Part shown: one piece after another, positions 1-64,000 of the stretch
Position numbering within the stretch: position 1 is the stretch's first letter
Layout of the letters: each line of letters begins with the position of its first letter
Source of the DNA: a bacterium
Lineage (GTDB): Bacteria; Patescibacteriota; Andersenbacteria; UBA10190; CAIZMI01
DNA: 64,000 bases
Direction: 5' to 3'
NCBI GenBank assembly: GCA_030647555.1
Contig: JAUSJG010000004.1
Location: 36,661 to 100,660, forward strand
Translations under genes and position numbers: made by a program
The notes under the pieces: model-generated
Databases searched by the model: none
What the model was told of the DNA's origin: nothing
The model's input: the letters and a program-made list of their open reading frames with translations, nothing else

Positions 1-51
1 TATACTGGCTAAAATTTGGAACCGGCGTTAAAATGTTGTTGACACAAATAA

Positions 52-606
52 ATGATAGACATTTCAAATATTCCAAAAAAGCTGGTATATAGTATTTCTT
101 CGATTGCTGTTGTGGGCATCCTTTTTGGTGCCTATTTTGCCACCAGGGGCAATATCCAGCCAATTGGCGATATACCAGTCGCGACGGTTAAACCCAATGG
201 CGAGAATAATACTTTTGGCAGTACGTTTAGTAATTTTATTCTTGGAAGATCGGCAGATGGCTCGGCAATAGGCAGTAAAACACCGCTTGTAAGGGCCACA
301 AAATTTAGTGCCGGAGAGAAAGTTGGGCTTAGAGTTCAAACCAGCAGTGAGGTAGTTGTCGCGTTTCCCATTGAATTGAGATTTTTAAGGCAAGATTCTA
401 GTGAGGAGACTCCATCGCTTCAACCATTTCGCCAAAAATTTTCGATTAAACCGGGTTTAAGAAGCTATTGTTGTCTCACTATCCCAAAAGAAGCCGGAAA
501 CTTTAGTATTGGTATTTTGAGAAATAATTCATTTGTTGGTTCGATTGCAAATATTGTTGTTGTACCTGCCAAAGTAGATGAGGGTGGATCAATTTTTGGT
601 TTGTAA
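52..606 (+). CDS. hypothetical membrane-anchored protein
   Basis: 184-aa ORF with an N-terminal hydrophobic segment (SISSIAVVGILFGAYFA); no recognisable motif. Confidence 0.4.
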   Translation: MIDISNIPKKLVYSISSIAVVGILFGAYFATRGNIQPIGDIPVATVKPNGENNTFGSTFSNFILGRSADGSAIGSKTPLVRATKFSAGEKVGLRVQTSSEVVVAFPIELRFLRQDSSEETPSLQPFRQKFSIKPGLRSYCCLTIPKEAGNFSIGILRNNSFVGSIANIVVVPAKVDEGGSIFGL

Positions 607-609
607 AAA

Positions 610-1599
610 TTATTTACGGACGAAGTCTAAATCTAATCCTGAAATCAAAATTTCACGGTGACCGAGAATATAATCGCGTGCCGGCATTTTATTTTTATTT
701 TGTGGCTGTACGGTAATAATATCTAGCGCACTATTTTCGCCACAGCACACTGATAAAACACCGGTTGTATTAATAAAAGTATCGCCAGGAATTCTTCCTG
801 ATGTATCTGCGGAAGATAAACGCGCTTCGTGAATTTTTAGAAGTGAATGATTAGATTTTAACGTTGTCCAGGCAATTGGCCAGGGTTGAAAAGCACGGAC
901 TTGTCGTTCGATCTTCTGTGCTGTTTGAGACCAATTTATTTGACCATCATTCTTTGAAAGTTTTTTACAAACGCTAATGCCTTCATGTAATTGGGGAACA
1001 GGCTTAATTTCTCCGACAATGAGCCGTGTGAGTGTTTTGACTAACAAAACACCACCGATATTGGAGAGTTTTTCGCTAAGGGTGCCTGCTGTGTCGCTTG
1101 GTGCAATCTTGACTTCTTCCTGACTAAGAATAGGGCCGGTATCCATCCCGGCATCCATTTGCATAATACTTACGCCAGTAATTATTTCATCCGATAAAAT
1201 GGCGGCCTGAATGGGGGATGCACCGCGATACTTTGGGAGCAGTGATCCATGGACGTTGATTGATCCGAATTTTGGTAAGTTGAGCAGGGTTTTAGGTAAT
1301 ATTTTTCCATATGCAACGACAATAAAAATATCGGGATGTATCGCCGATAATTTATTAAAAAATTCGGTATCGTTAAGATTTTCCGGTTGCAAGGTTGAAA
1401 TTTTATTTTCATTCGCCCATTTTCCAATGACGTTCCGAGAGATTTTTTTTCCTCTTCCAAACGGCTTATCCGGCTGAGTTACAACAGCGACGATATTAAA
1501 TGGCGTATCGTAAAGGCAAATGAGCGAGGGGAGCGAAAATTCCGCGGAACCAAAAAAAACTACACGGATTTTCGTATTGTTTTCTTTATTCATTGCCAA
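610..1599 (-). CDS. fmt: methionyl-tRNA formyltransferase
   Basis: N-terminal formyltransferase fold (VVFFGSAEFSLPSL, HGSLLPKYRGASPIQAAIL) plus C-terminal Fmt domain; sits next to def as expected. Confidence 0.9.
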   Translation of the reverse strand: MAMNKENNTKIRVVFFGSAEFSLPSLICLYDTPFNIVAVVTQPDKPFGRGKKISRNVIGKWANENKISTLQPENLNDTEFFNKLSAIHPDIFIVVAYGKILPKTLLNLPKFGSINVHGSLLPKYRGASPIQAAILSDEIITGVSIMQMDAGMDTGPILSQEEVKIAPSDTAGTLSEKLSNIGGVLLVKTLTRLIVGEIKPVPQLHEGISVCKKLSKNDGQINWSQTAQKIERQVRAFQPWPIAWTTLKSNHSLLKIHEARLSSADTSGRIPGDTFINTTGVLSVCCGENSALDIITVQPQNKNKMPARDYILGHREILISGLDLDFVRK

Positions 1600-1602
1600 G
1601 CC

Positions 1603-2103
1603 CTAGAAGAGAATTCTATTCTCTTGATAGTTCGAGATTAAGATTCCGTTTGTGTGATCAATCTCGTGTTGAAATATTTTTGCCAACATATCCTTTGCTT
1701 TAATTTCGATAGTTTCTCCTTTTTCGTTCATGCCGGTGATAATAATTTTTTTTGGTCTGGAAATTTTAACAAAGTAGTCCGGAACTGAAAGGCAACCTTC
1801 CTCGAGGGCGGAAGTTCCGTTTGATGACCATTTAATTTCCGGGTTAATTATGGCGTATGGCTCTTTTTCGAAATTGATAACTATGACCCGAAGTGAAGCA
1901 CCAATTTGCGGGGCCGCCAAACCGATCCCATTGGATGCAATGACCGTATCTTTCATATCTGCTATTAAACCCTCTATTTCCGAGCTTAAGGGGCGTGAAA
2001 CCATTTTGCCTGGTGCAGAAAGGATCTTGTTAGGAGCGTGGAGAATTGATCTTATTGACATACTTATTCCTGTACATTGTAATTCAAGCCCGATTTTTCG
2101 CAA
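1603..2103 (-). CDS. def: peptide deformylase
   Basis: Conserved motifs GIGLAAPQIG, EGCLSVPD and QHEIDHTNG; def-fmt arrangement. Confidence 0.9.
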   Translation of the reverse strand: MRKIGLELQCTGISMSIRSILHAPNKILSAPGKMVSRPLSSEIEGLIADMKDTVIASNGIGLAAPQIGASLRVIVINFEKEPYAIINPEIKWSSNGTSALEEGCLSVPDYFVKISRPKKIIITGMNEKGETIEIKAKDMLAKIFQHEIDHTNGILISNYQENRILF

Positions 2104-2188
2104 TAGGTTAGTGGTTTTATTGGACGAAGTCTGAAATTTTGCTTTTATTCTAGTGCGTAACTATGATTGAGATTGTGATCAAATACGC

Positions 2189-3301
2189 ATGAAAATTCTA
2201 ATTGTAGCGCCATATTTTTATCCCGCGTATGTATACGGGGGACCAATTGACGTTGAATATCAGACCGGCAAGGCTTGGGTGGAACAAAACCAAACAGTAA
2301 CGGTTGTATCCACAAATGCGAACGGTAAAAAAGATATGGAGTTAAATAACGAATTTCCGGTTTATGTCGCGGGAATGTCAGTATATTATTGCAAAAGGTC
2401 GTGTTTGTCGGCGGTGTCATGGCGGATGCTGGTTGTTCTTTTCCAGCAAATTAAAAAAACCGATATTGTTGCACTTCATTTTGTGTATTCATTTCCAACC
2501 ATTCCGACAATAATTTTATGTAAAGTATTTAAAAAAGAATTATTATGGCGTCCGCATGGGGCACTACAACGGTGGTCGGGAACAAAAAAACAATGGCTAA
2601 AAAATATATGGAACGAAATTTGTAAAATATTGCTTCCGGAGAGTACGCATATTTTATTTACTTCAATGGCAGAATGGGAAGAATGTAAAAAAATATTTCC
2701 GAACTCAAAACCACTCATTGTGCCAAATGGCGTTGTTGTTCCATTGGCGGAACCTGTCAAAATATTTTCAAAAAAGATTCGTCTTCTGTTTCTGGGTAGG
2801 ATTGATCGGATAAAAGGATTAGAAAACTTATTGATGGCCATAAGAATGATTGATCAAGAAAAGTTTACGTTGGACATCTGCGGCGACGGTGCAAGCTCGT
2901 ATATCAATGAAATAAAACAAAAAATCGAGGAATATCATATTAGTGATCGGGTGTTTATGCGTGGGGAGGTTTCTCGTGAAAACCTTGCACAAACATTTGC
3001 GAAGGCAGATTTTTTAGTAGTTCCTTCGCATACGGAAAATTTTGGTCAGGTTGTTGTTGAGGCCCTGGCTCACGCGGTGCCGGTGATCGCCTCAAAGGGG
3101 TCGCCATGGGAAAAAATGGAAGAAATTGGTTGTGGTTTGTGGGTCGAAAACGATCCAAAAAGTTTGGCCGCCGCAATCATAAAAATGAGCAAATTACAAA
3201 TTTTGGAGATGGGAAGACGCGGTAGAACTTGGATGCAGAAAGATTTTGATTGGTCGCAAAATGCAAAAAAAATATTGCCAGTTCTGGAAACCCGTAACTA
3301 A
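2189..3301 (+). CDS. glycosyltransferase, GT-B fold (GT1/GT4-like)
   Basis: Starts MKILIVAPYFYP..YGGP; C-terminal motif EnFGqvvvEAlAhavPVIAS typical of GT4. Confidence 0.8.
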   Translation: MKILIVAPYFYPAYVYGGPIDVEYQTGKAWVEQNQTVTVVSTNANGKKDMELNNEFPVYVAGMSVYYCKRSCLSAVSWRMLVVLFQQIKKTDIVALHFVYSFPTIPTIILCKVFKKELLWRPHGALQRWSGTKKQWLKNIWNEICKILLPESTHILFTSMAEWEECKKIFPNSKPLIVPNGVVVPLAEPVKIFSKKIRLLFLGRIDRIKGLENLLMAIRMIDQEKFTLDICGDGASSYINEIKQKIEEYHISDRVFMRGEVSRENLAQTFAKADFLVVPSHTENFGQVVVEALAHAVPVIASKGSPWEKMEEIGCGLWVENDPKSLAAAIIKMSKLQILEMGRRGRTWMQKDFDWSQNAKKILPVLETRN

Positions 3302-5097
3302 TTTAATTTAATGATATCATTCAAGGAAAGAGGGGCATCTATCGACCACGAACTTGGCACGTACTTTATTGATTCACGTATTATTTGGTGTTGACCTCGA
3401 AAAATAATTTGACCTACAAATTTTGTGCGTCTTTTATAGATCAGAGTATTAATTTTTGTACTTATACAATTTAAACTAATTTTAGCTTTTATTTTAAGTA
3501 TTTCTTTTTGAGCAAGGATTTCGGAGGTGAATTCTTTTTCACATGTCATCAATAGCGCGTATGGTGGGAACCAAAGTTCTTTTCGGTCGCGTAAATCATT
3601 CTTTATTAATTCATCAATCTTATTATTTTTAATATAGTTAATTATTCCTGAAGAGCCATTTGAGTCTTCGATATAAATTAATTTTTCAGTTGAGTTTTTA
3701 ATTAGTCCATATAATCTTTTTAGGGTGATCAGTGTTTCCTCAAGCGCACTAAAGCTTGTGGAATTTACGATGGAGGTAAAATCGGGAATTATGCAATAAT
3801 CAAAAATTTTTGAGTCGATTGTGGAAAAAATCTTTTGTGTCGCGATTACTATATTTGCGTCTACTAAAGATTGCGTCGGGGTGTTAATTTGTTTTGTATC
3901 TCGATCAATTCTTAAAATATTCAATTGAGGAAATTCTCGTTTGAGTGATTGTTCAACAGAGTGTGTCCCATGTTTAAGGGCATTCAATTTTGGGCTGCCA
4001 CACTTGTTGCAAAACGCGCGAAGCGAACCTTTGATGGATTTACATGTTTTGCAAAACAAGTCTCGTGTTTGTCTTTGAAGAATGGTCCCACACTGTTCGC
4101 AACGAAGCGTGTTTCCGCAATCCCTACATACATACAAACTCTCATAACCTATTGCGTTGTGGTATATGAGGATTTTTTTCCCCTGGTTAATATTCAGGCG
4201 AATTAAATTAATCGTTTCCTTTGAAATGAAACTCGACTCATCCCAATTTTTATTAAGAACGATGATATTTTTTAAACCCAAGGACCCAACTTTCATTTTT
4301 CGAGAAGAATAAAGGTCAAAAGAGGGGAGTATAGAAATATGGATTAGGGGAATTTTTTGTAATTTAGATTTTAGGTAGGCGCCAATTCGCGCGTCATAAT
4401 GTGGATGCATATTCCATTGACGGTGAGACGATAGTGCCGGTTCAAGTAAAATAATAGTTACGAGATTTGAAAAAGGAAGGAATATGCCGCTATGAGTAGC
4501 GACGATAACGCATGATTCATTTTTTGTTATTGCTGAAATAGTTTCTGTTTTTTCTTTTTGTGATAATTGGGTGTTGTAGAATAAACAAATTCGCCTATTA
4601 GTTTTACAAACCTCAAGAACCTTATTTCCCATAATAATTTCAGGGATTAAAACCAGTACTTGTCCTGATGGGGCTTCTTTGATGGATTTATCGAGCTCGT
4701 TTTCCTTAAACTTGAATTTTATGGAACCGCGCTTCTTTGGTGAAGTTTGTTTTGGAAAACATAATTCGGTTGAGAATTTTCTATTTAAAACTAGCGTCTT
4801 CGTCACTAGTGACAGCGACTCAAAAGAGGCACAGGAAAACTTTTCCAGCCACTCAATGTCTTTGAGTGTGACAACTTGTTGTTTTTCAACTCCAATTATT
4901 GTTTTTAGATTTGAATAACTGCTTTTAGATTGACGCCAAACTACTCCTTCGATGATACGATTTGCAAAAGGAATTTTTACTAATGTGCCGGGAAAAACAA
5001 AAATATTTTCTGGTACAAGATATGAAAATTTCTGATTACCTTGCGGTGGAAGCGTAACGAGAGGTACAACTTCTACAATTTGGTTAGAAGTGTTCAT
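3298..5097 (-). CDS. priA: primosomal protein N' (PriA helicase)
   Basis: Superfamily-2 helicase motifs plus the double Cys4 zinc-finger insertion (CRDCGNTLRCEQCG ... CKTCKS ... CNKCGS). The ORF runs to 5226, but a start at the internal Met MNTSNQIV (~5097) removes the overlap with the upstream gene. Confidence 0.8.
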   Translation of the reverse strand: MNTSNQIVEVVPLVTLPPQGNQKFSYLVPENIFVFPGTLVKIPFANRIIEGVVWRQSKSSYSNLKTIIGVEKQQVVTLKDIEWLEKFSCASFESLSLVTKTLVLNRKFSTELCFPKQTSPKKRGSIKFKFKENELDKSIKEAPSGQVLVLIPEIIMGNKVLEVCKTNRRICLFYNTQLSQKEKTETISAITKNESCVIVATHSGIFLPFSNLVTIILLEPALSSHRQWNMHPHYDARIGAYLKSKLQKIPLIHISILPSFDLYSSRKMKVGSLGLKNIIVLNKNWDESSFISKETINLIRLNINQGKKILIYHNAIGYESLYVCRDCGNTLRCEQCGTILQRQTRDLFCKTCKSIKGSLRAFCNKCGSPKLNALKHGTHSVEQSLKREFPQLNILRIDRDTKQINTPTQSLVDANIVIATQKIFSTIDSKIFDYCIIPDFTSIVNSTSFSALEETLITLKRLYGLIKNSTEKLIYIEDSNGSSGIINYIKNNKIDELIKNDLRDRKELWFPPYALLMTCEKEFTSEILAQKEILKIKAKISLNCISTKINTLIYKRRTKFVGQIIFRGQHQIIRESIKYVPSSWSIDAPLSLNDIIKLN

Positions 5098-5599
5098 TGA
5101 TTTTTTCCGTTCCAAAATGATAAAGGCGCAAGTCGGTGATACCGCGATCAATTCCATTCGCACTGCACGTCTCGGCAAGACGTTGTTCCGGTTTTTTATA
5201 TATCGAAGCCGGTAGGGAATAAGCAATTTTGCTCGTTTCCGTTCTTATTAGTAAACCATTTTCTTGTTTTAACTCACTAATATGAGACAGTAGGTGTGGC
5301 GTTTTAATCATCAATAATTCGTAAGTTAAAAATGGTAGATCGTTTTTTCTAAAGGCATACGTTTTTGCCAGGGAAATTGTGTGTGCTTGAATTTCTTCAC
5401 AAATGGTAGATTTAGAAGGAAAAATGGATCCGACTCGTCCCCTCGGTGTTAGCCCAATTCGTTCAAAGACGGCTATAAATATACCATTCTTTGCCCTTGA
5501 GAGCTCGGGCGGTAATTCATAAGGAATTCGGTAAAGCCCTTGCTTCAAGATGTAGTATTCAAAAGTTTTTCGAACAATTTCTATCGACAATTCTCGCAT
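5084..5599 (-). CDS. AMMECR1-domain protein
   Basis: AMMECR1-like motif block GIFIAVFERIGLTPRGRVGSI; 171 aa. Confidence 0.55.
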   Translation of the reverse strand: MRELSIEIVRKTFEYYILKQGLYRIPYELPPELSRAKNGIFIAVFERIGLTPRGRVGSIFPSKSTICEEIQAHTISLAKTYAFRKNDLPFLTYELLMIKTPHLLSHISELKQENGLLIRTETSKIAYSLPASIYKKPEQRLAETCSANGIDRGITDLRLYHFGTEKINEHF

Positions 5600-5657
5600 A
5601 TCTTAATCTTAACACCCTTAGATTGGGGATAAAAGCAATTTTGTCTATAATGAATAG

Positions 5658-6512
5658 GTGAATATTCATGAGAAATTGATTAACGTGTTTGGTGTACCTG
5701 TCGTTTTGGCGAGAAAACAAGATGTAGTTTTATGGTGCAAGAAAAGAATTACGGCAAACATTAAAACCAGAGTTGTTACTGCTAATCCAGAAATATTATT
5801 ACAGGCTCGTAGCGATGCTTGGTATCATACGGTGGTTCGAACAGCGGACCTTGTTACTCCGGATGGTGCCGGAGTTTGCTGGGCAGCAGTTTTTTGGGGG
5901 TTGGCCGATCAATCGCGCGACGTTTTTGATATTATTAAATTATTCGTGAGTACGTTGTGGGAAGTAGTTTTTGGTAATAAGAACAGTGGATATTTTCCTG
6001 AACGGGTTTCAGGCTCTGACTTGCTTTGGGATATTGCAAAATTGGCCGAACAATTAAATAAAAAAGTATATTTAATTGGCGGGGAAAATGGGACCGCACA
6101 ACGGGCAGCGATGCGTATAAAAGGTGAATGTCAAAACCTAAATATTCAAGCGTTTGGTTTAAATCATGTCGCTACGCCATATTCAGTCTATTCATTGCAC
6201 AATGAAATTGAAAATTTTCAACCGGATATTATCTTTGTGGCGTATGGATCGCCAAAACAAGAGGAGTGGATTAATCAAAATATGCATCGGTATTCCTCGA
6301 TAGGGCTGGCAATGGGCGTTGGTGGAGCATTAGACTTTATTGCCGGTAATACGGTCCGTGCGCCATTGCGTTTGCAAAATCATGCGTTAGAATGGTTTTG
6401 GCGGTTATATCAACGGCCTTCAAGATTTATTCGGGTATTTCGAGCAATTATTGTGTTTCCGGTAATAATTCTTATTTCACAACTTAAAAAGTTTTATGCA
6501 AGAAAAATCTGA
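5658..6512 (+). CDS. WecB/TagA/CpsF-family glycosyltransferase (GT26)
   Basis: Family-typical blocks DGAGVCWAA, IGGENGTAQRAAMRIK and FVAYGSPKQEEWI. Confidence 0.8.
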   Translation: MNIHEKLINVFGVPVVLARKQDVVLWCKKRITANIKTRVVTANPEILLQARSDAWYHTVVRTADLVTPDGAGVCWAAVFWGLADQSRDVFDIIKLFVSTLWEVVFGNKNSGYFPERVSGSDLLWDIAKLAEQLNKKVYLIGGENGTAQRAAMRIKGECQNLNIQAFGLNHVATPYSVYSLHNEIENFQPDIIFVAYGSPKQEEWINQNMHRYSSIGLAMGVGGALDFIAGNTVRAPLRLQNHALEWFWRLYQRPSRFIRVFRAIIVFPVIILISQLKKFYARKI

Positions 6513-7986
6513 AAATAAACCAAAGGTTCGAGTTCGGTTTCCGCCGTCACCGACAGGATTCTTACACGTGGGAAGCGCAAGAACGGCTTTGTATAATTTT
6601 CTATTTGCCAAATCAAATAATGGCCAACTGATTCTTCGTATTGAAGATACAGACGAAGCGCGTAATAATGCGGACGGGGAGGCGGATATTTTTGAAAGTT
6701 TAAAATGGCTGGGAATTAGTTGGGATGAGGGGCCGGACATTGGAGGACCGTCTAAATCATATAAACAATCCGAGCGCGCGGAGATTTATGAATTGGCCGT
6801 CAAAAAATTACTTAGTACGGGTAAGGCCTATCGTTGTTTTTGTTCACAAGAGCGTCTTGATAAATTAAGGGATGAATGTGAAGCGGTGAAGATGCCTTTT
6901 AAATATGATAATAAATGTAGAGGTATTTCATTGGAGGAAAGTGAAAAGAAGGGTAAGGTCGATAATTTTGTAGTTAGATTAAAAATTAACGAAGGAGAAG
7001 AAGTTATTATTAATGATCTTGTTCGTGGAAAAGTCAGGTTTGCGCCGGGGGCGGTTGATGATTTTGTTCTTTCAAAGGGCACAAATAAAGCTCTCTATCA
7101 CTTAGCGGTTGTCGTTGATGATTATGAGATGAAAATAACTCATATTATTCGAGGTGAAGATGGCCTTAGTAATACGCCAAAACATGTGTTTTTACAGCGC
7201 GCACTTGGATATCAGACACCGATATACGCGCACTTACCGCTATTGCTTGATGAACAAAAGAAAAAACTTTCAAAACGCTCGGGGGATGTTTCCTTATTTG
7301 TAAAAACATTAAGAGAAGAAGAGGGTTATTTGCCGGAAGCAATTATTAACGGGCTGGCGTTGTTGGGGTGGAATTCGAAAACCGAACAAGATTTGTTTAC
7401 ACTAGAAGAGTTGAAAAATGTGTTTAAGTTGGAAAATGTACAAAAGGCCGGGGCTGTTTTTTCACTAGACCGATTGAATTGGTTGAATAAACAACATATC
7501 AGGAAACTCTCTGTCGAAGTTTTAAGGGAAAGAGTAAAACCATTCATGGATAAGGTTGGCGTTAAAGTGGCGGATGATTACTTAATGAGGTTGATCCAAA
7601 TTGAAAGAGAAAGAATTACACTATTAAAGGAAGTTCCCGGGTTGGTTTTGGACACAATAAGTAATCCTGTTTTGGATAGTGAGAAGATTGCGTGGAAAAA
7701 AGATGATAAAAATATAGCAAAAGATGCTTTAGAGTTTTTATTGGATAAAATGGGGCAATTATCCGCAGAAACGTGGTCGGATTTTGAGATGTTACAGTCA
7801 AGTATTATGAAGATTGTCGATAAATCGGAAAAAGGAAGAGCGACAATGCTTTGGCCGATGCGTTACGCACTTTCAGGGAAAGAGAAGAGTGCCGGCCCCC
7901 AGGAATTGGCCTGGTTGCTTGGAAAAGACGAGACTATTAAGCGAATGCGCGAAGCTGTTGTACAGTTAGGGCCTGGTAATAAATAA
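6496..7986 (+). CDS. gltX: glutamyl-tRNA synthetase
   Basis: Class I aaRS: RFPPSPTGFLHVGSARTALYNF (HIGH region) and KLSKRSGD (KMSKS). Confidence 0.9.
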   Translation: MQEKSENKPKVRVRFPPSPTGFLHVGSARTALYNFLFAKSNNGQLILRIEDTDEARNNADGEADIFESLKWLGISWDEGPDIGGPSKSYKQSERAEIYELAVKKLLSTGKAYRCFCSQERLDKLRDECEAVKMPFKYDNKCRGISLEESEKKGKVDNFVVRLKINEGEEVIINDLVRGKVRFAPGAVDDFVLSKGTNKALYHLAVVVDDYEMKITHIIRGEDGLSNTPKHVFLQRALGYQTPIYAHLPLLLDEQKKKLSKRSGDVSLFVKTLREEEGYLPEAIINGLALLGWNSKTEQDLFTLEELKNVFKLENVQKAGAVFSLDRLNWLNKQHIRKLSVEVLRERVKPFMDKVGVKVADDYLMRLIQIERERITLLKEVPGLVLDTISNPVLDSEKIAWKKDDKNIAKDALEFLLDKMGQLSAETWSDFEMLQSSIMKIVDKSEKGRATMLWPMRYALSGKEKSAGPQELAWLLGKDETIKRMREAVVQLGPGNK

Positions 7987-8124
7987 ACACCCCCATCTTA
8001 TGTCCACTCCATCTCTGACTACAACCACTTCTCAATCAAAAATCTTTCAACGTACATTTAGTACGTCTCAAGATTTTGTTCAATCAAAGTGGCTGTATTC
8101 AGAGCGTATTGAACAGAATATGGA

Positions 8125-9366
8125 GTGTTTATTTATTACCAAGCCCTTAGGTTAATGGACAATATCAAAATAATAAAAACAATCGGAATCTTGATTATGG
8201 GTTTTGTTTGTTTTGGAATTCCTATCGTCACCCATGCCGATGTTTTGGAAGATCTGCGTCAGCAGATGACGGCCAAAAGAAAAGTAATTGATGAGATAGA
8301 ACAAAAAATTAACGCGTTTAAGTCATCAATCGCGGAGCAACAATTACAAGCAGTTACTTTGTCCGGACAGATTCATGTTATTGATAATGGTGTTAAGAGT
8401 TTAACACTGGAGATCGATAAAACAAATGCGCAAATCTCGGAATTGCAAACCGAAAGTGAAGCGTTAAAAGAGGAAATGCAAGCAGTTGACGCGCAAATTA
8501 AAAATCAAAAAGAGGTGCTACGGGAGTATCTTCGGACTTTGCAAAACCTAGATACAATTAGCAGTGTGCAGGCATTTTTCAAATATGCCACTTTGTCTGA
8601 CGCCATAAACGAAATTCGTTCTGTATATCGGGCGGAACAAAATAGTCAAATAACGCTCGATCGAATTCGTGAATTACAGCAAACACTGAAATCGCGCGAA
8701 GTAACTTTTAAAGATTTCAAAAGAGAACTTGATGGTCTTCAAGCAAGACAAGTAAGTCAAAAAAATATTTTGGGTCAACAGCAAGAAGCAAAAAGTAGAC
8801 TTTTAGTATTAACTCGTGCTCAGGAATTTGAGTATAATAAATTATTGTCTCAATCCATGGCGGCTCAAAAAAGACAAGATGCCGAGATTACGCGTTTAGA
8901 CGCGGCGATTCGTCTGGAGCTGGAAAAACAAGGATATCGCAAGCTTTCCGGTGTCGGTAAATTGGATTGGCCCATAGATCCAATTTTTGGTGTTTCATGC
9001 GGGTTTCATTGTTCCGGGTACCCTTACGCATCAGTAATTGGCGCACACACCGGAACCGATCTGCCGATTGATGTGGGGACACCCATCAAAGCATCCGCGG
9101 ACGGCTATGTTGGAAAAGTGAACATTTCAGCCGGATCCGGTTATTCATACATTTTGCTGATTCATGGTGATAATATATCAACGATTTATGGACACGTTAT
9201 TAATGCCAGCGTTAATGAAGGTTCGTATGTAACCAGAGGGCAGGTTATAGGGCATACGGGTGGTGCTCCTGGCGCGCGTGGTTCCGGACTTTCAACGGGC
9301 CCTCATTTACATTTCGAGGTAAGAAAGAATGGAATTCCGGTTGATGCACAAAATTATTTGCCGTAA
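8125..9366 (+). CDS. M23-family peptidase with N-terminal coiled coil (EnvC-like)
   Basis: Signal peptide or TM segment, then a long coiled-coil region; C-terminal LytM/M23 motifs (HTGTDLP ... GPHLHFEVRKNG). Confidence 0.8.
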   Translation: MFIYYQALRLMDNIKIIKTIGILIMGFVCFGIPIVTHADVLEDLRQQMTAKRKVIDEIEQKINAFKSSIAEQQLQAVTLSGQIHVIDNGVKSLTLEIDKTNAQISELQTESEALKEEMQAVDAQIKNQKEVLREYLRTLQNLDTISSVQAFFKYATLSDAINEIRSVYRAEQNSQITLDRIRELQQTLKSREVTFKDFKRELDGLQARQVSQKNILGQQQEAKSRLLVLTRAQEFEYNKLLSQSMAAQKRQDAEITRLDAAIRLELEKQGYRKLSGVGKLDWPIDPIFGVSCGFHCSGYPYASVIGAHTGTDLPIDVGTPIKASADGYVGKVNISAGSGYSYILLIHGDNISTIYGHVINASVNEGSYVTRGQVIGHTGGAPGARGSGLSTGPHLHFEVRKNGIPVDAQNYLP

Positions 9367-10270
9367 TTTGGTAACTGATATGTATAAGCCAAAATTTGTA
9401 GTAATTATTCCAACATACTTGAGGGTGGAAGCGTTGGGGTGCTGTCTTGAAGCTTTGGAAAAGCAAACAATATTACCGGATGAAATAATTATTGTTCGAC
9501 GTGAAAGTGATATTGAAACAAAAGATTTTTTAAATCAATACAATAAAAAAAGGGGTGCGCTAAACACGACTGTCTTTTGTGTGATTGAAGCGGGATTTTT
9601 ACCGCCAATTAAGGAGGGTCTAAAAATGGCGAAGGGCGACTACGTGGGTATTTTGGATGATGATGTTTTAGTTGGTTCTAATTGGGTGGAGACGGGATTG
9701 TTAACCTTTAAAAAAAATGGGCCCTGTCTTGGGGCTATTAATGGGGCATCAATAGGTCAAGACAAGAGCGGAACCGTATTTCCGGCAAGACTTTTTTGGT
9801 TTGGCCGTTTTGCGGTTATAAAAAATAAGTCCATAAGTACTAAAAAAATAAATGGACCAAATGAGGGAAACATGATTATTCGTGGCGAGGTGAGCACGGA
9901 ATTGGATGTCGACATGCGTTTGAATTCCGGTCGGATAGCGCACCATGGTTTGGATTTTGGTTTGCAATTAATTATGCGAGGGTGGGAAATTCAGTATGAG
10001 CCACAACTAAATGCGTATCATCTTGCATTACGAGCACAAAGCGATGTTGACAATCCCCTAAATGTCAGCACCTTTATTCATAATTTAACGCATATAATTA
10101 ATAAGCACTACGGAAAAATTAAATTATTTGTATTTGTGTTTTACAACTTAGTGGTTGGTCAACATGATATGCCCGGCCTGTTGTATGGTTTTTTTAGACA
10201 TGTAACGCCTTCAAAACGTGTTTCCGTTGCGCGACGTGCCTTAATTTTGGAATTATTTCAACGCATATGA
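9329..10270 (+). CDS. glycosyltransferase family 2
   Basis: KFVVIIPTYLRVEALGCCLEALEKQT and a DDD-containing GT-A core; probable start at MYKPKF (~9392). Confidence 0.7.
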   Translation: MEFRLMHKIICRNLVTDMYKPKFVVIIPTYLRVEALGCCLEALEKQTILPDEIIIVRRESDIETKDFLNQYNKKRGALNTTVFCVIEAGFLPPIKEGLKMAKGDYVGILDDDVLVGSNWVETGLLTFKKNGPCLGAINGASIGQDKSGTVFPARLFWFGRFAVIKNKSISTKKINGPNEGNMIIRGEVSTELDVDMRLNSGRIAHHGLDFGLQLIMRGWEIQYEPQLNAYHLALRAQSDVDNPLNVSTFIHNLTHIINKHYGKIKLFVFVFYNLVVGQHDMPGLLYGFFRHVTPSKRVSVARRALILELFQRI

Positions 10271-11703
10271 ACGTATCGGTGTTGTTATATGAAGCAATAA
10301 AATTTATTATTCCGCTCCTGCCAATTTTGATACCCTTGAGCGCGGTAGTATTTTTATTCGTACCTTCGCGAAAATTGTTAGCATTGTTTTTGTTTTTTCT
10401 GGGATTCCAGGCGTTATTTATTGATGTGGGGGTTATGGTAAATATTCCACGTGTGTTGCTCTTCTTCTCTTTATTAACGCTGGTTTTATATTTTCCTAAA
10501 GATCTGGCGACTGCGATGGATGAATATCCGGGAAGAATTATGATAATAATTTTAATTATTTTTTTTAGCGTTTCAGCATTGTTGAATATCCCCAGTTTTC
10601 CGGTAAAAAGTATTGTTACAGCCTACGGACCGATAGGCGATAGTCTATTTCGTGATCGCGCCACAAAACAAATGTCACAAATTATGATGTTTGCACTTAA
10701 AGCCTCAATTCCTTTAGTAATTTTGGCGATATGTCGCTCACGGAAACAAATTGTGTCAATGGTAAAAATTTCCCTAATTGGTACTTCGATGCTTTGTATA
10801 TATGGGATATATCAGTATTTCGCTTATTTGTATAATTTACCCTCGATCTTTATTTTTCGTGGAGCATCAAACCCCACTGGTGGTATTGGCATTTTTAGTA
10901 CATCTCTCGGTAATTTTTTTAGAATTTCTTCCTTGGCGGGAGAGCCAAAAGATTTAGCTGGAATACTGCTACCATTTTCAGTTTTATTGGGAGTGATAAC
11001 CTGGCGAGTAATTAGAGAAAAGAAATATAGACTAGGTTTTAAATCCCTTTTACTGGGCATATTTTTATTGCATGTCTTTATTTTTACCATGACTTTTTCA
11101 ACCGCGGGGTGGTTGAGTGCCGTTGTTGCGGTGATTGGTATTTTAGGATTTAGTGTAAATTGGAAGCCCAAATTTAAACCGATCATATTGGTTTTTGGCG
11201 CGTTTCTTGGACTTTTTGCCGTATATATATTAGTTCCATCAGTTAATGAGGTGGTTAAACAGAGGTTTATCAGTAGGCTAAATCTGGAATATATAACCAA
11301 TGATGTTAATTATGGAGGTCCGCAACTTTTACACATGTATAAAACGCATCCGGAGACGATTATTTATGGGGCCTCATTGGGCGGTGCGGTATTTTACGAG
11401 CAATACAATGAACAACCGGAGAGCTTTGTCTATTACTTGTTCGATTATGGATTGCTTGGAATTCTATTCCTTTGTTATTTCTTTTACTTGATCGTAAAAA
11501 AAGTACTTTATTTATCAAAACAAAATAATCTGGAAAATGATATTTTATTTAATGGTCTTTTATACGCGATGATTGGAAGCATGGCGTCAACACTGGTATT
11601 TCCAAAAATTGACGCGATGCTTGGTTTGTGGGTTCTGATTGGATTAACTAGTGCGTTGGTTGTATATTCGCGAGGAGATGGTAAAGGCCTCGTCCGTAAA
11701 TAG
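10267..11703 (+). CDS. polytopic membrane protein, O-antigen ligase/Wzy-like polymerase
   Basis: About 11 predicted TM helices with a large periplasmic loop; lies in a glycan cluster beside Wzz; assigned by context and topology only. Confidence 0.5.
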   Translation: MNVSVLLYEAIKFIIPLLPILIPLSAVVFLFVPSRKLLALFLFFLGFQALFIDVGVMVNIPRVLLFFSLLTLVLYFPKDLATAMDEYPGRIMIIILIIFFSVSALLNIPSFPVKSIVTAYGPIGDSLFRDRATKQMSQIMMFALKASIPLVILAICRSRKQIVSMVKISLIGTSMLCIYGIYQYFAYLYNLPSIFIFRGASNPTGGIGIFSTSLGNFFRISSLAGEPKDLAGILLPFSVLLGVITWRVIREKKYRLGFKSLLLGIFLLHVFIFTMTFSTAGWLSAVVAVIGILGFSVNWKPKFKPIILVFGAFLGLFAVYILVPSVNEVVKQRFISRLNLEYITNDVNYGGPQLLHMYKTHPETIIYGASLGGAVFYEQYNEQPESFVYYLFDYGLLGILFLCYFFYLIVKKVLYLSKQNNLENDILFNGLLYAMIGSMASTLVFPKIDAMLGLWVLIGLTSALVVYSRGDGKGLVRK

Positions 11704-11768
11704 GGCGGATCGTTGATGGACTTCACGTTTGTTTACGTTAGTCCCCTAAGGTGGTAAAATAAAACAAA

Positions 11769-13061
11769 ATGGACACAAACAATAATTCATCCTGGCGCTT
11801 ATTAAAAACCGTGAAAGATCGTTGGTTTGTTGTTGTGTGTATTTTTCTTTCAATTTCCGTGTTGGGGACATATATTATTTGGTTGGCGGCACGTACATAT
11901 TCCGCAACCGCAGTTTTGTTGGTTCACTCACAACAAAAAGACGTAATTGATATGCAATCGTTACAAACGGTTGAAAGGATCAATTCCACTATCGCACAAC
12001 TGGCTACACAAGAAAGCGTTGTCAGTAAGGTTGAAAATATTACGGGAAATTACCAAAGTAATGTTTCCGCGTGGCCGGTAAAAGGAACGGAATTTATCAA
12101 TATTACAGCCATAGATTCTTCACCTGAATCGGCGCAACGTCTGGCAAATACTACTGTTGACGTGCTTCTTGATAGGGTAAATTGGTTGCAGGAAAAACAG
12201 CCGTTGGGAATTAGTGTTGAAGTCGTTGAAAAAGCGGTAGCACCACCAATTCCTTCTTCTACTTCAAAAAAGGTTCAAGCTGTTGGAGTCGTTATTTTTG
12301 CGATATTTTGTAGCATATTTTCAGCAGGTATCACGGAGTCTCTGGATAGGAGAGTTAGGGAGGAAGATGTAGAAACTGAGCTGCAGTTGGCCATTATTGG
12401 TAAGACAAACAAATTCCACCACAGTCATACCGGGTCTCTGCGTTCAAGAGATTCGTTTAAGCAATTGCAGTCAACAATGCAGTTTCTTAAATTTGATGAA
12501 CCAACAAACGCCATTGCATTTACTGGAACTTCACCGGGTGAAGGAAAATCTTCAACCATAGCAAACCTGGCCCTCGCTTTTCATAACGTAGGGCAGGATG
12601 TAATAATCGCGGATTTGGACTTCCGGAGACCAACAATGCATCGGCTGTTTGATATAGCAAACAGCTCAAAAAGCGGGCTTAGCAATATTTTGTTGAGTAC
12701 AAGCAATTTCCCTGATCCGGTGCAAACAAAATTTAAGCACATTTCTGTTTATCCCGCAGGAATTGCCGCACCGGATGACGCGGCACGTATTTATCAATCT
12801 CCTCGTTTACGTGAGCTAACTGAAAAAATGCGTGATAGTTGGCTATTGATTGATTTACCGCCACTTTTACTTGTTCCAGGGGCGGCAACAGTTGCTTCTG
12901 TTTGCAAAAACACAGTTTTTGTTATTGAGCCGGCAAAAACAAAACTTAGAGATGCAAAAGCGTGTCTGGCGATATTACGACGCGCAAATGTTAATATTGT
13001 TGGTGCTATTCTTACAAAAGTTAAAGGAATTAACGCCTATTATTCAAAAGACGAATATTAG
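11769..13061 (+). CDS. polysaccharide co-polymerase (Wzz-like) fused to BY-tyrosine kinase (CpsD/CapB-like)
   Basis: Two TM segments flank a periplasmic domain; C-terminal Walker A (GTSPGEGKSSTIANLA) and Walker A' (VIIADLDFRRP). Confidence 0.7.
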   Translation: MDTNNNSSWRLLKTVKDRWFVVVCIFLSISVLGTYIIWLAARTYSATAVLLVHSQQKDVIDMQSLQTVERINSTIAQLATQESVVSKVENITGNYQSNVSAWPVKGTEFINITAIDSSPESAQRLANTTVDVLLDRVNWLQEKQPLGISVEVVEKAVAPPIPSSTSKKVQAVGVVIFAIFCSIFSAGITESLDRRVREEDVETELQLAIIGKTNKFHHSHTGSLRSRDSFKQLQSTMQFLKFDEPTNAIAFTGTSPGEGKSSTIANLALAFHNVGQDVIIADLDFRRPTMHRLFDIANSSKSGLSNILLSTSNFPDPVQTKFKHISVYPAGIAAPDDAARIYQSPRLRELTEKMRDSWLLIDLPPLLLVPGAATVASVCKNTVFVIEPAKTKLRDAKACLAILRRANVNIVGAILTKVKGINAYYSKDEY

Positions 13062-14311
13062 TCTATTTTTTGAAGTTTATCTTCATAAAGTGAAATTAGC
13101 CGCGACACAACTATCGTCCAAGAATATTTGTTGCTAATTATGTTGTGTTGAGTTGTAGTATTATGCGGACTGGTAATAGTTTTGGAGATCGCCTCAGTGA
13201 TTTTTTCTGCCAAACACTTACTATCGCCTGGGGGGCAAGGGCTTTCATTGTCAGTGATTTTAAGTATTTCTGAAATTGCGCCAGTGTTGGTTCCAACGAG
13301 CGGTTTTCCACAAGATGCTGCCTCCAGAAATGTTAAGCAAAAACCTTCTTGTAATGATGGTTGAACATAAATATCACAGCCATTAAAGAAATCCAAAAGT
13401 TCATCCCTGCATATTTCATTTGTAATAAAAGTCCAATTCGGACCGAGTTTGTATTTTTGTATATAATCGTCTAGTTTATTTTTATATTTCTTTTCTTTTA
13501 TTGAACCAATATTTATAATGTGTACGTTTGGATAATATTTTCTAATTTCAACAGAAGCGGTCAATAAGACGTGTAAACCTTTGTGTTGAGAGATCGGAGC
13601 AACCGTCAAAATTGTGGGAAAATGATTTGGTCTTGATCTTTTAACGTTGAGTTGTGGTGTAAAAATATCAACATTAACACCATTTGGAATGACGATTATT
13701 TTCCCATCAGGAATATAGTTTTGGATCAAATGATTTTTTACATGTTCACTTACTGCAATAATATTTGTGACTTTGTACTTTTGAAATCTTGAGATATTTA
13801 TTTGTTTTACGACATAGAAATAAATTGTTGTTAGTAATACATTGAGCGAAGAAATAGGTGTCGTTGAAAGTGGAGAATATTCCGCGGGGGGAAAATTATG
13901 TACTGTCCAAAAGACAGGGATATGAATAATGTGATTATTGAAAATACCAGTCACATAGTGACCATATAAAACATGAACAATGTCGGCTTTGAGGCTTAAT
14001 ATTTGATGAACAATAATCTTATCAAGTTCTTTGCAAAAATTTCGTCGTGCAGCGCGCGTATTGTGGTCAAGGTTGCTTGGTAAACCCAAATTATAGACAT
14101 TGTAGTTGTCAATTTTTACCCACCTAAGTGGGGGAAAGGTTTTTTCGTCCGGTGTATAAGTTATAAGAAAAACATTTTGACCAAGCCTTGCGAGGGTTTT
14201 ACAGATATTTTTCACATAGGTTATTGTCCCGCCAATCAGGGGAGAATAGTGTTCGCTTATACAAAGTATATTTAATGGCCGACTCTTGACTAATTGGTGG
14301 TTTGTTGCCAT
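13058..14311 (-). CDS. glycosyltransferase GT1/GT4
   Basis: GT-B fold; C-terminal EGFCLTFLEAASCGKPLVGT motif. Confidence 0.75.
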   Translation of the reverse strand: MATNHQLVKSRPLNILCISEHYSPLIGGTITYVKNICKTLARLGQNVFLITYTPDEKTFPPLRWVKIDNYNVYNLGLPSNLDHNTRAARRNFCKELDKIIVHQILSLKADIVHVLYGHYVTGIFNNHIIHIPVFWTVHNFPPAEYSPLSTTPISSLNVLLTTIYFYVVKQINISRFQKYKVTNIIAVSEHVKNHLIQNYIPDGKIIVIPNGVNVDIFTPQLNVKRSRPNHFPTILTVAPISQHKGLHVLLTASVEIRKYYPNVHIINIGSIKEKKYKNKLDDYIQKYKLGPNWTFITNEICRDELLDFFNGCDIYVQPSLQEGFCLTFLEAASCGKPLVGTNTGAISEILKITDNESPCPPGDSKCLAEKITEAISKTITSPHNTTTQHNIISNKYSWTIVVSRLISLYEDKLQKID

Positions 14312-15987
14312 TTTTCAAGTTTATAAGGCATTCTTTAATCATGCTAGTACTTGGAATTAACGCGTTTCACGGGGATGCCGCCGCAAGCTTGGTGGATGAT
14401 GGCAAGATTGTGGCTGCAGTCGCCGAGGAGAGGTTTACACGCAATAAGCATGAGGGCGGATTGCCAATTCAAGCCATTGCGTGGTGTCTAGGTCAAACAA
14501 AAAAAAGAGTAGAGCATGTGGCAATTAGTCGTAATCCGTCACTGTTTCGTTTGCGTAAAATCATTACGATTTTTGAAAATCCACTTTTATTAAAACGAAT
14601 TAATAATAGGTTAAATAATGCGAACAAAATTAATGCCGTTAAGGAACAGGTTCAAAGAATCATTGATCACAAAATAATTCTACATCAGGTAGAACACCAT
14701 CGTGCTCATCTTGCGTATACTTTTGCCGTAAGTAATTTTGATGAATGTAATTTATTATCAGTGGATGGGTTTGGTGATTTTGTTAGTACCGCTTGGGGCT
14801 CTTGCGATGGTAAAAATGTTAAAATCGATAAAAGAGTTTTTTTTCCACATTCAATCGGTATATTTTATACGGCACTAACGCAATTTTTGGGATTTTCCGG
14901 GTATGGCGAAGAGTATAAAGTAATGGCCTTAGCTTCATTTGGCACCCCGCGGTATTTAGAACTATTTAATAAAATAATTTCGAAGACTTGTAGCGGATTT
15001 CAGCTTTCGACGAAATATTTTACTCACACAAAAGGCGGTGCGGATATGACTTATGGTGCCGGTACGCCGGTAGTGGGGAAGCTGTACTCTAAAGAGCTGG
15101 AAAAAATATTGGGGCCCGCCAGAAGACGTGATCAACTAATAACTGAGCGACATTATGACATTGCCGCAACACTTCAAGCCATGACAACGGATATGGTGTT
15201 GCATCTCGCGATGCTGGTAAAAAAAACTTCAAACTTAAAAAATTTAGCCATCAGCGGGGGAGTGGCACAAAATAGCGTAACTAATGGCGTTTTTGAAAGA
15301 AGTGGGCTGTTTGAAAACTATTGGTTTCCGAGCGCACCCGCCGATGATGGAACCGCTATCGGCGCTGCGGCCATAGTTGCCCTTGCCAATGGCGATAGGT
15401 TCGTTGGGAAAGGTAATAATTCGGCATTCCTGGGGTCGAATTATTGCAATGATAATTCGGGCCTGATTTCAGCGGTTGTTGATTTGCTTGGCAGGGGTAA
15501 AATTGTCGGCTGGTTTGAAGGTAGAGCGGAATTTGGGCCGCGAGCACTTGGACATCGTTCTATTCTGGCAGATCCGCGACTAAAAGATATAAAGGAAAAA
15601 ATAAATGCGGTCATAAAAAAAAGAGAAAACTTTCGGCCATTTGCTCCAATGGTATTATTGGAAGATTGTCCGAAGTATTTTGAAATGACAAAACCTTCAC
15701 CAAACATGATGACGGTTGCATTGGTAAAAAAAGAATGGAGGGACAGATTGTCTGCCGTAACGCATTTTGATGGGACAGCTCGCGTTCAGACGGTTACTGG
15801 GGAATTTTTGCCAAACATTGCAACTCTATTGGAAAGATGGCGTGATGTCGCGGGTATGAGTGTTTTGCTCAATACTTCTTTTAATGAGAACGAACCGATT
15901 GTGAATACACCAGAAGAGGCAAAGGCTTGTTTTCAGCGGACAAAAATGGATGCGCTGGCCATAAATGGCGAGTTATTCGTGAAATAG
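14302..15987 (+). CDS. carbamoyltransferase (NodU/CmcH family)
   Basis: N-terminal LGINAFHGDAAASLVDDGKIVAAVAEERFTRNKH, typical of the HypF/NodU carbamoyltransferase family; 561 aa. Confidence 0.85.
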   Translation: MLPFFKFIRHSLIMLVLGINAFHGDAAASLVDDGKIVAAVAEERFTRNKHEGGLPIQAIAWCLGQTKKRVEHVAISRNPSLFRLRKIITIFENPLLLKRINNRLNNANKINAVKEQVQRIIDHKIILHQVEHHRAHLAYTFAVSNFDECNLLSVDGFGDFVSTAWGSCDGKNVKIDKRVFFPHSIGIFYTALTQFLGFSGYGEEYKVMALASFGTPRYLELFNKIISKTCSGFQLSTKYFTHTKGGADMTYGAGTPVVGKLYSKELEKILGPARRRDQLITERHYDIAATLQAMTTDMVLHLAMLVKKTSNLKNLAISGGVAQNSVTNGVFERSGLFENYWFPSAPADDGTAIGAAAIVALANGDRFVGKGNNSAFLGSNYCNDNSGLISAVVDLLGRGKIVGWFEGRAEFGPRALGHRSILADPRLKDIKEKINAVIKKRENFRPFAPMVLLEDCPKYFEMTKPSPNMMTVALVKKEWRDRLSAVTHFDGTARVQTVTGEFLPNIATLLERWRDVAGMSVLLNTSFNENEPIVNTPEEAKACFQRTKMDALAINGELFVK

Positions 15988-16006
15988 GCGTTTTGTTGGT
16001 ACATTT

Positions 16007-17509
16007 ATGAGTGCTATGAAGATAACTTTTATAAATCCCCCCGTCTGGAAGGGAACTAGGCCAGTAGACAGAGTTTATGGTTGCACCTATGCCCTTTATC
16101 CAATTCCAAACATTGTTGCAGTGGGTTACGCGGCGGTAATTCTTGAGACAGGCTTAGATGCTGATTATTTGGATGCTGCTAATGAGCGAATTAGCGCAGA
16201 TACGTTTCTTGAAAAAATAAGAAAAGATCAAAGTGATGTATATTCGTTTCATACAACAAATCTCTCACAAGAGATTGATTTAAAAACGGTTCGGGAAATG
16301 AGGCGGATTAAGCCACAGGTGTGGTTTGTTTTTACTGGTCCCGCGCCAACGGATCGTCCCGACGAATTTTTACTTGATGACAAGATGGTTGTTGCAAGGG
16401 GGGAAGCGGACTATATTTTGCGAGATATAGTTTTAGAAATTAAGAATGGTGGACGTAGGGAGGAATTTAAAAAAATAAAGGGAGCATCTTTTATTGAAAA
16501 CGGGAAGCATGTTCATAATGTCAGTGCTGGTTTAATTGAAGACCTGGATGTGTTACCAATTCCCGCAAGATATTTATTGAAGAAAGGGATTTTTTATAAT
16601 CCGAAATTACCCAACGAGCCGGTTACTTCAATGTTAACCTCGCGCAATTGTGCGTTCCAGTGCGTTTTTTGCGTGCCTAATTCAATTGGATTTGCAAGGG
16701 AAATCGAATATAAACGCTACAACAATAATGAAAATGTTTCCGATGGGGAATTGCCTTCTGGATACGGAAAATTTATTAAACCACCGGTTAGAAAACGTAG
16801 TGCAAAAAAAGTTATTGAGGAATTTGTTCAACTTAAAAAAGATGGCTATCGCTCCGTAGCAATAGCAGACGACCAGTTTTTGTGGGAGGAGGAACGAACC
16901 ATCGAAATTTGTGATGGAATTAAGAATTTGGGAATTACGTGGGGCTGTCTTGCGAGGGCAGATCGAGTTACGGAAAAAACGGCCATCGCGATGGCTGAAT
17001 CAGGGTGTCGTTATGTAGATTTTGGCGTCGAGTCTCTAAATCCACAAACACTTCTTTACATAAACAAGGGCACCACAAAAGAGAGAATTATTGAGGGAAT
17101 CAAAATTCTTCAGAAAGTCGGTATAAAAGTAAAGGTGAATATGCTGATTGGTGCAGATCCCAATGAAAGTTCTGCGATGTTGTGGAACAGCATTAAAGAA
17201 ATTACCTCTCTTCATCCTGAAAATATTATGTATAGCATTGTCAGTCCTTATCCCGGGACAAAATTTTATGAGATTGCAAAAAAGGAAGGGTTTTTTATGG
17301 ATAGAGATTTTAAGGCAGTAAGTGTTCATCAAAAAGCAATCACTGATTTACCAAACATCTCCGCTCAAGATCTTGAAAAAATTATTCGCAAGGCGAATTA
17401 CTTATTCTTGTTTAATTGGTATACAATTAAACAAAATTTGTGGCGCTTGGGGCGCCCAAAGAGTGCGATTTCTGCGTTACTGGCAATCAGGGAAAAACTA
17501 TTTTCATGA
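16007..17509 (+). CDS. B12-binding radical SAM enzyme
   Basis: N-terminal B12-binding-like domain; CxxxCxxC cluster CAFQCVFC; 500 aa. Confidence 0.75.
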   Translation: MSAMKITFINPPVWKGTRPVDRVYGCTYALYPIPNIVAVGYAAVILETGLDADYLDAANERISADTFLEKIRKDQSDVYSFHTTNLSQEIDLKTVREMRRIKPQVWFVFTGPAPTDRPDEFLLDDKMVVARGEADYILRDIVLEIKNGGRREEFKKIKGASFIENGKHVHNVSAGLIEDLDVLPIPARYLLKKGIFYNPKLPNEPVTSMLTSRNCAFQCVFCVPNSIGFAREIEYKRYNNNENVSDGELPSGYGKFIKPPVRKRSAKKVIEEFVQLKKDGYRSVAIADDQFLWEEERTIEICDGIKNLGITWGCLARADRVTEKTAIAMAESGCRYVDFGVESLNPQTLLYINKGTTKERIIEGIKILQKVGIKVKVNMLIGADPNESSAMLWNSIKEITSLHPENIMYSIVSPYPGTKFYEIAKKEGFFMDRDFKAVSVHQKAITDLPNISAQDLEKIIRKANYLFLFNWYTIKQNLWRLGRPKSAISALLAIREKLFS

Positions 17510-17535
17510 ACCTGACTGGGTAGTTGTGATGGGGT

Positions 17536-18735
17536 ATGAAAATATTATTTATCACTTCAAGGCTACCGTTTCCACCATATCGTGGAGATAAGTTGCGAAC
17601 TTTTAATTTTATAAAAGAACTTTCTCTGAATCACGATATTCATCTTGTTTCGTTCTACGAATCAAGACAGGAGCTCGTTGATTGTAAGCAACTGGAAAAA
17701 TACTGTAAAAAAATTTATCTTGTGTATTTGCCCAAATGGCTAGCCTGGTTAAAGGCGGTCACGTTTTATTTCTCAAATGATCCATCGCAGGTTGCGTATT
17801 ACCGATCTGGCAGAATGAAAAGACTTATTGCACAAATATTAAATAATGAGAGTTTTGATTTGGCATACATCCATCTTTTTCGAATGTTTCAATATGTCCA
17901 TTTAATCCCCGACAATGTTTATAAAGTAACGGATTTAACAGATGTAATTTCGAAAGAAATCTTTAGATCAATTGGTAATGAAAATAATTTACACACAAGA
18001 ATAATTAAAAGGGAGGCAACGAAAATAAGAAAATATGAACAGATGGTCGCGTGGACGACCAATGAGACATGGGTGATTTCTGAACAGGAAAAATGGGATC
18101 TAATCGCAAGTAGTAATTGCGAAAGGGTGAGTGTGGTTAAAAACGGGGTAAATATCAGTGGCGATATGAAGCGCCTTTATGATGATCCCAATATTTTATT
18201 TTTTGGATATTATAATACCAGTCACAATAAAGACGCACTGAAATTTTTAAAAGATAATATTATGCCAAATATCATAAAAAAAGTTCCAAATACTAAATTA
18301 ACAGTTTTTGGAGCAGGGAAGTGGCGCACCCCGAAAAATGTAAAATCCAAGTTCCCTGTTAATTATTTAGGATTTATTTCTGATCTTAGCGACGTCTTTG
18401 TATCAGCAACTGTTATGGTGGCACCTATTTTATATTCTGCCGGAACACAAAATAAAATTTTAGAAGCCATGAACCATGGTGTCCCCGTAATCACCAGCAA
18501 TTTTGGCAACGAAGGAATCGACGCAAAAAATGGCACCGAAATAATTCTTTGCAACAGTTCGGAGGAGTATGTGACCCAAATCTGCCGAATAATAACTGAT
18601 GTTCGTCTAAATGAACATATTGGAGTAAATGGCCAAAAATACGTGCGTCAGAATTTTTCATGGGATAACGTGACTAAGAGGGTAAGTGAGATAGAAAAAA
18701 CGCTTAAATCGCAAAATTTGAAGCCGAATTCATAA
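17536..18735 (+). CDS. glycosyltransferase GT1/GT4
   Basis: GT-B architecture; motif NHGVPVITSNFGNEGI. Confidence 0.75.
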   Translation: MKILFITSRLPFPPYRGDKLRTFNFIKELSLNHDIHLVSFYESRQELVDCKQLEKYCKKIYLVYLPKWLAWLKAVTFYFSNDPSQVAYYRSGRMKRLIAQILNNESFDLAYIHLFRMFQYVHLIPDNVYKVTDLTDVISKEIFRSIGNENNLHTRIIKREATKIRKYEQMVAWTTNETWVISEQEKWDLIASSNCERVSVVKNGVNISGDMKRLYDDPNILFFGYYNTSHNKDALKFLKDNIMPNIIKKVPNTKLTVFGAGKWRTPKNVKSKFPVNYLGFISDLSDVFVSATVMVAPILYSAGTQNKILEAMNHGVPVITSNFGNEGIDAKNGTEIILCNSSEEYVTQICRIITDVRLNEHIGVNGQKYVRQNFSWDNVTKRVSEIEKTLKSQNLKPNS

Positions 18736-18841
18736 GGGAGGATTTTTGCAGTAGGGCGGCACGAGGTTCTGTATTTGCACTATTTATTGAGATAGATTAA
18801 TATGAGTATAATCACTATTATACTCAGTTAAATACATACCC

Positions 18842-19801
18842 ATGGACACAAAACAAAAACCGAGCCTTCCCCACCTGGATAAATATATTTTGCATTTGAT
18901 CACACACAACTATTCAAAAGAAACAATTTATAATTACGAAAGAGATTTGCAACTGTTGGAAAATTTTTTGAAAAATGATTTGAAAATCCCCTTCCAAAAA
19001 TTCGATAAGCAAGCATTGGAGCTTTATAAAGCCGAGTTGGTTTCGATTGATCGAAAAACGGCAAATGGAGTTACCGCGGGGGCCTCTACCCTATCGTCTC
19101 GTTCCATCAACAGGGCGCTTTCCGCTTTTCGTTCTTATTTATCATTTTTAATTGCAAATGATATTCCGTGTCCTTTACCGCGTGAAGCAGTCACATTAAT
19201 TCGAATGGAAAGACGTCACGCGCGCGTAGCCGAATTGGAAGAATTGATTCGTTTGATTGAAGCACCGACAACAATGGAAAAAAATAAAGAAATTGCGTTG
19301 CGAAATCGTGCGATACTTGAAACATTGTTTGCAACCGGAATGAGAATATCAGAACTCGTGTCATTAAATTGCGATCAAGTGGACGGAAAAGGAAAGATAT
19401 TTGTCAAAGGAAAAGGGAAAAAAGAAAGATTTGTTTATATGACGCCCAGGGCTACGGAATATGTTAATCGGTATGTGTCATTGCATAAGGACAAAAAAGG
19501 CGCGCTGTTTACCCCCCTGCGTGGCAGAAACGCAAAATCACAGAAAGCGAGAATATCAACAAACTATCTGCAAGATAAAATAAAAAAATATCGGGAGGCA
19601 CTTGGAATTGTTGTGCCAACATCGGCCCATTCCCTAAGACATGGGTTTGCTACTTATCTCGCCGAGTCGGGTGCCAACCCCGCGGCTATTCAAATATTGC
19701 TCGGCCACGAATCTTTGGAAACCACAACGAGATATGTGCATCCCTCCGACAGGTTTGCCGAAACAACGCACAAAAAATTTCACCCGCTGCAAAACATCTA
19801 A
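18842..19801 (+). CDS. tyrosine site-specific recombinase (XerC/XerD-like)
   Basis: Catalytic box HSLRHGFATYLAESGANPAAIQILLGHESLETTTRYVH containing the R..H..R..Y signature. Confidence 0.85.
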   Translation: MDTKQKPSLPHLDKYILHLITHNYSKETIYNYERDLQLLENFLKNDLKIPFQKFDKQALELYKAELVSIDRKTANGVTAGASTLSSRSINRALSAFRSYLSFLIANDIPCPLPREAVTLIRMERRHARVAELEELIRLIEAPTTMEKNKEIALRNRAILETLFATGMRISELVSLNCDQVDGKGKIFVKGKGKKERFVYMTPRATEYVNRYVSLHKDKKGALFTPLRGRNAKSQKARISTNYLQDKIKKYREALGIVVPTSAHSLRHGFATYLAESGANPAAIQILLGHESLETTTRYVHPSDRFAETTHKKFHPLQNI

Positions 19802-19866
19802 TGATTTGTCGCCACCAATTTTTTGGATATATTGCGGATGACTCCCAAAAGCGGGATATCTCAAAT

Positions 19867-20018
19867 AATGACCAATGTCCACTACCCAATAACCACTGAA
19901 TGACCACTAAGATAAATGACCAATTTCTACGCATAACGTCACCACTATGATGCTCGTATCCAGTGGTTATTAATGCATTAGTTATTCAGTGGTCATTGGT
20001 TATTGAGTATTGGTCATT
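19867..20018. repeat. cluster of five AATGACCAAT / ATTGGTCATT motifs (3 direct, 2 inverted) immediately downstream of the recombinase gene
   Basis: Direct copies at 19867, 19899 and 19915; inverted copies at 19991 and 20009. Longer inverted arms at 19889-19909 and 19985-20004. Confidence 0.7.
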
Positions 20019-20105
20019 AATCATGGATACACGAAGAAACACGATAAGAAATACTCGTTGGTTGATTAGATCTATCCCGCTATTGCGTGCGATCCCGTAT
20101 TTCTT

Positions 20106-20576
20106 CTATCCTTTCGTTACGCAAACACTCGGTTCGTAACCCGCATCAATCGCCTCTTGTTCCGTTTTAAAGAAAACCAGGTTTTCTTCTTTAATACGTT
20201 TAACTTCGGCGCAACTTGTAAAATAGTATTTTGTGCCGTTTATCGACGCGGCATATTGGCCATTACCGGTTGTAGTACTATTTGTTGCATTATCGGTAGT
20301 TTCTCCTGCAACGCGTGGAAGCATACTCGCAACGGGAGTGGTTTTGGTCGCCGAGGTCAATACTGCGATATCGGCATCCGAAAACACTGATGGAACTGCG
20401 TTTGTGCCCTGAAAAACGATCGGAGACGCTTTTTTAGTCTCCGATGACCAATAACCCACCAAGTAGCCCAGAATCACCAGAAATACGCCTAAAACCCACA
20501 TAAAAACTTTGTCCTCTCGCTTGGCGGTCAATTTTTGCCATTGGTCAGTTACGCTCATGTTAAACATATGGTACAA
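20106..20576 (-). CDS. membrane-anchored protein with C-terminal Ada-like metal-binding motif
   Basis: One TM segment; C-terminus GTKYYFTSCAEVKRIKEENLVFFKTEQEAIDAGYEPSVC resembles the Ada N-terminal Zn-binding pattern. Confidence 0.35.
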   Translation of the reverse strand: MYHMFNMSVTDQWQKLTAKREDKVFMWVLGVFLVILGYLVGYWSSETKKASPIVFQGTNAVPSVFSDADIAVLTSATKTTPVASMLPRVAGETTDNATNSTTTGNGQYAASINGTKYYFTSCAEVKRIKEENLVFFKTEQEAIDAGYEPSVCVTKG

Positions 20577-20655
20577 CTATGGCTGATATTATCCCAGTAA
20601 TACAACCGTCAAGAAGTTGAAAGTATTTGTTTTTTAATATATACTCATCAATTAA

Positions 20656-21915
20656 ATGGAATACGCCTTTTTTCTTGGAAGCAACCCCGGTCTATCGGCC
20701 GTTGAGGTTCACGACTATTTTAAACGCATAAAAATTGTGGCGGATTTTGATTTAACTCGCCTGCCAAAATATTTAATAGTAAAAACCGATGAAACATTGA
20801 AGTGTCAGGCGATTATTGACGGTTTGGGCGGTACGCCGATGATCGCGCAAATAATCGGGGAATTGCCGGATTTGTCCGCCGAAACAATTATTGAAAAAAC
20901 CGGTTTGGAGAGTCGATTTTCGGAAGGACAAAAACCAATTTTCTCAATTTCTTTTGAAACACTTGGTACTTCCCTGCCCGCCTCAAAAAGTCCGCGTGAA
21001 ATTAGAACATTGGGGATAGAAATAAAAAAACTATTGAATAAAAAAGGTTGTCGTGTGGTGGTTCCGCAAATTGGAACTTCATTGAGCACCGCGCAATTAT
21101 TTAATTCAGGCGTGCCGTTTAAGGCGGTTGGTATCCACATTATTGAGCTTGAAAGTGGTCGCTATGTCGCGATGATCGTTACCGCCGTGCAAGATATTGA
21201 TTTTTACACGCGCCGTGATCGAGAGCGTCCGGAAGCCGATCCGGGCAAAGGAATGTTGCCTGTTAAACTTGCGCAAATTTTTATTAATTTTACACAAGCG
21301 GAAATCGGTTCAAAAATATATGATCCGTTTTGTGGCGCGGGTACGATTGTCGCCGAGGCCATGTTACAAGGTTTTAATGTAATAGCTACAGATATTTCTC
21401 TAAGACAAGTTGAACGCACAAAAATTAATACCGATTGGTTAAAAAACACATTTCCTAATTTAGTTGATCCGAGAAAAAACATTGTCGTTATGGCGCAAGA
21501 TATCGAAAAACCGTTACGTGAGATCGAAAACAATTCGATTGACGCGATTGCTTCCGAGGGCTGGCTAGGGCCGGCTACCAACCACGAGTTATCGGCCTTC
21601 GAGATTGAAAATGTTTTCGTGAGAACCCAACAACTGCTTTATGCCCTGCTTGCCAATGTCAGTAGCGCGCTCAAAAGTGGGGCCACAGTGGTTGTGGCAC
21701 TCCCCGCTTTTCGCGTCGATAAACGCATCGTAAGAGCGCCGTTTATGCAAGAAGAATTGCGAAAATTTTTACCAAAGGGCTACAAAGTTGAAAGCCTTGT
21801 CCCGGAAGGTTGGACAAATCCTGCCTTTCGCGACGCCGGTCAAGGAATGATGTTGTATGGTCGCCCAGACGCGGTGATTCTTAGGGATATTGTGCGAATA
21901 AGAAAAACAAATTAG
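20656..21915 (+). CDS. class I SAM-dependent RNA methyltransferase (UPF0020/Trm11-like)
   Basis: Motif I KIYDPFCGAGTIVAEA; N-terminal THUMP-like region. Confidence 0.55.
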   Translation: MEYAFFLGSNPGLSAVEVHDYFKRIKIVADFDLTRLPKYLIVKTDETLKCQAIIDGLGGTPMIAQIIGELPDLSAETIIEKTGLESRFSEGQKPIFSISFETLGTSLPASKSPREIRTLGIEIKKLLNKKGCRVVVPQIGTSLSTAQLFNSGVPFKAVGIHIIELESGRYVAMIVTAVQDIDFYTRRDRERPEADPGKGMLPVKLAQIFINFTQAEIGSKIYDPFCGAGTIVAEAMLQGFNVIATDISLRQVERTKINTDWLKNTFPNLVDPRKNIVVMAQDIEKPLREIENNSIDAIASEGWLGPATNHELSAFEIENVFVRTQQLLYALLANVSSALKSGATVVVALPAFRVDKRIVRAPFMQEELRKFLPKGYKVESLVPEGWTNPAFRDAGQGMMLYGRPDAVILRDIVRIRKTN

Positions 21916-22016
21916 CAAAGTATCACCTCGGAGGTGGTGCCTCAGCACCTCCTGCGAGGTGGTTTTGGGTTTGCGCTTAGAGCCTGGTAATAACATCGTT
22001 ATCTTACCACTTATGG

Positions 22017-22589
22017 ATGTGGCTGATTAATAATCACAGGGACATTGTTCACATACCAATGAGTATGTTAATATATAATCACATTATGGATAAGATATTA
22101 AATCACTCAATAGACGAGAGGGTATATAAAAGCGCAGTACTTTACTTCATAAAGTACTGCAACAATCAGTATTTGCACGCGACAAAACTGAACAAGCTTT
22201 TGTATTACCTTGATTTTATCTACTATCGCGATCACAAAAAATCCGTCACGGGCGACACCTATATTCACCAAGGTTACGGCCCAGTTCCGGCGCGAATAGA
22301 TGAAATACTCGCCAGTTTGAAAAATGAAGGAGTGATAGAAACGGAAGCGGTTGCTCACAATGACGCGGAAATGATTAATTTCACCGTCAAAAACGAGGCG
22401 AAATTCGACGAAGCGGTTTTTACGCCCGATCAAAAAAAACTTCTAAAACAAATTTGCGATCAGTTTGGCGGTTGGCCGACGGAAAAAATAGTCGCACAAA
22501 CGCACCTTGAAGCGCCTTGGTTTTATTCCAAACCCTACGAAATCGTGGACTATTCTTACGCGCGCGATATAGATTTTTTTCGAGAGTAA
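22017..22589 (+). CDS. Panacea (DUF4065)-domain antitoxin-like protein
   Basis: KLNKLLYYLDFIYYRDHKKSVTGDTYIHQGYGPVPARIDE matches the DUF4065/Panacea core (KLqKLLYY ... YGPV); likely start at MDKIL (~22088). Confidence 0.55.
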   Translation: MWLINNHRDIVHIPMSMLIYNHIMDKILNHSIDERVYKSAVLYFIKYCNNQYLHATKLNKLLYYLDFIYYRDHKKSVTGDTYIHQGYGPVPARIDEILASLKNEGVIETEAVAHNDAEMINFTVKNEAKFDEAVFTPDQKKLLKQICDQFGGWPTEKIVAQTHLEAPWFYSKPYEIVDYSYARDIDFFRE

Positions 22590-22598
22590 CATCGAATT

Positions 22599-22985
22599 AT
22601 GGCTTGGGTGTATGTGGAACGGGAAAACTTTGTTCGGATGTGCGAAAAGGCGGGCATTTCAATCGTAGTACGAACGGCGATTAAAACTTGGGCGCCGAGC
22701 GTAAGCAACCTATATCAGTTGGCTCGACAAAAACTGATTTATCGTTCTCCTAAAAATCGTTATGAAATTTGGGCGGCGGGAATCCCAAATCCGGACAGTA
22801 ATAGAGGCAAAAGTGGCGGTTATCGCGTCGTCTATTTTTTTGATTTAACCGAAAAAACAATCAATCTGGACTTCATAGAGGAAAGAAAAGAACTCGGCTT
22901 CAAAAACGAAGGCCAAGCAAAAAAGAATCGCTACACCGATTACGTCAACCAACTGAAAATTTCTCTAAAAAAATTGGATGTTTAG
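22599..22985 (+). CDS. RelE/HigB (Gp49-like) family toxin-like protein
   Basis: GKSGGYRVVYFFDLTEKTINLDFIEERKE resembles the G.GYRV.Y core of HigB/Gp49-family toxins; lies 9 bp downstream of the Panacea gene. Confidence 0.5.
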   Translation: MAWVYVERENFVRMCEKAGISIVVRTAIKTWAPSVSNLYQLARQKLIYRSPKNRYEIWAAGIPNPDSNRGKSGGYRVVYFFDLTEKTINLDFIEERKELGFKNEGQAKKNRYTDYVNQLKISLKKLDV

Positions 22986-23117
22986 CGTCCCTGCTCCTCA
23001 AAAGCTGTTAGCAGTTCATTCATATCCAGTTCTCGTCCCTCTTTTTCCGCCAAAGCCATAGCCCGACAAATAGCGCAGTCGTCGCAAGGCTCAAGGCCGG
23101 CTTCGGAAGCAACCTGT

Positions 23118-26100
23118 TTACTTTCCTTTTTTATCTTTTTTGACATGGGTTTTTGTTACTTTCCTTTTCTTCGGTTTTGACGTCCAGTATTTGCCGGGGT
23201 TTTTATCTCTTAGTTTTTTTATAATATCCTGTGCGTCTTTATCGGTGGCCACGTATTGCTTGATAATCTCCACCAGTTTATCGCTTTCGTGAAGTTCCAA
23301 ATCTCTCGGAAAAGAAAAGAATATTTTTACGGCTTCCATAAACTTATCTTTTCCAAAATTGTCGTGCAACAGTTCCAATATCCTCGAATGATACTGAGCC
23401 GGGTACCAATAAACATTTGCCAAGTTGCCGATTTCCGCTTGTTTTTCATAAAATCCTTTTTCTACTTCAAAACACTTGATCAGCAATTGATACCACTTTT
23501 GCGCATCTTTTTGAGGCTTACTAAATTCCCGCTCCATGGTTTGATAAATGACATTAAAAATATTGCGAGCATAAATGTCAGAAAGCAATTCAAAATATTC
23601 CAAAGCAAGCTCTGTGTTTTTCGGCATTTCTTCGGGCGATCCTTCCCGCAAAGCGTGTTCGACGGATGACGCGAATCTGAAACAACTGTCAGGATCTTCT
23701 TTTTGCATTTCCTTTATGGTTTCAATCAGGATTGTTTTGAACTTTCTCTGATCATATTTCTCCGGTCCGAGATCGTCATATAAACCAGGCATGCCAAACC
23801 GCCAATTAACATATTTATTCTTTCTAAACTCTGCGTAGTAAATAAACAACGGCGCAGCTTCTTTTTTGATGTCAGCCGACAGGTTTGCTATGGCGGTCAC
23901 GAACCTTAAAGAATCCTTCTCATTCAATGCCCTGATGGGGTCAAAAACGTGCAACACGCTCTTGATTAACGATTTTTGAACCGGCGGTGGCCACGCAATG
24001 AATTTATCCAGCAAATCAAATGCAACACTTTCAATTTCTTTTGACATTCGTAGTGCCCTTTCCCTGTCGTCGTTCAAAAACAGAAGCTCTCTGTTTTCCG
24101 GCAACACGGTCAGCCGGTTGCGAGCCAGTTGGCCAAGTGGTAGGGTGGCCATTTGTATTACGTAATAATTCGGGTCGTTAACCAACTTCTTCGTCAGTTC
24201 AATCACTTCGGCCACTTGTCCTCGCCCCGAAAGTACGGCGCATTTCGTCAGCACCCACCCGCACCAACCGCGAACCGAAGCAATTGCGTTCGATTCCTTA
24301 CCTTCCAGAATACTTTTGTGTTCACTGTATTTATCTTCCGGATCGCGCGGATCTTTGCCGAGCGAATACGGGTCTGGGTCGTCGATAAAAATACGAATAA
24401 TTTTTAATGCCTCGACTATTTTTTTCTTGGTCGCCAGCCTTGCCGCGAATTGAACGAAGGCCTCGCGACAACTGGCGTTAGTCAGCCACTTGGATATTTC
24501 AGCTACATTGTCGCCGTGTTTTTTTAAGAACGGAACGACAACCTCTTTGTAAATTTTCAGTAGCAATTCTTCGTCATCGGAGTCATCGTTTCCCAAGTGA
24601 TTAAACAAAGCGTAGGAATAAATAATTTGCTGATCTTCACTGGGTTTTACCTCGTTTTCCAACAAACGAATTATCGACAAGCCGGCGACATAATCTTTTC
24701 TGATTATTTCATTCAACAGAGAGGCTACGGTATAAGCGCCAAAATGATCACTTTTTTCTTTTTTGATATAGTCGCTTGCAATAAAGGTTGTAAACAATTC
24801 AACGGCAAGTTTCAAATCAGTTTCCAGCAGTGTCTTAATGCCTGACACAACTTCGAAATCAAACATAAAACGCTCGTAATACTTTGGGTTAGAGTACCAT
24901 TTTCGCATCGTTTGTTTGGCTTGCAGAAAACCATTTTTGGCCAAATCGGTCACAATCCGTTCAACAAAGGGATTAACCGGAATGCCGTATTTTTTAACAG
25001 TCAGTTCAACCAACTTCCATTTTTTGCCGTCGGACAGAGCAATGTTGCCGGCAGACCAATAGATCAGTTCGGATTTGTGCGGAATGCCTTTTTTTAAAAG
25101 AATAAATTCTTTTAAAATCTCAAAAGCCTCGTTGGAAACATTTTCGTCCGTGTTCACATATCGGTTTATGACTATTTCACAAACCGCGCGGTTTAAAAAA
25201 TCAGGCTTGTACTTGTTTACCTCGTGTGGCATTGAGATACAACGCTCTTTGATAAATTGCCAACCCTTGGCTTTATCCTTTTCGTAATATTGATTAATGG
25301 CCGGTGTAAGAATGAAAGACACAAAATGCCGTTCATTAATGGCATATTGGCCGGAATCATAAGAAATTCCGCCACCCATATATTCCCACCCTTTGAAGTT
25401 CATTTTGCTTTTGAATTTTTCATAATATTTTTGGTATTGGGCACTCGCCATTTTTACAAATTCGTCAAACCGGCCTTCGAAATCTTCATTTAGCCATTCA
25501 CGCAATATCTCGTAAACGTCGCGGGGGGCGTGGTGGATAAATTCTCCTTCGTCTTGCGTGATATTAAACGCGGAGGCGATTAAATCAATAACTTTTTGTT
25601 TCAGGTTGCCTTCCGTGTCGCGCTCGTATATTTTTCGCGCAAGCTTGCAAATTTCTTCTTTTTCCCATTCGCCGTGTTCGTTTCCGGTATCTTTGAGATA
25701 GAAAAAATCATTTTCATTAAACATAATCAGGTCTTTCGCTATAATGAACGCGTCGTCCAGATATTCTGCACCATCCTCCCCTTCGATAATCTTTTTAACT
25801 ATCCTCACAATATCCACGTTAAAATAATCGGTTCGATAAAAACCACGAATCATTTTTGTGTATTTTTTAATATAGCTCAATATATACTTTCGATTTTTGT
25901 CTGTATGTAAATTGTTTTCGAAAATATAAAAGATTCCGAAGTTAAATGCATAGATCCTATTTAATTTCCAAACAGGATCCCAGTTTTTTAGAACCAACTC
26001 GTTATGTTTATTTTCCAGCCTATCTTTCGCAAACTTTAATCGTTCATAATCGGTTGAAAATGCAGAAAGCTCTTTTGGCACTTGCCATATACCATGGTTC

Positions 26101-26840
26101 GGATTACTTAATGCTCTTTCGAGTTCCCAGAATTGTTGCTCCCTTTTGCTTAGTTGCTCGTTGTAATAAACACTATTTTGCCTTGTTTCAACAGCAATGT
26201 TATTTATTTCTTTCAGAATATCTATTCGGGAATATGTGTCACCGACAGCCGACCCGATATAAATTTTTTGCACAAGGATGCTATCTGAGATTCTTTTAAT
26301 GTCTTCTTCCGATAACCAAAAGTTTAACAGATCGGTAAAAAGGGAATAAATTGTTTTTTGTATAAATCCAGATTTTATATGCCAAAACCTAACCCTAGGA
26401 AGTAAACTAATCATTGCCGCGGAATACCCTTTTTCCTTAAATTGATCTTTTACACCATCCCAATAACGAGAATTTTCAACGCGGGAAATTAATTCTGTAT
26501 TAACATTAGTGCAAACGATCAGTATCTCGTCGGCGTCTGCGACTTCTTTGCTTGCTACCACCTTAGTCAGAAACTCTTTTAAATGTGCGTAATTAAAAGG
26601 CTTTTTTCTATCTTTTGATTCACAAATTATTCTTTTACCATCATTAAAAACTAGATTGAAATCTTCAAACCCCTGGGCTTCAAGGTGAATATGTGAAAAA
26701 TTTGGATCGCGTAAAAACTGCAGAAATAACGACATGGCAGCCCATGCCTGTGTATTAATTCCTTTATAGTTGCTTTGTCCTGCTCTGCCCATAAGATTAT
26801 TTAAACTCAAGGTAAAAATGAATTCCATTGTCCGACCCAA
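23118..26840 (-). CDS. 1240-aa alpha-helical protein with N-terminal PD-(D/E)xK / Cap4(DUF4297)-like nuclease-like domain; defence-island component
   Basis: N-terminus GRAGQSNYKGINTQAWAAMSLFLQFL ... EDFNLVF ... ICESKDRKK fits a D...E.K nuclease signature; no Walker A anywhere; Lys-rich C-terminal tail; start overlaps the upstream gene by 44 bp. Confidence 0.5.
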   Translation of the reverse strand: MGRTMEFIFTLSLNNLMGRAGQSNYKGINTQAWAAMSLFLQFLRDPNFSHIHLEAQGFEDFNLVFNDGKRIICESKDRKKPFNYAHLKEFLTKVVASKEVADADEILIVCTNVNTELISRVENSRYWDGVKDQFKEKGYSAAMISLLPRVRFWHIKSGFIQKTIYSLFTDLLNFWLSEEDIKRISDSILVQKIYIGSAVGDTYSRIDILKEINNIAVETRQNSVYYNEQLSKREQQFWELERALSNPNHGIWQVPKELSAFSTDYERLKFAKDRLENKHNELVLKNWDPVWKLNRIYAFNFGIFYIFENNLHTDKNRKYILSYIKKYTKMIRGFYRTDYFNVDIVRIVKKIIEGEDGAEYLDDAFIIAKDLIMFNENDFFYLKDTGNEHGEWEKEEICKLARKIYERDTEGNLKQKVIDLIASAFNITQDEGEFIHHAPRDVYEILREWLNEDFEGRFDEFVKMASAQYQKYYEKFKSKMNFKGWEYMGGGISYDSGQYAINERHFVSFILTPAINQYYEKDKAKGWQFIKERCISMPHEVNKYKPDFLNRAVCEIVINRYVNTDENVSNEAFEILKEFILLKKGIPHKSELIYWSAGNIALSDGKKWKLVELTVKKYGIPVNPFVERIVTDLAKNGFLQAKQTMRKWYSNPKYYERFMFDFEVVSGIKTLLETDLKLAVELFTTFIASDYIKKEKSDHFGAYTVASLLNEIIRKDYVAGLSIIRLLENEVKPSEDQQIIYSYALFNHLGNDDSDDEELLLKIYKEVVVPFLKKHGDNVAEISKWLTNASCREAFVQFAARLATKKKIVEALKIIRIFIDDPDPYSLGKDPRDPEDKYSEHKSILEGKESNAIASVRGWCGWVLTKCAVLSGRGQVAEVIELTKKLVNDPNYYVIQMATLPLGQLARNRLTVLPENRELLFLNDDRERALRMSKEIESVAFDLLDKFIAWPPPVQKSLIKSVLHVFDPIRALNEKDSLRFVTAIANLSADIKKEAAPLFIYYAEFRKNKYVNWRFGMPGLYDDLGPEKYDQRKFKTILIETIKEMQKEDPDSCFRFASSVEHALREGSPEEMPKNTELALEYFELLSDIYARNIFNVIYQTMEREFSKPQKDAQKWYQLLIKCFEVEKGFYEKQAEIGNLANVYWYPAQYHSRILELLHDNFGKDKFMEAVKIFFSFPRDLELHESDKLVEIIKQYVATDKDAQDIIKKLRDKNPGKYWTSKPKKRKVTKTHVKKDKKGK

Positions 26841-27885
26841 AATCCGATGCGGTCAATTCTCTTATTGGCAAACTGGCTAAAAGTAAATGCCTGGGTGGAC
26901 ATACAAAGGAAACGATTCCCTGCGGATGCGAAAGACAGAAATCTTTTATACTGGCAAATAAGCAACGTCCAGCTGGGTCTATTTTTTTGAACAGATTAAT
27001 TAAATCAGCTTTTTTTCCATCAACTATTTTCGAATATTGCTTTTTATTGAAAATTTTACTCTCTCCGATTGACGTTTTTTCTACAGTTTCAAGTTCGGGA
27101 GATGTCCCCGTGCTAAGAAAATCATTCTTTGTTGGAGTAATAACATATGGATAAGTATTAATTGAAAGCGCAACCACCTCATTTCTAGAAAAAGTATACT
27201 GTTGAGTATTTATGCCAAAAACAAAGTTGGGAGGGGTGCCTGGGTTAGTAAGACGAATTTCCTCAATTTTTATATGTAAAACATCGTCAACTAATAAACT
27301 GTGTTTTGCCTCCCTCTCTCTTACATAAGAACGTCTATGTAGATAACCATCGACCGATTCTTTTTCTAATTCTTTTTGGATTACTGATATTATTTCATTG
27401 TGTTTAGTTTTATCACTATTTGATGCATTGGGAAAAATCTCGTTTGCATCGATAATATTTAAATGAGGGATTTTATCCTTCAAGAAATCAAAATCCCATA
27501 TACTAATTTTGAAAGGAAATTTGTTTATAACATTTAAACTTGTTAACCTTTCGGAAAATATTGTATTACTTTTATATCTTTTATGAGGGATAAAAATACA
27601 ATATACATCCGGGTAATAGCTACTCCCCATAGACATTAGCTCTAAAATCTTATCGCTAAAATCAGATAGCTCTACTTCTAAAACATCGCTATAATTATGA
27701 TTGTGTTTTTGGCGATTGAGATCTTTACATTCGAATTTCCAAAAATATTCCTTTCCTTGTATTTTAAAATTAGCATAGGCATCATACCCATTCTGTAGTC
27801 CTGAACGATTAGGCCAATATAAGGGCGTGAAAAGGTTCCTCATTATATTCGCCAAGTTATTTTCTAATTGTTGACCCTTGCTCAT
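26797..27885 (-). CDS. restriction-endonuclease-like protein (PD-(D/E)xK-like N-terminus)
   Basis: GYDAYANFKIQGKEYFWKFECKDL fits a D..(E)xK pattern; its ATG overlaps the MTase stop by 4 bp. Confidence 0.4.
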   Translation of the reverse strand: MSKGQQLENNLANIMRNLFTPLYWPNRSGLQNGYDAYANFKIQGKEYFWKFECKDLNRQKHNHNYSDVLEVELSDFSDKILELMSMGSSYYPDVYCIFIPHKRYKSNTIFSERLTSLNVINKFPFKISIWDFDFLKDKIPHLNIIDANEIFPNASNSDKTKHNEIISVIQKELEKESVDGYLHRRSYVREREAKHSLLVDDVLHIKIEEIRLTNPGTPPNFVFGINTQQYTFSRNEVVALSINTYPYVITPTKNDFLSTGTSPELETVEKTSIGESKIFNKKQYSKIVDGKKADLINLFKKIDPAGRCLFASIKDFCLSHPQGIVSFVCPPRHLLLASLPIRELTASDFGSDNGIHFYLEFK

Positions 27886-30800
27886 ATATTTACTTTTTCA
27901 TTGCCCTCAACAATTTTTATTTCCTCATTTGTTAAGTCGTAGAGACTATACACCAACGCATCTATTTGGCGTTCAAAGTCCTGGATCTTAGCTTGTTTTT
28001 CGGCGTTTACTAAATAGTCGTTAGATTGAATCACCTTTTGTATATTGTCTTCGAGAGCAATAAAATCAAGTTGAATATTATTCTCAAGTACTGCCTGCGG
28101 AATGGGTATTTGCTGGATGTAAAAGTCATACAAGTGCATTGTTCTTATTGCCCGTGCGTAGATGAAATTGTATGCATACCAATTTACAAAGCTGGAATTA
28201 AGATAAGAAAGCCAAAATTTTGACGACAATTTATCATCTAACGCAAAAGACATCAGCGTGTTAGTGATAATTATTCCTTCGGCATCATAGCAAGCTGTTA
28301 ACTTTATATGTGGCTTTGGATTATCAATATGTGCAACTAAAACTTGCGCTATAACTTTTGGTTTTAAAAATTTTTTGGCTGAATCCCAATTCAATTTTGA
28401 TTTATTTTTTAACCACCTATTAGATTTTATTTTCCATCGAGCGATATCTATGCCCTTTAAAAGTTTATAATCGGTTTGTTTATCAGAGAAAAAGTCTGTT
28501 CCAATAGCAAGACCCAATCTCCCCTTAACAAGGTGTTCGTTTGTTTTTGCGTCCTGAATTTTTTGCCAAAGCGTTTTAGAGATAAGCAATTTATAGATTT
28601 GGGCTGTACCATTTTCCGCAAATATTTCGGCCTTATGTCCTGATGCAAACTCAAAAACAACATCGTTCTTATTCAAATAAGAACATCTCACTTTATCATT
28701 AGAGCTGTTTTTCACTAAACCAAAAGCATTAGCCTCAAGTAACACTTCGTCAAACGCCTTACTTGAGTCAAGCAAAAACCTAAGATTATATTTCAACCAA
28801 TACTCTTTCCTGAATCCATCCCACGCATCACCATACAGTGATTTCTTGGGGATTATGAAAGTTAAAATACCGTTCGGTCTAACTAAATTGTTAAATGATT
28901 TTTTACAAAATAATTCAGCACTGTCACCACTACTAAACTCAATATTTTCTATTTTTCGATAATATGTTTTTTGTTCTGAAGTCAAAACATTTCTAAAACC
29001 ATACGGCGGATTTCCGATTACCACGTCAAATCCTTCTTTAATGCCGAACATAAACAACGGATCGAAAAATTCGGCACTGGAGTCGGAATTAAACGGATCG
29101 TAGGACAATAATTGTTCCTGTCGTTTTGATTTTTTGGTTTTTATTATTGACCCTTTGCCATTACCTTTTAATAAATCCGCAAAATCTTGCTTCATTTTTT
29201 CCTTAATATTCCGACTGCTGGAGGTGAAATAACGATCCCTAATCGTCCGCATTTTTTCTTCCAGCTTATCGTGATCCCAAATAGAAGTTTGGCCGTTGGG
29301 CGCCAAGGGAATTAAGCTGTTGGCGCAAACAAATTTAAATTCCAAATTTGGCAACGGATCAATACCCATATTCTGCCTATCCGGCAAAATCGGCTCGTCT
29401 ACCACCAGTGAAAGCCAAGCGCGCAGGCGCGATATTTCCACCGCCATCGGCTCGATATCCACGCCGAAAATGTTTTTCTCAATAATTCCCAGTTTTGTTT
29501 TGTAACTATCAAACCGACTTTCAATGCGATCATAAACCGTGGAGATTAATTGCATCATCCCAATTGGAAATGCTCCGGAGCCACAAGCAGGATCGAGAAT
29601 TTTCATTTCATCCAACGCGGAGACCAATTTTGCTTTATAGGGAGCGATGTCGCGTCGATCATTTTTTGAGTCAAACTCGTGCTCTTTTTTATCTAACAAT
29701 AATGACAATAATTTTTCTTTGCGTTCATCTTCGCCCAGTTTTTCTGACAAAAACGCTCGCAAGCTTTCTTTGCACATATATTCCACAATTTCACGCGGTG
29801 TATAGAAAGCGCCTTTCGCTTTGCGCGCCTGCTTGCCGGTTTCGTCCGTAATTTCTGCGAGCAAGTTTTCAAAAATCCTGCCCAACATTTCCGGATCAAT
29901 TGCCACTTGCTGAAAATCGCTGGTAGATTCGTCGGTGGTGAAATGGTAGCCATTTAAGAAGGCATAGAACCGCTGGAAAAAATCGGCCGGAAAAGTGAGT
30001 AGAGGGTCGCCATTGAGATCAGAATCCTTCGGTTCAAATAAACCGCCGTTCAGAAATGGAGTTTTAGCGTCTGTTGGAAAAAGGGTTTTCGCGCCCTCCT
30101 TTTTTCCAAACAGCGTTGCGTCAATTTTGTCCGCGTTTTTTTCGCGCTCGTCCATTGGCGTATTAAGCGTGCGGAAAAATAGCAATTCGAGTTTTGAATG
30201 ATAATAATTGGTGGCATCCGTACTAGAAGCGTCAAAATAGCCATACTGCTCCGAAATTATCCCCTTTTTGCGGAGAAACCAGCAGAAAATCAATCGGCCA
30301 ATTAAGCGCGTGGCAAATTGCCGGCGATGATCGCCTGCCAGGATATTTTTGTTTTCCAAATGTTGGAGTAGCTCGGTAAAAAAGCGTGAGATTTCTTTGT
30401 AGAATTCTTTATTAAGCGGACGAATATCGAAGCTATCCCATAAAATGTGATGGACTTGCGCCTTATTGGTAAAATCAAAACTCTGGAGCCAGTGGTTAAA
30501 AATTGTTTTTTGGGTGTTGGATAGTTTTCCATCCAGTTCTAACGTGCGGATTTTATAGTTGTTGCTTAAAACAATAATCAGCTTGTCCGCTTTATCGGAT
30601 ACCACAAAATCAATCCCGACATTTTTATTCGCGTAAATTTTTTCATCCTCAAAATTCGGGGTTAAGGTAACCAGATTGGCAATTACTTTTTTTGACGGTT
30701 TTTGCGCCCAAAATAACTTAAAATCAATGCCGTAATCCTTCTCTGTTTCCAGTGCGTAACTGGCTTTTCGATCCGCGAATTCCGGCGCGTTTTTCACCCA

Positions 30801-30989
30801 GCCCGGGTGCGCTTTCAGTTGTTTAAATTGACGTAATGTTGGTGTTGCAGAGACCACACCGAGCATAGACACAATCTCTTTTGCCACGGAAAACACATCG
30901 TTTAGATTTCCGCTCTTCTTGGCGCTCTGAAGGGCGTCGTCAATTTTGGAAAAGACTTCGTCGGCGTGATTATTTATTTTCACGGGCAT
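27882..30989 (-). CDS. gamma-class N6-adenine DNA methyltransferase (Eco57I/MmeI/PglX-like), 1035 aa
   Basis: GAFYTPREIV (motif X), ILDPACGSGAFP (motif I, SAM-binding), VVIGNPPYG (motif IV); large C-terminal region is probably the target-recognition domain. Confidence 0.85.
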   Translation of the reverse strand: MPVKINNHADEVFSKIDDALQSAKKSGNLNDVFSVAKEIVSMLGVVSATPTLRQFKQLKAHPGWVKNAPEFADRKASYALETEKDYGIDFKLFWAQKPSKKVIANLVTLTPNFEDEKIYANKNVGIDFVVSDKADKLIIVLSNNYKIRTLELDGKLSNTQKTIFNHWLQSFDFTNKAQVHHILWDSFDIRPLNKEFYKEISRFFTELLQHLENKNILAGDHRRQFATRLIGRLIFCWFLRKKGIISEQYGYFDASSTDATNYYHSKLELLFFRTLNTPMDEREKNADKIDATLFGKKEGAKTLFPTDAKTPFLNGGLFEPKDSDLNGDPLLTFPADFFQRFYAFLNGYHFTTDESTSDFQQVAIDPEMLGRIFENLLAEITDETGKQARKAKGAFYTPREIVEYMCKESLRAFLSEKLGEDERKEKLLSLLLDKKEHEFDSKNDRRDIAPYKAKLVSALDEMKILDPACGSGAFPIGMMQLISTVYDRIESRFDSYKTKLGIIEKNIFGVDIEPMAVEISRLRAWLSLVVDEPILPDRQNMGIDPLPNLEFKFVCANSLIPLAPNGQTSIWDHDKLEEKMRTIRDRYFTSSSRNIKEKMKQDFADLLKGNGKGSIIKTKKSKRQEQLLSYDPFNSDSSAEFFDPLFMFGIKEGFDVVIGNPPYGFRNVLTSEQKTYYRKIENIEFSSGDSAELFCKKSFNNLVRPNGILTFIIPKKSLYGDAWDGFRKEYWLKYNLRFLLDSSKAFDEVLLEANAFGLVKNSSNDKVRCSYLNKNDVVFEFASGHKAEIFAENGTAQIYKLLISKTLWQKIQDAKTNEHLVKGRLGLAIGTDFFSDKQTDYKLLKGIDIARWKIKSNRWLKNKSKLNWDSAKKFLKPKVIAQVLVAHIDNPKPHIKLTACYDAEGIIITNTLMSFALDDKLSSKFWLSYLNSSFVNWYAYNFIYARAIRTMHLYDFYIQQIPIPQAVLENNIQLDFIALEDNIQKVIQSNDYLVNAEKQAKIQDFERQIDALVYSLYDLTNEEIKIVEGNEKVNI

Positions 30990-33900
30990 ATAACAATAAT
31001 GATTGGGCTTGATTAGGAATAATAATCGTCTCTTCTTCGGCTACAGCCTCGCGAGCCAGGGCTATCAGTTCTTTAAGGTTATCATTATACGGCTTTTGGT
31101 TTCGGTGCGCCTTCGCGACATCTCTCACAAGATTATCCATTTTACTGTTGAGCAAGTGATTGTGGGTGTTAAAAGCATTACCCACCAGATCTATTTCCTC
31201 CAGCGTGTAATTATGGTCGTGCATAATCCGCAATATCATCGCTTTTTGCCCCGTCGGCAATGACGCTTCTTCGTTGCCGATCGAGAAATTTGTCGGTATG
31301 TCGGCCACCTCTTTCAGTTTAATCTTATCAAGAGTTAGCTTATCGACATCCCTGCGATTGTCGGTTTCATTGGTTCTAATTAATCGTAAAGCTTCCAGGA
31401 CCGGCATAGCGCTACGCTCCTCGCCGTTTCGGTTCATTTTAATGAATTGAGGTATCAGTTTTTCATGGTCTTTGTAAAGTTCGCTTAATGCTAAAACCTC
31501 CGGCAATAATTCATCCTTTTTCGTTGGTAAAACAGCCCACTTGCCTTTTGGGATGTTATAAATTGACTGCTTGTATTCTTCTGTTTTTTCCGTGTCATTC
31601 GCAAACTGTTTCAAATCGTGCACAAAGTCGTCTTCGGCAAGTAAAAAGTCACCTGCTTCTTCAGCGAGCTGATAAGCCCTAAGCCTCTTTTGTTCGTCGT
31701 CGCTGTAAATCTCAATAAACTCCATCGGGTTAGCTGTTTCCCCCAGCACCGACTGATCAATTCCGATTGTGCTATTAATTAATTCAATTTTTCCCTCCAA
31801 TCTTTTTACCAGTCTTAAATATGCCTCTAGTTTTTTATCGGGGCTCATATTAAAAATAATTATTTTCGCGTATTCCGATCCAAGCCGGTTCACGCGCCCG
31901 TTGCGTTGTATCATACGCACGGGATTCCAGTGCAGGTCATAATTAATAATTGTTCCGCAGTCTTGCAGATTTTGCCCTTCAGAGAGAATATCTGTTGAAA
32001 ACAAATAACGCAATTCACCCTTGTTTTTATCGCATTGCTTGTAATGTTTGGCAATTGGCGCGAAACGTCCCGCAAGGTCTGTCGCCTCGTCACGATTTTT
32101 TCCAGTAAGAAAGCCTGCGTTTGTTTCATTCACCAAACCACCCGACGCGACTTGTATGTTTGCTTTTAAATATTCCACAGTATCAGAAAAGTAAGAAAAT
32201 ACCAGTACTTTTTCCCCCGCCGGTTTTGTTTTGTTCAGCTCCACTAAAACATTTGCCAACTTGGCCAATTTTGTGTCGCCTTGTTTAAACAACAAAAGAC
32301 AATCTGAAATAATCTTTATAATTTCTTTTTCCATGGTTATGTCTTTCTTAAATGCCTCCACGTTGTATTTGTTTTCATCTACCTCGTCTTGAACATGCTT
32401 TTCCAAAAGTTCGGCATCCACATCACTCAAATCTTCCTCGTCTTCATCACGCATCGCGTCACACAGAACATCAAGATCTTTCATTGCTAATATTTTTTCT
32501 TGCTTAAGCCCCTTTTCAAACATAACGAGATTGTTTTCGTATTTTTTCAATGATTTTTCGATGGCGTACACTGAAGATTCCATGCGTTTTAAAAAGATAG
32601 TGCGAAAAATGCCGTAAATGCCACGTTGTTGTTGGAGCGCTTTGCTTTGTTCGGCAGGCAAACGCATTTCTTTTATTTGTTCTTTGGTTTTTCCATAATA
32701 TCTTGTTTGATAAATACGCCACCGATACGGAATAAAGCCCAACATCAGAATCATTTGATATACAAAATAAACGGGAGATTCATTAGTCAGATCAGCTTCT
32801 GAATAAACTCGCTCCGCCAGTTCCAGTTGATCCAAAGGATGCATAAGCATACTGCATTTTTCCACGATATCCTCGGGTTTCCTGCTGTAAACAGACAACA
32901 AATCAATCTGTTGTGACTTGTTCTCCATAATTTTTTTGGTCATTTCCGGTGGCAAATGATAATTGGCGTTTTGGGGATCTGCCTTGGGAAATTCGTATTC
33001 TTTTCCGTTTATAATTAGTTTTCCGTATTCTTTTTCAATACCCTGACGCGTTCGACGCACAACAAGGGTGCGAATAATCGGAGCCATGATTTGCTTAATT
33101 TCTGCATAATCCGGCATTTCCTCTTTATTAAGTTTGCGATTGATTTTATTTTGCAAATCAGCTACGGCCTGAAAAAAATCTTTCATCTCGCTTTGTCCGG
33201 TTTTCCGATCAACAGTCATCACCTTATCCACAACATCCCCTCTGCCTCTTGTGCCAAGTATCAGCTGTCTACTTAAGTCTTGAATTTCGTTATTGATTGG
33301 TGTGGCGGTTAATAAAAGCACATCAGCTTTTTTGTTATTTCTAATCCAATTTAATAACGCATTGTATCTGGTACCGCCGGTTTTTCTTAGGTTATGTGAT
33401 TCATCAACAACAAACAACGACACAGAAGCCAAATCATCAAGTTTTTGCTCTTCTTTCATTGCGTTAATATTTTGAAGGATCACGGGTTTCAGATGCATCA
33501 CACCGGAGTTTATTAATTCTGCTTTCCATTGTTCCTCCAATGACTTCGGACATACCACGATTACCCGCTTCTTACCCTCCTCACTATCAAGATAATGTTT
33601 CATAACTTCGATTGCCGTGTATGTTTTTCCCAACCCCACCGAATCGGAAAGCATCGCTACGTGATATTTTTCCAGCTTTCTAAGTAACTGTTGAACATTT
33701 CTTTTTTGGAATTCCATTAACTCATAACTTTTATCCGTACTTTCCTTGAGAGCAACATCCTCTAGTTCGTCTTTGTAGAGTTCGTAAAGGGTTTTTATGT
33801 ATGTTTCATATGGACTGAATAATACGTCGCCAACAGGAGACATTTCCAGAATCTCAATAAATTTTCCGTTCCAATTTTCCGTTGTCGGGTCATTCCATAA

Positions 33901-34452
33901 TTGATCAAACCAAAACAAGTGCCCCACTTCTTGTTGCTCCGATTGCGGTTGAAAGGTTACAATCCGCGAGTCCTCTTCGATATCATTTAATTCCGTATTC
34001 ACCGTTAGACCATTTTTGGTAAAATTTGACGAGCCGATTATGCCAACCGCTTCATTTGATTTATAATCGCCAAAAACATAACACTTGGCGTGTAAAAATG
34101 TTTTTCGATAGACTTTAACTTCCAGTTTTCCCGCGCTGATTAATGCTTTTATTTGAATTACAACTTCCTTGAGTTTTTTGTCTTGAATAATATTTTCTAA
34201 ATCGTGAAAAATATCCTTGTCTGGAAAATCCGGTTCTGGGGCACTTATTGCGTGTCGAGGAATAAGGGGTTCGCGTCCTATCAATAATCGGATTTTATCC
34301 AAATTTTTTATTTTATCAATAAGCAGAGCGGTGCCGGGCAAATCCCAATAGCCTGTCGCTATTGATACTTGTTTGAAGTTTGGCATTATCTCGCAAATTA
34401 CATCTGCGAGTTTGTGTCTGCTATTGTCGATAATTTGGGGTATTTTAGGCAT
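30970..34452 (-). CDS. PLD-family nuclease domain fused to SNF2/SF2 helicase, 1160 aa
   Basis: N-terminal HKD motif (HAKCYVFGD ... GSSNFTKNG); helicase motifs I DSVGLGKTYTA, II VVDESHNLR, III LLLTATPINN, VI QRNGRVNRLGS. Confidence 0.85.
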   Translation of the reverse strand: MPKIPQIIDNSRHKLADVICEIMPNFKQVSIATGYWDLPGTALLIDKIKNLDKIRLLIGREPLIPRHAISAPEPDFPDKDIFHDLENIIQDKKLKEVVIQIKALISAGKLEVKVYRKTFLHAKCYVFGDYKSNEAVGIIGSSNFTKNGLTVNTELNDIEEDSRIVTFQPQSEQQEVGHLFWFDQLWNDPTTENWNGKFIEILEMSPVGDVLFSPYETYIKTLYELYKDELEDVALKESTDKSYELMEFQKRNVQQLLRKLEKYHVAMLSDSVGLGKTYTAIEVMKHYLDSEEGKKRVIVVCPKSLEEQWKAELINSGVMHLKPVILQNINAMKEEQKLDDLASVSLFVVDESHNLRKTGGTRYNALLNWIRNNKKADVLLLTATPINNEIQDLSRQLILGTRGRGDVVDKVMTVDRKTGQSEMKDFFQAVADLQNKINRKLNKEEMPDYAEIKQIMAPIIRTLVVRRTRQGIEKEYGKLIINGKEYEFPKADPQNANYHLPPEMTKKIMENKSQQIDLLSVYSRKPEDIVEKCSMLMHPLDQLELAERVYSEADLTNESPVYFVYQMILMLGFIPYRWRIYQTRYYGKTKEQIKEMRLPAEQSKALQQQRGIYGIFRTIFLKRMESSVYAIEKSLKKYENNLVMFEKGLKQEKILAMKDLDVLCDAMRDEDEEDLSDVDAELLEKHVQDEVDENKYNVEAFKKDITMEKEIIKIISDCLLLFKQGDTKLAKLANVLVELNKTKPAGEKVLVFSYFSDTVEYLKANIQVASGGLVNETNAGFLTGKNRDEATDLAGRFAPIAKHYKQCDKNKGELRYLFSTDILSEGQNLQDCGTIINYDLHWNPVRMIQRNGRVNRLGSEYAKIIIFNMSPDKKLEAYLRLVKRLEGKIELINSTIGIDQSVLGETANPMEFIEIYSDDEQKRLRAYQLAEEAGDFLLAEDDFVHDLKQFANDTEKTEEYKQSIYNIPKGKWAVLPTKKDELLPEVLALSELYKDHEKLIPQFIKMNRNGEERSAMPVLEALRLIRTNETDNRRDVDKLTLDKIKLKEVADIPTNFSIGNEEASLPTGQKAMILRIMHDHNYTLEEIDLVGNAFNTHNHLLNSKMDNLVRDVAKAHRNQKPYNDNLKELIALAREAVAEEETIIIPNQAQSLLLYARENK

Positions 34453-34559
34453 TGATAATCACTAATTCTCAAAAAATTATTTCAAAGACTATGCAATTAA
34501 ATTACTCTCATTGGACGGTATAATCAACCATTCTGTATGTAGTATTTGGCATATTGGAG

Positions 34560-34799
34560 CAACAGACACCTCCTGTATCAAAGTCTTGTCTTGTTCTTTG
34601 ACAACAACCGGTGGTTTTTGTTACATTTCCAACTGAAGCATGCAATAATACCTTAAGAGGCGCTGGGGTGTTCCCTCGGAGATTCCGGGGCTTAAGCTCC
34701 AGATAACCACCTCTCAAGACGCTGCTTCTACTAGAAGATGATAAATTTGGATCGGGGCGTCCCCGGTCGGCAAGGGGTCCCGCAAGGGACTTTTTGTTA
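34560..34799 (+). ncRNA. candidate small structured RNA ending in an intrinsic terminator (identity unresolved)
   Basis: 515-bp gene-free interval with GC-rich paired segments (GGGGCGUCCCCGG ...); perfect terminator GGUCCC-GCAA-GGGAC + UUUUUGUU at 34776-34799. Confidence 0.3.
34775..34799 (+). terminator. rho-independent terminator
   Basis: ggtccc gcaa gggac followed by tttttgtt. Confidence 0.6.
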
Positions 34800-34967
34800 T
34801 TATGGGAATACTTTGTATCCATATCCATCAACCTTTCCGTTGTTGGAAATGGCTACTTCTGATACCCATATACTACATACCAAATACAAGATACTCCGTG
34901 CGCTGGACAAAATTCTTATTATCGTTTAATCTGCTTAAGTCAATTAAAGTAATCATTTCTCACCCAT

Positions 34968-35246
34968 ATGGCACATAAAAAAGCTGGAGGTTCAACCGCG
35001 CTGGGTCGCGATTCGCAAGGGCAACGCCTTGGCGTTAAAATTTATGGCGGTTCCAAGGTTACAGCCGGGGCGATTATTGTTCGTCAACGCGGATCAGGCT
35101 ATCGCGCCGGTACCAATGTAAAAATCGGCAAAGACGATACGCTTTATGCGCGCGTAGCCGGAATTGTGAAGTTTCAACAAAAGAAATTGCGGTCATTCCA
35201 CGGCAAGACTATCATTCGAAGTCTAGTACACGTGTTGAGCAAATAA
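34968..35246 (+). CDS. rpmA: 50S ribosomal protein L27
   Basis: [28 protein letters not shown] ... canonical L27. Confidence 0.9.
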
Positions 35247-35429
35247 TCTCAACTAAAGGACAGCCATTGGGCTGTTTTTTAGCAAATACACGACGGAATC
35301 CCTCCCCGCCTCCCTTTGAACAAAGGGAGGAATCGCGACGTTTCCCTCCTTTGTTCAAAATTGCACACGCCTCGGCGGTGTTGCCCTGATGGGCTAAAGG
35401 GCGGGGGTGGATTATTCGAAAATAATATA

Positions 35430-37112
35430 TTAACTTCTATCTTTGATGGCCGCTTTAATAAACCCATCAAAAAGCGGGTGCGGTACGTTTGGGCGACTGT
35501 TAAATTCCGGGTGGAATTGTACCGCCACGAAGAACGGATGGTCTTTAAGTTCAACAATTTCCACGAGGTTATTATCAGGTGTTGTGCCGGAAATTATTAG
35601 CCCTTTTGCCTCGAGTGTTTCGCGGTAGTCGTTATTGAATTCGAAGCGGTGGCGGTGGCGTTCGGTGATTTCCTTCTTTCCGTATAATTCACGCGCCCTA
35701 GACCCGTTTTTGAGGCTACAAGGCCAGGCACCAAGACGCATTGTGCCACCCTTACGGTCGATTCCCTTTTGGCTTTCCATGATGTGAATTACTTGGTTGG
35801 CGGATTTTGGATTGAATTCTTCACTGGCGGCGTCGGCAATACCTGCAACATTGCGGGCAAACTCAATTGTTGCCAGTTGCATGCCAAGACAAAGACCTAA
35901 ATACGGAATATTGTTTTCACGGGCATATTGAATTGCTTGGATTTTTCCTTCCGTGCCACGTTTTCCAAAACCGCCCGGAACAACCATTCCTGCCACTTTT
36001 TTTAAAGTTTTTACAGAAAGTTTTTTCTTTTCAATTTCTTCCGCGTCCACCCAAACTATTTCTAAATCACGCCCGTTATTCCAGCAAGCGGCCTTCAAAG
36101 CTTCGGTCATGCTCATATATGTATCTTTCATCTCGAGATACTTCCCTACTATCGCAATCTTTAATTTCGGTTTTTTTTGCTTGATTATTTTGACTAATTT
36201 TTCCCAATGCCCGTTCTTGAATTTCGCTTTTTGTTCAATGTTAAAATGTTTGAGAATTAATTTGTCCAACCCATATTCCTGCATTAAGAGTGGAGCTTCG
36301 TAAACAGAGTCCAATGTTGGCATAGGAACGATGGCGTCCGGCGTAACATTTGTAAACTGTGCCAGCTTTCCAATAATCTTTTCCGGAATCGGATAATCAC
36401 TGCGAACAATTAAAACATCCGGTTGAATGCCGATGTTGCGCAAATCGCGGACGCTGTTTTGCGCGGGCTTGGATTTTACTTCTCCGCTTGCTTCAAGGTG
36501 TGGCAAGAACACTAAATGGACATATAAAACGTTGTCGCGACCCACATCAAGATGTAACTGACGCATTGCCTCATGAAAAACGACACCCTCGTAATCGCCA
36601 ACAGTGCCGCCGATTTCGACGATATGAATATCATAGTCCGCACTTTGAGCGGCTTTCCAAAGTAGAGATTTGATCATGTCTGTTACTTGCGGAATAACCT
36701 GGACGGTTTTGCCTAAGTACAAGCCTTTCCTTTCATTGTCGATAACCGCCGCATAAATGCGTCCGGCCATCACCGACGAATCTCGTGTCAATTTTTCATC
36801 CAAAAATCGTTCATAGTGTCCCAGATCCAAATCCGTTTCGCCACCATCATCCGTAACAAAGCACTCGCCATGCTCTCCCGGATTGAGTGTTCCCGCGTCG
36901 CTATTCAAATACGGATCGAATTTTTGGATATTAACCTTAAAACCCTGTCGTTTTAAGATATTTCCCATTGATGCGCAGGCGATTCCTTTTCCCAGGCCGG
37001 AAAGTACACCGCCTGTAACGACAATAATTTTTGGGTTTTTATTATCAGTCGAAGAACCGCGAGCTTTATTGGTGACTTGCGGGTTGGTTTCTTTTATATT
37101 TTGGGGCATGGG
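35430..37112 (-). CDS. pyrG: CTP synthase
   Basis: GGVLSGLGKGIACAS and DPYLNSDAGTLNPGEHGECFVTDDGGETDLDLGHYERF; C-terminal GATase (GLCLGMQ). The ORF extends to 37208, but the start is likely ~37112. Confidence 0.9.
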   Translation of the reverse strand, partial: PMPQNIKETNPQVTNKARGSSTDNKNPKIIVVTGGVLSGLGKGIACASMGNILKRQGFKVNIQKFDPYLNSDAGTLNPGEHGECFVTDDGGETDLDLGHYERFLDEKLTRDSSVMAGRIYAAVIDNERKGLYLGKTVQVIPQVTDMIKSLLWKAAQSADYDIHIVEIGGTVGDYEGVVFHEAMRQLHLDVGRDNVLYVHLVFLPHLEASGEVKSKPAQNSVRDLRNIGIQPDVLIVRSDYPIPEKIIGKLAQFTNVTPDAIVPMPTLDSVYEAPLLMQEYGLDKLILKHFNIEQKAKFKNGHWEKLVKIIKQKKPKLKIAIVGKYLEMKDTYMSMTEALKAACWNNGRDLEIVWVDAEEIEKKKLSVKTLKKVAGMVVPGGFGKRGTEGKIQAIQYARENNIPYLGLCLGMQLATIEFARNVAGIADAASEEFNPKSANQVIHIMESQKGIDRKGGTMRLGAWPCSLKNGSRARELYGKKEITERHRHRFEFNNDYRETLEAKGLIISGTTPDNNLVEIVELKDHPFFVAVQFHPEFNSRPNVPHPLFDGFIKAAIKDRS

Positions 37113-37306
37113 ATGTAGAAGTTTAATTTCTATTAGGGCTTGGTAATTAATAAACGCTTCAATATTATGTTTAATACGCTTCAAAGACGACTGACTTTGA
37201 TTGAACAAAATCTTGAAACGTACTTAACGTACGTTGAAAGATTTTTGATTGAGAAGCAGTTGTATTTGAAGATGGATTGGACATAAGATGAACCGTTTAT
37301 TAATTA

Positions 37307-37789
37307 CTAAGCCCTTATCTTCGCGGATTTATCTTCTTCACCTTCGACGACAACAATCACGTCCGCCTCGAGTGCGTGAGGAAATTCCAGATGCACCGGC
37401 GTTTCGCCGATTTGCTTAATTGGACTCTTAAGACGAACAACGCTTTTAGACAACTTGGTTCCTATGGCCTTCTCAATTTCTACCGTAATATCCTTAGCGG
37501 AAATAGAACCAAACGCTTGTCCTTCCGGACCAACTTTCAACTTCATTGGGATTGTTTTTCCATCAATAGAGTCTACTTGTTTTTGTACTTCTTCTAAAAG
37601 CATCTTTTGTTCCTCTTGTTTCTTTGCAGCCTTCTTTTCAACTTCCTTAACACGTCCATCAGTGGCTTGTGCCGCTAAACCATTAGTAAACAAATAATTA
37701 CGTGCGTATCCTTCGCTCACATTAACCACATCGCCGGCCAATCCGACATTTTTTACGTTTTCTAACAAAACTACATTGATATCAGTCAT
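37307..37789 (-). CDS. rplI: 50S ribosomal protein L9
   Basis: MTDINVVLLENVKNVGLAGDVVNVSEGYARNYL. Confidence 0.85.
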   Translation of the reverse strand: MTDINVVLLENVKNVGLAGDVVNVSEGYARNYLFTNGLAAQATDGRVKEVEKKAAKKQEEQKMLLEEVQKQVDSIDGKTIPMKLKVGPEGQAFGSISAKDITVEIEKAIGTKLSKSVVRLKSPIKQIGETPVHLEFPHALEADVIVVVEGEEDKSAKIRA

Positions 37790-37870
37790 GGGAAAAATAT
37801 AACACTATGGGTATACACAATGCAATAAGGAGTCAAGAGAGGTTGTTTTTGCATTTTAACACATCAAATT

Positions 37871-38028
37871 ATCAATTTTCAATGACCAATTTTCAATTAA
37901 TTATCCAACCTTCGCTAAAGCTTCGGTTGGCAGGCAATGGCTCAATTAGTTGAGTTACGGCGTCGTCTTTTGATAATTATAAAATTGAACATTCATTGAT
38001 AATTGGTCATTGAAAATTGATAATTAAC
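37871..38028. repeat. intergenic palindromic repeat, family B (arms ATCAATTTTCAATGACCAATTTTCAATTAATTATC / TTGATAATTGGTCATTGAAAATTGATAATTAA)
   Basis: Inverted arms of about 32 bp flank a 90-bp core containing the hairpin CCAACC...GGTTGG; right arm near-identical to 60477-60507. Confidence 0.7.
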
Positions 38029-38043
38029 ACTCGAGGATTTGAT

Positions 38044-39267
38044 CTATCGAGAATTTTCTATCTCAGTTTGTAGAACGCCAACCGCCTTATCCAATTGCAC
38101 GTCAATTTTGTCCGTTGAATCTTGGTCATCAACTTCAATGTCGGGCGTGATGCCTTTTTCATGAATGGCGTCGCCTTTTGGCATAAACCATTTGGCAATC
38201 GTCACGCGCAGACTGGAGCCATCGCTAAGGCTGATCATTTCCTGAACCGAACCTTTTCCAAAAGATTTTTCACCGATGATTTTAATTCCACGATTATCCC
38301 GCAAGGCCCCCGCAAGAATTTCCGACGCAGACGCCGACCCGCCATTCAATAAAACAATGGTTGGAATTTTGTTCAGCTCCCCCGGACCCATGGAATAATG
38401 GGTGACGGTTTTTTTAGGATCAATAGGAATTTCCTTCACCACGACGTCTCCCGTTTTTAGGAAGTGGCCGGCGATTTCCACGGCGCCATCCAAAACTCCT
38501 CCCGGGTCGTTGCGCATATCCAAAACAATTCCTTTTACGCGCGCTTGCGAAAGTTGTTTTACAATTTCCTTAAATTTTACGGCCGTATCTTCATGAAAAA
38601 CCGACAAATTAATAATACCGATGCCATCTTTTATCTCAAGCGTGACGCTTTTTAACACGATATTGTCTCGCTTTATCGTAATCTCAATCGTTCCGTCTTG
38701 TTTTTCACGAATAATTTTCAATTTTACTTCCGTACCAACGGGACCGCGAATTCGATTGGCAATTTCCGTGATCGATTCGTCCTGTTTAATTATTTTATCA
38801 TCAATCGCGATGATGTAGTCGCCCGCCTTTACGCCCGCTTTTTGTGCCGGCGAATCTTTTAACGGCGCCACGACTGTCACAAGATCGTTTTTGATGGAAA
38901 TTTCCACGCCTATTCCGGAAAATTGACCGCTAAGTTCCTCGGCAAATTGTTTTGTTTCTTCCTTGTTGGCGTAGGCGGAAAACGGATCGTCTAATCCGGA
39001 AACAAGACCCTTTAAAATTCCATCCGAAAGATTTTCATCTTTGATCGGGCTGACATATTTTTTGTGAACAATCTCCCATACTTCATTGATTAAATCGGTA
39101 CTAATCGCCCTGGGTAATTCACGAGAAAAAATGCTGGGCCGTGTAAATGAAGCATTGTTGGCAGTGGGTGCGAGATTATTTTTGCCGACACTTGTGCCAA
39201 TAAAAAAAGCGACTACAACTAATAAAATATAACCAATACGATGTAGTTTTTGGAAATTAATTGTCAT
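38044..39267 (-). CDS. carboxyl-terminal processing protease (S41) with PDZ domain
   Basis: PDZ region plus S41 motifs TVVLLNGGSASASEILAGALRDN and GEKSFGKGSVQ. Confidence 0.85.
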   Translation of the reverse strand: MTINFQKLHRIGYILLVVVAFFIGTSVGKNNLAPTANNASFTRPSIFSRELPRAISTDLINEVWEIVHKKYVSPIKDENLSDGILKGLVSGLDDPFSAYANKEETKQFAEELSGQFSGIGVEISIKNDLVTVVAPLKDSPAQKAGVKAGDYIIAIDDKIIKQDESITEIANRIRGPVGTEVKLKIIREKQDGTIEITIKRDNIVLKSVTLEIKDGIGIINLSVFHEDTAVKFKEIVKQLSQARVKGIVLDMRNDPGGVLDGAVEIAGHFLKTGDVVVKEIPIDPKKTVTHYSMGPGELNKIPTIVLLNGGSASASEILAGALRDNRGIKIIGEKSFGKGSVQEMISLSDGSSLRVTIAKWFMPKGDAIHEKGITPDIEVDDQDSTDKIDVQLDKAVGVLQTEIENSR

Positions 39268-41053
39268 TGGCTTTGGGAAGTGTAACGGCGATATGTAATT
39301 CCTTAAGTTGTTTTTCAGAAACTTCCGAAGGTGCGCTCATCATCGCGTCTTGGGCCTTACCGTTCTTGGGGAACGCATAAATATCGCGAATACTTGTCAT
39401 ATCCCAGAGAACCATCATTAGGCGATCAATACCGGGCGCGCACCCACCGTGTGGTGGTGCACCAAACTTAAAGGCCGAAATCATTCCACCAAAACGTTTT
39501 TCAACTTCTTCCTTAGTGTAACCGGCGATTTCAAACGCTTTGTACATAATTTCCGGTTCGTGGTTTCGGATTGCGCCGGAGCTTATTTCAAAACCGTTCA
39601 AGACAAAATCATACTGGTACGCCAAGATTTTCAACGGATCTTGTTCGTTTAATGCTTTCATCCCACCTTGGGGCATCGAAAATGGGTTATGTGAAAAATC
39701 AATTTTGTTTTCTTCCTTGTTGAATTCGTACATCGGGAAATCCACCACCCAGCACCAAGCGGCCTTTTTGGGATCTTTCAGACCGAGCAAGTCGGCAGTG
39801 GCGATTCTTACCTGCCCAAGTGAACTGCACGTTTTTAGCCACTCACCCGCCCCAAAGAATAAGCCATCACCGTCAACGGCACCAGCTTTTTCAATCAATT
39901 TTTTTGTAAGATCTTCACCCAAGTATTTATCGATCGGTGACGCCGGCTTTCCGTCTTTAATTAAAATATAGGCCAAGCCGTTTGCGCCGGAAGCCCTCGC
40001 TTTTTCGGTTAAACCATCTATTTCACTGCGTGTGAATTTTGCGCCACCCGTTACATGCAACATTTTTACCACGCCGTCATTTTTTATAACATCAGAAAAC
40101 ACTTTAAATCCGCAATCTTTTACCATTTCCGAAACATCGTAAATTTTTAGATCATAACGTAGATCGGGTTTATCAATCCCATATGTATTCATCGCGTCGT
40201 GCCAGGTAATGCGCGGAAACGGTGCCTGGAGAACAGTTTTTTCACTAAACTCATTTGTGAGTTCAATCATTAATGGCTCAATCATTTGAAAAACGTCTTC
40301 TTGTTCCACAAAACTCATTTCCATATCGAGTTGATAGAATTCTCCGGGATGCCGATCGGCCCGAGGATCTTCATCACGGAAACACGGCGCGATTTGGAAA
40401 TAACGGTCAAAACCGGCCACCATTAATAATTGCTTGAATTGTTGTGGCGCTTGCGGTAGCGCATAAAATTTTCCCGGATAAAGCCGGCTGGGTACTAAAA
40501 AGTCACGGGCGCCTTCGGGGGATGAATTAGTTAAAATCGGCGTTTGTACTTCCGTAAAGTCATTTTTGTGCATATATTGTCGAATGTATGTAATCAATTC
40601 GTCACGACGCTTTAATAAATCTTGCAGTCGTCGATGTCGCAAATCAAGGAAACGATATTTCAGACGAATTTCTTCGTTGGCATTGCTTTCGCCCGCAATT
40701 TCAAATGGCAGGTTTTCGCAAGTGCTCAAAATTTCCGCCGATTTTACTTCAATCTCAATTTCACCCGTTGAAAGGTTCTTATTAATCATATTTGCCGGAC
40801 GCGCCGTGACTTCGCCGGAAATTTTAATTACATATTCATTTCTTAGCTTGTTGCCCAGTTCAAAAATTTCCTTTCCCGATTCTTGGCGAAAAGTAAGTTG
40901 GGTTATACCGTAACGATCTCGCAAATCAATAAAAATAACGCCGCCGTGATCACGGCGAGTATTCACCCAACCGGCCAAATTTACCGTTTCACCGACCTGC
41001 TCTTTTCTTAGGGCCCCACAATCGTGGGTGCGAATGGAAGTTTTGGTAGTCAT
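39257..41053 (-). CDS. aspS: aspartyl-tRNA synthetase
   Basis: N-terminal OB anticodon-binding domain; class II motifs (FRDEDPRADRHPGEFYQLDMEMSF; GGCAPGIDRLMM). Confidence 0.9.
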   Translation of the reverse strand: MTTKTSIRTHDCGALRKEQVGETVNLAGWVNTRRDHGGVIFIDLRDRYGITQLTFRQESGKEIFELGNKLRNEYVIKISGEVTARPANMINKNLSTGEIEIEVKSAEILSTCENLPFEIAGESNANEEIRLKYRFLDLRHRRLQDLLKRRDELITYIRQYMHKNDFTEVQTPILTNSSPEGARDFLVPSRLYPGKFYALPQAPQQFKQLLMVAGFDRYFQIAPCFRDEDPRADRHPGEFYQLDMEMSFVEQEDVFQMIEPLMIELTNEFSEKTVLQAPFPRITWHDAMNTYGIDKPDLRYDLKIYDVSEMVKDCGFKVFSDVIKNDGVVKMLHVTGGAKFTRSEIDGLTEKARASGANGLAYILIKDGKPASPIDKYLGEDLTKKLIEKAGAVDGDGLFFGAGEWLKTCSSLGQVRIATADLLGLKDPKKAAWCWVVDFPMYEFNKEENKIDFSHNPFSMPQGGMKALNEQDPLKILAYQYDFVLNGFEISSGAIRNHEPEIMYKAFEIAGYTKEEVEKRFGGMISAFKFGAPPHGGCAPGIDRLMMVLWDMTSIRDIYAFPKNGKAQDAMMSAPSEVSEKQLKELHIAVTLPKANDN

Positions 41054-41099
41054 TGCTTAAAAGGATAGCGTAAGACCGAAGTCAGTACAAGGAAATTTA

Positions 41100-41480
41100 T
41101 CTTCAGTCTTCCAGTAGCGAAGATCTCCTTTAAAAAGAAAAAACCGTGCGCAGGTCTCTTGGTATCGATGTTTTTTGGATAGGGTGGGGTGGGCACCACA
41201 ATCTTAAAACATCAGAGATTGCGCACGGCAAGAACAGTATAGAACAAAGTGGCACCCGAGCAAGGTGCGATCCTCTCACGCACGTTCTCAACGCGCGGAT
41301 CCTCATAAAAACATTTATTTTACAAATGAGGCGCAAGGATTACGCAACAACTTGCCCGGGTTACCACTCGTAACAACAACTAGGTGGAAATTCCACCCAC
41401 TGTTGTGACGCTATACCATCAGATTTGAACACTCTTTTTCAGTCACCCAGTCGGCCATAAGGGCGTCGAATCTCTGATTG
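41100..41480 (+). ncRNA. candidate structured ncRNA in a 770-bp gene-free interval (weak RNase P RNA-like P12/J12-13 similarity; unresolved)
   Basis: Long hairpin GUGCGCAGGUCUC...GAGAUUGCGCAC, then GGCAAGAACAGU..GUGGCACCCGAGCAAGG, which resembles the E. coli M1 RNA segment GCGCACC..GGUAACAGU..GUGGCAC..GGAGCAAGG. Further hairpins at 41369-41412 and 41585-41640 end with AAAAGGCCUUUU. No canonical P4 found. Confidence 0.25.
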
Positions 41481-41824
41481 CTCAAATCTAACGGCATATT
41501 TACTATAGCTGGTACAATGAACAGTCAATATATAGATATAGATTTTTCATCACTTCGTCAAACCCTCCTGACATGTTTGATAGTGGCGGTACTGTGGAGG
41601 GACAGCACCGCCGCTACCAAGCGCCTCTAAAAAGGCCTTTTGTGAAGTAACCGATCAGTGTATCCCAGGGGTGAATTTTTGTCAATGAGGTGCGAATTTG
41701 CTGAAAATTAGTGCTTCGCTAACCCAAATATATTAAAATCACAAACAAAAATATGCCGAAAATGGATCCTTATCCACAATTAAAAAACTCCCCTTTTTGT
41801 CAAAACTTCAGATGTATTACGAGA

Positions 41825-42859
41825 TTACTCGTGCTCTTTCTTGATTGAAAGATAAATCTCCATAAGTGCAAAAAGTAAACTAACCATCAACGGGCCCAAT
41901 ATAAAACCAAGTGGGCCAAAAAAAGCAATTCCACCAAGTATTGATAAGAGAATAATGAACGGATGAATATTTACACCCTTTTCCATAAACTTCGGACCCA
42001 AAAAATTATCAACTAAACCGACAGCCATAACAGACCAAATAAGCATACCTAGTGATGCCAAAAATTGACCGCTCAAGAAAAGGTAAATAATAGCGGGAGT
42101 CAAAACCAAAGCCGTACCTACTCCCGGGATCAACGCCGCAATTGCCGCGGTACTCCCCCAAAGGGTTGGATTTGGCACTCCAAAGATGGCAAAACCAACC
42201 GAGGTTAATATACCCTGGATAACAGCAACAACCAAAGTGCCACGAATTACGGAATTTACAGCGACGATAAGTTTTTTTGCGATGGTTTCATCATGCGTAT
42301 CGTGCAGAGGACTTAGGGTAATTAAGTAAGCCTTAAATTTTTGGCCGTCCTTAAAGGTGTAATATAGTGCCACGAGAAATATAAACGAGCTAATAAGCAG
42401 GCTGGCAATGTTTGAAAACACCGGACCCAGGTGCTGTAGTAGCCAGGTTAATCCTTGCTTTAGATATTGGTTTAGGTCTACGGAGAAATTAAGAGGCAAT
42501 GAGGTTATATCTCTTACCTGGTTGATCGTTTTTTCAGCATATTGCGAAATATTGGTTGTGTTGCTTTCATCCGTAATCGAAGAGTACATCCCCGTTGCTT
42601 CATAAAAAATATTTATTCCCACAAAAATGAGAGGCATAACAGCTATAACCAAGACAATAATTGTAGAAATAAAGGCTGCTAGACCCTGTTTGTTGCGGGA
42701 AATTTTAAGAATTACACGGTGAACAGGGGCAAAAATCGTAACAAAAACCATTGCCAAAATTATTGCTGAAATGAATGGTTTGAAGACATAAAAACTTAGG
42801 ATAATAGTCCCCAAAATTAGGCTCACCAAGAAGATTGTCTCAGATTTTTTTTGTGGCAT
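41825..42859 (-). CDS. AI-2E family transporter (UPF0118/PerM-like)
   Basis: 344 aa, about 8 TM helices with family-typical topology and Gly-rich C-terminal helices. Confidence 0.65.
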   Translation of the reverse strand: MPQKKSETIFLVSLILGTIILSFYVFKPFISAIILAMVFVTIFAPVHRVILKISRNKQGLAAFISTIIVLVIAVMPLIFVGINIFYEATGMYSSITDESNTTNISQYAEKTINQVRDITSLPLNFSVDLNQYLKQGLTWLLQHLGPVFSNIASLLISSFIFLVALYYTFKDGQKFKAYLITLSPLHDTHDETIAKKLIVAVNSVIRGTLVVAVIQGILTSVGFAIFGVPNPTLWGSTAAIAALIPGVGTALVLTPAIIYLFLSGQFLASLGMLIWSVMAVGLVDNFLGPKFMEKGVNIHPFIILLSILGGIAFFGPLGFILGPLMVSLLFALMEIYLSIKKEHE

Positions 42860-42981
42860 TGGTGTTTAATTGATTACAACTTTATTTTATACTATCTGTT
42901 TGATGTAATCAATGATGCAAGCTTTAGGAAAGGGAGGAATAGTTACAACTTTACCAAATAACCAACTTTGCGTGTGATCTG

Positions 42982-44109
42982 TTAATACCAACCCATTCCT
43001 ACCACTAACACGCCCGGATCTGTTTTAACGTCCAAAATTGCTTTTCCGGCAATATCAAATATTTGTAATCCTTTCACGTCGTAGCTAAAAAAGTTTTCCG
43101 ACACGGCCGGCAGTGTGGGAGAAATCAACAGCGCGGGTGCCTCAAAAACTTTCGTCACTTGATTTGTGTGATTGTCAAAATATGCCAAGGAATGATCCAG
43201 CATCAAAAATAGTCGATTATCACCGGACCAGTTTAGTTGAAGATTGCTGATCGAATCGTTGATTTGTACAGGTGTCACCTTCTTTGTTGCAAGATCAAAG
43301 ATAAAAGGAGTTAAGTTGGCAGGCCAATCCTTGTGTTTTCCCGCATAAAATGCCAAATACCTGCCATTTTGCGATAAGTTGGTATTAAATTCGACCGCCT
43401 CATTTTTGTGGATAAAGATTCGTTCAATTTCGCCATTGGTGTTATTAATTTTATTCAAAAAAAGTGAGTTGTATACCAACTTGGTCGGATCGTTCGGATT
43501 CACGGAATCTTCCGTAAAGCCTTGGTAAATGTACTCGGCATCGTTCGGAATTAGAAGTTCGTTCAGCATTGCGCTTCCCTTTATGATGTCTTTGGAGAAA
43601 ATGATTCTGCCGTCGTTGGTATCATTTTTTTTAATGTTCTGGTTTTGACCATTTATCGTACTCATCATGATTGAGTGGTCGAATTTGTTTACTGCCCAAC
43701 TGTTGGAATGTTCAGACGTTTCAAAAATAAGCGTTGGGGCGGTTTGGTTCCAACCGATTTTGTAGAAACGCGAAAAACTGGTGCCATCCTTGTTCATTGG
43801 CGCGCCATCATATTCAGATTGGCCTTTTGTTAAATAGAAAATTTCATTTGTTTCTGGATTGTATTGCACCGGGTAAGAAAATTGACTGCTGGAAAGATAA
43901 TCAGAAACCGGTACGGATTTACTTGCCGTGACTCGTTTTGTTATGACATCAATCAGCTGGATTTCCAGCGTATTCTCTGTTTTTGTTGCGACAAAAAGGA
44001 TGCTTTTTGCAACAGTTACCTTCCCCACCCTCAAAAAAATAGCCCCGGCAAGAATGCCAAAAACGATGATAGTTAATATAGAAATTGTGCGAGAAGTGAG
44101 TATTTTCAT
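42982..44109 (-). CDS. hypothetical membrane-anchored extracytoplasmic protein (possible beta-propeller)
   Basis: N-terminal TM segment, N/S/T-rich, no catalytic motif. Confidence 0.4.
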   Translation of the reverse strand: MKILTSRTISILTIIVFGILAGAIFLRVGKVTVAKSILFVATKTENTLEIQLIDVITKRVTASKSVPVSDYLSSSQFSYPVQYNPETNEIFYLTKGQSEYDGAPMNKDGTSFSRFYKIGWNQTAPTLIFETSEHSNSWAVNKFDHSIMMSTINGQNQNIKKNDTNDGRIIFSKDIIKGSAMLNELLIPNDAEYIYQGFTEDSVNPNDPTKLVYNSLFLNKINNTNGEIERIFIHKNEAVEFNTNLSQNGRYLAFYAGKHKDWPANLTPFIFDLATKKVTPVQINDSISNLQLNWSGDNRLFLMLDHSLAYFDNHTNQVTKVFEAPALLISPTLPAVSENFFSYDVKGLQIFDIAGKAILDVKTDPGVLVVGMGWY

Positions 44110-44430
44110 ATACGATTCTAAAAATTCATTTTAACAAAATATGATATTCTTGCTCGTCTTGTGAGGTCACTAATCTATTGTCGATAAATATCGCGACCCT
44201 AGTTTCTTGTTTGTTTGACTCCATAAAAAAACATTAATCTTATTAAATAAAAATAACAAGAGCCCCGTTAAGGGCTCTCGTTGCTTATCACTGCCGAAGC
44301 AATAGATAAGGATTTGTTCTGTTTGTATTATAGTCCTCTATCAATACTTGTCAATACTGTCATTTAAACTTGTCATTTAAACACTACTTTCGAGTGCCTG
44401 TCCCGCGAAACTCATCAGAGTGAAGTGGGA

Positions 44431-44446
44431 CGCCCACCAAGAATCG
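44431..44446. repeat. 16-bp exact duplicate of the tRNA-Lys 3' end (att-like scar)
   Basis: cgcccaccaagaatcg is identical at 44431-44446 and 44612-44627. Confidence 0.6.
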
Positions 44447-44606
44447 GCCTCGAAATGTGTAATTGAAATTTCACATTTCTGGCCACCGGCAATCGGTTTC
44501 GCTTCAAGCGAAACATCGATTGCCGTTCGATTCTTGTCGTAACACAAGCAGTTGTGTTACTTGGGCGAACCAATTAAAAACAACCCGCAAGGGGTCGTTT
44601 TTAATT

Positions 44607-44682
44607 TGGTGCGCCCACCAAGAATCGAACTTGGAACCGTTGGCTTAAAAGGCCACTGCTCTACCAATTGAGCTATAGGCGC
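44607..44682 (-). tRNA. tRNA-Lys (anticodon UUU)
   Basis: Reverse complement GCGCCUAUAGCUCAAUUGGUAGAGCAGUGGCCUUUUAAGCCAACGGUUCCAAGUUCGAUUCUUGGUGGGCGCACCA. Cloverleaf with 7-bp acceptor stem, U8, GG in D-loop, anticodon loop CUUUUAA, T-loop UUCGAUU, encoded CCA. Confidence 0.85.
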
Positions 44683-44788
44683 CCGCCTTCGCTTTGATTC
44701 CCTATCAAAGCTACGGTGGGCAAGCATCTGGTTTATAGACCAATTACTTGTCCACCGAAGCTCTGAACGATTTCAGAGCGAAGGTGGA

Positions 44789-44800
44789 AGCTATAGGCGC
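44789..44800. repeat. 12-bp duplicate of the tRNA-Lys 5' end
   Basis: agctataggcgc is identical at 44789-44800 and 44671-44682. Confidence 0.45.
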
Positions 44801-44904
44801 GTACTTGATAGCTATTATTAAAGGCTATTTGTGATAATTTTGCAAGAAAAAAACCGCATTCACATGGAACGCGGTTTCGTCGAGCGCTTCTGTCACCGTG
44901 GTGA

Positions 44905-46311
44905 CTAGGAGCGCCGACTCTTTTGTCCACGATCTTGAGCGTGCTGGCGACGTTGCGCTGCCTTGCTCACCTCTGGCACCGTGACCTCGGACAGAAACGT
45001 CTCACACAACTCGCGGATGCGAGTCGCGTCGAGCCGGGCCTTTTCGACCTGGCTGTTGGTCAACGATCCATTCATGGTGATTCCGCTTGCCGCTTGGAAG
45101 TACCACCGATCGTTGGTCACGAACCCGTCGGCCGTCAGCAAGGCGTCATCAAAGAACGCCGTCTCCCGCTCTCCCTCTTCGGCCGCCAATTCTTCTTCGG
45201 CGACACGAATCGACTTAATGAGGTCGACCATGTCTTCCGAATTAAAAACTTGGTAGTTCGGAGCGATGAAGAAATGGCCGCCGACGCCCGATCTGATTTG
45301 GAAGACCATCGAGGCTTCCACCGGCCCGCCGTAGATCTTGGGCAATCGAGCGGCCTTTCCGAACGCCTTGTTGTCCGTCTCGCCGACGCACAACACCAAA
45401 GGTTTTCCGCTCTTGTGGTTGCAGACCTTGATGATCTGCGCCCCTCCTTGAGCGATGAACTCCTTGGCGTCCAGAAATTGTTGCTGCTCGGCAATTTCGG
45501 CTTCGAGCCAGGTGCGAACGAAGCCCTTCAGAGCCTCTGCCGAGACCTTTCCCGAGCGATGCATGGTCTCAACCATAGCCGCCACGTGCATCGGGTGGCC
45601 GGGTCGGCCGTTTTCCTCCGTGCACTGCTTCATGAGGCGCTGAATCTCGGAGTAGAGCTGGTGTTGTCCCAGCCCGGCCCCATAAAGCGTCGCCACGAAC
45701 ATCGACCGCCCTTCCTGGGCCCGCCGAATCGAACCTCCTTCACGTTCGGCCAAACAGCCCGCGGCGATCCGATCGAAATTCTTCGCCGGTCCGTCGCAGC
45801 CACGGTAGTCCGTTTTCAACAACGCGTACAAGTACAGCGACAACCAGCTGATCACTTCATCGAAGTCGTTGATCGAGCCGATTTTCTTGATGACCTGTTC
45901 CGCGTGCCACACGTGCGGCGACGCGTTGGCGTCACTGTTCAGGACCTTCTCGACGAACAAGTCGAGACGCTCGTTTTGTTCTCGCATTTCCAAGAACTTC
46001 ATCACGAGCGAGGTCGCACACTCATTGTCACTGCTTCCGTCGCGCTGGTGTTCATCAAGCGGATCCCCTTTGCCACCACACCCAACGCGCAGGCGACCGT
46101 GCTGATGAAGCTGGTCGAACCAGTCACCATCATGCAGGTTTTTGTCATACAAGACTACCTTGGCGTTAAAGATGCCCGTGAATTTTTCATCACCAAACAT
46201 CCTCAGGATGCAGACGGACGACGCTTCGTCCAAATGAGCCATGAGTTCCATGTCATGAACAATGATTTCAGTGACGGGAACCGCGCTGACCAGAGTTTCA
46301 TTACTCATCTT
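44905..46311 (-). CDS. hypothetical protein encoded by a high-GC (about 57%) foreign segment
   Basis: Long ORFs on both strands, a hallmark of high GC. The minus-strand product has normal amino-acid composition; the plus-strand mirror is R/L/V-rich. Likely start at MSNETLV. No recognisable family. Confidence 0.45.
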   Translation of the reverse strand, partial: KMSNETLVSAVPVTEIIVHDMELMAHLDEASSVCILRMFGDEKFTGIFNAKVVLYDKNLHDGDWFDQLHQHGRLRVGCGGKGDPLDEHQRDGSSDNECATSLVMKFLEMREQNERLDLFVEKVLNSDANASPHVWHAEQVIKKIGSINDFDEVISWLSLYLYALLKTDYRGCDGPAKNFDRIAAGCLAEREGGSIRRAQEGRSMFVATLYGAGLGQHQLYSEIQRLMKQCTEENGRPGHPMHVAAMVETMHRSGKVSAEALKGFVRTWLEAEIAEQQQFLDAKEFIAQGGAQIIKVCNHKSGKPLVLCVGETDNKAFGKAARLPKIYGGPVEASMVFQIRSGVGGHFFIAPNYQVFNSEDMVDLIKSIRVAEEELAAEEGERETAFFDDALLTADGFVTNDRWYFQAASGITMNGSLTNSQVEKARLDATRIRELCETFLSEVTVPEVSKAAQRRQHAQDRGQKSRRS

Positions 46312-46504
46312 TCTCTTCCTTCTTATTTGGTCCCCGAGGGGACGTTGGGAAAACAGCGAACCAGACTTTGAGACGGCACCCGTCTCTCTCATGAGCGTGT
46401 TTTTACCTCAAAACAAGCTCATAAAAGCAGGTGAAATAAGAGAAAAGTATACTCCCGAAATCAGATTTTGTCAATGGTGCCGGTTTGGAGGTATTATGAG
46501 CATG

Positions 46505-46575
46505 TTAACAACGTCGTTCGTAGGGGAGCACGTCCCCGTGCTCCCGTGGGCGGGGACGAGGACGTCCGCCCCTAC
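46505..46575. repeat. GC-rich nested palindrome (GTAGGGGAGCACGTCCCCGTGCTCCC ... GGGGACGAGGACGTCCGCCCCTAC)
   Basis: Seen directly; lies at the edge of the high-GC insertion. Confidence 0.6.
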
Positions 46576-46593
46576 GGATTAATACAAATCAAA

Positions 46594-47241
46594 ATGAAAC
46601 AAAAAACAAAACACGTCGCCTTATTTACTACCGCCATCTCTGCGATTATTGTCACGGTGTTTTGTTTGGCTTACATCACGGCCAATGCGTCCAATCGCTA
46701 CAACTTTTCCGGCCAAGGAATCGTGAGTGAAAATAATTTGAACGAAAAATATATCCGCGTTTCTTTCAAACAAATTTCCAAACAGGCTGTAAGTTTAGCC
46801 GGAAGCGAACCGGTAACGGTGCGGGTTAATCAAGCGAAATTTTATAAACCAAATGTAGCCGGCGTAATTCTTAAACTGCAACAAGAAAAAATTAGTGTTG
46901 GAACATTGGTAACAGTGTACGGCGCGGTTAAATCAGATAACTCGTTTTCTGCCAGCAAGGTGACGATTGTTCCCCGCAAATTTAGAATTCGCGGAAAATT
47001 AATCGCCATGCGCAAGGACTCGCATGTTTTGACAATTGAAGTATCCGCGAGCACTTATCAACCGACTAAATATGTCGGTAAAACACTGGAGGTTTCGTAT
47101 ACCGATTCGTTCAAAGTTACCCAATCGGGCGGTAACAAAGATGTGAATAATGTTGAACCGTTAAATCAACGCGTGATTATTGACGGAGTGATTGTTGGAG
47201 ATGATGCGTTTGAGGCGATACAGATGAATGATCCACTATGA
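46594..47241 (+). CDS. hypothetical secreted protein
   Basis: Start at MKQKTKHVALFTTAISAIIVTVFCLAY (signal/TM); the upstream part of the ORF is the GC-rich palindrome, not coding. Confidence 0.45.
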   Translation: MKQKTKHVALFTTAISAIIVTVFCLAYITANASNRYNFSGQGIVSENNLNEKYIRVSFKQISKQAVSLAGSEPVTVRVNQAKFYKPNVAGVILKLQQEKISVGTLVTVYGAVKSDNSFSASKVTIVPRKFRIRGKLIAMRKDSHVLTIEVSASTYQPTKYVGKTLEVSYTDSFKVTQSGGNKDVNNVEPLNQRVIIDGVIVGDDAFEAIQMNDPL

Positions 47242-47264
47242 CAAAATTCGTGAGCGAATTTTGT

Positions 47265-47388
47265 AAATCCCAAACATCAAATCCCAATGTCCAACAAAAC
47301 CCTAAAAATCAAAATAACCAAAACGGCACGCTTTTGGGGTTTTTGAAATTATGATTTTGTTGGGATTTGGTCATTGGGATTTGGGATT
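47265..47388. repeat. intergenic palindromic repeat, family A (arms of about 55 bp, core CCCAATGTCCAACAAAAC ... TTTTGTTGGGATTTGGTCATTGGG)
   Basis: Imperfect inverted repeat around an 8-bp centre; homologous to 53981-54103. Confidence 0.7.
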
Positions 47389-47443
47389 TATATTCAACAT
47401 TATTACTGATTCCTGCTTGTAGCAGGAATGACACGCCAATTAT

Positions 47444-48562
47444 TTATCCAAAGAATCCCTTCTTCTTCCCTACTTCCTCGAACTCTCTAAGCAACTCTTC
47501 TTGTCTCTTTGAGATTTTTTTCGGTACATCCACAACAACTTTCAATATCTGATCACCACGACGATCCACGGCTCCGTGTTTAATTCCTTTTTCAGGCATT
47601 CTAAATTCAGCCCCCGGTTGCGTGCCTTTTGGAATCACAAGACCAAACTCTCCATCAACCGTTTCGACATTAATTTCTCCACCAAGTACGGCGATGGCAA
47701 ATGGAATATGCGTTTCGGTGTGAATATTGAAACCCTGGCGCGCAAATTGCCGATCTTCTTTGACCGAAACGGCAATATATAAATCGCCAACGGATCCACC
47801 GAATCGAGGCGCATCACCTTCACCGGTAATTCTAATCCTTGTGCCATTTTCTATTCCGGCGGGAATTTTAATTACCAACGTTTCCAATTGGCGGGTGCGT
47901 CCTTCGCCGTGACATTCCCTGCATTTCGCTTCCGCCTTCTTTCCTTCCCCATGACAATCTGAACATTCTGCTTCCTGCACCATTGTGCCGAGAATTGTGC
48001 GTACTTGTTGGCGCACAACACCGGAACCCTTGCAAGTGCTACAAGTAACTATTTTTGTGCCGGGTTCCGCGAGATTTCCTTTACAGTGCTGGCATGTGCG
48101 ATTGCGATTAAGCGAGACTTCCCTCTTCACGCCAAAAACCATCTCTTTAAAACTGATTAACATATCAATTTGCAAATCCGAACCGCGATTGCGTTCGCGC
48201 GCGCTAGATCGATTGCGCCCGCCTCCGCCACCAAAAAATTGCGAGAAAATATCGCCAAAACCACCCAAATCTTCGAAGTTTACGTCAAATCCTTGACCGC
48301 CAAATGGATTACCGCCAAATCCGCTCGCTCCGCCGTCACCATTTCGACCCGCATCCTCAAAAGTTTGGCCGTATTGGTCGTATTGTTGTTTTTTCTCCGC
48401 GTTGCCCAAAACCTGGTAAGCCTCATTGAGTTCCTTAAACTTCTCTTGATCGCCACCCTTGTCGGGGTGGTGTTCGTGCGCCTTTTTCCGGTAGGCGCGT
48501 TTAATCTCATCTTCCGATGAGTTTTTATTAACACCTAAAATTTTGTAGTAATCCTTGGACAT
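47444..48562 (-). CDS. dnaJ: chaperone DnaJ
   Basis: J-domain with HPD (HEHHPDK), G/F-rich linker, four CxxCxGxG zinc-finger repeats. Confidence 0.9.
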   Translation of the reverse strand: MSKDYYKILGVNKNSSEDEIKRAYRKKAHEHHPDKGGDQEKFKELNEAYQVLGNAEKKQQYDQYGQTFEDAGRNGDGGASGFGGNPFGGQGFDVNFEDLGGFGDIFSQFFGGGGGRNRSSARERNRGSDLQIDMLISFKEMVFGVKREVSLNRNRTCQHCKGNLAEPGTKIVTCSTCKGSGVVRQQVRTILGTMVQEAECSDCHGEGKKAEAKCRECHGEGRTRQLETLVIKIPAGIENGTRIRITGEGDAPRFGGSVGDLYIAVSVKEDRQFARQGFNIHTETHIPFAIAVLGGEINVETVDGEFGLVIPKGTQPGAEFRMPEKGIKHGAVDRRGDQILKVVVDVPKKISKRQEELLREFEEVGKKKGFFG

Positions 48563-48792
48563 GGTGAAATTTTGTATATGGTATTTAGTATATAGTATAT
48601 GGGTTTAGAATTCCCGAAGGAGATAGAAAGTTGATTTGGATATATTATCTGTATTCGTCACATGTTTAACATTTAGCGGTTCTGAATAAATCCATATACC
48701 AAATACCATATACTACATACAAACGTGTTTTCCGACCAACCTCCGTCTTGACGACAGAGGTTGAATCGCAAAACATTTGCCCAACAACTGTT

Positions 48793-50727
<1,935 letters not shown>

Positions 50728-50779
50728 TTAATAATTAATTAACATTTTAAGTTCCGTCTCATTCATCATTCATAAATCT

Positions 50780-51307
50780 TTATTCATCATTCACCGTTGG
50801 ATTATCCGAAACTTTCACCTTCGCCGGTCGCAGAACCTTGTTTCCCAACTGATACCCCTTACTTACTACCGTTAATACTGTTCCGGCCGGTTTCGTCTCG
50901 TCTTTAATGTGTTCCACTGCTTCGTGATATTTTGGGTCAAATGGGACGGCGGTCGCGTCAATCGGCTCTACTCCTTGTGTTTGTAACGCATTGAGGAAAG
51001 CTTTTTGAATATTTGTCATCCCGATTACCCACTCGTTTTTACTAATTTCCTCCGGAATTGTTGTAAACGCGGCGTCAAAATAATCTAGAACCTGTAACAT
51101 CGATCTTAAGGCCTCTTCTGTCCCATTCATTCTTGCTTTCATGTTCTCCTCGCCCATCCTGCGATGCAGATTTTCATAATCCGCCATTGCCCTTTTCCAC
51201 CCGGCTAAATTTGTTTCCGCTTCTTCTTTTAATTTCATTTCTTCTTCATTAGGAGTTATGTGACTGTGAATTTTTTGCGCTTTGTCTCCCCTTTTTAAGA
51301 TGTTCAT
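50780..51307 (-). CDS. grpE: nucleotide exchange factor GrpE
   Basis: GrpE coiled coil plus C-terminal beta domain. The ORF extends to 51424; a start at MNILKRG gives a 2-bp gap to hrcA. Confidence 0.85.
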   Translation of the reverse strand: MNILKRGDKAQKIHSHITPNEEEMKLKEEAETNLAGWKRAMADYENLHRRMGEENMKARMNGTEEALRSMLQVLDYFDAAFTTIPEEISKNEWVIGMTNIQKAFLNALQTQGVEPIDATAVPFDPKYHEAVEHIKDETKPAGTVLTVVSKGYQLGNKVLRPAKVKVSDNPTVNDE

Positions 51308-51308
51308 T

Positions 51309-52031
51309 TTATTCTTCTCTCCCTTCATTTTCAATGATGTTCGCGAAAGCATTAAGCAGTTGGATGTTGTGCTCATAGCGCATTCTGGTTGGTCCGATAA
51401 TGGCCAATAATCCTCGTTCTCCACTTGGTAAATCGCAGGCGGCCAAAATCATACTGACGTGTTTTACGTCCGCGAATGGATTTTCTCCACCGATATAAAC
51501 TTGCGGAATCTTATTTAATTTTAAAACTAAGTCTTCGTAGTTATCTTCCAAAACATCTAAAATTTTTGAAACATCCAGCAAGCATTCCGCATCGGCGAAT
51601 TCCGGTTCTCTGATTAATTCCGGCAATCCCGCTTCATGAAATTCATCACGGTCAATTAAACCGGCTACCGCCATATTTTGTGACAATCCCGCTAAAAGCT
51701 TTGCCGTTCCGCGTGCGAGACGATTATGTTGCGCTCGGGCATTCAAAAGCTCTGATTTTAAGCGATTAATTTCATTTTTTGTGAGGTATTCATCCTTGAT
51801 CGTTTCATCCACAAAATATCGATAACCTTTATCAGTTGGAATTCGGCCGGCCGAAGTGTGTGGTTGAGTTAAATAGCCCGCATCTTCCAACCAAGCCAAT
51901 TCCGCACGCACCGTTGCCGAGCTATACGGGAGGTTATAATTTTCCGTCAAAGATTCGGAACCGATCGGATCGGCCGTTTTGATGTATTCCCGTACCAGGG
52001 CTTTTAAGATTTTATCTTGACGTTCTGTCAT
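51309..52031 (-). CDS. hrcA: heat-inducible transcription repressor HrcA (short, 240 aa)
   Basis: N-terminal wHTH (RQDKILKALVREYIKTADPIGSESL); CIRCE immediately upstream. Confidence 0.8.
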   Translation of the reverse strand: MTERQDKILKALVREYIKTADPIGSESLTENYNLPYSSATVRAELAWLEDAGYLTQPHTSAGRIPTDKGYRYFVDETIKDEYLTKNEINRLKSELLNARAQHNRLARGTAKLLAGLSQNMAVAGLIDRDEFHEAGLPELIREPEFADAECLLDVSKILDVLEDNYEDLVLKLNKIPQVYIGGENPFADVKHVSMILAACDLPSGERGLLAIIGPTRMRYEHNIQLLNAFANIIENEGREE

Positions 52032-52063
52032 TAGTTTCTATGTAATTTAGATGATAATGCAAT

Positions 52064-52090
52064 TTAGCACTCTAAGCAATAGACTGCTAA
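52064..52090. promoter_or_regulatory. CIRCE operator (TTAGCACTC-N9-GACTGCTAA) just downstream of a TTGACA...CATAAT promoter for hrcA-grpE-dnaK-dnaJ
   Basis: Matches the consensus TTAGCACTC-N9-GAGTGCTAA with one mismatch. On the minus strand, the -35 TTGACA (52114-52119) and -10 CATAAT (52090-52095) sit upstream. Confidence 0.7.
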
Positions 52091-52183
52091 TTATGCTAAT
52101 GGAAATAAAAATGATGTCAAGAGAATATCCCCCGTCGCCACGTAAAGTCGCTTCGGCAACCACGCGGCTATGGGGGATTATTT

Positions 52184-52231
52184 TTCTTTGTGAAGAAAAA
52201 TAAAAAATCCATGCGCCGGTGCACATGGATT
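52184..52231 (-). terminator. rho-independent terminator after small membrane protein gene 1
   Basis: Minus-strand RNA AAUCCAUG-UGCACCGGCG-CAUGGAUU followed by UUUUUAUUUUU. Confidence 0.6.
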
Positions 52232-52248
52232 ATCTCGCGTAATTCGAC

Positions 52249-52510
52249 CTATTTGGTCTGGTCGGTAAACCGATCTTCGTCACCGCTCATAAAGTGAGCG
52301 ACGGCAAAAACCAGAAAACTTGCTACACAAATATTGACTGGCCAATAACTTACTAGGGTCGAGAATGTGCTGGAGAAATAGAACTTTAATACCGTGTTTG
52401 AAAATAACCCGACAAATCCAACCACAGTGATAATCACAATCTGGCTAGCAAAGAGTGCACCGGAAACTAGAGCAATGACACCACTTGATACCCCGACAAT
52501 GCGCAGCATG
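52249..52510 (-). CDS. small hydrophobic membrane protein (about 87 aa), paralog 1
   Basis: Likely start MLRIVGV (the ORF's upstream extension is the conserved leader); 2-3 TM helices. Confidence 0.4.
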
Positions 52511-52536
52511 GCAAATTCCTTATTCTTGTTCAAGAT

Positions 52537-52612
52537 GAAAAACGAACTAAACTGTGGGTTTAAACCCAACCAGGCACAGTAGTCCCGAAATATCGGTTTG
52601 TCAAGCACAGAC
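52537..52612 (-). promoter_or_regulatory. duplicated promoter/operator element, copy 1 (TTGACA + perfect palindrome GTTGGGTTTAAACCCAAC)
   Basis: Minus-strand sequence cTTGACAaaccgatatttcgggactactgtgcctgGTTGGGTTTAAACCCAcag...; about 85% identical to copy 2. Confidence 0.45.
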
Positions 52613-52645
52613 TAAAAAAAGACCCGCCTTATTGGGGCGGGGGCT
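52613..52645 (-). terminator. rho-independent terminator after small membrane protein gene 2
   Basis: Minus-strand RNA CCCGCC-CCAAUAAG-GCGGGUC followed by UUUUUUU. Confidence 0.55.
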
Positions 52646-52657
52646 GACAGAGCGTCT

Positions 52658-52912
52658 TTACTTTGGTTGCGTAGCGCGAGTTTCTGAAAGCACGCAGGAG
52701 GCTAGAATGAAAACGATCATGCTGGGCACAAGAACACCGAACGCCCCAAAACCGAACCAAGCAACAAATAGATCTGTGTGAATGAACTTCAGGCCAGTGC
52801 TCCAAAAGGTTGACATGGCAGCATCAACAACGAAACAACAGCCTTGAACAGCAAAGACCAATGCTTCAATCAGAAAAACGACTCCGCTCAATGCACGGAC
52901 AAATCGTAACAT
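52658..52912 (-). CDS. small hydrophobic membrane protein (84 aa), paralog 2
   Basis: Starts MLRFVRAL; similar to paralog 1 in length, N-terminus (MLR.V) and hydrophobicity. Confidence 0.4.
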   Translation of the reverse strand: MLRFVRALSGVVFLIEALVFAVQGCCFVVDAAMSTFWSTGLKFIHTDLFVAWFGFGAFGVLVPSMIVFILASCVLSETRATQPK

Positions 52913-52935
52913 GGCAATTCCCCTTAGTCTGAAGT

Positions 52936-53006
52936 GAAAAACGAACCAGAGTGTGGGTTTAAACCCAACTTGGCAGGTTATTCTCGAAATATCGATTTGT
53001 CAAGCA
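52936..53006 (-). promoter_or_regulatory. duplicated promoter/operator element, copy 2
   Basis: Minus-strand sequence cTTGACAaatcgatatttcgagaataacctgccaaGTTGGGTTTAAACCCAcac... Confidence 0.45.
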
Positions 53007-53265
53007 TCACTACTTTTTTGTGGTGCCCTAAAACACATCTCACAACAAATGTATGTGTTGTTATAACCCCACGTCGCCTCGCCCTGCGGGGCGGGCTATG
53101 CGGGGCACCACTTCGCTTTTTATAATAAAGAAGATTGAGTTTGTTATTATCAAACATGCCTGCACCGCGAAGCTCTTCATGTAAGTGAAGAGCGAAGTGG
53201 TGGACAAGATTTACATTAAATGTTAAATAGGAGGCAATCAGTTTTCGTCCTTCATCTATATTGCA

Positions 53266-53907
53266 ATGCAAAAACAACTATTAACGATCGCGATTGTCGG
53301 AATAATCATTATTGGCGCTGTAACGGCCGGTGGTTATTACCTGGGAAAAGTGATCCAAAAGCCAAAAACAACCCCATCACCTTCTGAAAGTCCTCTTATC
53401 ACAGAGCCAACGGCAACTCCGACACCAACTCCCGCTACCGTTTCGAGTACCCCAGTCTTGTTACCGACTGCCCCACCACGCACAAGCACATCAACCAAAC
53501 AACAAGTTAAGGGTGTTACGGTAACCCAAAATTCAACACCAATCACCGCTAAAACAGGGCCGGACACAACGGTTTCGAAACAAACCTCAATCCGTTTTGT
53601 TGGTGTTCCAGCACAGGCCAGCGCGAATCAACCCTTTGTGGTTAGTTGGTATATTGATGGTCCGGAAGGGCTGATGGGTACAAGCACGCGTCTCGAAACA
53701 TCACTAAATAGTAGTTCATCCACCGGCTCCTCCAGTTCTTCCGTTTCCGGTTCACAGTCATCCTCTTTTGGTGCTTTTCAAATCCCGCAAAAATTCCAAT
53801 CCGAGGTCACGTTTGGTGGCAATTCGGGACCGGTAGTGCTAAAAGTAACCGCCGAGGTAGGTGGAATTACATATACAGCACGGCAGACAGTACAATTGAC
53901 TGATTAA
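53266..53907 (+). CDS. secreted/surface protein with Pro/Thr-rich linker
   Basis: N-terminal TM or signal segment; TPTPTPA low-complexity region; C-terminal Ser-rich tract. Confidence 0.45.
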   Translation: MQKQLLTIAIVGIIIIGAVTAGGYYLGKVIQKPKTTPSPSESPLITEPTATPTPTPATVSSTPVLLPTAPPRTSTSTKQQVKGVTVTQNSTPITAKTGPDTTVSKQTSIRFVGVPAQASANQPFVVSWYIDGPEGLMGTSTRLETSLNSSSSTGSSSSSVSGSQSSSFGAFQIPQKFQSEVTFGGNSGPVVLKVTAEVGGITYTARQTVQLTD

Positions 53908-53980
53908 CACTAGTTAGTGATTGGGACTTGGACATTTTTCGGTATTCTGGTTTAGTGATTGGCTATTGACCTTTTAAATT

Positions 53981-54103
53981 CCAAAACCCAAACCCCAATG
54001 ACCAACAAAATCCAAAAAATACAAAATCCTAAGCACGATCGTTTTAGGATTTAGGACTTCGAAATTTTGTTGGGATTTGAGATTTGGTAATTGGGGTTTT
54101 ATC
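53981..54103. repeat. intergenic palindromic repeat, family A (second copy)
   Basis: Left arm CCAAAACCCAAACCCCAATGACCAACAAAATCC ... is homologous to 47280-47320; right arm TTTTGTTGGGATTTGAGATTTGG. Confidence 0.7.
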
Positions 54104-55199
54104 CTGCCGGATTAAATACCGCATATACCGTGTTCGCGTCTTTTGGATCTGTTAACAGAAATCTAATCGCATTAGTTAACGGAAACTGATAAACCTTCCA
54201 CTTGATTCCGTCGTCTTTTGATGTGTATAGGACAAAATTCGCGCCCGCGTAGATAGTTTTCCCCACCCCCGCCGCGATGGCGTTAATGGAAACGGACTGT
54301 TTTTCACTGACCGGCAACGGCACAACCGACCAGGTTTTACCATCATCAGTCGAATTAAATATCCCATGTTCAGTACCGGCTAGAATATTCTTGGTTTTAT
54401 TTCCGTCGGAGACAAACTGGATTGCCAGTAGCGACTTTGCTTCGGTGTCGCCTTTTTTAATATTGACAACTTCGAAGTTTTCCCCACCATCGCTGGAACT
54501 GGCTACTTGTCCGCTAACCAGCAAAACATACCACTGCCCCGAGGCAGGTGCGACGCGCACGCCGGCAATTCCAGATGCAAACGAATGGGCGTTACTCCAG
54601 GTCGCCCCACCATCGCTTGTTATTAGCAAAGCGCCGGAACTAGAACCGACTAGCAGAATCTCCGGTCGCGTGGGATCAACTTCCATGGCTGTGATAATCC
54701 CGGGAGCGATCTTTTTACTGAATATACCGCCTGTTTGTACAACAGGATCAACATAAATTTCTGTCCAATTTTTCCCATCGTCAAAAGATTTCCAAATCTT
54801 ATACCGTTTCGGATCCGTCACGGAATTGCCGAAAACAAATAAAATATTTGAATTACGCGGATGCACCGCGACTCCTAGAACAAATTGCGCGGGTGTTTTT
54901 ACTTGTGCCCACTCCGCAGTTGTATTATCAAAATGTAATAAACCGCTAGGCCCGGCCGCCATGTAAAGTTTTGCCGTATCGTATGGATCAAAAACAACCT
55001 TATAAGGAGCGACCTTTGTAATATCCAATCCGCCGGTATATTTCGACATTTGGGTCCAATTTTGACCGCCATCTTTAGATACATAAACGCCACCGGGCGG
55101 AATTACTGTTGTTTTAGTAGTTCCACCGCACCCGGCGCCAAATAAAGCAATAGTTCCCAATATGGCGACTAGTTTTATTATATTTGTGTTCATATGCAT
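54099..55199 (-). CDS. BNR/Asp-box repeat beta-propeller protein (secreted)
   Basis: Six S-x-D-x-G-x-(T/N)-W repeats: SKDGGQNWT, SFDDGKNWT, TSDGGATWS, SSDGGENF, STDDGKTWS, SKDDGIKWK; N-terminal signal or lipobox-like GAGCGG. Confidence 0.65.
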   Translation of the reverse strand: MHMNTNIIKLVAILGTIALFGAGCGGTTKTTVIPPGGVYVSKDGGQNWTQMSKYTGGLDITKVAPYKVVFDPYDTAKLYMAAGPSGLLHFDNTTAEWAQVKTPAQFVLGVAVHPRNSNILFVFGNSVTDPKRYKIWKSFDDGKNWTEIYVDPVVQTGGIFSKKIAPGIITAMEVDPTRPEILLVGSSSGALLITSDGGATWSNAHSFASGIAGVRVAPASGQWYVLLVSGQVASSSDGGENFEVVNIKKGDTEAKSLLAIQFVSDGNKTKNILAGTEHGIFNSTDDGKTWSVVPLPVSEKQSVSINAIAAGVGKTIYAGANFVLYTSKDDGIKWKVYQFPLTNAIRFLLTDPKDANTVYAVFNPAG

Positions 55200-55415
55200 A
55201 TTTTAGCACTTATGGATAAATAGACAAAATAATTTGAAATTTGAAATTTTTAATTTGAAATCAATTTTTAATATCTAAATTTGAAATACGAACGCGTTTT
55301 TCAAATTAATTTATTACGATATTTTTTATCGGCCATAGCTTTAGCGACGGCTGACAAATTGATTAAAAATTTCAAATTTCAAATTATGTAAGGTGTTAAA
55401 TGATATGCCTGTTGT

Positions 55416-56375
55416 TTGGGAAAATTGTTCAATATTCAACAAATAAGAATTATTTGCTATACTGTCCTCGTGCTAAGACAAATAAAAACAAAAGAGCTAA
55501 CTTGGATAGACATTATCGATCTTACAAAAGAAGATTTGGATTTTCTGGAACGAGAGTTCCAATTTCATTCTTCGGATATTCAAGAACTCACCCACCGTTC
55601 AACGCGACCGAAGTTGGAAGAATATCAGGGGTATATGTTTGCAATCGTTCACTCCCCCGTCTTTGATGCCAAATCACGCAGTACGACCCCTGCGGAAGTG
55701 GATATTTTTATTACCGACGGCCACATTATTACCGTTCATATGGGACGCGTGCATTTGTTGGACCAATTTTTTAGACAGATAAACGAGAGCGAAAAATTAC
55801 AAGAGCGCTATGTCGGTAGAAGCGCCGCCTATTTGCTTTACAGTATTATGGGCGTGCTAATTGATTCGTCATTTCCGAAAATTGATCATATTTACGAAAA
55901 AATTGAGCTTGCCGAACACAAAATTTTCAACGGCGAAGAGCGCGCAATGGTGTACGAGTTGAGCTCCTTAAGCCGCGATTTGTCCGGTTTCCGCCAAATT
56001 ATTCGTCCGCAAATTCATCTCTATAATCCCGAAATGTTGCATGGCGATTTCGCGACGCCCGCCTACAAGGCAATTTTTAAAAGCATCCAGTCTCGTTTAC
56101 AACGAGTTTGGGATGCTTTAGACAATCAATACGAAAAAATTACCTCCTTATCCGATACTAATGCCAATCTTTTATCGCACAAACTAAACGAATTTATTAA
56201 AGTACTAACACTAATCAGCGCGCTTTATATTCCATTGGCAGTAATTGGTCAGGTTCTGCCGTCTATTTCCGACGCGCCACAAGTTAATTTTGTAATTTTT
56301 TGGTTATTAATCGGCTTGATGTTGGTAATCGACTTTGTTATTCTTTGGTATTACCGCGCCCGCAAAATGATCTGA
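55416..56375 (+). CDS. CorA-like divalent-cation transporter family protein (GMN motif not conserved)
   Basis: Soluble N-terminal domain plus two C-terminal TM helices; LTLISALYIPLAVIGQV sits where CorA has ...YGMNF. Confidence 0.45.
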   Translation: MGKLFNIQQIRIICYTVLVLRQIKTKELTWIDIIDLTKEDLDFLEREFQFHSSDIQELTHRSTRPKLEEYQGYMFAIVHSPVFDAKSRSTTPAEVDIFITDGHIITVHMGRVHLLDQFFRQINESEKLQERYVGRSAAYLLYSIMGVLIDSSFPKIDHIYEKIELAEHKIFNGEERAMVYELSSLSRDLSGFRQIIRPQIHLYNPEMLHGDFATPAYKAIFKSIQSRLQRVWDALDNQYEKITSLSDTNANLLSHKLNEFIKVLTLISALYIPLAVIGQVLPSISDAPQVNFVIFWLLIGLMLVIDFVILWYYRARKMI

Positions 56376-56950
56376 TGAAAGTAATATCGTCGATTATTAA
56401 TCTGATTCCGCGTAGGATTTCACCTAATCACATCACGGGATTCAGGTTTTTTTTAATCGCGCCGATTGTCTACTGTATTTGGCAACAATTGTGGCTTTAT
56501 TTTGTGATTTTGTATTTTTTAGCATTATTTTCGGACTACCTGGATGGCATTTTGGCGCGAGAACGCGGATTGGTTACCAAGTTCGGCTCAGCGCTTGATC
56601 CGGTCGCTGATAAATTACTGCATATTGTTGTATTGGGCTTTCTTGTTCCCTTCGCGCCCGTACTGATTGGTGCGATTATTTTGCTTGATATTATTGTTTT
56701 GTTTGGCGGGTGGATGGTAATTCACAACTTTAATAAAAAGAATAAAATTCTTCACATCAAGGGTGCGAATATTTTCGGAAAAGTTAAAGTAATTTTACAG
56801 GGGCTGGTAATTATTCTGCTATATTGTTACCAAATTTTTCCACAAACGTTATTTACTTGGCCGGTAGCGATAATTTTAATTATATTTACCTTAATTTTCT
56901 CCGCGTTATCGATTTTGGATTACGCATTCGCGTTAATGCGCGCAAAATAA
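56376..56950 (+). CDS. CDP-alcohol phosphatidyltransferase
   Basis: Signature D-G-x2-A-R-x8-G-x3-D-x3-D in FSDYLDGILARERGLVTKFGSALDPVADKL; the ORF begins at 56300, but the likely start is MKVISSI. Confidence 0.75.
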
Positions 56951-57095
56951 AATTTATTAGCATAAAACTGCTTGACAGTGTTAGAGATTGCTCGTATAAA
57001 TTAATTAGACGCGAAATTTAAAATAATTTTCGCAGGTAAAACAAAAAAGAGTTTAATATAATACAAACAAGGAAATTGAAAGGAGGTGGTCGCAA

Positions 57096-57158
57096 GTGGC
57101 AAAAAAGAAAGCAGCAAAAAAGACAGCGAAGAAGAAAGCAACAAAGAAGCGCAAATAA
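57096..57158 (+). CDS. possible 20-codon Lys/Ala-rich micro-ORF (VAKKKAAKKTAKKKATKKRK) with strong SD
   Basis: AGGAGG at 57081-57086, 9 nt before a GTG start; not in the ORF track because it is too short; purely sequence-based. Confidence 0.2.
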   Translation: MAKKKAAKKTAKKKATKKRK

Positions 57159-57335
57159 CATTGCTAACGCATTTTGTGCGTTTCATGTATTTGTATAAGC
57201 CTCCTTTTTTCCTACCCCACTTAAGCATCCCTTGAGGATGAGAGAACTAGCCCTTGAGGAAGTCTCGTCTAGGTGGAGAACGAAGAAGGAGGTTTTTGTA
57301 TTTACCTGCTCGTTCTACTACGTTACACTCATAAT

Positions 57336-58790
57336 ATGAAGGTACACATCTGGAACACGCTTGAAAAGACCTTAACGGAGGTTGTACCGGTTAATCCGGA
57401 TGGCGTCGTTAGAATTTATAATTGCGGACCAACGGTCTATAGTACCCCGCACATAGGCAATATCCGTCGTTTTATTGTTGCAGACTTGCTGGTAAAGGCA
57501 TTAAAACATCTTGGATACTCGGTTCGTAGTGTTATGAATATCACTGACGTCGGCCACCTTATGGATTCCGATCACGCGGAAGCCGGTGCCGACAAAATGC
57601 TGATTGCATCGGAAAGAGAAAAACTGACGCCGGAAATAATCGCCGCCAAATACACGCAGGAATTTTTCGCGATATTGATTCAGATGCGAGCGGAGCCGGC
57701 CGATTTTTACCCGCGCGCCACAATGCATGTCTCCGCCATGATTAAAGTTATCGAAAACTTAATAACAAACGGTTTTGCGTATGAGACTAATTCCGGAATA
57801 TATTTTGACGTCACAAAATTTAGTAGTTACGGAAAACTTTCCGGTAATACCACGGCGGAAGTGGAACCGGGCGCGCGCGTTGGCGTAAGAGAAGAAAAAC
57901 GTCACGCGTTTGATTTTGTTCTTTGGGTAAAAGCAGAAAAGGAACATATTATGCAATGGGACAGCCCATGGGGGCGCGGTTACCCGGGCTGGCATATCGA
58001 GTGTTCCGCGATGGCGCAACAGCTTTTGGGTGAAGCAATTGATATTCATACCGGTGGAATCGATAATATGTTTCCGCATCATGAAAACGAGATTGCGCAA
58101 AGTGAGGGTGCCTCCGGCAAACAATTCGTCAAAACATGGTTGCATAATGAGCTCCTCTTGGTTGATGGAAAGAAAATGGCAAAAAGTACCGGTGGTTATA
58201 TTACACTCAACGAAATTATTAAACGTGGCTATAATCCCCTCGCACTCAAGTTTCTATTTTTACAAACTCATTACCGTTCGAAATTGAATTTTGGTTGGTC
58301 GGCGCTTGATTCGGCCGTGGACGGGTTAAAAAGCCTTCAGGGTTTTGTGGATAAATTAATTGTCACCGGTAATCAAGACGATTTAGAAACATCTGTAAAA
58401 CCGGCGTCTCAAATTGATCTCAATGATTATTCCGAAAAGTTTTCAAGCGCGTTAGCGGACGACCTTGGCACACCGCAAGCAATTGCGATTATCTTTGAAA
58501 TTATTCGTAAAATTAATCCCCTGTTGGAAAATAATAGTTTATCAAAACAAGACGCCGTTAAAATATTGGAACTTTTCCGGTCATTTGACGCGGTTTTGGG
58601 TATAATATCGTTTGTTGGAAAAGAAAAAACAGCGGTTCCGTCGGAAGTTACGGAATTGATAAGCAAGCGCGAAAAAGCGCGCCAAGATAAAAACTATTCC
58701 CTCTCTGATGAATTACGGAAACAAATTATCGCTAATGGTTTTGACGTAAAAGATACCGCCATTGGCCAACAACTGACGTCGATTAAGTAA
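57336..58790 (+). CDS. cysS: cysteinyl-tRNA synthetase
   Basis: HIGNIRRF (HIGH) and KMAKSTG (KMSKS); the ORF extends upstream to 57273, but the start is likely MKVHIWNT. Confidence 0.9.
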   Translation: MKVHIWNTLEKTLTEVVPVNPDGVVRIYNCGPTVYSTPHIGNIRRFIVADLLVKALKHLGYSVRSVMNITDVGHLMDSDHAEAGADKMLIASEREKLTPEIIAAKYTQEFFAILIQMRAEPADFYPRATMHVSAMIKVIENLITNGFAYETNSGIYFDVTKFSSYGKLSGNTTAEVEPGARVGVREEKRHAFDFVLWVKAEKEHIMQWDSPWGRGYPGWHIECSAMAQQLLGEAIDIHTGGIDNMFPHHENEIAQSEGASGKQFVKTWLHNELLLVDGKKMAKSTGGYITLNEIIKRGYNPLALKFLFLQTHYRSKLNFGWSALDSAVDGLKSLQGFVDKLIVTGNQDDLETSVKPASQIDLNDYSEKFSSALADDLGTPQAIAIIFEIIRKINPLLENNSLSKQDAVKILELFRSFDAVLGIISFVGKEKTAVPSEVTELISKREKARQDKNYSLSDELRKQIIANGFDVKDTAIGQQLTSIK

Positions 58791-58932
58791 TGTGATATTG
58801 TGCAATAACCTAAACTCATGCCCAGTAATACAACCCGCCATTCATTAATCCGTCTAAGCGATGCATATTCGAAATACTGGATTTTATCATTAATAATCAA
58901 CTCCGTGATTAATAAGCGATCGAAATCGCTTA

Positions 58933-60378
58933 TTGTGGCGGGTTGATATACTGGGCATGGCCGATAAGCACAAAAAACAACCAACAAGAAACCCTTTTCG
59001 CTCGGGTGATCGTATTCCTCCTCATAACCTAGAGGCGGAAGTTTCCGTACTGGGCAGTTTACTGCTCAATAAAGACGCAATCATTAAAGTCGCGGATTTT
59101 CTTAGAGCACCGGACTTCTATTCACCGATGCACGCCTTAATTTATGGGGCAATTATTGATTTATACGAACGTCGCGATCCGATTGATATTATCAGCTTAT
59201 CAAACATCTTACGCGATCAAGGAAATCTTGCCGGAGCGGGTGGCGAATCTACCATTGCTTCCTTGGCCGCCGCCGTGCCAACGGCCGGTCACGTTGAGCA
59301 TTATGCGAAGATTGTTCAAAAGAAAGCCACCCTGCGTCGTTTAATCAGTGCCGCGGCCAATATCAGCGAGCTTGGTTTTAATGAGGAGGAAGAAGTAAAT
59401 AAAGTTTTGGATGAAGCCGAGCAGAGTCTGTTTTCCGTCTCCCAACAACACTTGAGACAATCTTTCGTACCGATGAAAACGGTTTTAACAGAGGCTTTTC
59501 ATCGCATCGATAGTCTGCACAAGGGCGACGGCAGTTTGCGCGGTCTTCCAACTGGTTTTGCGCCACTCGATAATCTTCTTTCCGGTCTGCAACGGTCCGA
59601 CTTGGTCATTCTAGCGGCTCGCCCCAGTGTTGGAAAAACATCCCTCGCGCTGGATTTTGCGCGCCACATCGCGGTGCGTGAAAAAGCGGCGGTTGGCGTG
59701 TTCAGCATTGAAATGTCCAAGGAACAGTTGGCAGATCGCTTAATATGCGCGGAAGCGGGAGTAGACCTCTGGAAAATGCGGACCGGACATCTTTCCAACG
59801 AAGGTTTTCCCGATGACGATTTTTCACGGATTAATCGCTCGATGGCGGTATTATCCGAGGCCCCTATTTATATCGATGATTCGGCAAGCAGTAATATTAT
59901 GGAAATTCGCACTTTGGCACGACGCTTGCAGGCAGAACACGGCATTGGTTTTCTGGTAATCGATTATTTGCAATTATTGGAAGGAGATTCCAAGGAAGGT
60001 CGCGTGCAAGAAGTTTCCCAGATTTCTCGTGCGTTAAAAAGTTTGGCGCGTGAATTAAATATTCCCATTCTTGCGTTATCGCAGTTGTCGCGTGCCGTTG
60101 AAGCACGCCTACCGCCCGTACCAAAACTGTCCGACTTGCGTGAAAGCGGATCCATTGAACAAGATGCCGACGTGGTGCTTTTTCTGTATCCCCGCGGTCG
60201 TCACGAAAAAACGGCGGAAAGCCCCAATATCGTCGATGTTATTATCGCTAAACATCGTAACGGACCGACCGGCGTGATCTCCCTCTACTTCAAAGAAGAG
60301 TGCGCCAGTTTCGCGGCAATTGATACACAACATTATCAGCAGGAAGAAGTCGGACATAAGGCACGAGCGAGAGCGTAA
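58933..60378 (+). CDS. dnaB: replicative DNA helicase DnaB
   Basis: N-terminal DnaB domain (EAEVSVLGSLLLNKDAI); RecA-like core with Walker A ARPSVGKTSLAL. Confidence 0.9.
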   Translation: MWRVDILGMADKHKKQPTRNPFRSGDRIPPHNLEAEVSVLGSLLLNKDAIIKVADFLRAPDFYSPMHALIYGAIIDLYERRDPIDIISLSNILRDQGNLAGAGGESTIASLAAAVPTAGHVEHYAKIVQKKATLRRLISAAANISELGFNEEEEVNKVLDEAEQSLFSVSQQHLRQSFVPMKTVLTEAFHRIDSLHKGDGSLRGLPTGFAPLDNLLSGLQRSDLVILAARPSVGKTSLALDFARHIAVREKAAVGVFSIEMSKEQLADRLICAEAGVDLWKMRTGHLSNEGFPDDDFSRINRSMAVLSEAPIYIDDSASSNIMEIRTLARRLQAEHGIGFLVIDYLQLLEGDSKEGRVQEVSQISRALKSLARELNIPILALSQLSRAVEARLPPVPKLSDLRESGSIEQDADVVLFLYPRGRHEKTAESPNIVDVIIAKHRNGPTGVISLYFKEECASFAAIDTQHYQQEEVGHKARARA

Positions 60379-60380
60379 CC

Positions 60381-60508
60381 AAAATTTTCAATTATCAATT
60401 CCCAATTATCAATGAATTATCAATTATATAATTATCAAAAGTCCGACGTATTTGAAAATTGGAATTTGATAATTAATTGATAATTGACCATTGAAAATTG
60501 ATAATTAT
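60381..60508. repeat. intergenic palindromic repeat, family B (second copy)
   Basis: Right arm TTGATAATTGACCATTGAAAATTGATAATTA is near-identical to 37997-38027; left arm has AT-rich ATTATCAAT repeats. Confidence 0.7.
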
Positions 60509-60516
60509 TTATTGGC

Positions 60517-61134
60517 ATGTCCATCGCTTTACTCCCCGAAGCATTAAGAAGAGTTTTAGAAGATCTTGAGCGCTTCCCCGGCATCGGCCCAAAAAGCGCA
60601 CAAAGAATCGCCTTTAACTTATTAACCGAATCACCGGCTTTTTTGACAAAACTTCAAAACGATATTGGTGGACTTTTGGGAGGTATTTCAAAGTGTCAGG
60701 TATGTGGAATGCTAACCGATGGCAATAAATGTAAAATTTGTCTCGACTCCATGCGCGACAAATCGGTTTTTTGCGTTGTCGAGAGTTCGTTAGATATTAT
60801 CGCCATTGAAAGAATTGGCGAATACCGAGGCGTATATCATGTCCTTGGCGGATTACTTTCTCCATTGGATCACGTTGGGCCCGAAGACATTGGCATCAGC
60901 GTTTTGATTGATCGAATCGACGCAGAAAAACCGCGTGAAATTATTCTTGCTCTAAACCCATCAACCGAAGGAGAAACAACGGCACTCTACATCAAAAAAA
61001 TAGTTATCCAGGGTAACCCCGATGTGGTTATCACAAGATTGGCGCAAGGACTACCAACAGGAGCCGCATTGGAATATGCCGACGATCTAACAATCAGTCA
61101 CGCGTTTTCGGGAAGAAGAACGCTGACGCGATGA
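60517..61134 (+). CDS. recR: recombination protein RecR
   Basis: HhH (FPGIGPKSAQRIAF), C4 zinc finger (CQVCGMLTDGNKCKIC), Toprim. Confidence 0.9.
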   Translation: MSIALLPEALRRVLEDLERFPGIGPKSAQRIAFNLLTESPAFLTKLQNDIGGLLGGISKCQVCGMLTDGNKCKICLDSMRDKSVFCVVESSLDIIAIERIGEYRGVYHVLGGLLSPLDHVGPEDIGISVLIDRIDAEKPREIILALNPSTEGETTALYIKKIVIQGNPDVVITRLAQGLPTGAALEYADDLTISHAFSGRRTLTR

Positions 61135-61246
61135 ATAATGATTTATGATTGACGACACATGAATGACGAAGCGCCGAACGCGTCTCATTATTCATACATC
61201 ATAAATCATTATTCAAAAATCAGTCCCGACATGGAACTGATTTTTT

Positions 61247-61570
61247 TTACGCTAGTTTAATATCTCTGATCAATAATTCCGTAAACGTCTGTCTGTGTCC
61301 AAACGCCACCTTTTCACGTTTTTTTGGCTTGAATTTGATGCCTGTAACTTTTTTAGCTCGACCCTGTTTTAACACTTCGGCTGTCACAACCGCTCCCGCC
61401 ACCACTGGTTTGCCAATTTCCGCCGTTTCATCATCACCAACCAACAGTACATCCGTGATTTCTACGGTTTCGCCGAGGATCTTCTCTAGTTTCTCAATTT
61501 TAACAGTTTCGTTGATTTTAACGAGACACTGCTTCCCTCCCGTCGCAATAATAGCGTAGTTTGGTTTCAT
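61247..61570 (-). CDS. rplU: 50S ribosomal protein L21
   Basis: MKPNYAIIATGGKQCLVKINETV ... L21 fold. Confidence 0.8.
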   Translation of the reverse strand: MKPNYAIIATGGKQCLVKINETVKIEKLEKILGETVEITDVLLVGDDETAEIGKPVVAGAVVTAEVLKQGRAKKVTGIKFKPKKREKVAFGHRQTFTELLIRDIKLA

Positions 61571-61686
61571 GTGAGCAAGCTTAGCAGGGTTCTATTCAAC
61601 GGTCAAGAAAGTCGTCGCGCTCACTCCCGAAGTGGTGCCGAGGTACTTCTTCGGGAGTGGTGTTGGTTAGCGTCGTCACGCTAATC

Positions 61687-62703
61687 TTATTTAGCCTGTA
61701 TTCTCCGTTTCGCGTACTGTGACCCCACTAGCACAAATACCACCAACCCCACACTAAAAATCACGAACAAAATAATCTTATTCTGCGTTTGTAGGATTAC
61801 GGCTGCCAATCCAAGCAAAACGGAACAACCGGTATAAATCGCCAAAATCACCCGATCAGAAAGACCCCGACGTTTCAATCTGTGGTGCAGATGTGTTAAG
61901 TCACCGCGAAATGGCGAGTGGCCTCGGCGTAATCGCCCAATCACCACAATTAACGCGTCAATCAGCGGTACCGCGCCCACCACGGCTGTTGTGGCCACTT
62001 TCGTTGCGCCCTGAATAGCTAAGATTGCAATCAAAAAGCCTAAAAACCATGATCCCACTGTTCCCAAAAACAGCTTCGCCGGAGGCAAATTCCAAAACAA
62101 AAAACCGGCGATAGCCACTGTTGCGGCAAAGGCGGCAACGGCAGTTCTTTGATCGTTTACTTGCGGTAAAACACTCACAAAACCGATTGTGATAAAGGCC
62201 ACACCTGTAACCGAGCCGGCCAAACCATCCAAACCATCCATAAAATTTATAACATTCATCATCGCGACAATCCAAAAAACAGCTAAAATATCCCCAATAA
62301 ATAACGTGCCGAAAATTGGCGCGTTGTTGAAACTGATAACTCCGCCAAAAGGATTTGTAATATAGTCGATGCCTAATTTTCCCCAATAAACGGCAATAAT
62401 GGCAATAATAATCTGCGCGATGAGTTGGAAAAAAGGATCCAGTGCTCGACGTGAATCCCAAAGACCGACAATCAGAATAAGTAAAGTCGCGAAAATAAAC
62501 GGCTGTAACGTATCTTTGCTTATAAAACCAAACAACAACGCGGCACACCACCACGCTACCATAATTGCCAACCCGCCTATTCTCGGCATTTTATTTTCAT
62601 TCGCGTATACAAACAGTGCGCCGTACTTTGCGCACAATTTTGCAAAAACCATTGCAATCACAAAAACTATTAGAAAAAGCAATGGCGAAGTCCAGTCAAG
62701 CAT
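61687..62703 (-). CDS. polyprenyl-phosphate N-acetylhexosamine-1-phosphate transferase family (MraY/WecA-like)
   Basis: NVINFMDGLDGLAGS motif; about 10 TM helices; 338 aa. Confidence 0.75.
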   Translation of the reverse strand: MLDWTSPLLFLIVFVIAMVFAKLCAKYGALFVYANENKMPRIGGLAIMVAWWCAALLFGFISKDTLQPFIFATLLILIVGLWDSRRALDPFFQLIAQIIIAIIAVYWGKLGIDYITNPFGGVISFNNAPIFGTLFIGDILAVFWIVAMMNVINFMDGLDGLAGSVTGVAFITIGFVSVLPQVNDQRTAVAAFAATVAIAGFLFWNLPPAKLFLGTVGSWFLGFLIAILAIQGATKVATTAVVGAVPLIDALIVVIGRLRRGHSPFRGDLTHLHHRLKRRGLSDRVILAIYTGCSVLLGLAAVILQTQNKIILFVIFSVGLVVFVLVGSQYAKRRIQAK

Positions 62704-63963
62704 TTAGGTTTTAATTTTGCCACGCGTCTTCTCGGTCACCCAAAAACCGAGTGGCTTGCCAATCATCATTCGCGTTTGCGCGTCGAGTGCTGGAAAACTA
62801 CCCAAAATTGAGGCGATAAACGGCACCAACGCCCACTGCAGAACCATGTAAACATATTTTCTTTTTGGTGTCCCTGCCGGGGCGGGTGGTAAAAGCAAGA
62901 AAGTTAAGGTCATTGTTACAATCAAGCCACCCATCGCCAGTGACGCCAGAGCGCGTGTTACGTAAGGCAAATTATATGCCAATACCGTTTGATGAAACTC
63001 CGGATTGCCATATAGCACCGGTATCCAACCCAGGACAGCGATAATAATCGACGATGTCGCCCATGAATGATTGCCTTCAAAAATCAAAAATAAAGATTTC
63101 AAACGTCGACGAATTGAAATATTTTTTACGCGTCTAAAATTAAACGCCAAAAAAGGAAAGTTCTCAATTCCCCACGCCCAACGTCTTTTTTGCTTATACT
63201 GATTTACAAACGTTCGCCAAAGCGTCGGTGCCAGGGTGGCGTCCATTGAAACGTTGGTAAAAAGAGGGACGGTGCGGTATTTTCCGCCGTAATGCAAAAA
63301 ACACTGCCAAAAAATGCGCGAATCCTCGGACACTACGTTTACCGACCAAAATCCAACATCCACCAGTGCCTTAAAACTCATCGAATGTGACGAAAAAGTC
63401 ACCAAGCGCTCCGGACGTACCGCTTCAATCATCTGCCAAAAACTGGAATTAATCGCGATTACACGGGTAAACGATGGCGCGTCCCAGATATTATTATGAT
63501 AAAGAGGTAACGGCTGATAACTGCATTGCGTGCGATCCGCGTTGGTAATATAGGCATAAGTCAAATAATTAAAATATTCCCGACCAACGCAAGTGTCGCT
63601 GTCAAAATTGGAAATAACCACTTTTTCGTACGCGATAAATTCCTTATCAAAAATTTCTTTTACTTTTTTCACCGCCCACGTGGCATTAGCGCTTTTCACG
63701 CGTTGCTCGCCGGGAATGCCGTCCGGATGAAGCGTGGTAATCAATCGACCAAACGCATCACCATAGTATTCCTCAATTTGTTTTTTTGTTTTTAAGGCGT
63801 GTTCGCCGGCGCGTTCCTCAAAAGCCATCGCCACCCACAAGCGTTCACGGGGGAAATTAGTTTCTTTTAAATGATCCATTGTTGTTTTAAGTACCTCAAA
63901 AGATTCTTTGTAGGTTGGAATCACCACCAAATTAATAATCTCGCGCCAATCCGGCATTTGCAC
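62704..63963 (-). CDS. glycosyltransferase family 2 (membrane-associated, processive-type)
   Basis: VVIPTYKES ... NFDSDT GT-A motifs; C-terminal TM helices; the N-terminus may continue past the window edge. Confidence 0.6.
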   Translation of the reverse strand: MQMPDWREIINLVVIPTYKESFEVLKTTMDHLKETNFPRERLWVAMAFEERAGEHALKTKKQIEEYYGDAFGRLITTLHPDGIPGEQRVKSANATWAVKKVKEIFDKEFIAYEKVVISNFDSDTCVGREYFNYLTYAYITNADRTQCSYQPLPLYHNNIWDAPSFTRVIAINSSFWQMIEAVRPERLVTFSSHSMSFKALVDVGFWSVNVVSEDSRIFWQCFLHYGGKYRTVPLFTNVSMDATLAPTLWRTFVNQYKQKRRWAWGIENFPFLAFNFRRVKNISIRRRLKSLFLIFEGNHSWATSSIIIAVLGWIPVLYGNPEFHQTVLAYNLPYVTRALASLAMGGLIVTMTLTFLLLPPAPAGTPKRKYVYMVLQWALVPFIASILGSFPALDAQTRMMIGKPLGFWVTEKTRGKIKT

Positions 63964-64000
63964 GTTTTCTTTTTTAATGCGTTTTAGGTCTTCCAGAAAA

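Follow-up and report, generated by a model that had tools for sequence, protein, structure and literature searches.

Gene layout of the locus

The window analysed here is a stretch of 64,000 nucleotides of bacterial DNA (GCA_030647555.1 JAUSJG010000004.1:36661-100660). Four co-directional open reading frames (ORFs) of 1160, 1035, 362, and 1240 aa occupy the minus strand at 23118-34452, all at the positions that the original prediction had given. They are referred to as genes 1 to 4 in the order of transcription (Table 1).

Table 1 Features of the operon and its surroundings, with positions counted from the first nucleotide of the window
Feature	Position	Strand	Basis or remark
Gene 1: PLD (HKD) nuclease fused to SNF2-type SF2 motor, 1160 aa	30970..34452	-	Pfam, PADLOC
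Gene 1, PLD/HKD nuclease domain, aa 28-165, single HKD motif	33958..34371	-	Pfam and alignment
Gene 1, SNF2/SF2 helicase core, aa 243-909	31726..33726	-	Pfam
Gene 2: gamma-class N6-adenine DNA methyltransferase with TaqI_C-type target-recognition domain, 1035 aa	27882..30989	-	Pfam, PADLOC
Gene 2, methyltransferase core, aa 367-742	28764..29891	-	Pfam
Gene 2, TaqI_C-like specificity domain, aa 842-963, AT-rich	28101..28466	-	Pfam
Gene 3: 362-aa "class C" partner of the solenoid protein	26797..27885	-	Motif and neighbourhood
Gene 4, revised start M17: Cap4-type nuclease head and ~1,000-aa alpha-solenoid, 1224 aa	23118..26792	-	Constant core of the cassette
Gene 4, longest ORF, 1240 aa	23118-26840	-	Superseded by the M17 start
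Gene 4, Cap4/DUF4297-type nuclease head, ORF aa 17 to ~236	26133..26792	-	
Gene 4, HEAT/ARM-like alpha-solenoid with basic C-terminal tail	23118..26132	-	Predicted model, Foldseek, Pfam
Tyrosine recombinase (Xer/phage-integrase family)	18842..19801	+	Pfam Phage_integrase 1.4e-34
SocA/Panacea antitoxin-like gene and 128-aa ORF, convergent with gene 4	22017..22985	+	Pfam SocA_Panacea 2.3e-18

The genes had been described as overlapping by 20, 4, and 44 bp, and the first two of these overlaps stand. The start methionine of gene 2 is conserved across 49 homologues and the same 20-nt overlap with gene 1 recurs in three further loci (L042, L044, L045), which upholds the first; the 4-nt overlap of genes 2 and 3 is upheld because M1 of gene 3 is invariant among its 13 homologues. 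The 44-nt overlap of genes 3 and 4, to judge from the alignments, is an artefact of the longest ORF, which opens at a TTG codon, because the gene 4 family begins at M17 of that ORF, a column that is invariant in alignments of 20 and of 49 sequences. The ATG of gene 4 is thus placed at 26792, 4 nt past the TAA stop of gene 3, and the two genes remain tightly packed after the revision. The NCBI start for gene 4 is M5 (1236 aa). Promoter and terminator scans over 22.5-35.5 kb gave no signal beyond the shuffled expectation.

The position is defence-island-like, as had been proposed, with the tyrosine recombinase and the SocA/Panacea module on one side and pyrG and rplI on the other. Direct repeats resembling att sites were sought around the island, with only short chance matches. 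Elsewhere in the window, a GC-rich stretch at 44-47 kb does not encode rRNA; Rfam gave tRNA-Lys only.

Genes 1 and 2 form a probable restriction pair

Both domain calls made earlier for gene 1, PLD and SNF2 helicase, were confirmed. Its nuclease domain matches PLDc_2 (6e-9) and RE_NgoFVII PLD (2.4e-5) in Pfam, its motor matches SNF2-rel_dom (5.6e-13), ResIII (1.8e-12), and Helicase_C (1.4e-14), and the whole protein matches the PADLOC model "C3a139 HKD+Snf2" at 6.7e-49. Against PDB sequences, the helicase core retrieves SNF2, INO80, and RapA motors. The HKD region reads FLHAKCYVFGD...GIIGSSNFT, and the residues invariant among 19 homologues are H121, K123, G140-S-S-N143, G273-x-GKT277, D350-E-S-H353, and Q849..R853. 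With these domains, gene 1 would be the restriction/translocase subunit of a two-gene unit.

Gene 2 likewise agrees with its earlier description as an N6-adenine methyltransferase of the Eco57I/MmeI type, with Pfam matches to Eco57I (4.5e-27), N6_Mtase (2.9e-12), MmeI_Mtase (8.1e-9), and TaqI_C (6.9e-10) and a match to PADLOC REase_MTase_IIG at 5.4e-129. The NPPY motif (aa 660) and motif I are intact. The only PDB sequence match is the BREX protein PglX (8c45, 1.7e-8, aa 368-523). The 3' part of the gene has a GC content of 0.343 versus 0.41 in the remainder. Across 49 homologues, the first 200 residues form a conserved region, yet they hold no conserved (D/E)xK triad, and Pfam returned no nuclease domain for the protein. 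As the N-terminal (D/E)xK is not conserved, gene 2 seems to have no nuclease activity itself; its domains suggest the modification and specificity subunit.

The two genes belong together. Wherever close full-length homologues of gene 1 had downstream sequence, gene 1 was followed by gene 2 (49 of 49 loci). Homologues of gene 4 occurred in none of the 84 gene-1-seeded loci, 23 of which extend at least 2.5 kb past gene 2, and only 2 of 36 gene-4-seeded loci carried gene-1-like and gene-2-like genes upstream. Genes 1 and 2 are thus a self-contained and very common pair, in which the PLD-SNF2 and methyltransferase activities are divided over two genes with a conserved junction. The domains of this first module, its intact catalytic motifs, and its obligate pairing are established. 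Mechanistically, it would act as a two-subunit, ATP-dependent restriction-modification unit: gene 2 would read the site via its TaqI_C-type domain and mark self DNA by adenine methylation, and the SNF2-type motor and PLD (HKD) nuclease of gene 1 would cleave unmodified DNA.

Genes 3 and 4: a nuclease head, a solenoid, and exchangeable partners

The earlier call for gene 4, an alpha-helical protein with a DUF4297/Cap4-like N-terminus and no ATPase motif, was borne out in all three respects. The head has the Cap4 endonuclease fold, which is common to Cap4, Avs3, LmuA, and HamA. The putative catalytic residues are E54, D60, and K76, all invariant in the alignments of 20 and 49 sequences, and E74, conserved to at least 90%. 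Past the head, the structure model is all-helical. Foldseek against the PDB retrieved only generic HEAT/ARM solenoids (CAND1, importins, RRP12), and several family members match HEAT, HEAT_2, or Cnd1. A Walker A motif is absent, Pfam gave no NTPase match for gene 4 or its family members, and helicase and DUF1998 features are likewise missing. Searched by profile and by sequence, the PDB sequences gave no match to gene 4.

A single-sequence search collected 317 cluster representatives of the gene 4 family. The family is small and is found mostly in Patescibacteria metagenome-assembled genomes (MAGs). As it has no PADLOC match and no member was detected in INPHARED phages, PLSDB plasmids, or IMG/VR, it is without annotated precedent. 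A full-text search of the literature gave no description of it either as a nuclease-HEAT protein or as a restriction add-on protein.

Gene 3 (GC 0.331) has only 13 homologues, in whose alignment E8, D35, E52, and K54 are invariant. By this conserved motif, it is a putative PD-(D/E)xK-type nuclease. No match was obtained in Pfam, NCBIfam, PADLOC, or PHROGs, nor in profile and sequence searches against PDB sequences. In L012, L029, and L041, a gene 3 homologue immediately precedes a gene 4 homologue. A partner adjoins gene 4 upstream in nearly all loci, and these partners fall into four unrelated classes. The class does not track the gene 4 tree: it was shared by only 7 of 30 nearest neighbours, and L012 and L013 differ in class though their gene 4 distance is 0.08. 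Partners also occur in cis: P0317 and P0346 carry a class C (gene-3-like) head on the solenoid (E 4e-18 and 6e-18), and P0351 carries a class A head (E 5e-41). Solenoid-only variants exist too, one of which (L128) has a class A partner upstream. The heads and partners of the gene 4 solenoid are exchangeable.

The neighbourhood sample comprises 36 gene-4-seeded loci, mostly from Patescibacteria MAGs, in which restriction genes abound. Among the 29 loci with enough upstream sequence, 15 have co-directional restriction-type genes upstream of the cassette: five Type I, three Type III plus one Mod-like, two Type IIG, two PLD-SNF2/methyltransferase, one small-methyltransferase, and one Mrr-helicase locus. 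The intergenic gaps between cassette and restriction genes are often below 60 nt. About half of the gene 4 loci have no restriction genes adjacent, which makes a strict functional dependence on restriction unlikely. GmrSD and KAP NTPase genes neighbour gene 4 in some loci, and terminase, ParB-methyltransferase, or serine-recombinase markers lie within 10 kb in 14 loci.

The original prediction was to fall if homologues of the four genes were nowhere else found together, and this is not the case: L034 (Gammaproteobacteria) and L039 (Elusimicrobia) carry a gene-1-like gene, a gene-2-like gene, a partner, and gene 4 in this order. No two of the three four-gene loci share the class of their third gene, which fits repeated docking of a cassette and does not fit a fixed four-gene system. 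Genes 3 and 4 are a separate, probably mobile cassette that has repeatedly joined the ends of many types of restriction operon.

Interpretation of the operon

In our judgement, the operon is probably a composite, in which a common two-gene restriction-modification unit is co-transcribed with the separable cassette of genes 3 and 4. The cassette is most likely a candidate second-line immune nuclease, for which we infer both the defence function and the trigger. For this second module, the fold of gene 4, its conserved putative catalytic residues, the modularity, the fusions, and the genomic associations are established. Its constant core is the gene 4 solenoid with a nuclease head in cis, usually of the Cap4 type; the gene just before it, here gene 3, usually adds a small protein that is nuclease-like or binds nucleic acid. 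The solenoid would act as an NTPase-free sensor or scaffold that holds the nuclease or nucleases inactive until an infection cue arrives; "sensor" is meant by analogy, as the solenoid matches just generic HEAT/ARM proteins. Co-expressed with restriction, the cassette would provide a second-line, probably abortive, defence and serve as a back-up when restriction fails. Since all four genes are tightly packed in the window, functional cross-talk between genes 1/2 and genes 3/4 may occur.

The original prediction had treated the four proteins as a single system. An integrated DISARM-like or BREX-like system with genes 3 and 4 as obligate subunits, for instance in place of DrmA and DrmB, would account for the co-directional, tightly packed arrangement, for its recurrence in L034 and L039, and for the partial matches of gene 1 to DrmD models and of gene 2 to DrmMI and PglX models. 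However, gene 2 follows gene 1 in every informative locus while gene 4 is absent from all gene-1-seeded ones, gene 4 accompanies Type I, III, or IIG operons or stands without restriction genes, the third-gene class differs across all three four-gene loci, and gene 4 offers no helicase or DUF1998 features. We therefore regard such a system as very improbable and have dropped the four-component reading; a replacement of DrmA and DrmB by genes 3 and 4 found no support.

Two other readings concern the cassette. It could be a dedicated guard of restriction systems that senses anti-restriction proteins (e.g., DNA mimics) or restriction failure and then lets its nucleases fire in a PrrC-like manner. 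Its co-directional attachment to at least four restriction types in 15 of 29 loci, often within 60 nt, points this way, as does the precedent of the restriction-linked second-line nucleases PrrC (PMC1484252) and RloC (PMC3458546), and the solenoid, with its large surface, might be able to bind DNA or mimics of it. Yet about half of the gene 4 loci have no adjacent restriction gene, and gene 4 is highly conserved across restriction types, which do not track the gene 4 tree. Specific contact with such diverse enzymes is thus unlikely, and we consider a dedicated guard unlikely as well. It is improbable that the cassette is non-immune, i.e., a module for mobile-element or prophage maintenance, addiction, or DNA processing, or a phage counter-defence factor that hitch-hikes beside restriction genes. 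The mobile-element markers in 14 loci, the small size of the family with its concentration in Patescibacteria MAGs, and the missing match in the defence database PADLOC would agree with this, but the head fold is that of dedicated immune effector nucleases (Cap4, Avs3, LmuA, HamA), swaps of effector-type heads and partners are typical of defence systems, the neighbours are restriction systems, GmrSD, and KAP NTPase, and no member was detected in phage and viral collections.

Beyond the composite reading, we put forward tentatively, as a possibility with less than even prospects, that the solenoid family is an undescribed NTPase-free immune scaffold or sensor whose nuclease heads are exchangeable in cis (Cap4-type, class A, gene-3-like) or in trans. 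Selective recruitment would bring it to the 3' ends of restriction-modification operons, whatever their type, where it would serve as a generic back-up and fire upon evasion or inhibition of restriction, e.g., when it senses anti-restriction proteins, phage DNA that has escaped restriction, or phage proteins.

With the composite reading, the annotation of the locus is corrected from a new four-gene DISARM-like system to a common PLD-SNF2/methyltransferase unit plus an add-on. The ~1,200-aa Cap4-head/solenoid family with its swappable partners is a candidate immune module absent from Pfam, NCBIfam, PADLOC, and PHROGs. Its docking on Type I, III, IIG, and PLD-SNF2 operons, together with the fusions, makes a layered organisation of defence testable. 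This question bears especially on the Patescibacteria, which according to a passage in PMC6509639 rarely encode CRISPR-Cas. If the defence role is true, the solenoid would represent further effector/sensor modularity without an NTPase switch.

Comparison with known systems

The earlier statement that no canonical DISARM or BREX system matches is supported: DrmA, DrmB, PglZ, and BrxC were not found among the 44 larger ORFs of the window, and the DrmD and PglX scores are far below their cut-offs. DISARM class 1 (DrmD, DrmMI, DrmC) shares the SNF2 helicase, PLD nuclease, and N6-adenine methyltransferase with our operon (PMC9142583), with partial HMM matches to DrmD and DrmMI, but the DISARM core of DrmA and DrmB (PMC9142583), including DUF1998, is missing from the whole window. 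Neither DUF1998 nor a DrmB model matched any of the four proteins. The sole match to a DrmA model was gene 1 (3e-23), which lies within the shared helicase core and is weaker than the HKD+Snf2 and DrmD matches. For gene 1, the NCBIfam DrmD models gave 150.7 bits against a cut-off of 610 (NF038317) and 87.8 against 950 (NF038318). A separate DrmC is likewise rejected, as the PLD domain is fused to the helicase here (NF038319, E-value 0.16). PADLOC gave no match at 1e-5 for the remaining 35 ORFs of 120 aa or more in the window.

The PglZ phosphatase and the BrxC/PglY ATPase of BREX are absent from the operon and the rest of the window, and the best PglX model for gene 2 (NF033452) reached 85.9 bits against a cut-off of 500. 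The DUF499-centred BREX-related (BR) systems (Rakesh & Krishnan 2026; PMC12839542) were rejected as no DUF499 match was obtained in the four proteins, and the restriction-like system "Ambrosia" (bioRxiv 2025.09.30.679545) has an unrelated gene set.

The methyltransferase core and specificity domain of gene 2 are of the same type as in BREX PglX and the Type IIG enzymes MmeI and Eco57I. Like a Type IIG enzyme, gene 2 joins a gamma-class N6-adenine methyltransferase and a recognition domain in one polypeptide, but by conserved triad and Pfam, the N-terminal PD-(D/E)xK domain appears not to be part of it. Type ISP enzymes of the LlaGI/LlaBIII type are single polypeptides whose nuclease is of the Mrr type, joined to an SF2 motor, a gamma-class N6-adenine methyltransferase, and one recognition domain. 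Genes 1 and 2 hold the same activities, split over two genes and with a PLD-type nuclease, and are hence not Type ISP members; that class is reviewed in PMC3874165. SauUSI resembles gene 1 as a single polypeptide that comprises a PLD-family nuclease, an SF2 helicase-like motor, and a C-terminal domain, but it targets modified (5mC/5hmC) DNA by its own recognition domain and without a methyltransferase partner, whereas gene 1 is always paired with a methyltransferase/specificity protein. The ATP-dependent restriction-modification systems CglI and NgoAVII, like our pair, rely on a methyltransferase, a PLD-family nuclease, and an SF2 helicase-like ATPase, and the PLD domain of gene 1 matches RE_NgoFVII in Pfam. 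They differ in that nuclease and ATPase are distinct proteins, with site recognition by the nuclease subunit (PMC4267653, PMC5737866, PMC4267654); in our pair, the nuclease is fused to the motor, and specificity probably resides in the methyltransferase subunit.

Unlike the Cap4-type effectors of CBASS (Cap4), Avs3, Lamassu (LmuA), and Hachiman (HamA), gene 4 has no SAVED sensor, STAND NTPase, or SMC/helicase partner and bears its head on a ~1,000-aa HEAT-like solenoid. Assignment to CBASS, which calls for a SAVED or CARF nucleotide sensor and a CD-NTase operon, was rejected, as gene 4 has no such sensor and PADLOC found no CBASS match in the window. An Avs or STAND NLR-like protein was rejected on the missing Walker A motif and NTPase Pfam match and the all-helical model past the head. 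DSR2 couples a Sir2 effector to a helical/HEAT-repeat sensor region that binds the phage tail tube protein (PMC11263360). Gene 4 resembles it in having an N-terminal effector followed by long NTPase-free helical repeats in ~1,000-1,200 aa, but it is not a DSR2, as the Sir2 NADase is absent and the head is a Cap4-type nuclease. PrrC-EcoprrI and RloC are ABC-ATPase anticodon nucleases in Type Ic loci, related to genes 3 and 4 neither in sequence nor in fold. They are nevertheless second-line nucleases linked genetically to a restriction-modification locus (PMC1484252, PMC3458546), and PrrC is kept latent by EcoprrI until it is activated by the T4 Stp peptide.

Organization of the locus and its surroundings

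Two modules meet in this operon. Genes 1 and 2 make up module 1, which resembles a restriction-modification unit, and module 2, hereafter the cassette, consists of gene 4 and its upstream partner, here gene 3. The original prediction had treated all four as one translationally coupled defence operon that shares parts with DISARM and BREX but matches no canonical system. The ORF listing reproduced the four minus-strand genes at the proposed coordinates. The overlaps of 20 nt (genes 1 and 2) and 4 nt (genes 2 and 3) held, but the proposed 44-nt overlap of genes 3 and 4 did not. The 20-nt overlap is also present at the distant homologous loci L042, L044, and L045, and the start methionine of gene 2 is kept across 49 homologues. 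M1 of gene 3 is invariant in 13 homologues, in agreement with the 4-nt overlap. The 44-nt overlap arose from stretching gene 4 to an upstream TTG. Its family consensus starts at M17 of the longest ORF, an invariant column, and the true ATG probably lies 4 nt past the gene 3 TAA.

Coordinates of the genes and other features at the locus and at homologous loci (L numbers)
Feature	Location	Strand	Length (aa)
Gene 1, PLD-SNF2	30970-34452	-	1160
Gene 2, methyltransferase (MTase)	27882-30989	-	1035
Gene 3	26797-27885	-	362
Gene 4, longest ORF	23118-26840	-	1240
Gene 4, probable ATG	26792	-	
ORF upstream of gene 1	34508-34831		107
SocA/Panacea gene and following ORF	22017-22985		190, 128
Methyltransferase-like gene and adjoining Ada-domain ORF	20106-21915		419, 156
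AT-rich segment	26797-28650		
GC-rich segment	44000-47000		
tRNA-Lys	44610-44682		
Gene 1 homologue, L062	6659-9616		
Gene 1 homologue, L095	4-2580		
YhcG/DUF1016 gene, L039	2131-3165		
Gene 4 homologue, L037	10007-13611		

The flanks match their earlier description, with a glycosyltransferase, a tyrosine recombinase, an MTase-like gene, and a SocA/Panacea pair on one side and pyrG, rplI, and ctpA on the other. The SocA/Panacea antitoxin-like gene is followed by an ORF with a weak match to a PHROG of unknown function. Both are convergent with gene 4 and possibly form a toxin-antitoxin pair. Type II MTase models and PADLOC "mad2" (1.3e-14) match the 419-aa methyltransferase-like protein, whose gene adjoins a divergent 156-aa ORF with an Ada zinc-binding domain; no nuclease partner for it was found. 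The ORF upstream of gene 1 starts with TTG, is of low complexity, matches no family, and is probably not a gene. The GC-rich segment (0.50-0.52, window mean 0.41) contains the tRNA-Lys as its only Rfam match, the remainder being one 495-aa ORF. Against a GC of about 0.39-0.41 elsewhere in the operon, gene 3 (0.331) and the end of gene 2 that encodes the specificity domain (0.343) are markedly AT-richer, which is consistent with recently exchanged modules.

Genes 1 and 2 form a stand-alone pair

Pfam places PLDc_2 (also RE_NgoFVII), SNF2/ResIII, and Helicase_C domains in gene 1. In the defence libraries, a PADLOC model with the description "HKD+Snf2" matches it best (6.7e-49). Its NCBIfam matches (DrmD, a PLD anti-phage protein, DpdE) all lie far under the cut-offs. 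Neither the HKD residues (H121, K123, and GSSN) nor helicase motifs I, II, III, and VI vary among 19 homologues. Gene 2 encodes a gamma-class N6A MTase of the Eco57I/MmeI type with a TaqI_C specificity domain (Pfam), matches the PADLOC Type IIG model (5.4e-129), and has an intact motif I and NPPY. In the homologue alignment, no (D/E)xK triad is conserved within its N-terminal 200 residues. Hence, the nuclease of the pair would come from gene 1.

Gene 1 belongs to a very large family, with 5,771 proteins at E < 1e-30 among those candidates that were scored, and we sampled 84 gene-1-seeded loci, comprising four look-ups and 80 metagenome loci. Wherever a close gene 1 homologue was full-length and had sequence after it (49/49), a gene 2 homologue came next, mostly with junctions of -26 to +5 nt. 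Gene 4 homologues were found at none of the 84 loci, 23 of which extend 2.5 kb or more past gene 2. The constant pairing and the lack of gene 4 argue that genes 1 and 2 are a self-contained two-gene restriction-modification-like unit. The gene after gene 2 varies and is often tightly coupled: a Tle1-like (T6SS) hydrolase in L042, DUF3644 in L044, and unknown proteins of 105-755 aa (L042-L100). The 3' end of this operon type looks like a place where accessory genes dock in general.

In the metagenome loci L062 and L095, the gene 1 frame is interrupted only by TGA (23 and 6 times), with no TAA or TAG. These hosts, which carry the same PLD-SNF2 and MTase pair, probably read UGA as sense (code 4 or 25).

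Gene 4 combines a head of nuclease fold with a helical-repeat region

Gene 4 has no match in Pfam, NCBIfam, PADLOC, or PHROGs. A word-indexed search yielded 185 homologues, all of about 1,200 aa, mostly from Patescibacteria but also from Legionella, Deltaproteobacteria, Margulisbacteria, and Armatimonadetes. Exhaustive phmmer against 1.84 billion cluster representatives returned 317 matches at E <= 1e-3 and 158 at E <= 1e-30. The AlphaFold model is confident (pLDDT 87.8) and places an alpha/beta head before about 1,000 residues of helical repeats. Beyond the head, the structural matches are to generic HEAT/ARM solenoids only, and HEAT or Cnd1 Pfam models match some family members. E54, D60, and K76 do not vary and E74 hardly does; motif inspection and Pfam revealed no Walker A motif or NTPase domain. 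The head is homologous to one class of upstream partners (class A, see below; hhalign 94.7%, E 5.7e-8). It belongs to the Cap4-type nuclease fold, and the whole protein fits no described family. At L037, in a Deltaproteobacteria UBA10199 MAG, the homologue is split into at least four ORFs and is probably a pseudogene.

Across a gene-4-seeded sample of 36 non-redundant loci, a gene of 190-370 aa in the same orientation abuts nearly every homologue upstream, and the two often overlap by 4 nt; at three or four loci, no partner can be recognised. The partners fall into unrelated classes: A, Cap4_nuclease-like (12 loci; the L007 member matches PF14130, 5.5e-7); B, SLFN/AlbA_2 (PF04326; 9 loci); C, gene-3-like (3 loci and the window); and D, weakly Mrr-like (4 loci). 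One further partner has a weak CHAT match. Partner class does not track the gene 4 phylogeny, as nearest neighbours share it in only 7/30 cases, and the nearly identical gene 4 proteins of L012 and L013 have class C and class B partners, respectively.

Head and partner are also rearranged within proteins. The exhaustive search found at least 17 cluster representatives of solenoid-only proteins (about 940-1,020 aa), one of which, at L128, has a class A partner ahead of it (E 1.1e-10). Among the gene 4 homologues, the class C profile detects a gene-3-like domain in place of the Cap4 head in P0317 (E 4.4e-18) and P0346 (E 6.2e-18). P0351 has a class A head (E 4.6e-41), and P0306 bears an XRE-type HTH ahead of a full-length gene 4-type protein. 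The case that gene-3-type partners act together with the solenoid draws its strongest support from these Rosetta-stone fusions, which also identify heads and partners as interchangeable modules on a constant core. From the fusions, gene 3 would be predicted to bind close to the N-terminal end of the solenoid.

Genomic neighbours of the cassette

Co-directional restriction-type genes lie directly upstream at 15/29 gene 4 loci whose upstream sequence spans 3.9 kb or more. These are Type I (L009, L011, L013, L038, L041), Type III (L010, L017, L021, and a Mod-like gene in L029), a complete Type IIG enzyme (L022, L026), PLD-SNF2 with MTase (L034, L039), a small MTase (L005), and an Mrr-helicase (L001). 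The gap from the last restriction gene to the partner is often below 60 nt, and the order at L021 is Type III, GmrSD, partner, gene 4. The rest of the 29 loci have no adjacent restriction genes. At L039, a four-gene locus from Elusimicrobia, an inserted YhcG/DUF1016 PD-(D/E)xK nuclease gene separates the gene-1-like gene from the gene-2-like one.

ParB-MTase, terminase, or serine-recombinase genes occur within 10 kb at 14 gene 4 loci. At L012, L032, L033, L034, L036, and L041, a ParB-domain DNA methyltransferase and small and large terminases form a mostly divergent trio within this distance, a sign of prophage or phage-like elements in those MAGs. The cassette was not detected in viral, phage, and plasmid collections. 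The surroundings of gene 4 homologues, mostly the position immediately downstream, repeatedly contain members of two small families of unknown proteins (about 360 and about 178 aa; L009, L012, L013, L028; L026, L034, L041); they have no Pfam or PHROGs match and are absent from the window.

Proposed function and relation to known systems

The most likely mode of action for module 1 is that of CglI or of a split Type ISP enzyme. The MTase/specificity subunit would mark self DNA, presumably at a single asymmetric m6A motif, and the PLD-SNF2 subunit would translocate on unmodified DNA and cut it. For module 2, the most likely role is that of a second-line immune nuclease, with a putative defence activity, trigger, and targets. 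It may guard restriction systems specifically, as PrrC does, or may simply be co-expressed with them; the conservation of gene 4 across restriction types counts against a specific protein contact.

The operon lacks the defining cores of DISARM and BREX, and BR systems are ruled out by the absence of DUF499. Gene 2 falls short of Type IIG on the nuclease domain, and genes 1 and 2 depart from Type ISP in not being a single polypeptide. The building blocks, i.e., a restriction unit, a Cap4 nuclease, and a repeat scaffold, are known; the architecture of the cassette is undescribed and its genomic behaviour distinctive. In its logic, an effector head on a long repeat region, module 2 is similar to DSR2 and Avs. 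Avs, however, has an NTPase switch, whereas module 2 has none, and the nuclease heads and partners of module 2 are exchangeable.

Follow-up and report, generated by a model that had tools for sequence, protein, structure and literature searches.

An intact PLD-SNF2 fusion protein and its adjoining adenine methyltransferase: a probable two-subunit, ATP-dependent restriction-modification system

Introduction

The locus studied here raises the question of whether one bacterial protein genuinely joins a PLD nuclease to an SNF2 translocase and, if so, what such a protein does beside an adenine methyltransferase. In the window, by which we mean the whole 64,000-nucleotide stretch of DNA that was analysed, a preliminary description had read the gene at 30970..34452 in this way and had suggested an ATP-dependent translocating restriction component of unusual build, recalling both SauUSI-type Type IV enzymes and DISARM. 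Our analysis confirmed that a PLD nuclease and an SNF2 translocase are joined in this protein, and the earlier interpretation as a whole was partly supported.

An intact and conserved fusion

The gene forms one unbroken reading frame of 1160 amino acids (aa), with the following features.

30970..34452, minus strand: HKD(PLD)-SNF2 protein, 1160 aa, intact open reading frame, predicted restriction (nuclease-motor) subunit
33958..34371, minus strand: N-terminal PLD/HKD nuclease domain, aa 28-165 (PLDc_2 and RE_NgoFVII, Pfam)
34018..34092, minus strand: single HKD catalytic motif, H121-A-K123 ... G140-S-S-N143-F-T145 (motif scan)
33277..33726, minus strand: SNF2 ATPase lobe 1, aa 243-392, with motifs I (GLGKT, 273), II (DESH, 350) and III (TATP, 382)
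31879..32259, minus strand: SNF2 ATPase lobe 2, Helicase_C, aa 732-858, with motifs V (LSEGQN, 823) and VI (QRNGRVNR, 849)
30973..31746, minus strand: C-terminal extension, aa ~903-1160, alpha+beta, candidate partner- or DNA-contact domain

Profile searches against Pfam bore out the PLD-like nature of the N-terminal domain, where PLDc_2 covered aa 28-165 with E 6e-9 and a score of 36.3 bits, above its 27-bit cutoff, and RE_NgoFVII, matching aa 107-153, passed its own cutoff narrowly (24.1 against 23.8). The HKD signature described earlier was recovered as HAKCYVF (aa 121) and GSSNFT (aa 140), and a motif scan located H-x-K..GSxN once per chain, which implies, as had been proposed, an active site formed by a dimer. 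The SNF2 motifs reported in the same protein were likewise recovered, including DLHWNP at aa 839, and Pfam placed SNF2-rel_dom/ResIII at aa 243-392 and Helicase_C at aa 732-858. By sequence profile and by fold the motor is Snf2-type, with PDB profile matches to RapA, ISWI, INO80 and DDM1 and a Foldseek whole-chain alignment to RapA of ~1138 columns, and the top PADLOC match of the protein, PDLC01075 'HKD+Snf2' (E 6.7e-49), covers aa 6-909. Beyond Helicase_C and a brace region lies the C-terminal extension, present as described but nearer 260-300 aa than the ~350 aa first given; it has no Pfam match even at E<=5, and its AF2 model comprises helices, a 4-strand sheet and a helical bundle.

That the fusion is no frameshift artefact of two separate genes is shown by its recurrence, with the same architecture, in over 100 full-length homologues: the best 120 database homologues all measure ~1145-1190 aa, align over 96-100% of the query and have an identical set of Pfam domains, and the family comprises 1195 clusters (50% identity) at E<=1e-30. 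In an alignment of 30 HKD-SNF2 sequences (48-60% identity), H121, K123, G140, S141, S142, N143, N152 and E154 were invariant, and the N-terminal nuclease domain ranked as the best-conserved part of the protein, its aa 101-150 bin reaching an identity of 0.73, on par with the helicase motifs. Conservation of the C-terminal extension (0.28-0.40) fell below that of the rest of the protein, and alignments to distant homologues reach only ~aa 911-985.

A strictly paired methyltransferase

The adenine methyltransferase that had been assigned to the fusion is indeed encoded beside it, its start overlapping the HKD-SNF2 stop by 20 nt.

27882..30989, minus strand: Eco57I/MmeI-type gamma-class N6-adenine DNA methyltransferase with a target-recognition domain (TRD), 1035 aa, predicted modification and specificity subunit
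28101..28466, minus strand: TaqI_C target-recognition domain, methyltransferase aa 842-963 (Pfam, E 6.9e-10)

Its Pfam domains are Eco57I (4.5e-27), N6_Mtase, MmeI_Mtase and TaqI_C, the PADLOC model REase_MTase_IIG matched at 5e-129, and the nearest solved structure by sequence is BREX PglX 8c45. Across 21 homologues, DPACGSG (466-472) and NPPY (660-663) were invariant, and the first 300 aa held no conserved acidic or Lys residue and no conserved D..ExK, which leaves the HKD as the sole conserved predicted nuclease of the cassette. The TRD is hypervariable, aa 750-1000 being the least conserved stretch (0.09-0.22, against 0.4-0.77 in the catalytic core).

Each of the 21 distinct related loci that could be compared (HKD-SNF2 at least 35% identical, downstream DNA long enough) had a methyltransferase homologue immediately downstream of the HKD-SNF2 gene and on its strand; the frames usually overlap, by the same 20 nt in L001, L003, L006 and L054. 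This arrangement extends to lactococcal and Lactiplantibacillus plasmid homologues (36-37% identity over 90% of the protein, methyltransferase directly downstream), and remoter HKD-SNF2 genes (27-30% identity) also adjoin Eco57I-type or Type_ISP_C-type methyltransferases. Small HTH controller-like genes, a feature known from restriction-modification (R-M) systems, lie directly upstream of the cassette in five related loci (L001, L006, L011, L017, L027). On L. cremoris pJM1F an inverted TaqI_C cassette and an invertase come after the orthologous methyltransferase gene, and Milman et al. 2023 (PMC9881135) likewise contains an example of an invertible TRD cassette; the window copy has neither an invertible TRD cassette nor an upstream HTH gene.

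Proposed mechanism

Because the PLD-SNF2 fusion is intact and always paired with an adenine methyltransferase, the cassette is most likely an ATP-driven R-M system, and we consider it probable that 30970-34452 and 27882-30989 encode its two subunits; on the best reading the design is in effect a split Type ISP or Type III-like system with a PLD nuclease. The ATP-dependent restriction component of the preliminary description is plausible, as a function that we infer from the strict pairing, the invariant HKD residues and the precedent of MtsD, the MANTIS effector characterised in 2026 as a dimer with one PLD site and catalytic H122 that is required for restriction.

The 1035-aa methyltransferase is an MmeI/Eco57I-type enzyme that has lost its own nuclease motifs, and its variable TaqI_C domain would recognise a short, probably asymmetric, DNA sequence. 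It would mark self by methylating host sites, probably on one strand only (asymmetry and hemimethylation are both proposed by analogy), and at unmodified sites it would recruit or license the HKD-SNF2 restriction subunit, presumably by physical interaction. Fuelled by ATP, the Swi2/Snf2 motor would then travel along double-stranded DNA or reel it in, and cutting would fall to a PLD active site built from two HKD domains, brought together either within a constitutive dimer like that of MtsD or on the meeting of two complexes. Judging from Type III, Type ISP and MANTIS systems, cleavage would be expected to favour inverted pairs of unmodified sites, so that newly replicated hemimethylated host DNA would be spared. 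Since MANTIS requires the AAA+ loader MtsA as well as MtsB for methylation, and its cleavage has not been reconstituted in vitro, the two-gene system may be incomplete or work differently. To our knowledge, no nucleolytic role has been proven for the SNF2 proteins of BREX type 3 or DISARM.

Downstream genes and alternative explanations

Two further co-oriented genes follow the methyltransferase.

26797..27885, minus strand: p362, 362-aa protein without family match, first gene of a separate two-gene module
23118..26828, minus strand: p1240, 1236 aa, second gene of the module, N-terminal Cap4/HamA/LmuA-like PD-(D/E)xK nuclease plus HEAT/ARM-like alpha-solenoid (~1000 aa)

All four genes lie on one strand with zero intergenic gap (p362 overlaps the methyltransferase stop by 4 nt, and a second overlap measures ~32 nt), as would befit one four-component system in which the Cap4-like nuclease/HEAT protein, together with its partner, would be a built-in sensor or back-up effector. 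Homologues of p1240 also occur at the 3' end of R-M-like operons (L092, L093) and in R-M-rich surroundings (L091, L094, L096; Type III Mod/Res, N6_N4 methyltransferases, Mrr-helicase, Bsp6I), and auxiliary 'back-up' nucleases beside such systems have been proposed in the BREX-related literature. However, none of the 90 HKD-SNF2 loci carries a p362 or p1240 homologue, and a different gene stands 3' of the methyltransferase in each related locus (DUF3644, Tle1-like, DUF2130 and NgoFVII-like). The p362-p1240 pair stands without HKD-SNF2 in L096, where the neighbour immediately 5' of the p1240 homologue is 71% identical to p362, a protein with no match in Pfam, PADLOC, NCBIfam or PHROGs. The two genes are a conserved module separate from the HKD-SNF2/methyltransferase pair, and a single four-component system is unlikely, although p362 and p1240, given their shared orientation and overlapping or abutting frames, could contribute at this particular locus. 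We find it distinctly unlikely that the pair acts by BREX/DISARM-like exclusion, with the SNF2 motor blocking or remodelling phage DNA that is left undegraded and the HKD being regulatory or acting on another phosphodiester substrate: no residue of the catalytic HKD set (H, K, GSxN, N..E) varies, the HKD domain finds its matches among nuclease-type PLD families, RE_NgoFVII for example, and the other BREX or DISARM core genes are all missing, even though the methyltransferase resembles PglX/DrmMI, the C-terminal half of the helicase matches DrmD and BrxH models, and DNA cleavage by BREX is not clear.

Were the HKD-SNF2 protein a SauUSI-like Type IV enzyme that attacks modified foreign DNA alone, the adjacent methyltransferase being unrelated or serving another role, the C-terminal extension without family match could be a reader domain. 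The PLD-then-SF2 motor order is common to both proteins, and SauUSI (7clg, E 0.012) is the sole PDB sequence match of the isolated HKD domain; this match is nevertheless marginal and was not reproduced by profile search, and the top fold and profile matches of the HKD-SNF2 protein, whose motor is Snf2-type, do not include SauUSI. The likeness to SauUSI drawn earlier holds for architecture only, and together with the strict methyltransferase co-occurrence in overlapping frames and the risk of self-attack that an m6A writer would pose beside a modification-dependent nuclease, unless specificities differ, this makes a Type IV role very improbable. Membership of the MANTIS / Gao_RL / BREX-related type-2 systems, with the HKD-SNF2 protein as MtsD beside an AAA+ DUF499 loader, DUF3780 and a DUF1156 methyltransferase, would account for the same effector domain order (N-terminal HKD, then SF2 motor), for a catalytic His, H121, nearly co-positioned with MtsD H122, and for partial matches to the NCBIfam 'phospholipase D-like anti-phage protein' and PADLOC PLD_Helicase models. 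Yet DUF499, DUF3780 and DUF1156 were unmatched by any operon or flanking protein and occurred in none of the related loci examined, the methyltransferase (Eco57I/MmeI-type), p362 and p1240 all lack a Walker A motif, no further ORF of at least 700 aa exists in the window, and NF042964 scored 152 bits against a cutoff of 1100, so that this assignment is exceedingly improbable.

Comparison with known systems

The two-subunit R-M system that we favour is not of unusual build, contrary to the preliminary description: the family is large, and the PLD-SNF2 and methyltransferase pair is widespread, was noticed bioinformatically in 2018 and 2023, and is biochemically unstudied. The same pair, with a Type IIG-like methyltransferase, was published in 2018 as orf33/orf34 of a Lactococcus lactis FM03P plasmid, with the remark that the lactococcal orthologous methyltransferase lacks a restriction domain (PMC6098607), and a Cj0031-like methyltransferase with a PLD(cd09178)-SNF CDS was reported beside invertible Type IIG genes in 2023 (PMC9881135). 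Cluster C3a139 'HKD+Snf2', whose model is the best PADLOC model for our protein, was already named in 2018 (PMC6546367). The searchable literature on this subfamily holds annotation-level remarks only, with no name and no experiments. The window operon shares the two-gene build and the methyltransferase without restriction domain of the published examples, and differs in its setting, an integrase-bounded chromosomal island of an uncultivated bacterium, which lies between housekeeping genes and has further defence-like genes close by.

Among characterised systems, MANTIS (MtsA, MtsB, MtsC, MtsD) defends against unmodified DNA with a methyltransferase that sets the specificity of both methylation and restriction, and its effector is likewise an N-terminal single-HKD PLD with an SF2 ATPase; the MtsD-type NCBIfam model nevertheless stays far under its cutoff for the HKD-SNF2 protein, and because the window cassette lacks the DUF499 AAA+ ATPase and its methyltransferase is Eco57I/MmeI-type with a TaqI_C TRD, the SNF2 motor is its only ATPase. 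Class 1 DISARM (DrmD SNF2, DrmMI, DrmC PLD, DrmA, DrmB) shares the inventory of SNF2 helicase, PLD nuclease and large Eco57I-like adenine methyltransferase, with partial DrmD and DrmMI model matches, but the DISARM likeness suggested earlier did not hold up: DrmD equivalog models scored 150.7 against a cutoff of 610 and 87.8 against 950, the window has neither DrmA nor DrmB/DUF1998, and the PLD is fused to SNF2 here and separate in DISARM. SauUSI (PLD + SF2 helicase + TRD) also places an N-terminal single-HKD nuclease before an ATPase motor and is active as a dimer, as predicted here, but it attacks modified cytosines, has no methyltransferase partner and its motor is not Snf2-type. The methyltransferase subunit belongs to the family of Type IIG/IIL enzymes (MmeI, Eco57I) by its Eco57I, MmeI_Mtase and TaqI_C domains; whereas Type IIG enzymes cleave through an N-terminal PD-(D/E)xK domain of their own and do so independently of ATP, the window system is predicted to encode a separate ATP-dependent nuclease. 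Type III enzymes (EcoP15I Mod2Res) share the two-gene Mod/Res logic, in which specificity lies with the methyltransferase subunit and this subunit loads an SF2 helicase-nuclease. Type III systems hemimethylate asymmetric sites and depend on pairs of sites in inverted orientation; their Mod, however, belongs to the beta-class N6_N4 methyltransferases and their Res combines a PD-(D/E)xK nuclease at the C-terminus with a helicase of another clade, and none of these families matched the HKD-SNF2 protein or the methyltransferase in Pfam. Finally, Type ISP enzymes (LlaGI, LlaBIII) are single polypeptides that pair an Mrr-like PD-(D/E)xK nuclease with a non-Snf2 SF2 motor, whereas the window system is divided between two proteins, with a PLD-type nuclease and a Swi2/Snf2 motor.

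HKD-SNF2 joins a PLD nuclease and an SNF2 motor in one intact chain

The preliminary description had proposed that a PLD nuclease is joined N-terminally to an SNF2 translocase in a single chain, and this architecture was borne out by the Pfam boundaries, by PADLOC and by a motif scan. The gene and its domains are laid out as follows:

30970..34452, minus strand: HKD-SNF2 gene, a single unbroken ORF of 1160 aa
HKD-SNF2 aa 28-165: PLDc_2 (Pfam, E = 6e-9, above the gathering score)
HKD-SNF2 aa 107-153: RE_NgoFVII (Pfam, barely above its cutoff)
HKD-SNF2 aa 243-392: SNF2-rel_dom/ResIII/DEAD (Pfam)
HKD-SNF2 aa 732-858: Helicase_C (Pfam)

The motifs quoted in that description were all recovered by the motif scan, with nuclease motifs starting at aa 121 (HAKCYVF) and aa 140 (GSSNFT) and motor motifs at aa 273 (GLGKT), 350 (DESH), 382 (TATP), 823 (LSEGQN), 839 (DLHWNP) and 849 (QRNGRVNR). 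The best PADLOC match was the C3a139 'HKD+Snf2' model (E = 6.7e-49, aa 6-909). A frameshift or fusion artefact, against which the preliminary description had cautioned, is rejected, as the reading frame is unbroken and over 100 full-length homologues share the same architecture. The best 120 database matches were ~1145-1190 aa long, spanned 96-100% of the query, were 48-59% identical to it and had an identical Pfam set, and exhaustive searching among representatives clustered at 50% identity returned 1195 clusters at E ≤ 1e-30, most of them aligned from residue ~3 on. The cassette is spread over bacteria, archaea, plasmids and prophage-like contigs. HKD-SNF2 belongs to a known, widespread and biochemically uncharacterised family, and the unusual build ascribed to it was overstated.

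Each chain carries exactly one HKD motif, and its catalytic His/Lys pair is conserved: H121 and K123 were invariant in an alignment of 30 HKD-SNF2 sequences, as were G140, S141, S142, N143, N152, E154 and the helicase motifs (the printed numbering of this alignment equals the true numbering minus one, the first codon being omitted). Conservation of the HKD block reached the level of the ATPase motifs (0.73 identity in bin 101-150), which argues that the nuclease site is under purifying selection. The C-terminal ~260 aa (about aa 903-1160) adopt an alpha+beta structure in the AlphaFold2 model, are less conserved and are not aligned in distant homologues; no family match was obtained for this C-terminal extension, lenient Pfam scanning (E ≤ 5) included.

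The partner methyltransferase carries no nuclease signature

HKD-SNF2 had also been described as encoded with its own adenine methyltransferase, and an overlapping Eco57I-type gene does lie downstream:

27882..30989, minus strand: partner MTase, 1035 aa, overlapping the HKD-SNF2 stop by 20 nt

Pfam assigned Eco57I, N6_Mtase, MmeI_Mtase and TaqI_C domains to this protein, which matched the PADLOC Type IIG model at 5e-129; its similarity to BREX PglX was weaker, PglX 8c45 being the closest solved structure. When the window MTase was aligned with 20 partner methyltransferases from related loci, motif I (DPACGSG, aa 466-472) and motif IV (NPPY, aa 660-663) were invariant across the 21 sequences. 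Within aa 1-300, the invariant positions among the 21 homologues were only aromatic, aliphatic, Arg, Thr, Asn or Gly, and no acidic or Lys residue was conserved, so the signature of a PD-(D/E)xK nuclease is absent; a lenient Pfam scan (E ≤ 5) of the MTase N-terminus returned nothing useful. In this respect the window MTase agrees with its lactococcal orthologue, which has been described as lacking a restriction domain (PMC6098607). By far the least conserved region was aa 750-1000 around TaqI_C (0.09-0.22, compared to 0.4-0.77 in the catalytic core), a variability as would be expected for a specificity module.

Pairing of the two genes across related loci

Neighbourhoods were surveyed through exact-protein look-ups, annotated plasmids and 80 metagenomic loci. 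Wherever an HKD-SNF2 gene at least 35% identical was accompanied by enough downstream DNA, an MTase homologue lay on the same strand (21/21 distinct loci), directly adjacent in 19 of the 21 and mostly in overlapping frames, and the pairing was also present on Lactococcus and Lactiplantibacillus plasmids. The sole exceptions to direct adjacency, two of the 21 loci, carry a short intervening gene (130 aa or 229 aa; L020:4061-4453 and L027:13493-14182). The 20-nt stop/start overlap (window 30970-30989) recurs exactly in four relatives of 46-59% identity (L001, L003, L006 and L054), which suggests that translational coupling may be conserved. Small HTH genes, of a kind typical for R-M controller proteins, are found directly upstream of HKD-SNF2 in several related loci, the window copy being without one, and the gene 3' of the MTase varies by locus (DUF3644, Tle1-like, DUF2130 or NgoFVII-like PLD). 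When 72 neighbours were pooled and scanned with Pfam, Eco57I and TaqI_C were the commonest domains, with none of DUF499, DUF3780 and DUF1156 among them.

Distant HKD-SNF2 genes (27-30% identity) also adjoin large Eco57I-type methyltransferases. Scanning viral contigs with HKD-SNF2 yielded distant relatives only (≤33% identity), most of them without the HKD domain; 14 covered the HKD region, and a downstream MTase homologue was present in 7 of these 14. At one related locus (L045:1038-12887), a tandem pair of HKD-SNF2 paralogues precedes a 1603-aa N6_Mtase + Type_ISP_C + GmrSD_N protein, and this locus is a predicted variant in which the PLD-SNF2 subunit occurs with a Type ISP-style methyltransferase/TRD bearing an extra GmrSD-like domain. 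On L. cremoris pJM1F (L009, 5425-10230), the MTase orthologue precedes a stand-alone TaqI_C specificity cassette in inverted orientation and an Mpi-family invertase gene, an arrangement that points to phase-variable target specificity in this R-M class and with which Milman et al. 2023 is consistent (PMC9881135). An Acinetobacter gerneri plasmid (L098, 2857-19397) encodes a distant helicase relative, matched from query aa 139, in an array of helicase, DUF4391, DNA methyltransferase and DEAD/DEAH helicase located directly 3' of TnsA/TnsB/TniB/TniQ genes; the array seems to be carried as cargo by a Tn7-like transposon. DUF4391 also recurs among the neighbours of distant relatives.

Genomic setting and the adjoining p362-p1240 module

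The cluster sits between a tyrosine integrase gene and the L27/CTP synthase genes, with the following features around the cassette:

18842-19801, plus strand: tyrosine integrase, island flank
20106-20576, minus strand: Ada-like Zn-binding-domain protein, island flank
20656-21915, plus strand: UPF0020/N6_N4-like methyltransferase, 419 aa, island flank
22017-22589, plus strand: SocA/Panacea antitoxin-domain protein, island flank
23118-26828, same orientation as the cassette: p1240, in overlapping frames
26797-27885, same orientation as the cassette: p362, in overlapping frames
34634-34729, plus strand: DUF3800-V RNA (Rfam RF02964), full length, 78.5 bits against a gathering score of 37.4

Such an organization fits a small integrated defence island, and at another locus (L092) a different island likewise starts right after CTP synthase. 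The DUF3800-V RNA occupies the gap between HKD-SNF2 and L27 (34968-35246, plus strand), on the L27 strand, and is overlapped by a 107-aa ORF with a TTG start (34508-34831, minus strand) that is probably not a gene. A promoter/terminator scan of 22600-35000 did no better than chance (33 against an expected 32.4, and 15 against 12.1) and so defined no operon boundaries.

Whether the two genes next downstream of the MTase act with the cassette as one four-gene system was weighed against their distribution. Neither p362 nor p1240 had a homologue among 90 HKD-SNF2 loci, whereas the two are paired elsewhere. The p1240 family comprises about 130 clusters, the majority of them patescibacterial and one from Legionella, and has invariant E50, D56 and E70-x-K72, its remaining ~1000 aa matching HEAT/ARM repeat proteins. 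Directly upstream of the p1240 homologue lies a 260-365-aa gene in 4 of 5 other contexts, being Schlafen/AlbA_2, Cap4-like or unknown by locus, and a phage-type integrase in the fifth (Legionella, L091); at L096, where no HKD-SNF2 is present, this upstream position is taken by a gene with 71% identity to p362. Neither p362 nor the p1240 N-terminus gave anything useful in lenient Pfam scanning (E ≤ 5). Given this absence from HKD-SNF2 loci and occurrence as a pair elsewhere, we treated p362-p1240 as a so far undescribed candidate defence module in its own right, one that abuts the cassette, and cooperation of all four genes as one system appears improbable, despite their shared orientation.

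Proposed mechanism and implications

HKD-SNF2 and its MTase most likely form a two-subunit ATP-dependent R-M system. Domain content, conservation, gene linkage, loss of the MTase nuclease and TRD variability were observed for the cassette, and the mechanistic steps are inferred. The MTase/TRD protein would read a short sequence, adenine methylation marking self, and HKD-SNF2 would supply the sole ATPase of the two-gene cassette and its one conserved predicted nuclease. With one HKD per chain, two chains must join to build one active site, a requirement established in Nuc, BfiI and SauUSI. Likewise, MtsD, the PLD-helicase effector of MANTIS (Gao_RL, BREX-related type 2), has been shown to dimerise and to have a single PLD site. 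If MmeI-type enzymes, Type III, Type ISP and MANTIS serve as a guide, an asymmetric site would be hemimethylated and inverted site pairs would be preferred.

The cassette, with its nuclease-dead MmeI/Eco57I-type MTase, could represent a distinct unnamed ATP-dependent R-M class, a 'split Type ISP' whose nuclease is PLD-type and whose motor is of the chromatin-remodeller type, in which MTase-directed, translocation-coupled cleavage would proceed without the AAA+ loader needed by the related MANTIS, and which in the window may also couple to p362-p1240 (a Cap4-like nuclease/HEAT solenoid of ~1000 aa plus a variable partner) as a back-up effector; we regard this composite proposal as tenable, somewhat short of probable. 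With a single-chain MTase as the sole partner of a MANTIS/SauUSI-like PLD-motor effector, the cassette offers the simplest available setting for two questions, namely how a methyltransferase licenses a Snf2-type motor nuclease and how hemimethylating systems spare their own DNA. For annotation, such 'Type IIG' methyltransferases would be neither solitary nor self-cutting, forming instead the Mod-like half of an ATP-dependent system. The searchable literature (subscription-only papers and REBASE lying outside this scope) contained no experimental study of the two-gene cassette. The window copy itself is ordinary, a further example of a known family within a small defence island, and the interest of the cassette, which we consider moderate, rests on the missing mechanistic study and on its value as a minimal MANTIS relative.

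Comparison with known systems

A profile of the HKD-SNF2 family searched against PDB sequences recovered RapA, ISWI, INO80, DDM1, CHD1 and other true Swi2/Snf2 ATPases, and the AlphaFold2 model (pLDDT 76, pTM 0.62) gave E. coli RapA as its top Foldseek match (~1138 aligned columns), followed by SWR1, Chd1, SRCAP and ISWI; SauUSI was not among the top PDB-profile or fold matches. The N-terminal 230 aa alone had SauUSI 7clg as their sole PDB match, at a marginal E of 0.012 and aligned over the HxK..GSSN block, and a profile of the same region failed to recover SauUSI, returning insignificant R.NgoAVII and BfiI matches instead. By sequence and model, the nuclease is a predicted restriction-type PLD domain and the motor a predicted bona fide Snf2 ATPase. 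Homology of the motor to SauUSI is not supported by the fold and profile searches, and, with the HKD-domain link marginal and not reproduced, the likeness noted in the preliminary description appears to concern the order of PLD and motor and not family. SauUSI-type Type IV enzymes are, moreover, expected to have no cognate methyltransferase, whereas HKD-SNF2 has a strictly linked one, and SauUSI reads modified cytosine via its C-terminal domain, whereas the C-terminal extension of HKD-SNF2 has no reader-domain match in Pfam.

The affinity to DISARM that had been suggested is similarly loose. HKD-SNF2 scored far below the cutoffs of the DrmD models (150.7 against 610 for NF038317 and 87.8 against 950 for NF038318), and no PADLOC or Pfam match to the DrmA helicase or DrmB (DUF1998) was found in p362, p1240 or the flanks; membership in Class 1 DISARM is rejected on these grounds. 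Overall, the preliminary reading was broadly right, its overstatements being the rarity of the build and the closeness of the SauUSI and DISARM affinities.

MANTIS is the closest experimental precedent for the cassette. MtsD combines an N-terminal HKD/PLD domain (catalytic H122) with an SF2 ATPase and is needed for restriction, a TRD swap in the MTase switches the specificity of methylation and restriction alike, and unmodified sites in inverted pairs are restricted best. HKD-SNF2 resembles MtsD in its HKD/PLD + SF2 helicase architecture, as compared by description and models, and scored 152 bits against a cutoff of 1100 for the MtsD-type NCBIfam NF042964, with only 4e-27, confined to the C-lobe, for PADLOC PLD_Helicase. 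Neither the operon nor the flanking proteins matched the DUF499 ORC/Cdc6-type AAA+ ATPase (MtsA), neither the operon nor the related-locus neighbours matched DUF3780 (MtsB) or the DUF1156-type N6-MTase (MtsC), and no Walker A motif was found in the MTase, p362 or p1240. The 64-kb window holds no other ORF of at least 700 aa besides the operon genes, and the only MtsA-sized protein, p1240, folds as a Cap4-like nuclease with HEAT repeats. Membership in MANTIS/BR-type-2 is rejected, with DUF499, DUF3780 and DUF1156 absent from the operon, the window and related loci and with no second ATPase.

Among other R-M types, Type ISP is one polypeptide (Mrr-like nuclease, SF2 translocase, gamma-MTase and TRD), whereas the cassette is split over two and has a PLD nuclease and no Mrr match. 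Type III has a beta-class Mod and a Res with a C-terminal PD-(D/E)xK nuclease, whereas the cassette MTase is gamma-class with Eco57I/NPPY order and HKD-SNF2 has an N-terminal HKD and no PD-(D/E)xK match. The partner MTase shares the MTase and TRD parts of Type IIG/IIL enzymes (MmeI/Eco57I), but not their active N-terminal PD-(D/E)xK nuclease. The same kind of cassette was noted on Lactococcus plasmids in 2018 (PMC6098607) and beside invertible Type IIG genes in 2023 (PMC9881135), and cluster C3a139 'HKD+Snf2' has been described (PMC6546367). The window matches the unnamed HKD-SNF2 + Type IIG-like MTase cassette (PMC6098607, PMC9881135) both in the N-terminal single-HKD PLD with a complete SNF2 ATPase in one protein and in the adjacent, co-oriented Eco57I/MmeI-type MTase, which carries a TaqI_C TRD and lacks a functional nuclease domain. 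The best-fitting description of the predicted pair is this unnamed cassette of PMC6098607, PMC9881135 and C3a139.

Follow-up and report, generated by a model that had tools for sequence, protein, structure and literature searches.

Do the long AT-rich palindromes scattered through a 64,000-nt stretch of bacterial DNA (hereafter, the window) form one family, and if so, to what kind of element do they belong? The host genome is a Patescibacteria (CPR) MAG from an uncultured organism; a cyanobacterial origin, suggested by STRR-like words, was ruled out by gene content, and the related loci were all found in Patescibacteria MAGs. The elements occur at a density of 9–10 per 64 kb, the window covering 64 kb of a 110-kb contig, and they form a hairpin family that a model can define, in Patescibacteria genomes that are tiny, streamlined and poor in non-coding DNA.

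Analysis with TRF revealed a period of 7 in both arms of every hairpin, an organising principle that the earlier note on this DNA had overlooked. The arms are degenerate tandem arrays in which a unit of approximately CAAWNNC faces its complement in the partner arm; when the phase was chosen on CAA, the unit consensus was C-A-A-W-N-A/N-C, and a CAA/TTG block is conserved in every 7 nt, with variable positions between. In class I, the CAAWNNC-like unit forms the 5' arm, which is almost G-free, and its complement forms the 3' arm. Class II has the opposite polarity, and its words (GTATATG, TGAATAA and AATTTGA) differ widely from those of class I and are not matched by R1, a covariance model whose source was family A. 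The core between the arms varies in length and sequence, its shortest form being about 10 nt and its longest a 300-nt cargo. The elements of the window are given below, with folding z-scores based on 200 dinucleotide shuffles per hairpin and with R1 scores.

19866..20019: E1, class I hairpin between the convergent genes of a Xer-like recombinase and Ada-Zn; 5' arm TAATGAC CAATGTC CACTACC CAATAAC, complement on the 3' arm; 39-nt arms, 82% complementary; z −6.8; R1 29 bits, E 1.6e-3.
34535..34889: E9, GTAT-type heptamer arms (34535-34558 and 34866-34889) around the 300-nt cargo, which contains a DUF3800-V RNA (34634-34729, + strand) with two GC hairpins.
37867..38025: E2 (family B, copy 1), class I, 18 nt 3' of a ctpB-like stop; arms (CAATTTT/CAATGAC/CAATTAT)n, 94% complementary; 89-nt core with two small hairpins; z −7.2; R1 31.7 bits.
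47264..47390: E3 (family A, copy 1), class I, in the spacer between a convergent hypothetical gene and dnaJ; 5' arm TAAATCC CAAACAT CAAATCC CAATGTC CAACAAA; inner hairpin CCAAAAC-GGCACG-CTTTTGG between an A-tract and a T-tract; z −4.8; R1 122 bits.
48571..48723: E4 (family C), class II, in the dnaK-dnaJ spacer; 5' arm GTATATG GTATTTA GTATATA GTATATG, 3' arm ATACCAA ATACCAT ATACTAC; adjoins a separate GC hairpin (48745-48771); z −3.4.
50759..50793: single (TCATTCA)x5 heptamer array, not palindromic, overlapping the grpE stop and running into the last grpE codons; adjoins an AT-rich 15-nt repeat.
53976..54099: E5 (family A, copy 2), class I, in a convergent-gene spacer; 5' arm CAAAACC CAAACCC CAATGAC CAACAAA; inner hairpin ATCCTAAGCACGATCGTTTTAGGAT; z −3.7; R1 125 bits.
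55229..55387: E6, class II, in the divergent promoter region of corA and a BNR-protein gene; arms (AATTTGA)n/(TCAAATT)n, 26 nt at 100% complementarity; z −6.7.
60383..60506: E7 (family B, copy 2), class I, occupying the entire dnaB-recR spacer, 4 nt from the stop and 10 nt from the start; z −5.1; R1 51 bits, E 5e-8.
61132..61215: E8, class II, in the convergent recR/rplU spacer; arms TGAATAA TGATTTA TGATTGA / TCATACA TCATAAA TCATTAT around a GC hairpin; z −6.5; R1 20 bits, E 0.12.

Most of the palindromes that the earlier note had described were recovered. Family A, said to lie between convergent genes, has arms of about 55 nt, and its two copies (47264-47390 and 53976-54099) are 75% identical; the near-identical right arms claimed for family B at gene 3' ends match at 32 of 35 positions, with the ctpB-like and dnaB stops adjacent. 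The motif cluster reported after the recombinase gene proved to be an inverted repeat with 39-nt arms (E1), and the third motif, CCATATACTACATAC, does recur as inverted pairs (34535/34866 and 48581-48602/48692-48720), with nine matches in the window at no more than three mismatches against 0.71 expected. Among the other palindromes listed, those at 48571-48723, 55229-55387 and 61132-61215 stood, whereas 50710-50790 (MFE −3.8 kcal/mol) holds the tandem array instead. The core said to be common to all of them exists only in a looser form: exact CCAATGACCAA was found at two sites, both in family A, with TCAATGACCAA in family B and CCAATGACCAC in the recombinase cluster in its place, but nine sites were found at no more than one mismatch against 1.6 expected.

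It should be noted that the element-bearing spacers have a GC content of only 17–39%, a composition that would suit an origin of the elements as a chance product of AT-rich, low-complexity intergenic DNA. However, all eight hairpins gave z-scores of −3.4 to −7.2, with none of the 200 dinucleotide shuffles folding as well, and the observed folding energies, motif counts and lag-7 excess were never reached by such shuffles. In a lag scan of the window (threshold of 18/28 matches), 16 segments were found at lag 7, as against 0–3 at each of lags 4–6 and 8–11, and the harmonic at lag 14 comprised 10 segments. Control DNA (723 kb of unrelated metagenome sequence) had no lag-7 excess, its 38 lag-7 segments being fewer than those at lags 6 and 9. 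In the wider set, consisting of the window and 37 CPR loci, 74 of the 134 lag-7 segments were intergenic, compared with an intergenic share of 12.9% of the DNA. Chance AT-rich background is refuted by these controls, and its probability is practically nil.

The earlier proposal of a dispersed, related family was borne out, since a single covariance model joins families A and B with the recombinase cluster and the elements are present or absent at orthologous sites. Outside family A, R1 recovered E7, E2 and E1 in the window (51, 32 and 29 bits, respectively), and in other CPR it matched loci L025 (Portnoybacteria, four matches), L028 (three matches), L005 (Doudnabacteria) and L001; the units CAATGAC, CAAATCC, CAAACCC and CAACAAA are common to these lineages. 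In a 580-kb metagenome control, R1 matched only the family-A-bearing contigs L047, L060, L122 and L053. A metagenome scan with CCAATGNCCAACAAAA returned mostly chance matches, and the real relatives were only L047, L053, L060 and L122, and perhaps L042. The strong folding and the specificity with which the covariance model picks out relatives would also be expected of genes or cis-regulatory structures of a conserved structured RNA. Nevertheless, this explanation is very improbable: apart from an irrelevant match to a miRNA precursor (E 0.55), no element matched Rfam 15 at the gathering score or at E ≤ 1, compensatory change was found in only two of the 22 consensus pairs with an unfavourable covariation term, cores vary in length and sequence, and close relatives lack the elements. 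Both strands score and fold alike, and there is no sign of selection on a single RNA strand, because sense and antisense folding energies (MFE) were without strand bias (7 vs. 6).

Comparison with relatives revealed that the elements are distributed site by site. Loci L001/L278, L284, L285 and L287 are colinear with the window, having the same gene order, but most of the elements are lacking in them. E2, E5 and E6 are missing from every relative covering their sites: E2 is absent from L284, L285 and L287, where the spacers are 40–43 nt; E5 is absent from L001/L278, L284 and L287; and no relative carries a heptamer element or matching sequence at the E6 site. At three orthologous sites (dnaK-dnaJ, dnaJ-3' and BNR-3'), the elements stand in place of compact GC hairpins of the relatives, several with A/T-tract flanks; five of the six fold significantly (z −3.1 to −6.0), whereas that of L284 at BNR-3' does not (z −1.1). 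Together with the model-definable family and the terminator-like positions, colinear relatives with and without elements provide a compact natural system for asking whether such repeats are selfish, neutral or functional terminators. The window and L001 have diverged too far for indels between them to be scored; the seven population assemblies of the L001-type genome had identical elements with no ±7-nt variants, and four of the six population contigs break at an element, as at multi-copy repeats; in practical terms, the elements break short-read CPR assemblies.

These data are probably best explained by heptanucleotide-repeat hairpins of the STRR or long simple-sequence-repeat kind, gained in individual lineages through slippage and copying of whole elements. 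According to this model, the elements would be lineage-specific additions to the intergenic spacers of Patescibacteria, and the arrays would lengthen or shorten in 7-nt steps through replication slippage, with occasional copying of whole elements into new spacers. Rough complementarity of the arms may be maintained by selection or by intrastrand template switching; the periodic CAA/TTG blocks could pair in several registers, so that single-stranded DNA or RNA would fold into a long AT-rich stem. Within a single element, the order of heptamer variants is not mirrored between the arms, which are offset by whole-heptamer register shifts, and this points to local array dynamics. Such slippage would not be fast, because the seven L001-type assemblies are identical.

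Filled and empty orthologous spacers in colinear genomes are also what non-autonomous MITE- or REPIN-like elements would leave behind, if a transposase or recombinase encoded elsewhere recognised and moved the hairpin and if the periodicity were a feature of the ends and not of local slippage. This origin is possible but doubtful. The two copies in the distant genome L028 (94% identical over 176 nt, differing by a 6-nt and a 1-nt indel), the only near-identical ones found, have sharp borders and unrelated flanks, the same sequence family occurs in CPR classes whose DnaJ proteins are only 41–46% identical, cargo such as the DUF3800-V RNA unit can be enclosed by heptamer arms, and the contig breaks described above resemble those at multi-copy repeats. 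In addition, this host carries a distinct family of 185-nt palindromic repeats, so dispersed palindromic repeats do accumulate in it. On the other hand, no target-site duplication was found at any of the eight elements or between filled and empty sites, and the approximately 50 ORFs of the window include no transposase, RAYT or IS200/IS605 TnpA, only a Xer-type recombinase. The element termini (TAAAT..., AATTAT..., TAATGA... and TGAATA...) never begin with GTAG or CGTC, the arms being 35–55 nt, and the REP/MITE label of the earlier note is not supported on these grounds. With identities of at most about 75% among the copies in the window, there has been no recent burst, and the non-mirrored heptamer order and register shifts also speak against movement of a fixed hairpin. 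The 75% identity of the two family-A copies to each other, as against 72–78% to copies in other CPR classes, is predicted neither by simple in-situ growth nor by recent transposition. A scan of viral contigs (1 Mb) yielded 127 periodic CCAA arrays, a single one of which (the L235 hairpin) had an inverted partner, and a phage vector is therefore not evident; a BLAST search of plasmid and phage collections with E3 gave no match, although the low-complexity filter may have masked the query.

The pairing of arrays also bears on the explanation that they are multimeric binding sites for a protein reading a 7-nt register on DNA or RNA (nucleoid-associated, or an S1/Csp/CsrA-like RNA binder), with the hairpin being secondary. 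A CAA/TTG block conserved in each 7 nt between variable positions, identical words in distant lineages and the proposal of such a role for the TAACTGA heptamer repeats of Beggiatoaceae (PMC4679880) agree with it, yet it has a low probability. The inverted arrangement is near-universal here, with all five class I arrays of the window in inverted pairs against one of the 127 viral arrays, and the hairpin is thus not incidental. Class II words are quite different and escape R1, syntenic relatives manage without the elements, and no candidate protein was found. The single DNA-binding protein proposed earlier is likewise a poor fit with words ranging over CAAATCC, CAATTAT, GTATATG, TGAATAA and AATTTGA. 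Two further candidates were rejected: G-quadruplexes as a general explanation, since family B, E1 and class II lack G3 tracts and those of E3 and E5 are too few or too widely spaced, and a TIGR or CRISPR-like array, since the window has neither a spacer/repeat organisation nor a Tas or Cas gene.

For the slippage-and-copying origin, the position of the elements relative to genes suggests what they may do. Most elements are found immediately past stop codons, in convergent-gene spacers or in spacers within operons. Of the five spacers in the window that separate convergent genes and measure at least 60 nt, four carry an element; in the window and 37 CPR loci, eight paired elements lie between co-directional, four between convergent and one between divergent genes. 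At E3, E7, E8 and many loci, the element is separated from the stop codon by −3 to 22 nt, and gene callers run ORFs into the elements. The terminator role suggested for the palindromes previously agrees with their intergenic location, 3'-end bias and equivalence in position to the GC hairpins of relatives, whereas a scan for consensus intrinsic terminators (GC-rich stem, short loop and, immediately 3' of the stem, U in at least 5 of 8 positions) called none of them: either the loop has fewer than three GC pairs close to it or a 5-of-8 T run is missing. In E3 and E5, the inner hairpins are flanked by A/T tracts and their stems are weak; E4 and E7 probably lie within operons, where strong termination would have polar effects. 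Read from either strand, the elements most likely act as terminators, attenuators or hairpins protecting 3' ends, and on the best reading the genome tolerates them, or uses them, in the role of terminator or 3'-end hairpins; some copies, e.g., E6 in its divergent promoter region, are probably neutral passengers.

A bolder and unlikely possibility is that the class I hairpins are one coherent family across Patescibacteria classes, with words (CAATGAC, CAAATCC and CAAACCC) common to cyanobacterial STRRs and the GGGAWTC arrays of Xanthomonas and Nostoc. If so, a common sequence-specific process not yet described would be implied: a dedicated enzyme recognising or copying periodic YCAA hairpins, a general replication or template-switch route by which bidirectional terminators, with their A-tract/stem/T-tract base, become long periodic hairpins, or a tiny hairpin element spreading horizontally between phyla.

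Among known systems, bidirectional intrinsic terminators share with the elements a hairpin with A-rich sequence 5' of it and T-rich sequence 3' of it, convergent-gene spacers and readability from both strands, and the orthologous sites of relatives hold compact terminator-like hairpins; however, the stems here are 40–55 nt, AT-rich and interrupted, without a canonical GC stem and U-run, and some positions are not those of terminators. As their arms are heptanucleotide simple-sequence arrays, the elements are grouped with cyanobacterial STRRs and the heptamer repeats of Xanthomonas and Nostoc, not with REPs. STRRs, reportedly described by Mazel et al. in 1990, are said to be short tandemly repeated repetitive heptamers of Calothrix and Nostoc with the units CCCCA(A/G)T, TTGGTCA and CAACAGT; a hairpin arrangement is not known to have been part of the original definition. 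Tandem heptamers in intergenic DNA are common to both, and the phylum differs. The unit TTGGTCA is a rotation of the complement of CAATGAC and was found within TTGGTCATTGG at 47367 and 53995 (complement), as well as in family B, while CCCCAAT is a rotation of AATCCCC, near CAAATCC/CAAACCC.

The REP, BIME and REPIN sequences of Proteobacteria are intergenic imperfect palindromes just past genes, often in operon spacers, and have been proposed as terminators or stabilisers of upstream mRNA (PMC3116915, PMC3733652). They are similarly dispersed and variable between relatives, but REPs are 20–40 bp, have a GTAG or CGTC head, lack an internal 7-nt period and are RAYT-associated, and none of these features was found here. 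The TAACTGA direct repeats of Beggiatoaceae, Cyanobacteria and Bacteroidetes (MacGregor 2015, PMC4679880) are also intergenic heptamers with a patchy distribution across phyla, and they show 7-nt indel differences between strains (PMC4679880); they differ in being direct and not inverted, in consisting of a single word with a proposed translational role, and in being situated, in the marine Beggiatoaceae genome that was examined closely, for the most part immediately before start codons.

Heptanucleotide repeats, the origin and function of which are unresolved (PMC4692102, PMC4679880), have been cited as the commonest class of long SSR in the majority of prokaryotic genomes surveyed (Mrazek 2007, summarised in PMC4679880). 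A genome-wide copy number of the order of 100 is expected of this class. The GGGAATC arrays of Xanthomonas and the GGGGA(T/C)T arrays of Nostoc PCC 7120 are mostly intergenic (Rehm et al. 2015, PMC4692102); in Xanthomonas, 89–93% are intergenic, approximately 28 nt past the upstream ORF and often in convergent inverted pairs (PMC4692102). The elements resemble them in the 7-nt unit, in degenerate arrays of about four or more units, in a strongly intergenic location near the end of the upstream ORF with under-representation between divergent genes, in convergent inverted pairs able to form stem-loops (about 40% of the arrays in those systems), and in array length and sequence varying between the same genes of related species. 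Even the complement of the Xanthomonas/Nostoc unit (GATTCCC/AATCCCC) resembles CAAATCC/CAAACCC. Unlike those arrays, nearly all arrays here are paired into hairpins, the units are AT-rich and mostly without the four quadruplex-forming G3 tracts (family B and E1 have none), and whole elements of 120–190 nt form a family recognisable by a covariance model across classes. Thus, arms built as heptanucleotide simple-sequence arrays are of a kind already known from cyanobacteria and Xanthomonas, and what is new here is the phylum of the host, the Patescibacteria.

All of the hairpins named in the earlier note were recovered by an inverted-repeat search, and the eight elements (E1–E8) were palindromic beyond chance, since they folded at z-scores of −3.4 to −7.2 and none of 200 dinucleotide shuffles folded as well. 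Each element was a long interrupted stem formed by an inverted pair of heptamer arrays, with a variable core between them. Both arms of every element had a period of 7 nt according to Tandem Repeats Finder (units AATTATC, TTGGGAT, TCATTGG, GTATATA/AAATACC, AATTTGA, and TCATAAA), a periodicity overlooked in the first reading. The elements were divided into two classes by the polarity of their arms:

19866–20019, class I, E1
37867–38025, class I, E2 (family B)
47264–47390, class I, E3 (family A)
53976–54099, class I, E5 (family A)
60383–60506, class I, E7 (family B)
48571–48723, class II, E4
55229–55387, class II, E6
61132–61215, class II, E8
34535–34558 and 34866–34889, class II, GTAT-type arms

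The 5' arm of class I was A/C-rich with G nearly absent (units including CAAATCC, CAAACCC, CAATGAC, CAACAAA, CAATTTT, and CAATTAT), and the 3' arm was its complement; class II had the opposite polarity, with 5'-arm units GTATATG, AATTTGA, and TGAATAA. The consensus structure consisted of paired blocks of 4–5 bp, mostly CCAA/TTGG, with three variable positions between successive blocks. Heptamer variants did not follow a mirror-image order on the two arms of an element, and the minimum-energy folds showed bulges of whole heptamers, both of which are expected if each array slips independently. The cores ranged from ~10 to ~100 nt and contained small GC hairpins; in one case, the GTAT-type arms enclosed a 300-nt cargo comprising a DUF3800-V RNA (Rfam RF02964, 34634–34729, + strand; 78.5 bits, gathering score 37.4) with two GC hairpins after it. 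A 107-aa ORF predicted over this RNA unit (within 34453–34967) is probably spurious.

In a lag-autocorrelation scan of the window with a cut-off of 18/28 matches, 16 segments were found at lag 7 versus 0–3 at lags 4–6 and 8–11; the 7 segments at lag 12 reflected coding periodicity, and the 10 at lag 14 were a harmonic of 7. In the control, 723 kb of unrelated metagenome contigs, lag 7 yielded 38 segments, a count below those of lags 6 and 9. When the window was combined with 37 CPR loci, 74 of the 134 lag-7 segments were intergenic, compared with 12.9% of the DNA. The core that the earlier note considered common to both families proved narrower in its exact form: the 11-mer CCAATGACCAA occurred twice (0.04 expected), only in family A, and with one mismatch it was found at 9 sites (1.6 expected), seven of them inside elements. 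Inverted pairs of the motif CCATATACTACATAC were confirmed at 34535/34866 and within the dnaK–dnaJ spacer, with 9 matches versus 0.7 expected. A further supposed palindrome at 50710–50790 turned out to be a (TCATTCA)x5 tandem array extending into the grpE stop codon. The pattern originally described is real and non-random, and its interpretation was correct in part.

The window (GC ~41%) carries hrcA-grpE-dnaK-dnaJ, aspS, pyrG, rplI, cysS, dnaB, recR, rplU, and many glycosyltransferase genes. Loci with relatives of its DnaJ came almost entirely from Patescibacteria (CPR) MAGs, the nearest being a lake bin (L001, 86% identity); a cyanobacterial origin, which the repeat words had suggested, was rejected. 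Colinearity was found with L001/L278 (DnaJ identity 86%) and with L284, L285, and L287 (70%, 68%, and 64%, respectively). The cumulative GC skew reached its maximum at ~19800–23100, where gene orientation changed from mostly + to mostly −, which suggests a replication terminus; this region adjoins a Xer-type tyrosine recombinase gene (18842–19801) and hairpin E1. Positions 20656–34452 form a defence-like island encoding the following proteins:

methyltransferase-domain protein
SocA/Panacea antitoxin-domain protein
1240-aa and 362-aa proteins, both without a Pfam match
1035-aa Eco57I/MmeI-type methyltransferase
1160-aa SNF2 helicase with a PLD nuclease domain at the N terminus

The segment 44110–46392 (GC 51%), beside tRNA-Lys(UUU) (44607–44682), encodes a 495-aa ORF without Pfam matches as well as a long antisense ORF. 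Because it gave no alignment to the colinear L001, this segment probably represents a variable island located at the tRNA gene.

Over a region with six heptamer features in the window (five hairpins and one tandem array), L278 contained two heptamer hairpins, and the corresponding region of L284, L285, and L287 contained none. E2 was absent in all three relatives covering its site, where the spacers were 40–43 nt, and E5 and E6 were absent from all relatives compared. The site 3' of dnaJ was filled in both the window and L001 with different words (CAAATCC and CAATTTT types, respectively), and the L001 element was closer to E7, at another locus, than to the window element at the same site (75% vs. 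62%). More distant relatives had compact GC hairpins at the dnaK–dnaJ, dnaJ-3', and BNR-3' sites, several of which lay between an A-tract and a T-tract; z-scores for folding were −3.1 to −6.0 in five of the six, the exception being the L284 BNR-3' hairpin (−1.1). The window retains such a GC hairpin adjoining E4. Judged from these empty sites and GC hairpins, what is conserved at the positions of the heptamer elements is the presence of a hairpin, and the elements themselves are recent and lineage-specific.

Covariance model R1 was built from the two family-A copies aligned with similar elements from elsewhere (mean column identity 74%); two of the aligned sequences, those of L025 (Portnoybacteria) and L028, were initially selected solely for nearness to a dnaJ gene. 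In the window, R1 matched E5 and E3 (>120 bits), E7 (51 bits, E-value = 5 × 10−8), E2 (32 bits), and E1 (29 bits), with E8 marginal and no match to E4 or E6. Across 590 kb of CPR loci, it detected elements in L025 (four), L028 (three), L005 (Doudnabacteria; one), and L001 (one). Matches in 580 kb of control metagenome DNA were limited to L047, L060, L122, and L053, contigs that truly bear family-A elements. These results argue that class I is a single specific, recognisable family with members in several CPR classes. Within the window, the two family-A copies were 75% identical to each other and 72–78% identical to copies in other classes, and were thus no nearer to each other than to the latter. 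Viral contigs totalling 1 Mb contained 127 periodic CCAA arrays, and the sole class I-like hairpin among these was in IMG/VR contig 3300029811_000255 (~2088–2200), which may be either a phage of CPR or a CPR fragment that was misclassified.

Two heptamer hairpins of L028 (6297–6472 and 9826–9994; units ACGAAGT/ACGAAAT/TCAAATC), of 170 nt and 3.4 kb apart, were 94% identical over 176 nt, with sharp borders and unrelated flanks, which indicates that whole elements can be copied. No target-site duplication was found at these copies, at the eight window elements, or between filled and empty sites; the window contained no transposase genes, and its only recombinase was of the Xer type. In seven population assemblies of the L001-type genome, the dnaJ-3' hairpin sequences were identical, which shows that the arrays are not hypervariable. 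Of six L001-type contigs that were assembled independently, four (L280–L283) ended inside or directly after this hairpin, as would happen at a repeat or at a hairpin that hampers sequencing.

Other repeats were also observed. L028 carried perfect (GGGTATA)n arrays (2338–2407 and 3817–3876). Inverted heptamer arrays in L013 (18403–18458 with 20204–20259, AATTACT/AACTACT, 1.75 kb apart) and L031 (12990–13048 with 13403–13457, GAATACT/CAATACT, 355 nt apart) enclosed longer stretches of DNA and did not make up a compact hairpin. A second palindromic family of ~185 nt without a 7-nt period, with termini AGGGCYTGGTAATWAATAAAC...GTTTATTWATTACCAAGCCCT, was present at 7968–8147 and 37132–37318 (82% identity; MFE −70 to −82 kcal/mol), with a third copy (81%) at L122:2405–2583, on a metagenome contig that also bears a family-A hairpin. 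The 37132–37318 copy extends over the predicted ends of the ORFs on either side; it is an insertion, because the pyrG–rplI spacer measures only 31 nt in L284.

Of the five convergent spacers in the window that measured 60 nt or more, four held an element; other elements spanned operon spacers from stop to start codon (e.g., dnaB–recR and dnaK–dnaJ), and one lay within a divergent promoter region. A consensus terminator scan of the window called none of the elements, the sense and antisense folds were equally stable (7 vs. 6), the element consensus showed little covariation, and no Rfam match was found for the elements, all of which speaks against the elements being canonical terminators or one specific RNA. 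At gene 3' ends, the elements most likely act as long bidirectional terminator, attenuator, or 3'-protective stems, and some copies are probably neutral. In the arms of class I, A is abundant on the 5' side and T on the 3' side, and C/G marks the junction; this composition suggests possible growth, through slippage, out of the A-tract/stem/T-tract base of a bidirectional terminator. Overall, we favour, with moderate confidence, heptanucleotide-repeat hairpins that arise by slippage and whole-element copying and are tolerated mainly at 3' ends, where they would be terminator-, attenuator-, or 3'-protective-like.

The REP/MITE-like affinity proposed earlier was not borne out, as the window elements lack the GTAG/CGTC head of REP/REPIN elements and the target-site duplication of MITEs. 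Different CPR classes share 7-nt words, and these are similar to the words of cyanobacteria and Xanthomonas. The short tandemly repeated repetitive (STRR) heptamers of Calothrix are TTGGTCA and CCCCA(A/G)T, which correspond to CAATGAC and AATCCCC by rotation or complementation. Among long simple-sequence repeats, those with a heptanucleotide unit outnumber every other class in most of the genomes examined (Mrazek 2007, as summarised in PMC4679880). Two Xanthomonas species carry about 185 GGGAATC arrays each, and Nostoc carries GGGGA(T/C)T arrays (Rehm et al., PMC4692102). The Xanthomonas arrays are 89–93% intergenic, are found on average 28 nt after the upstream ORF, seldom lie between divergent genes, are arranged as convergent inverted pairs in about 70 instances out of 186, and differ between related species, their function not being established (PMC4692102); these features agree with those in the window. 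A literature search found no description of such repeats in Patescibacteria. The elements belong to a known, poorly understood kind, heptanucleotide-repeat inverted pairs, in a new phylum, where they can be defined as a family through a covariance model.

Follow-up and report, generated by a model that had tools for sequence, protein, structure and literature searches.

A palindrome retained in the leaders of two orphan micro-protein genes upstream of hrcA in Patescibacteria: a candidate operator or 5' RNA element

Patescibacteria (CPR) have tiny genomes and few regulators, and to our knowledge almost nothing has been established about how they regulate transcription. In the window analysed here, a stretch of 64,000 nucleotides (64 kb), two small tandem genes with duplicated leaders lie next to the heat-shock genes, which raises the question of whether a palindrome present in both leaders is a regulatory site and whether it connects these genes to the heat-shock response. 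The original prediction had described the pair as minus-strand, hydrophobic, paralogous micro-genes starting MLR.V, and the open reading frames bear this out, encoding proteins of 84 and 86 aa with 32% identity to each other across 71 aa (E=1e-6). The genes and their Shine-Dalgarno sequences are:

52658-52912, minus strand: gene 1, ORF of 84 aa (MLRFV..., NCBI Q7S57_00810) with two hydrophobic helices
52249-52509, minus strand: gene 2, ORF of 86 aa (MLRIV..., NCBI Q7S57_00805) with two hydrophobic helices
52920-52925, minus strand: Shine-Dalgarno AAGGGG of gene 1, 7 nt before the ATG, read from the sequence
52517-52521, minus strand: Shine-Dalgarno AAGGA of gene 2, read from the sequence

A homology search of the micro-proteins, suggested along with the original prediction, was run by k-mer/HMMER against 5.8 billion clusters, the queries being gene 1 and a three-sequence profile, and by exhaustive HMMER against 1.84 billion representatives. 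The only family members found were the two window proteins and one 88-aa homologue in a relative (locus L076), whose gene is the positional orthologue of gene 2; with gene 1 as query, only self matches were returned. Comparison with Pfam, NCBIfam, PHROGs and PADLOC profiles gave nothing above noise, and the micro-proteins thus appear to be orphans that match no protein family. AlphaFold2 modelled the gene 1 protein as two long helices with a pLDDT of 70; a fold search with this model was dropped because a generic two-helix hairpin at that pLDDT matches anything. The toxins of type I toxin-antitoxin systems are likewise hydrophobic and are accompanied by an overlapping antisense RNA, but they are usually under 60 aa, whereas the proteins described here have 84–88 aa and two helices, and no promoter or terminator for an antisense transcript was noticed.

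Both ORFs look like real genes, as Shine-Dalgarno spacing, length, N-terminus and hydropathy are all conserved, and both are probably translated. The N-terminus M-[LV]-R-[FI]-[VI] is kept in the three family proteins, the codon for Arg3 being CGA, CGC and CGT, and the two-helix hydropathy pattern extends across the 84-, 86- and 88-aa proteins. We consider it very unlikely that the units instead yield small non-coding RNAs or are decaying pseudo-genes. The extreme divergence (about 25–33% identity) and the fact that three sequences make up all homologues among the 5.8 billion and 1.84 billion proteins would fit such a reading, but three frames of 84–88 codons have stayed open at the same distance from the Shine-Dalgarno sequence, codon changes at the conserved Leu2 and Arg3 are synonymous, the hydropathy pattern is preserved and the region is free of Rfam matches.

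Each gene is followed by a terminator and preceded by promoter elements, the latter located by sequence reading and a pattern scan:

52998-53003, minus strand: -35 box TTGACA of gene 1
52975-52980, minus strand: -10 box TAACCT of gene 1, after a 17-nt spacer
52613-52641, minus strand: intrinsic terminator of gene 1, stem 52641-52623 with 6 G-C pairs, then TCTTTTTTTA
52599-52604, minus strand: -35 box TTGACA of gene 2
52576-52581, minus strand: -10 box TACTGT of gene 2, after a 17-nt spacer
52196-52231, minus strand: intrinsic terminator of gene 2, stem 52231-52206 with 11 pairs, then TTTTTATTTTT

The TTGACA that had been predicted in each leader is thus found at 53003-52998 and 52604-52599, and the predicted intrinsic terminator behind each gene was located as a stem with a T-run. 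Taken together, these elements support the view that each gene would be an autonomous transcription unit with its own promoter and terminator. The pattern TTGACA-16..18-TAnnnT occurs seven times in the window, and we hold this promoter grammar to be valid in the organism because one of the copies is the hrcA promoter and another, at 34598, positions an RNA of the Rfam family DUF3800-V (78.5 bits), which starts 7 nt past the -10 box. TTGACA is exact in all three homologous leaders, two in the window and one in L076. The -10 boxes (TAACCT, TACTGT and, in L076, TAGTGT) keep T1, A2 and T6 throughout and are weak, with 3/6 bases matching TATAAT; a stricter consensus scan flagged none of them. As for the leaders, the predicted identity of about 85% between the copies holds for a direct repeat of 72 nt (52536-52607 and 52935-53006), whereas the predicted length of 75 bp has to be revised, given that the distance from the -35 box to the ATG is about 90–95 nt and the leader itself measures roughly 65 nt. 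A dyad in the promoter spacer (TCGA-TATT-TCGA versus CCGA-TATT-TCGG) resembled covariation and was rejected, as it is missing in L076.

The 18-bp palindrome of the original prediction, GTTGGGTTTAAACCCAAC, is missing from the sequence; the perfect dyad is 14 bp long. The prediction was nevertheless right that a palindrome is retained in both leaders, since TGGGTTTAAACCCA is exact in each:

52954-52967, no strand assigned: 14-bp perfect palindrome TGGGTTTAAACCCA, copy 1, exact match, starting 7 nt after the -10 box
52555-52568, no strand assigned: 14-bp perfect palindrome TGGGTTTAAACCCA, copy 2, exact match

It consists of the half-sites TGGGTT and AACCCA flanking a 2-bp centre, and both leader copies read GTTGGGTTTAAACCCAC. 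The dyad lies within -10 to about +20 of the predicted promoter and, when the spacing of DUF3800-V (start 7 nt after the -10 box) is applied, spans about +1 to +15. The 64-kb window contains no other site, even with 2 mismatches allowed, and about 70 kb of related loci gave no further one; a regulon therefore cannot be shown. A single perfect 14-bp palindrome is unremarkable in this window, which holds 11 of them compared with 4.7 in shuffles, and the two copies are not independent evidence because they are identical by descent.

Searches for the same element elsewhere covered genomes, metagenomes, viral contigs, RNA families and the literature. GTTGGGTTTAAACCCAC has 43 matches among 185,579 species-representative genomes, coding or unrelated (such as amidase and PdxA-like motifs) and none of them in a leader context, and a metagenome scan for TTGACA-N25-40-TGGGTTTAAACCCA gave 31 matches, about the number expected by chance from a hand estimate, with no homologues among them. 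Some metagenome matches with a hairpin after TTGACAA and an extended palindrome (L051, L056 and L071; L054, L062 and L067, which lie upstream of an Hsp20 gene; L052 and L055, which lie upstream of a membrane protein gene) were judged to be unrelated repeats or terminators. The viral contig scan gave 0 matches. Rfam, searched with the whole window at the gathering threshold and with the region at E<=10, returned no family for the leaders; the latter search gave only chance-level matches unrelated to them. Neither the 14-mer nor the 12-mer led to an operator in a literature search, and the 14-mer occurs in no paper searched. With Rfam empty, the 14-mer absent from that literature and CIRCE present only at hrcA, the assertion that the palindrome matches no known operator stands.

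What exceeds chance is the retention of the palindrome in the diverged homologous leader of another organism, L076. The core of the element, from the -35 box to the end of the palindrome (52605-52554 versus L076 2810-2861), is 83% identical over 52 nt, whereas a blastn comparison of the window with L076 finds no match in the coding sequence of the micro-genes, and the encoded proteins share about 25–30% identity; for comparison, identity is 84% in the hrcA promoter and 81% at the beginning of the hrcA coding sequence. That the core is kept while the coding sequence has become unrecognisable indicates that the element is under constraint. Six of the nine core substitutions (6/9) fall in the promoter spacer, and the alignment is lost in the leader past the palindrome. 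Although the conservation statistics are thin, with three leaders of which two are paralogues, the half-site bases are identical in all of them (12/12), the sole change in the palindrome is that of the centre from TA to AA in L076, the arms contain neither wobble nor compensatory changes, and the non-palindromic flanks, GGT before and C after, are invariant. The leaders of unrelated cassette genes in the same chromosomal slot (141 aa in L076, 117 aa in L078) share the promoter grammar and have no palindrome block of about 21 nt, which points to a separate module that belongs with the genes for the membrane micro-proteins.

The position of the pair upstream of hrcA, grpE, dnaK and dnaJ on the same strand was confirmed with Pfam, and CIRCE (TTAGCAGTC-N9-GAGTGCTAA, read from the sequence) is located at 52090-52064, upholding the predicted neighbourhood of a CIRCE-controlled operon. 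CIRCE (TTAGCACTC-N9-GAGTGCTAA) is absent from both small-gene leaders and present only at hrcA. Comparison with related loci revealed the following features around the pair:

52207-53030, minus strand: variable cassette segment with both units, boundaries from blastn, replaced by unrelated DNA in L090
53065-53105, minus strand: hairpin repeat A on the upstream side, from nhmmer and RNA folds, identical in L090
52124-52179, minus strand: hairpin repeat B on the downstream side, directly adjoining the -35 box of hrcA, from nhmmer and RNA folds

In L090, whose HrcA is 99.6% identical, an unrelated ORFan replaces the whole segment, and the remaining relatives carry other ORFans or nothing there. 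The inserts are thus unrelated among strains with 95–99.6% identical HrcA, while the flanks, a 213-aa gene and the hrcA promoter, are 90–91% conserved. The slot measures 0.2–1.3 kb, and each of the one or two ORFans that it carries comes with a promoter and a terminator of its own; genes for an integrase, a tRNA or a defence function were not found there. The hairpin repeats A and B are related to each other, and hairpin B also occurs, with other inner stems, in L076 and L090. These comparisons indicate that the region upstream of hrcA is a hypervariable cassette slot. Since its content differs among relatives, the adjacency to hrcA reflects a variable insertion slot and not co-regulation; the gene pair is apparently cargo outside the heat-shock regulon, and the possible stress link of the original prediction is not sustained.

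How the palindrome might act has to be judged against this background. Our finding on the gene pair and its palindrome is descriptive, and we tentatively favour the reading of the palindrome as a putative operator of a dimeric repressor that overlaps the start site. In this hypothetical scenario, a dimeric helix-turn-helix regulator would bind the 14-bp inverted repeat through the half-sites TGGGTT and AACCCA, and the bound regulator would block RNA polymerase at the start, leading to repression. Repressor operators typically sit around +1 to +15, and the hrcA promoter next door has the same layout, with CIRCE in the place of the repeat. The invariant arms, free of compensatory changes, fit sequence recognition better than pairing alone. 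A Pfam scan of about 30 proteins of the window yielded no candidate regulator, HrcA being the sole classical one. This counts against an operator, as do the lack of further sites in the stretches scanned, the small number of leaders, a stable 5-bp hairpin at the predicted mRNA 5' end, which alone could account for the conservation, the weakness of the -10 boxes and the fact that the start site is a prediction.

Such a hairpin, the 5'-terminal stem-loop UGGGU-UUAA-ACCCA at 0–3 nt from the mRNA 5' end, is the basis of the alternative that the palindrome acts in the RNA, where it could shield the transcript from 5'-end-dependent decay or bind an RNA-binding protein. We regard this as possible though doubtful; it explains the data almost as well as an operator. 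The predicted start lies 1–3 nt ahead of the stem. Across 15 to 45 °C, the stem is predicted to be at least 88% paired in each of the three leaders (>90% for the gene 1 copy), and it is the only consensus-fold element common to them. The single L076 substitution changes the tetraloop from UUAA to UAAA without affecting the stem. A purely structural need would, however, tolerate G-U or swapped pairs, whereas covariation is absent and 10/10 stem bases are identical while the surrounding leader has diverged by 17–35%. The stem has just 5 bp, the folding energy of the leaders is no better than that of shuffles (z +0.25 to +0.55), and pairing leaves the invariant flanks (GGT and C) unexplained. An attenuator formed by an extended stem and a U-run was considered and rejected, as the extended stem is conserved neither between the window copies nor in L076. 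It is extremely unlikely that the leader is an RNA thermometer or Shine-Dalgarno mask of the fourU style, in which the U-run GUUCGUUUUUC would provide a link to heat stress. Although both window leaders show the U-rich block paired to the Shine-Dalgarno sequence in their minimum-energy folds and the heat-shock operon adjoins the genes, occlusion does not exceed that seen after shuffling of the intervening leader (in 34%, 20% and 92% of shuffles it is equal or greater), in L076 the pairing is absent and the Shine-Dalgarno sequence mostly open, the pairing registers differ among the leaders and the U-block aligns poorly with L076. Rfam contains no match to ROSE, fourU or another family, and the adjacency to the heat-shock genes is an accident of the variable slot. 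The palindrome could also lack a function, having been copied with the promoter at the duplication and kept in L076 by ancestry or recent cassette exchange. Perfect 14-bp palindromes are indeed not rare in the window, three leaders from two lineages are known, and the stretches scanned hold no other genomic site; but an 83% identical core with every half-site base intact beside coding sequence that is unrecognisable at the DNA level, a leader that cannot be aligned past the palindrome, and substitutions clustered in the promoter spacer form the pattern expected under selection, which makes this explanation unlikely.

At this locus a cis-element is kept while its cargo gene diverges beyond recognition, and the element is a clean candidate, open to testing, for an operator or a 5' RNA element in Patescibacteria. 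The sub-kilobase slot upstream of hrcA, which differs even at 99.6% HrcA identity, may matter more than the palindrome, and could serve as a small model for the gain, exchange or birth of orphan genes in reduced genomes. A further conjecture, which we consider a long shot, is that a portable 52-nt promoter-palindrome module travels with fast-diversifying two-helix micro-proteins among Patescibacteria strains and is swapped at the slot bounded by hairpins A and B, as a miniature cassette exchange without an integrase; the cargo would be under diversifying selection, for example for immunity or exclusion in a conflict with phages or between episymbiont and host, and would be silenced by a lineage-specific repressor.

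Among known systems, CIRCE with its repressor HrcA is represented at the adjacent hrcA promoter. CIRCE is a repressor operator that also folds in mRNA, and like the palindrome it is an inverted repeat directly after a sigma-70-type -10 box, over the start site. In sequence and geometry, however, the two are unrelated (TTAGCACTC-N9-GAGTGCTAA compared with TGGGTT-N2-AACCCA), and nothing indicates that HrcA binds the palindrome. Operators of the Cro/CI type (XRE family), such as those of phage 434, are 14 bp long, overlap the promoter or start site and combine short, conserved outer half-sites with an A/T-rich centre that tolerates changes. The palindrome resembles them in length and not in sequence. 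We draw the comparison purely as an analogy, and the neighbourhood of the pair yielded no gene of the XRE family. The 5'-terminal stem-loops that stabilise mRNAs, as in the ompA 5' UTR of E. coli or the aprE and ermC leaders of B. subtilis, resemble the leaders described here in that a hairpin lies a few nt from the mRNA 5' end with a U-rich leader and a Shine-Dalgarno sequence downstream; there, structure acts and the sequence varies freely, whereas here an invariant sequence forms a 5-bp stem. For GntR-family regulators of the HutC type, the operator consensus is NyGTMTAKACNy (PMC4494728). The palindrome is similarly short, and GGGTTTAAACCC has GT-TTAA-AC, that is, GT and AC 4 nt apart around an A/T-rich centre, but at M and K the palindrome has T and A where the consensus calls for A/C and G/T, and the central TA is AA in L076. 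The window yielded no gene of the GntR family, and the resemblance is generic. The slot itself recalls genomic islands and hot spots, with which it shares a conserved chromosomal position and strain-specific cargo, and differs from them in its very small size and in the two related hairpin repeats that flank it.

The micro-genes form two consecutive transcription units on the minus strand, from 53003 to 52196, the second laid out on the same plan as the first. Both lie upstream of hrcA, grpE, dnaK and dnaJ, which are on the same strand and were all four confirmed by Pfam.

Features of the two units and of the adjoining hrcA promoter
53003-52998, minus: unit 1 -35 box TTGACA
52980-52975, minus: unit 1 -10 box TAACCT, 17-nt spacer to the -35 box
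52967-52954: unit 1 palindrome TGGGTTTAAACCCA, 7 nt past the -10 box
3' of the palindrome, minus: U-rich unit 1 leader
52925-52920, minus: unit 1 Shine-Dalgarno AAGGGG
52912 (ATG) to 52658, minus: gene 1, 84-aa ORF
52641-52623, minus: unit 1 terminator stem, followed by a T-run
52604-52599, minus: unit 2 -35 box TTGACA
52581-52576, minus: unit 2 -10 box TACTGT
52568-52555: unit 2 palindrome
52521-52517, minus: unit 2 Shine-Dalgarno AAGGA
52509-52249, minus: gene 2, 86-aa ORF
52231-52206, minus: unit 2 terminator stem
52120-52115, minus: hrcA promoter TTGACA, downstream of both units
52090-52064: CIRCE element with one mismatch, at the hrcA promoter

The palindrome had been described as a perfect 18-bp one; this was a misreading, since the sequence in both copies is GTTGGGTTTAAACCCAC, of which 14 bp form the perfect palindrome (half-sites TGGGTT and AACCCA). 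A search allowing two mismatches found only two sites in the window, one per leader. The leaders, a 72-nt direct repeat with 85% identity, are much closer to each other than the genes, and the two palindromes are identical by descent. Since the window contains 11 perfect 14-bp palindromes (4.7 in shuffles), a single one is unremarkable, and the case for function therefore rests on other genomes. No further leaders turned up when 185,579 species genomes, JGI metagenomes and IMG/VR were scanned for the exact pattern. In three JGI metagenome contigs of an unrelated organism (L054, L062, L067), the same 14-mer forms the tip of a perfect 32-bp hairpin, ~30 nt past a TTGACA and with an Hsp20 gene ~270 nt downstream; as the pattern search had itself selected for such sites, we take this for a coincidence.

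Seven matches to TTGACA-16..18-TAnnnT lie in the window, the hrcA promoter among them. The copy at 34598 on the plus strand (TTGACA-18-TACATT) provided an independent calibration of start-site prediction, as a DUF3800-V RNA (Rfam RF02964, 34634-34729, plus strand, 78.5 bits) begins 7 nt past its -10 box. By this rule, the micro-gene transcripts would start 0-3 nt 5' of the palindrome, which we infer to span about +1 to +15 of the DNA, the extreme 5' end of the mRNA. Elsewhere, two long ORFs without Pfam matches occupy the same DNA on opposite strands (44905-46392, minus, 495 aa; 44923-46371, plus, 482 aa); a TTGACA-17-TATACT promoter at 46474 (minus), whose spacer (..GATTTCGGGA..) resembles that of the gene 2 promoter, favours the 495-aa ORF.

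The original prediction of tandem paralogous small hydrophobic proteins was borne out: the two products (Q7S57_00810 and Q7S57_00805, hypothetical proteins in the NCBI annotation) are 32% identical (E=1e-6), hydrophobic, and have a pair of long helical segments each. A k-mer/HMMER search of 5.8 billion clusters found no homologue of either, nor did HMMER run exhaustively against 1.84 billion representatives. As leader and protein searches gave no further relatives, synteny was traced through relatives of HrcA, of which the more distant named ones (about 41-48% identity) are Patescibacteria (Moranbacteria, Andersenbacteria, Parcubacteria). The conserved frame comprises a BNR protein, a 200-213-aa opposite-strand gene and hrcA-grpE-dnaK-dnaJ; the space before hrcA, bounded by the divergent 213-aa gene and the hrcA promoter and hereafter called the slot, is not conserved.

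Slot contents by locus (HrcA identity to the window)
Window (reference): two micro-genes
L090 (99.6%): unrelated 243-266-aa ORFan
L086-L089 (95.4%): 82-aa Cys-rich soluble ORFan
L078 (87.5%): 117-aa ORFan
L076/L077 (86.7%): 88-aa two-helix membrane protein and 141-aa ORFan
L080 (73%): nothing
L082 (67%): nothing
L091 (64%): nothing

Across strains with 64-99.6% identical HrcA, the slot thus holds five different ORFan sets or nothing, and each set brings its own TTGACA promoter and terminator. No cargo protein matched Pfam, NCBIfam, PHROGs or PADLOC. Window and L090 agree at 90-91% in the flanks; block 53030-52207, which takes in both units, is replaced. The micro-gene pair is thus strain-variable cargo of a hypervariable slot, and its position beside the heat-shock operon has no regulatory implication. 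The anatomy originally predicted is real and its interpretation right in part; the proposed stress regulon is unsupported, the cargo being replaced next to a 99.6% identical HrcA. In L080, an Hsp20 gene (5331-5744) sits between grpE and dnaK, so the content of the heat-shock operon also varies in this lineage.

Two related, imperfect hairpins in direct orientation flank the slot.

53065-53105, minus: hairpin A
52124-52179, minus: hairpin B
L090, about 1815-1860 and 2855-2900: related hairpins
L076, 3243-3286: related hairpin

Common to them are CATAGC and GCGAC in the internal loop and an outer stem, CCCC(C/G)C...G(T/G)GGGG, while the inner stems vary in sequence by copy and retain pairing. 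The 64-kb window holds no further copies and Rfam gave no match; a role in recombination or as insulators is possible. Between the gene 2 terminator and hairpin B lies an A/T palindrome (52181-52200, minus, TTTTTCTT-CACA-AAGAAAAA), kept as TTTTCTTTGCAAAGAAAA in L076 and TTTATTTGCAAAGAAAAA in L090, which possibly belongs to the hrcA promoter as an upstream element, or else is a further binding site. The ORFan slot, hypervariable and framed by hairpin repeats, is more unusual than the palindrome architecture.

A further stretch of the window is a candidate for a small island, either mobile or of toxin-antitoxin type.

18842-19801: tyrosine recombinase
20106-20576, minus: Ada Zn-binding-domain protein
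20656-21915: DNA-methylase-like protein
22017-22589: SocA/Panacea antitoxin-domain protein
22599-22985: 128-aa ORFan beside the SocA/Panacea gene

By position, the 88-aa gene in L076 is orthologous to gene 2, with which it has the downstream terminator context, the A/T palindrome and hairpin B in common. Its product (MVRFIV...) follows the same hydropathy plan and scores 112 bits (E=4e-27) against a family profile that included the protein itself. By blastn, the coding sequences give no detectable match; within the variable block, similarity is confined to the leader core (52605-52554 against L076 2810-2861), 83% over 52 ungapped nt, on par with the hrcA promoter plus CIRCE (84%) and the hrcA CDS start (81%). 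Six of the nine differences fall in the 17-nt spacer, and one each in the -10 box (TACTGT to TAGTGT), between that box and the palindrome, and in the palindrome centre (L076, TGGGTTAAAACCCA). The -35 box, the T-A...T of the -10 box, the exact spacing and both half-sites are invariant in all three leaders, and 3' of the palindrome no convincing alignment remains between the window and L076 leaders. Purifying selection thus acts on the core, where conservation is highest in the palindrome once the -35 box is set aside. The micro-ORFs are very probably translated, judging from three ORFs (84-88 codons) that remain open behind correctly spaced Shine-Dalgarno sequences, a common N-terminus (M-[LV]-R-[FI]-[VI]) written with three different codons for Arg3 and with TTA and CTG for Leu2, and a two-helix hydropathy pattern kept throughout. 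Proteins that diverge very fast next to a control region that is kept, tandem duplication and a strain-variable slot would suit a putative conflict- or immunity-type role.

The position of the palindrome fits both an operator in DNA and a stem-loop at the 5' end of the RNA. We tentatively regard it as a putative operator whose dyad would lie over the transcription start, as that of the adjoining CIRCE does at hrcA. Consistent with this, the half-sites are strictly invariant, without wobble or swapped pairs, against a divergence of 17-35% at nearby positions; GGT and C, the non-palindromic bases on either side, are likewise invariant, the sole change sits in the dyad centre, and the element is a discrete ~21-nt block that unrelated cargo genes of this slot lack in promoters otherwise built alike. 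An RNA stem-loop is somewhat less likely. In its favour, a stem of 5 bp topped by a tetraloop is predicted to form at ~90% in each of the three leaders over 15 to 45 C, is the sole structure common to them in the consensus fold, and carries the L076 substitution in its loop. Operator and stem-loop alike are weakened by the small sample (three sequences, covariation not seen), by the failure to find a regulator among ~30 window proteins scanned, and by the lack of any further site in the window or the related loci searched.

Three further readings found no support: a thermometer or Shine-Dalgarno-masking leader (U-block pairing in the window folds does not exceed shuffled controls and is not found in L076), a leader attenuator (the extended stem and U-run of copy 1 are lost in copy 2 and L076), and a compensatory change in a spacer dyad (TCGA..TCGA versus CCGA..TCGG), unsupported by L076.

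CIRCE acts at both the DNA and the RNA level, and operator and RNA hairpin are thus not mutually exclusive. As predicted, the palindrome corresponds to no known operator: CIRCE is not present in the micro-gene leaders, agreement with the GntR/HutC consensus NyGTMTAKACNy (PMC4494728) is limited to a generic GT-N4-AC, and a literature search for the 14-mer gave no match. Its sequence matches nothing known. The architecture, belonging to lineage-restricted orphan micro-genes, is of an ordinary kind, either promoter-operator or 5'-hairpin.
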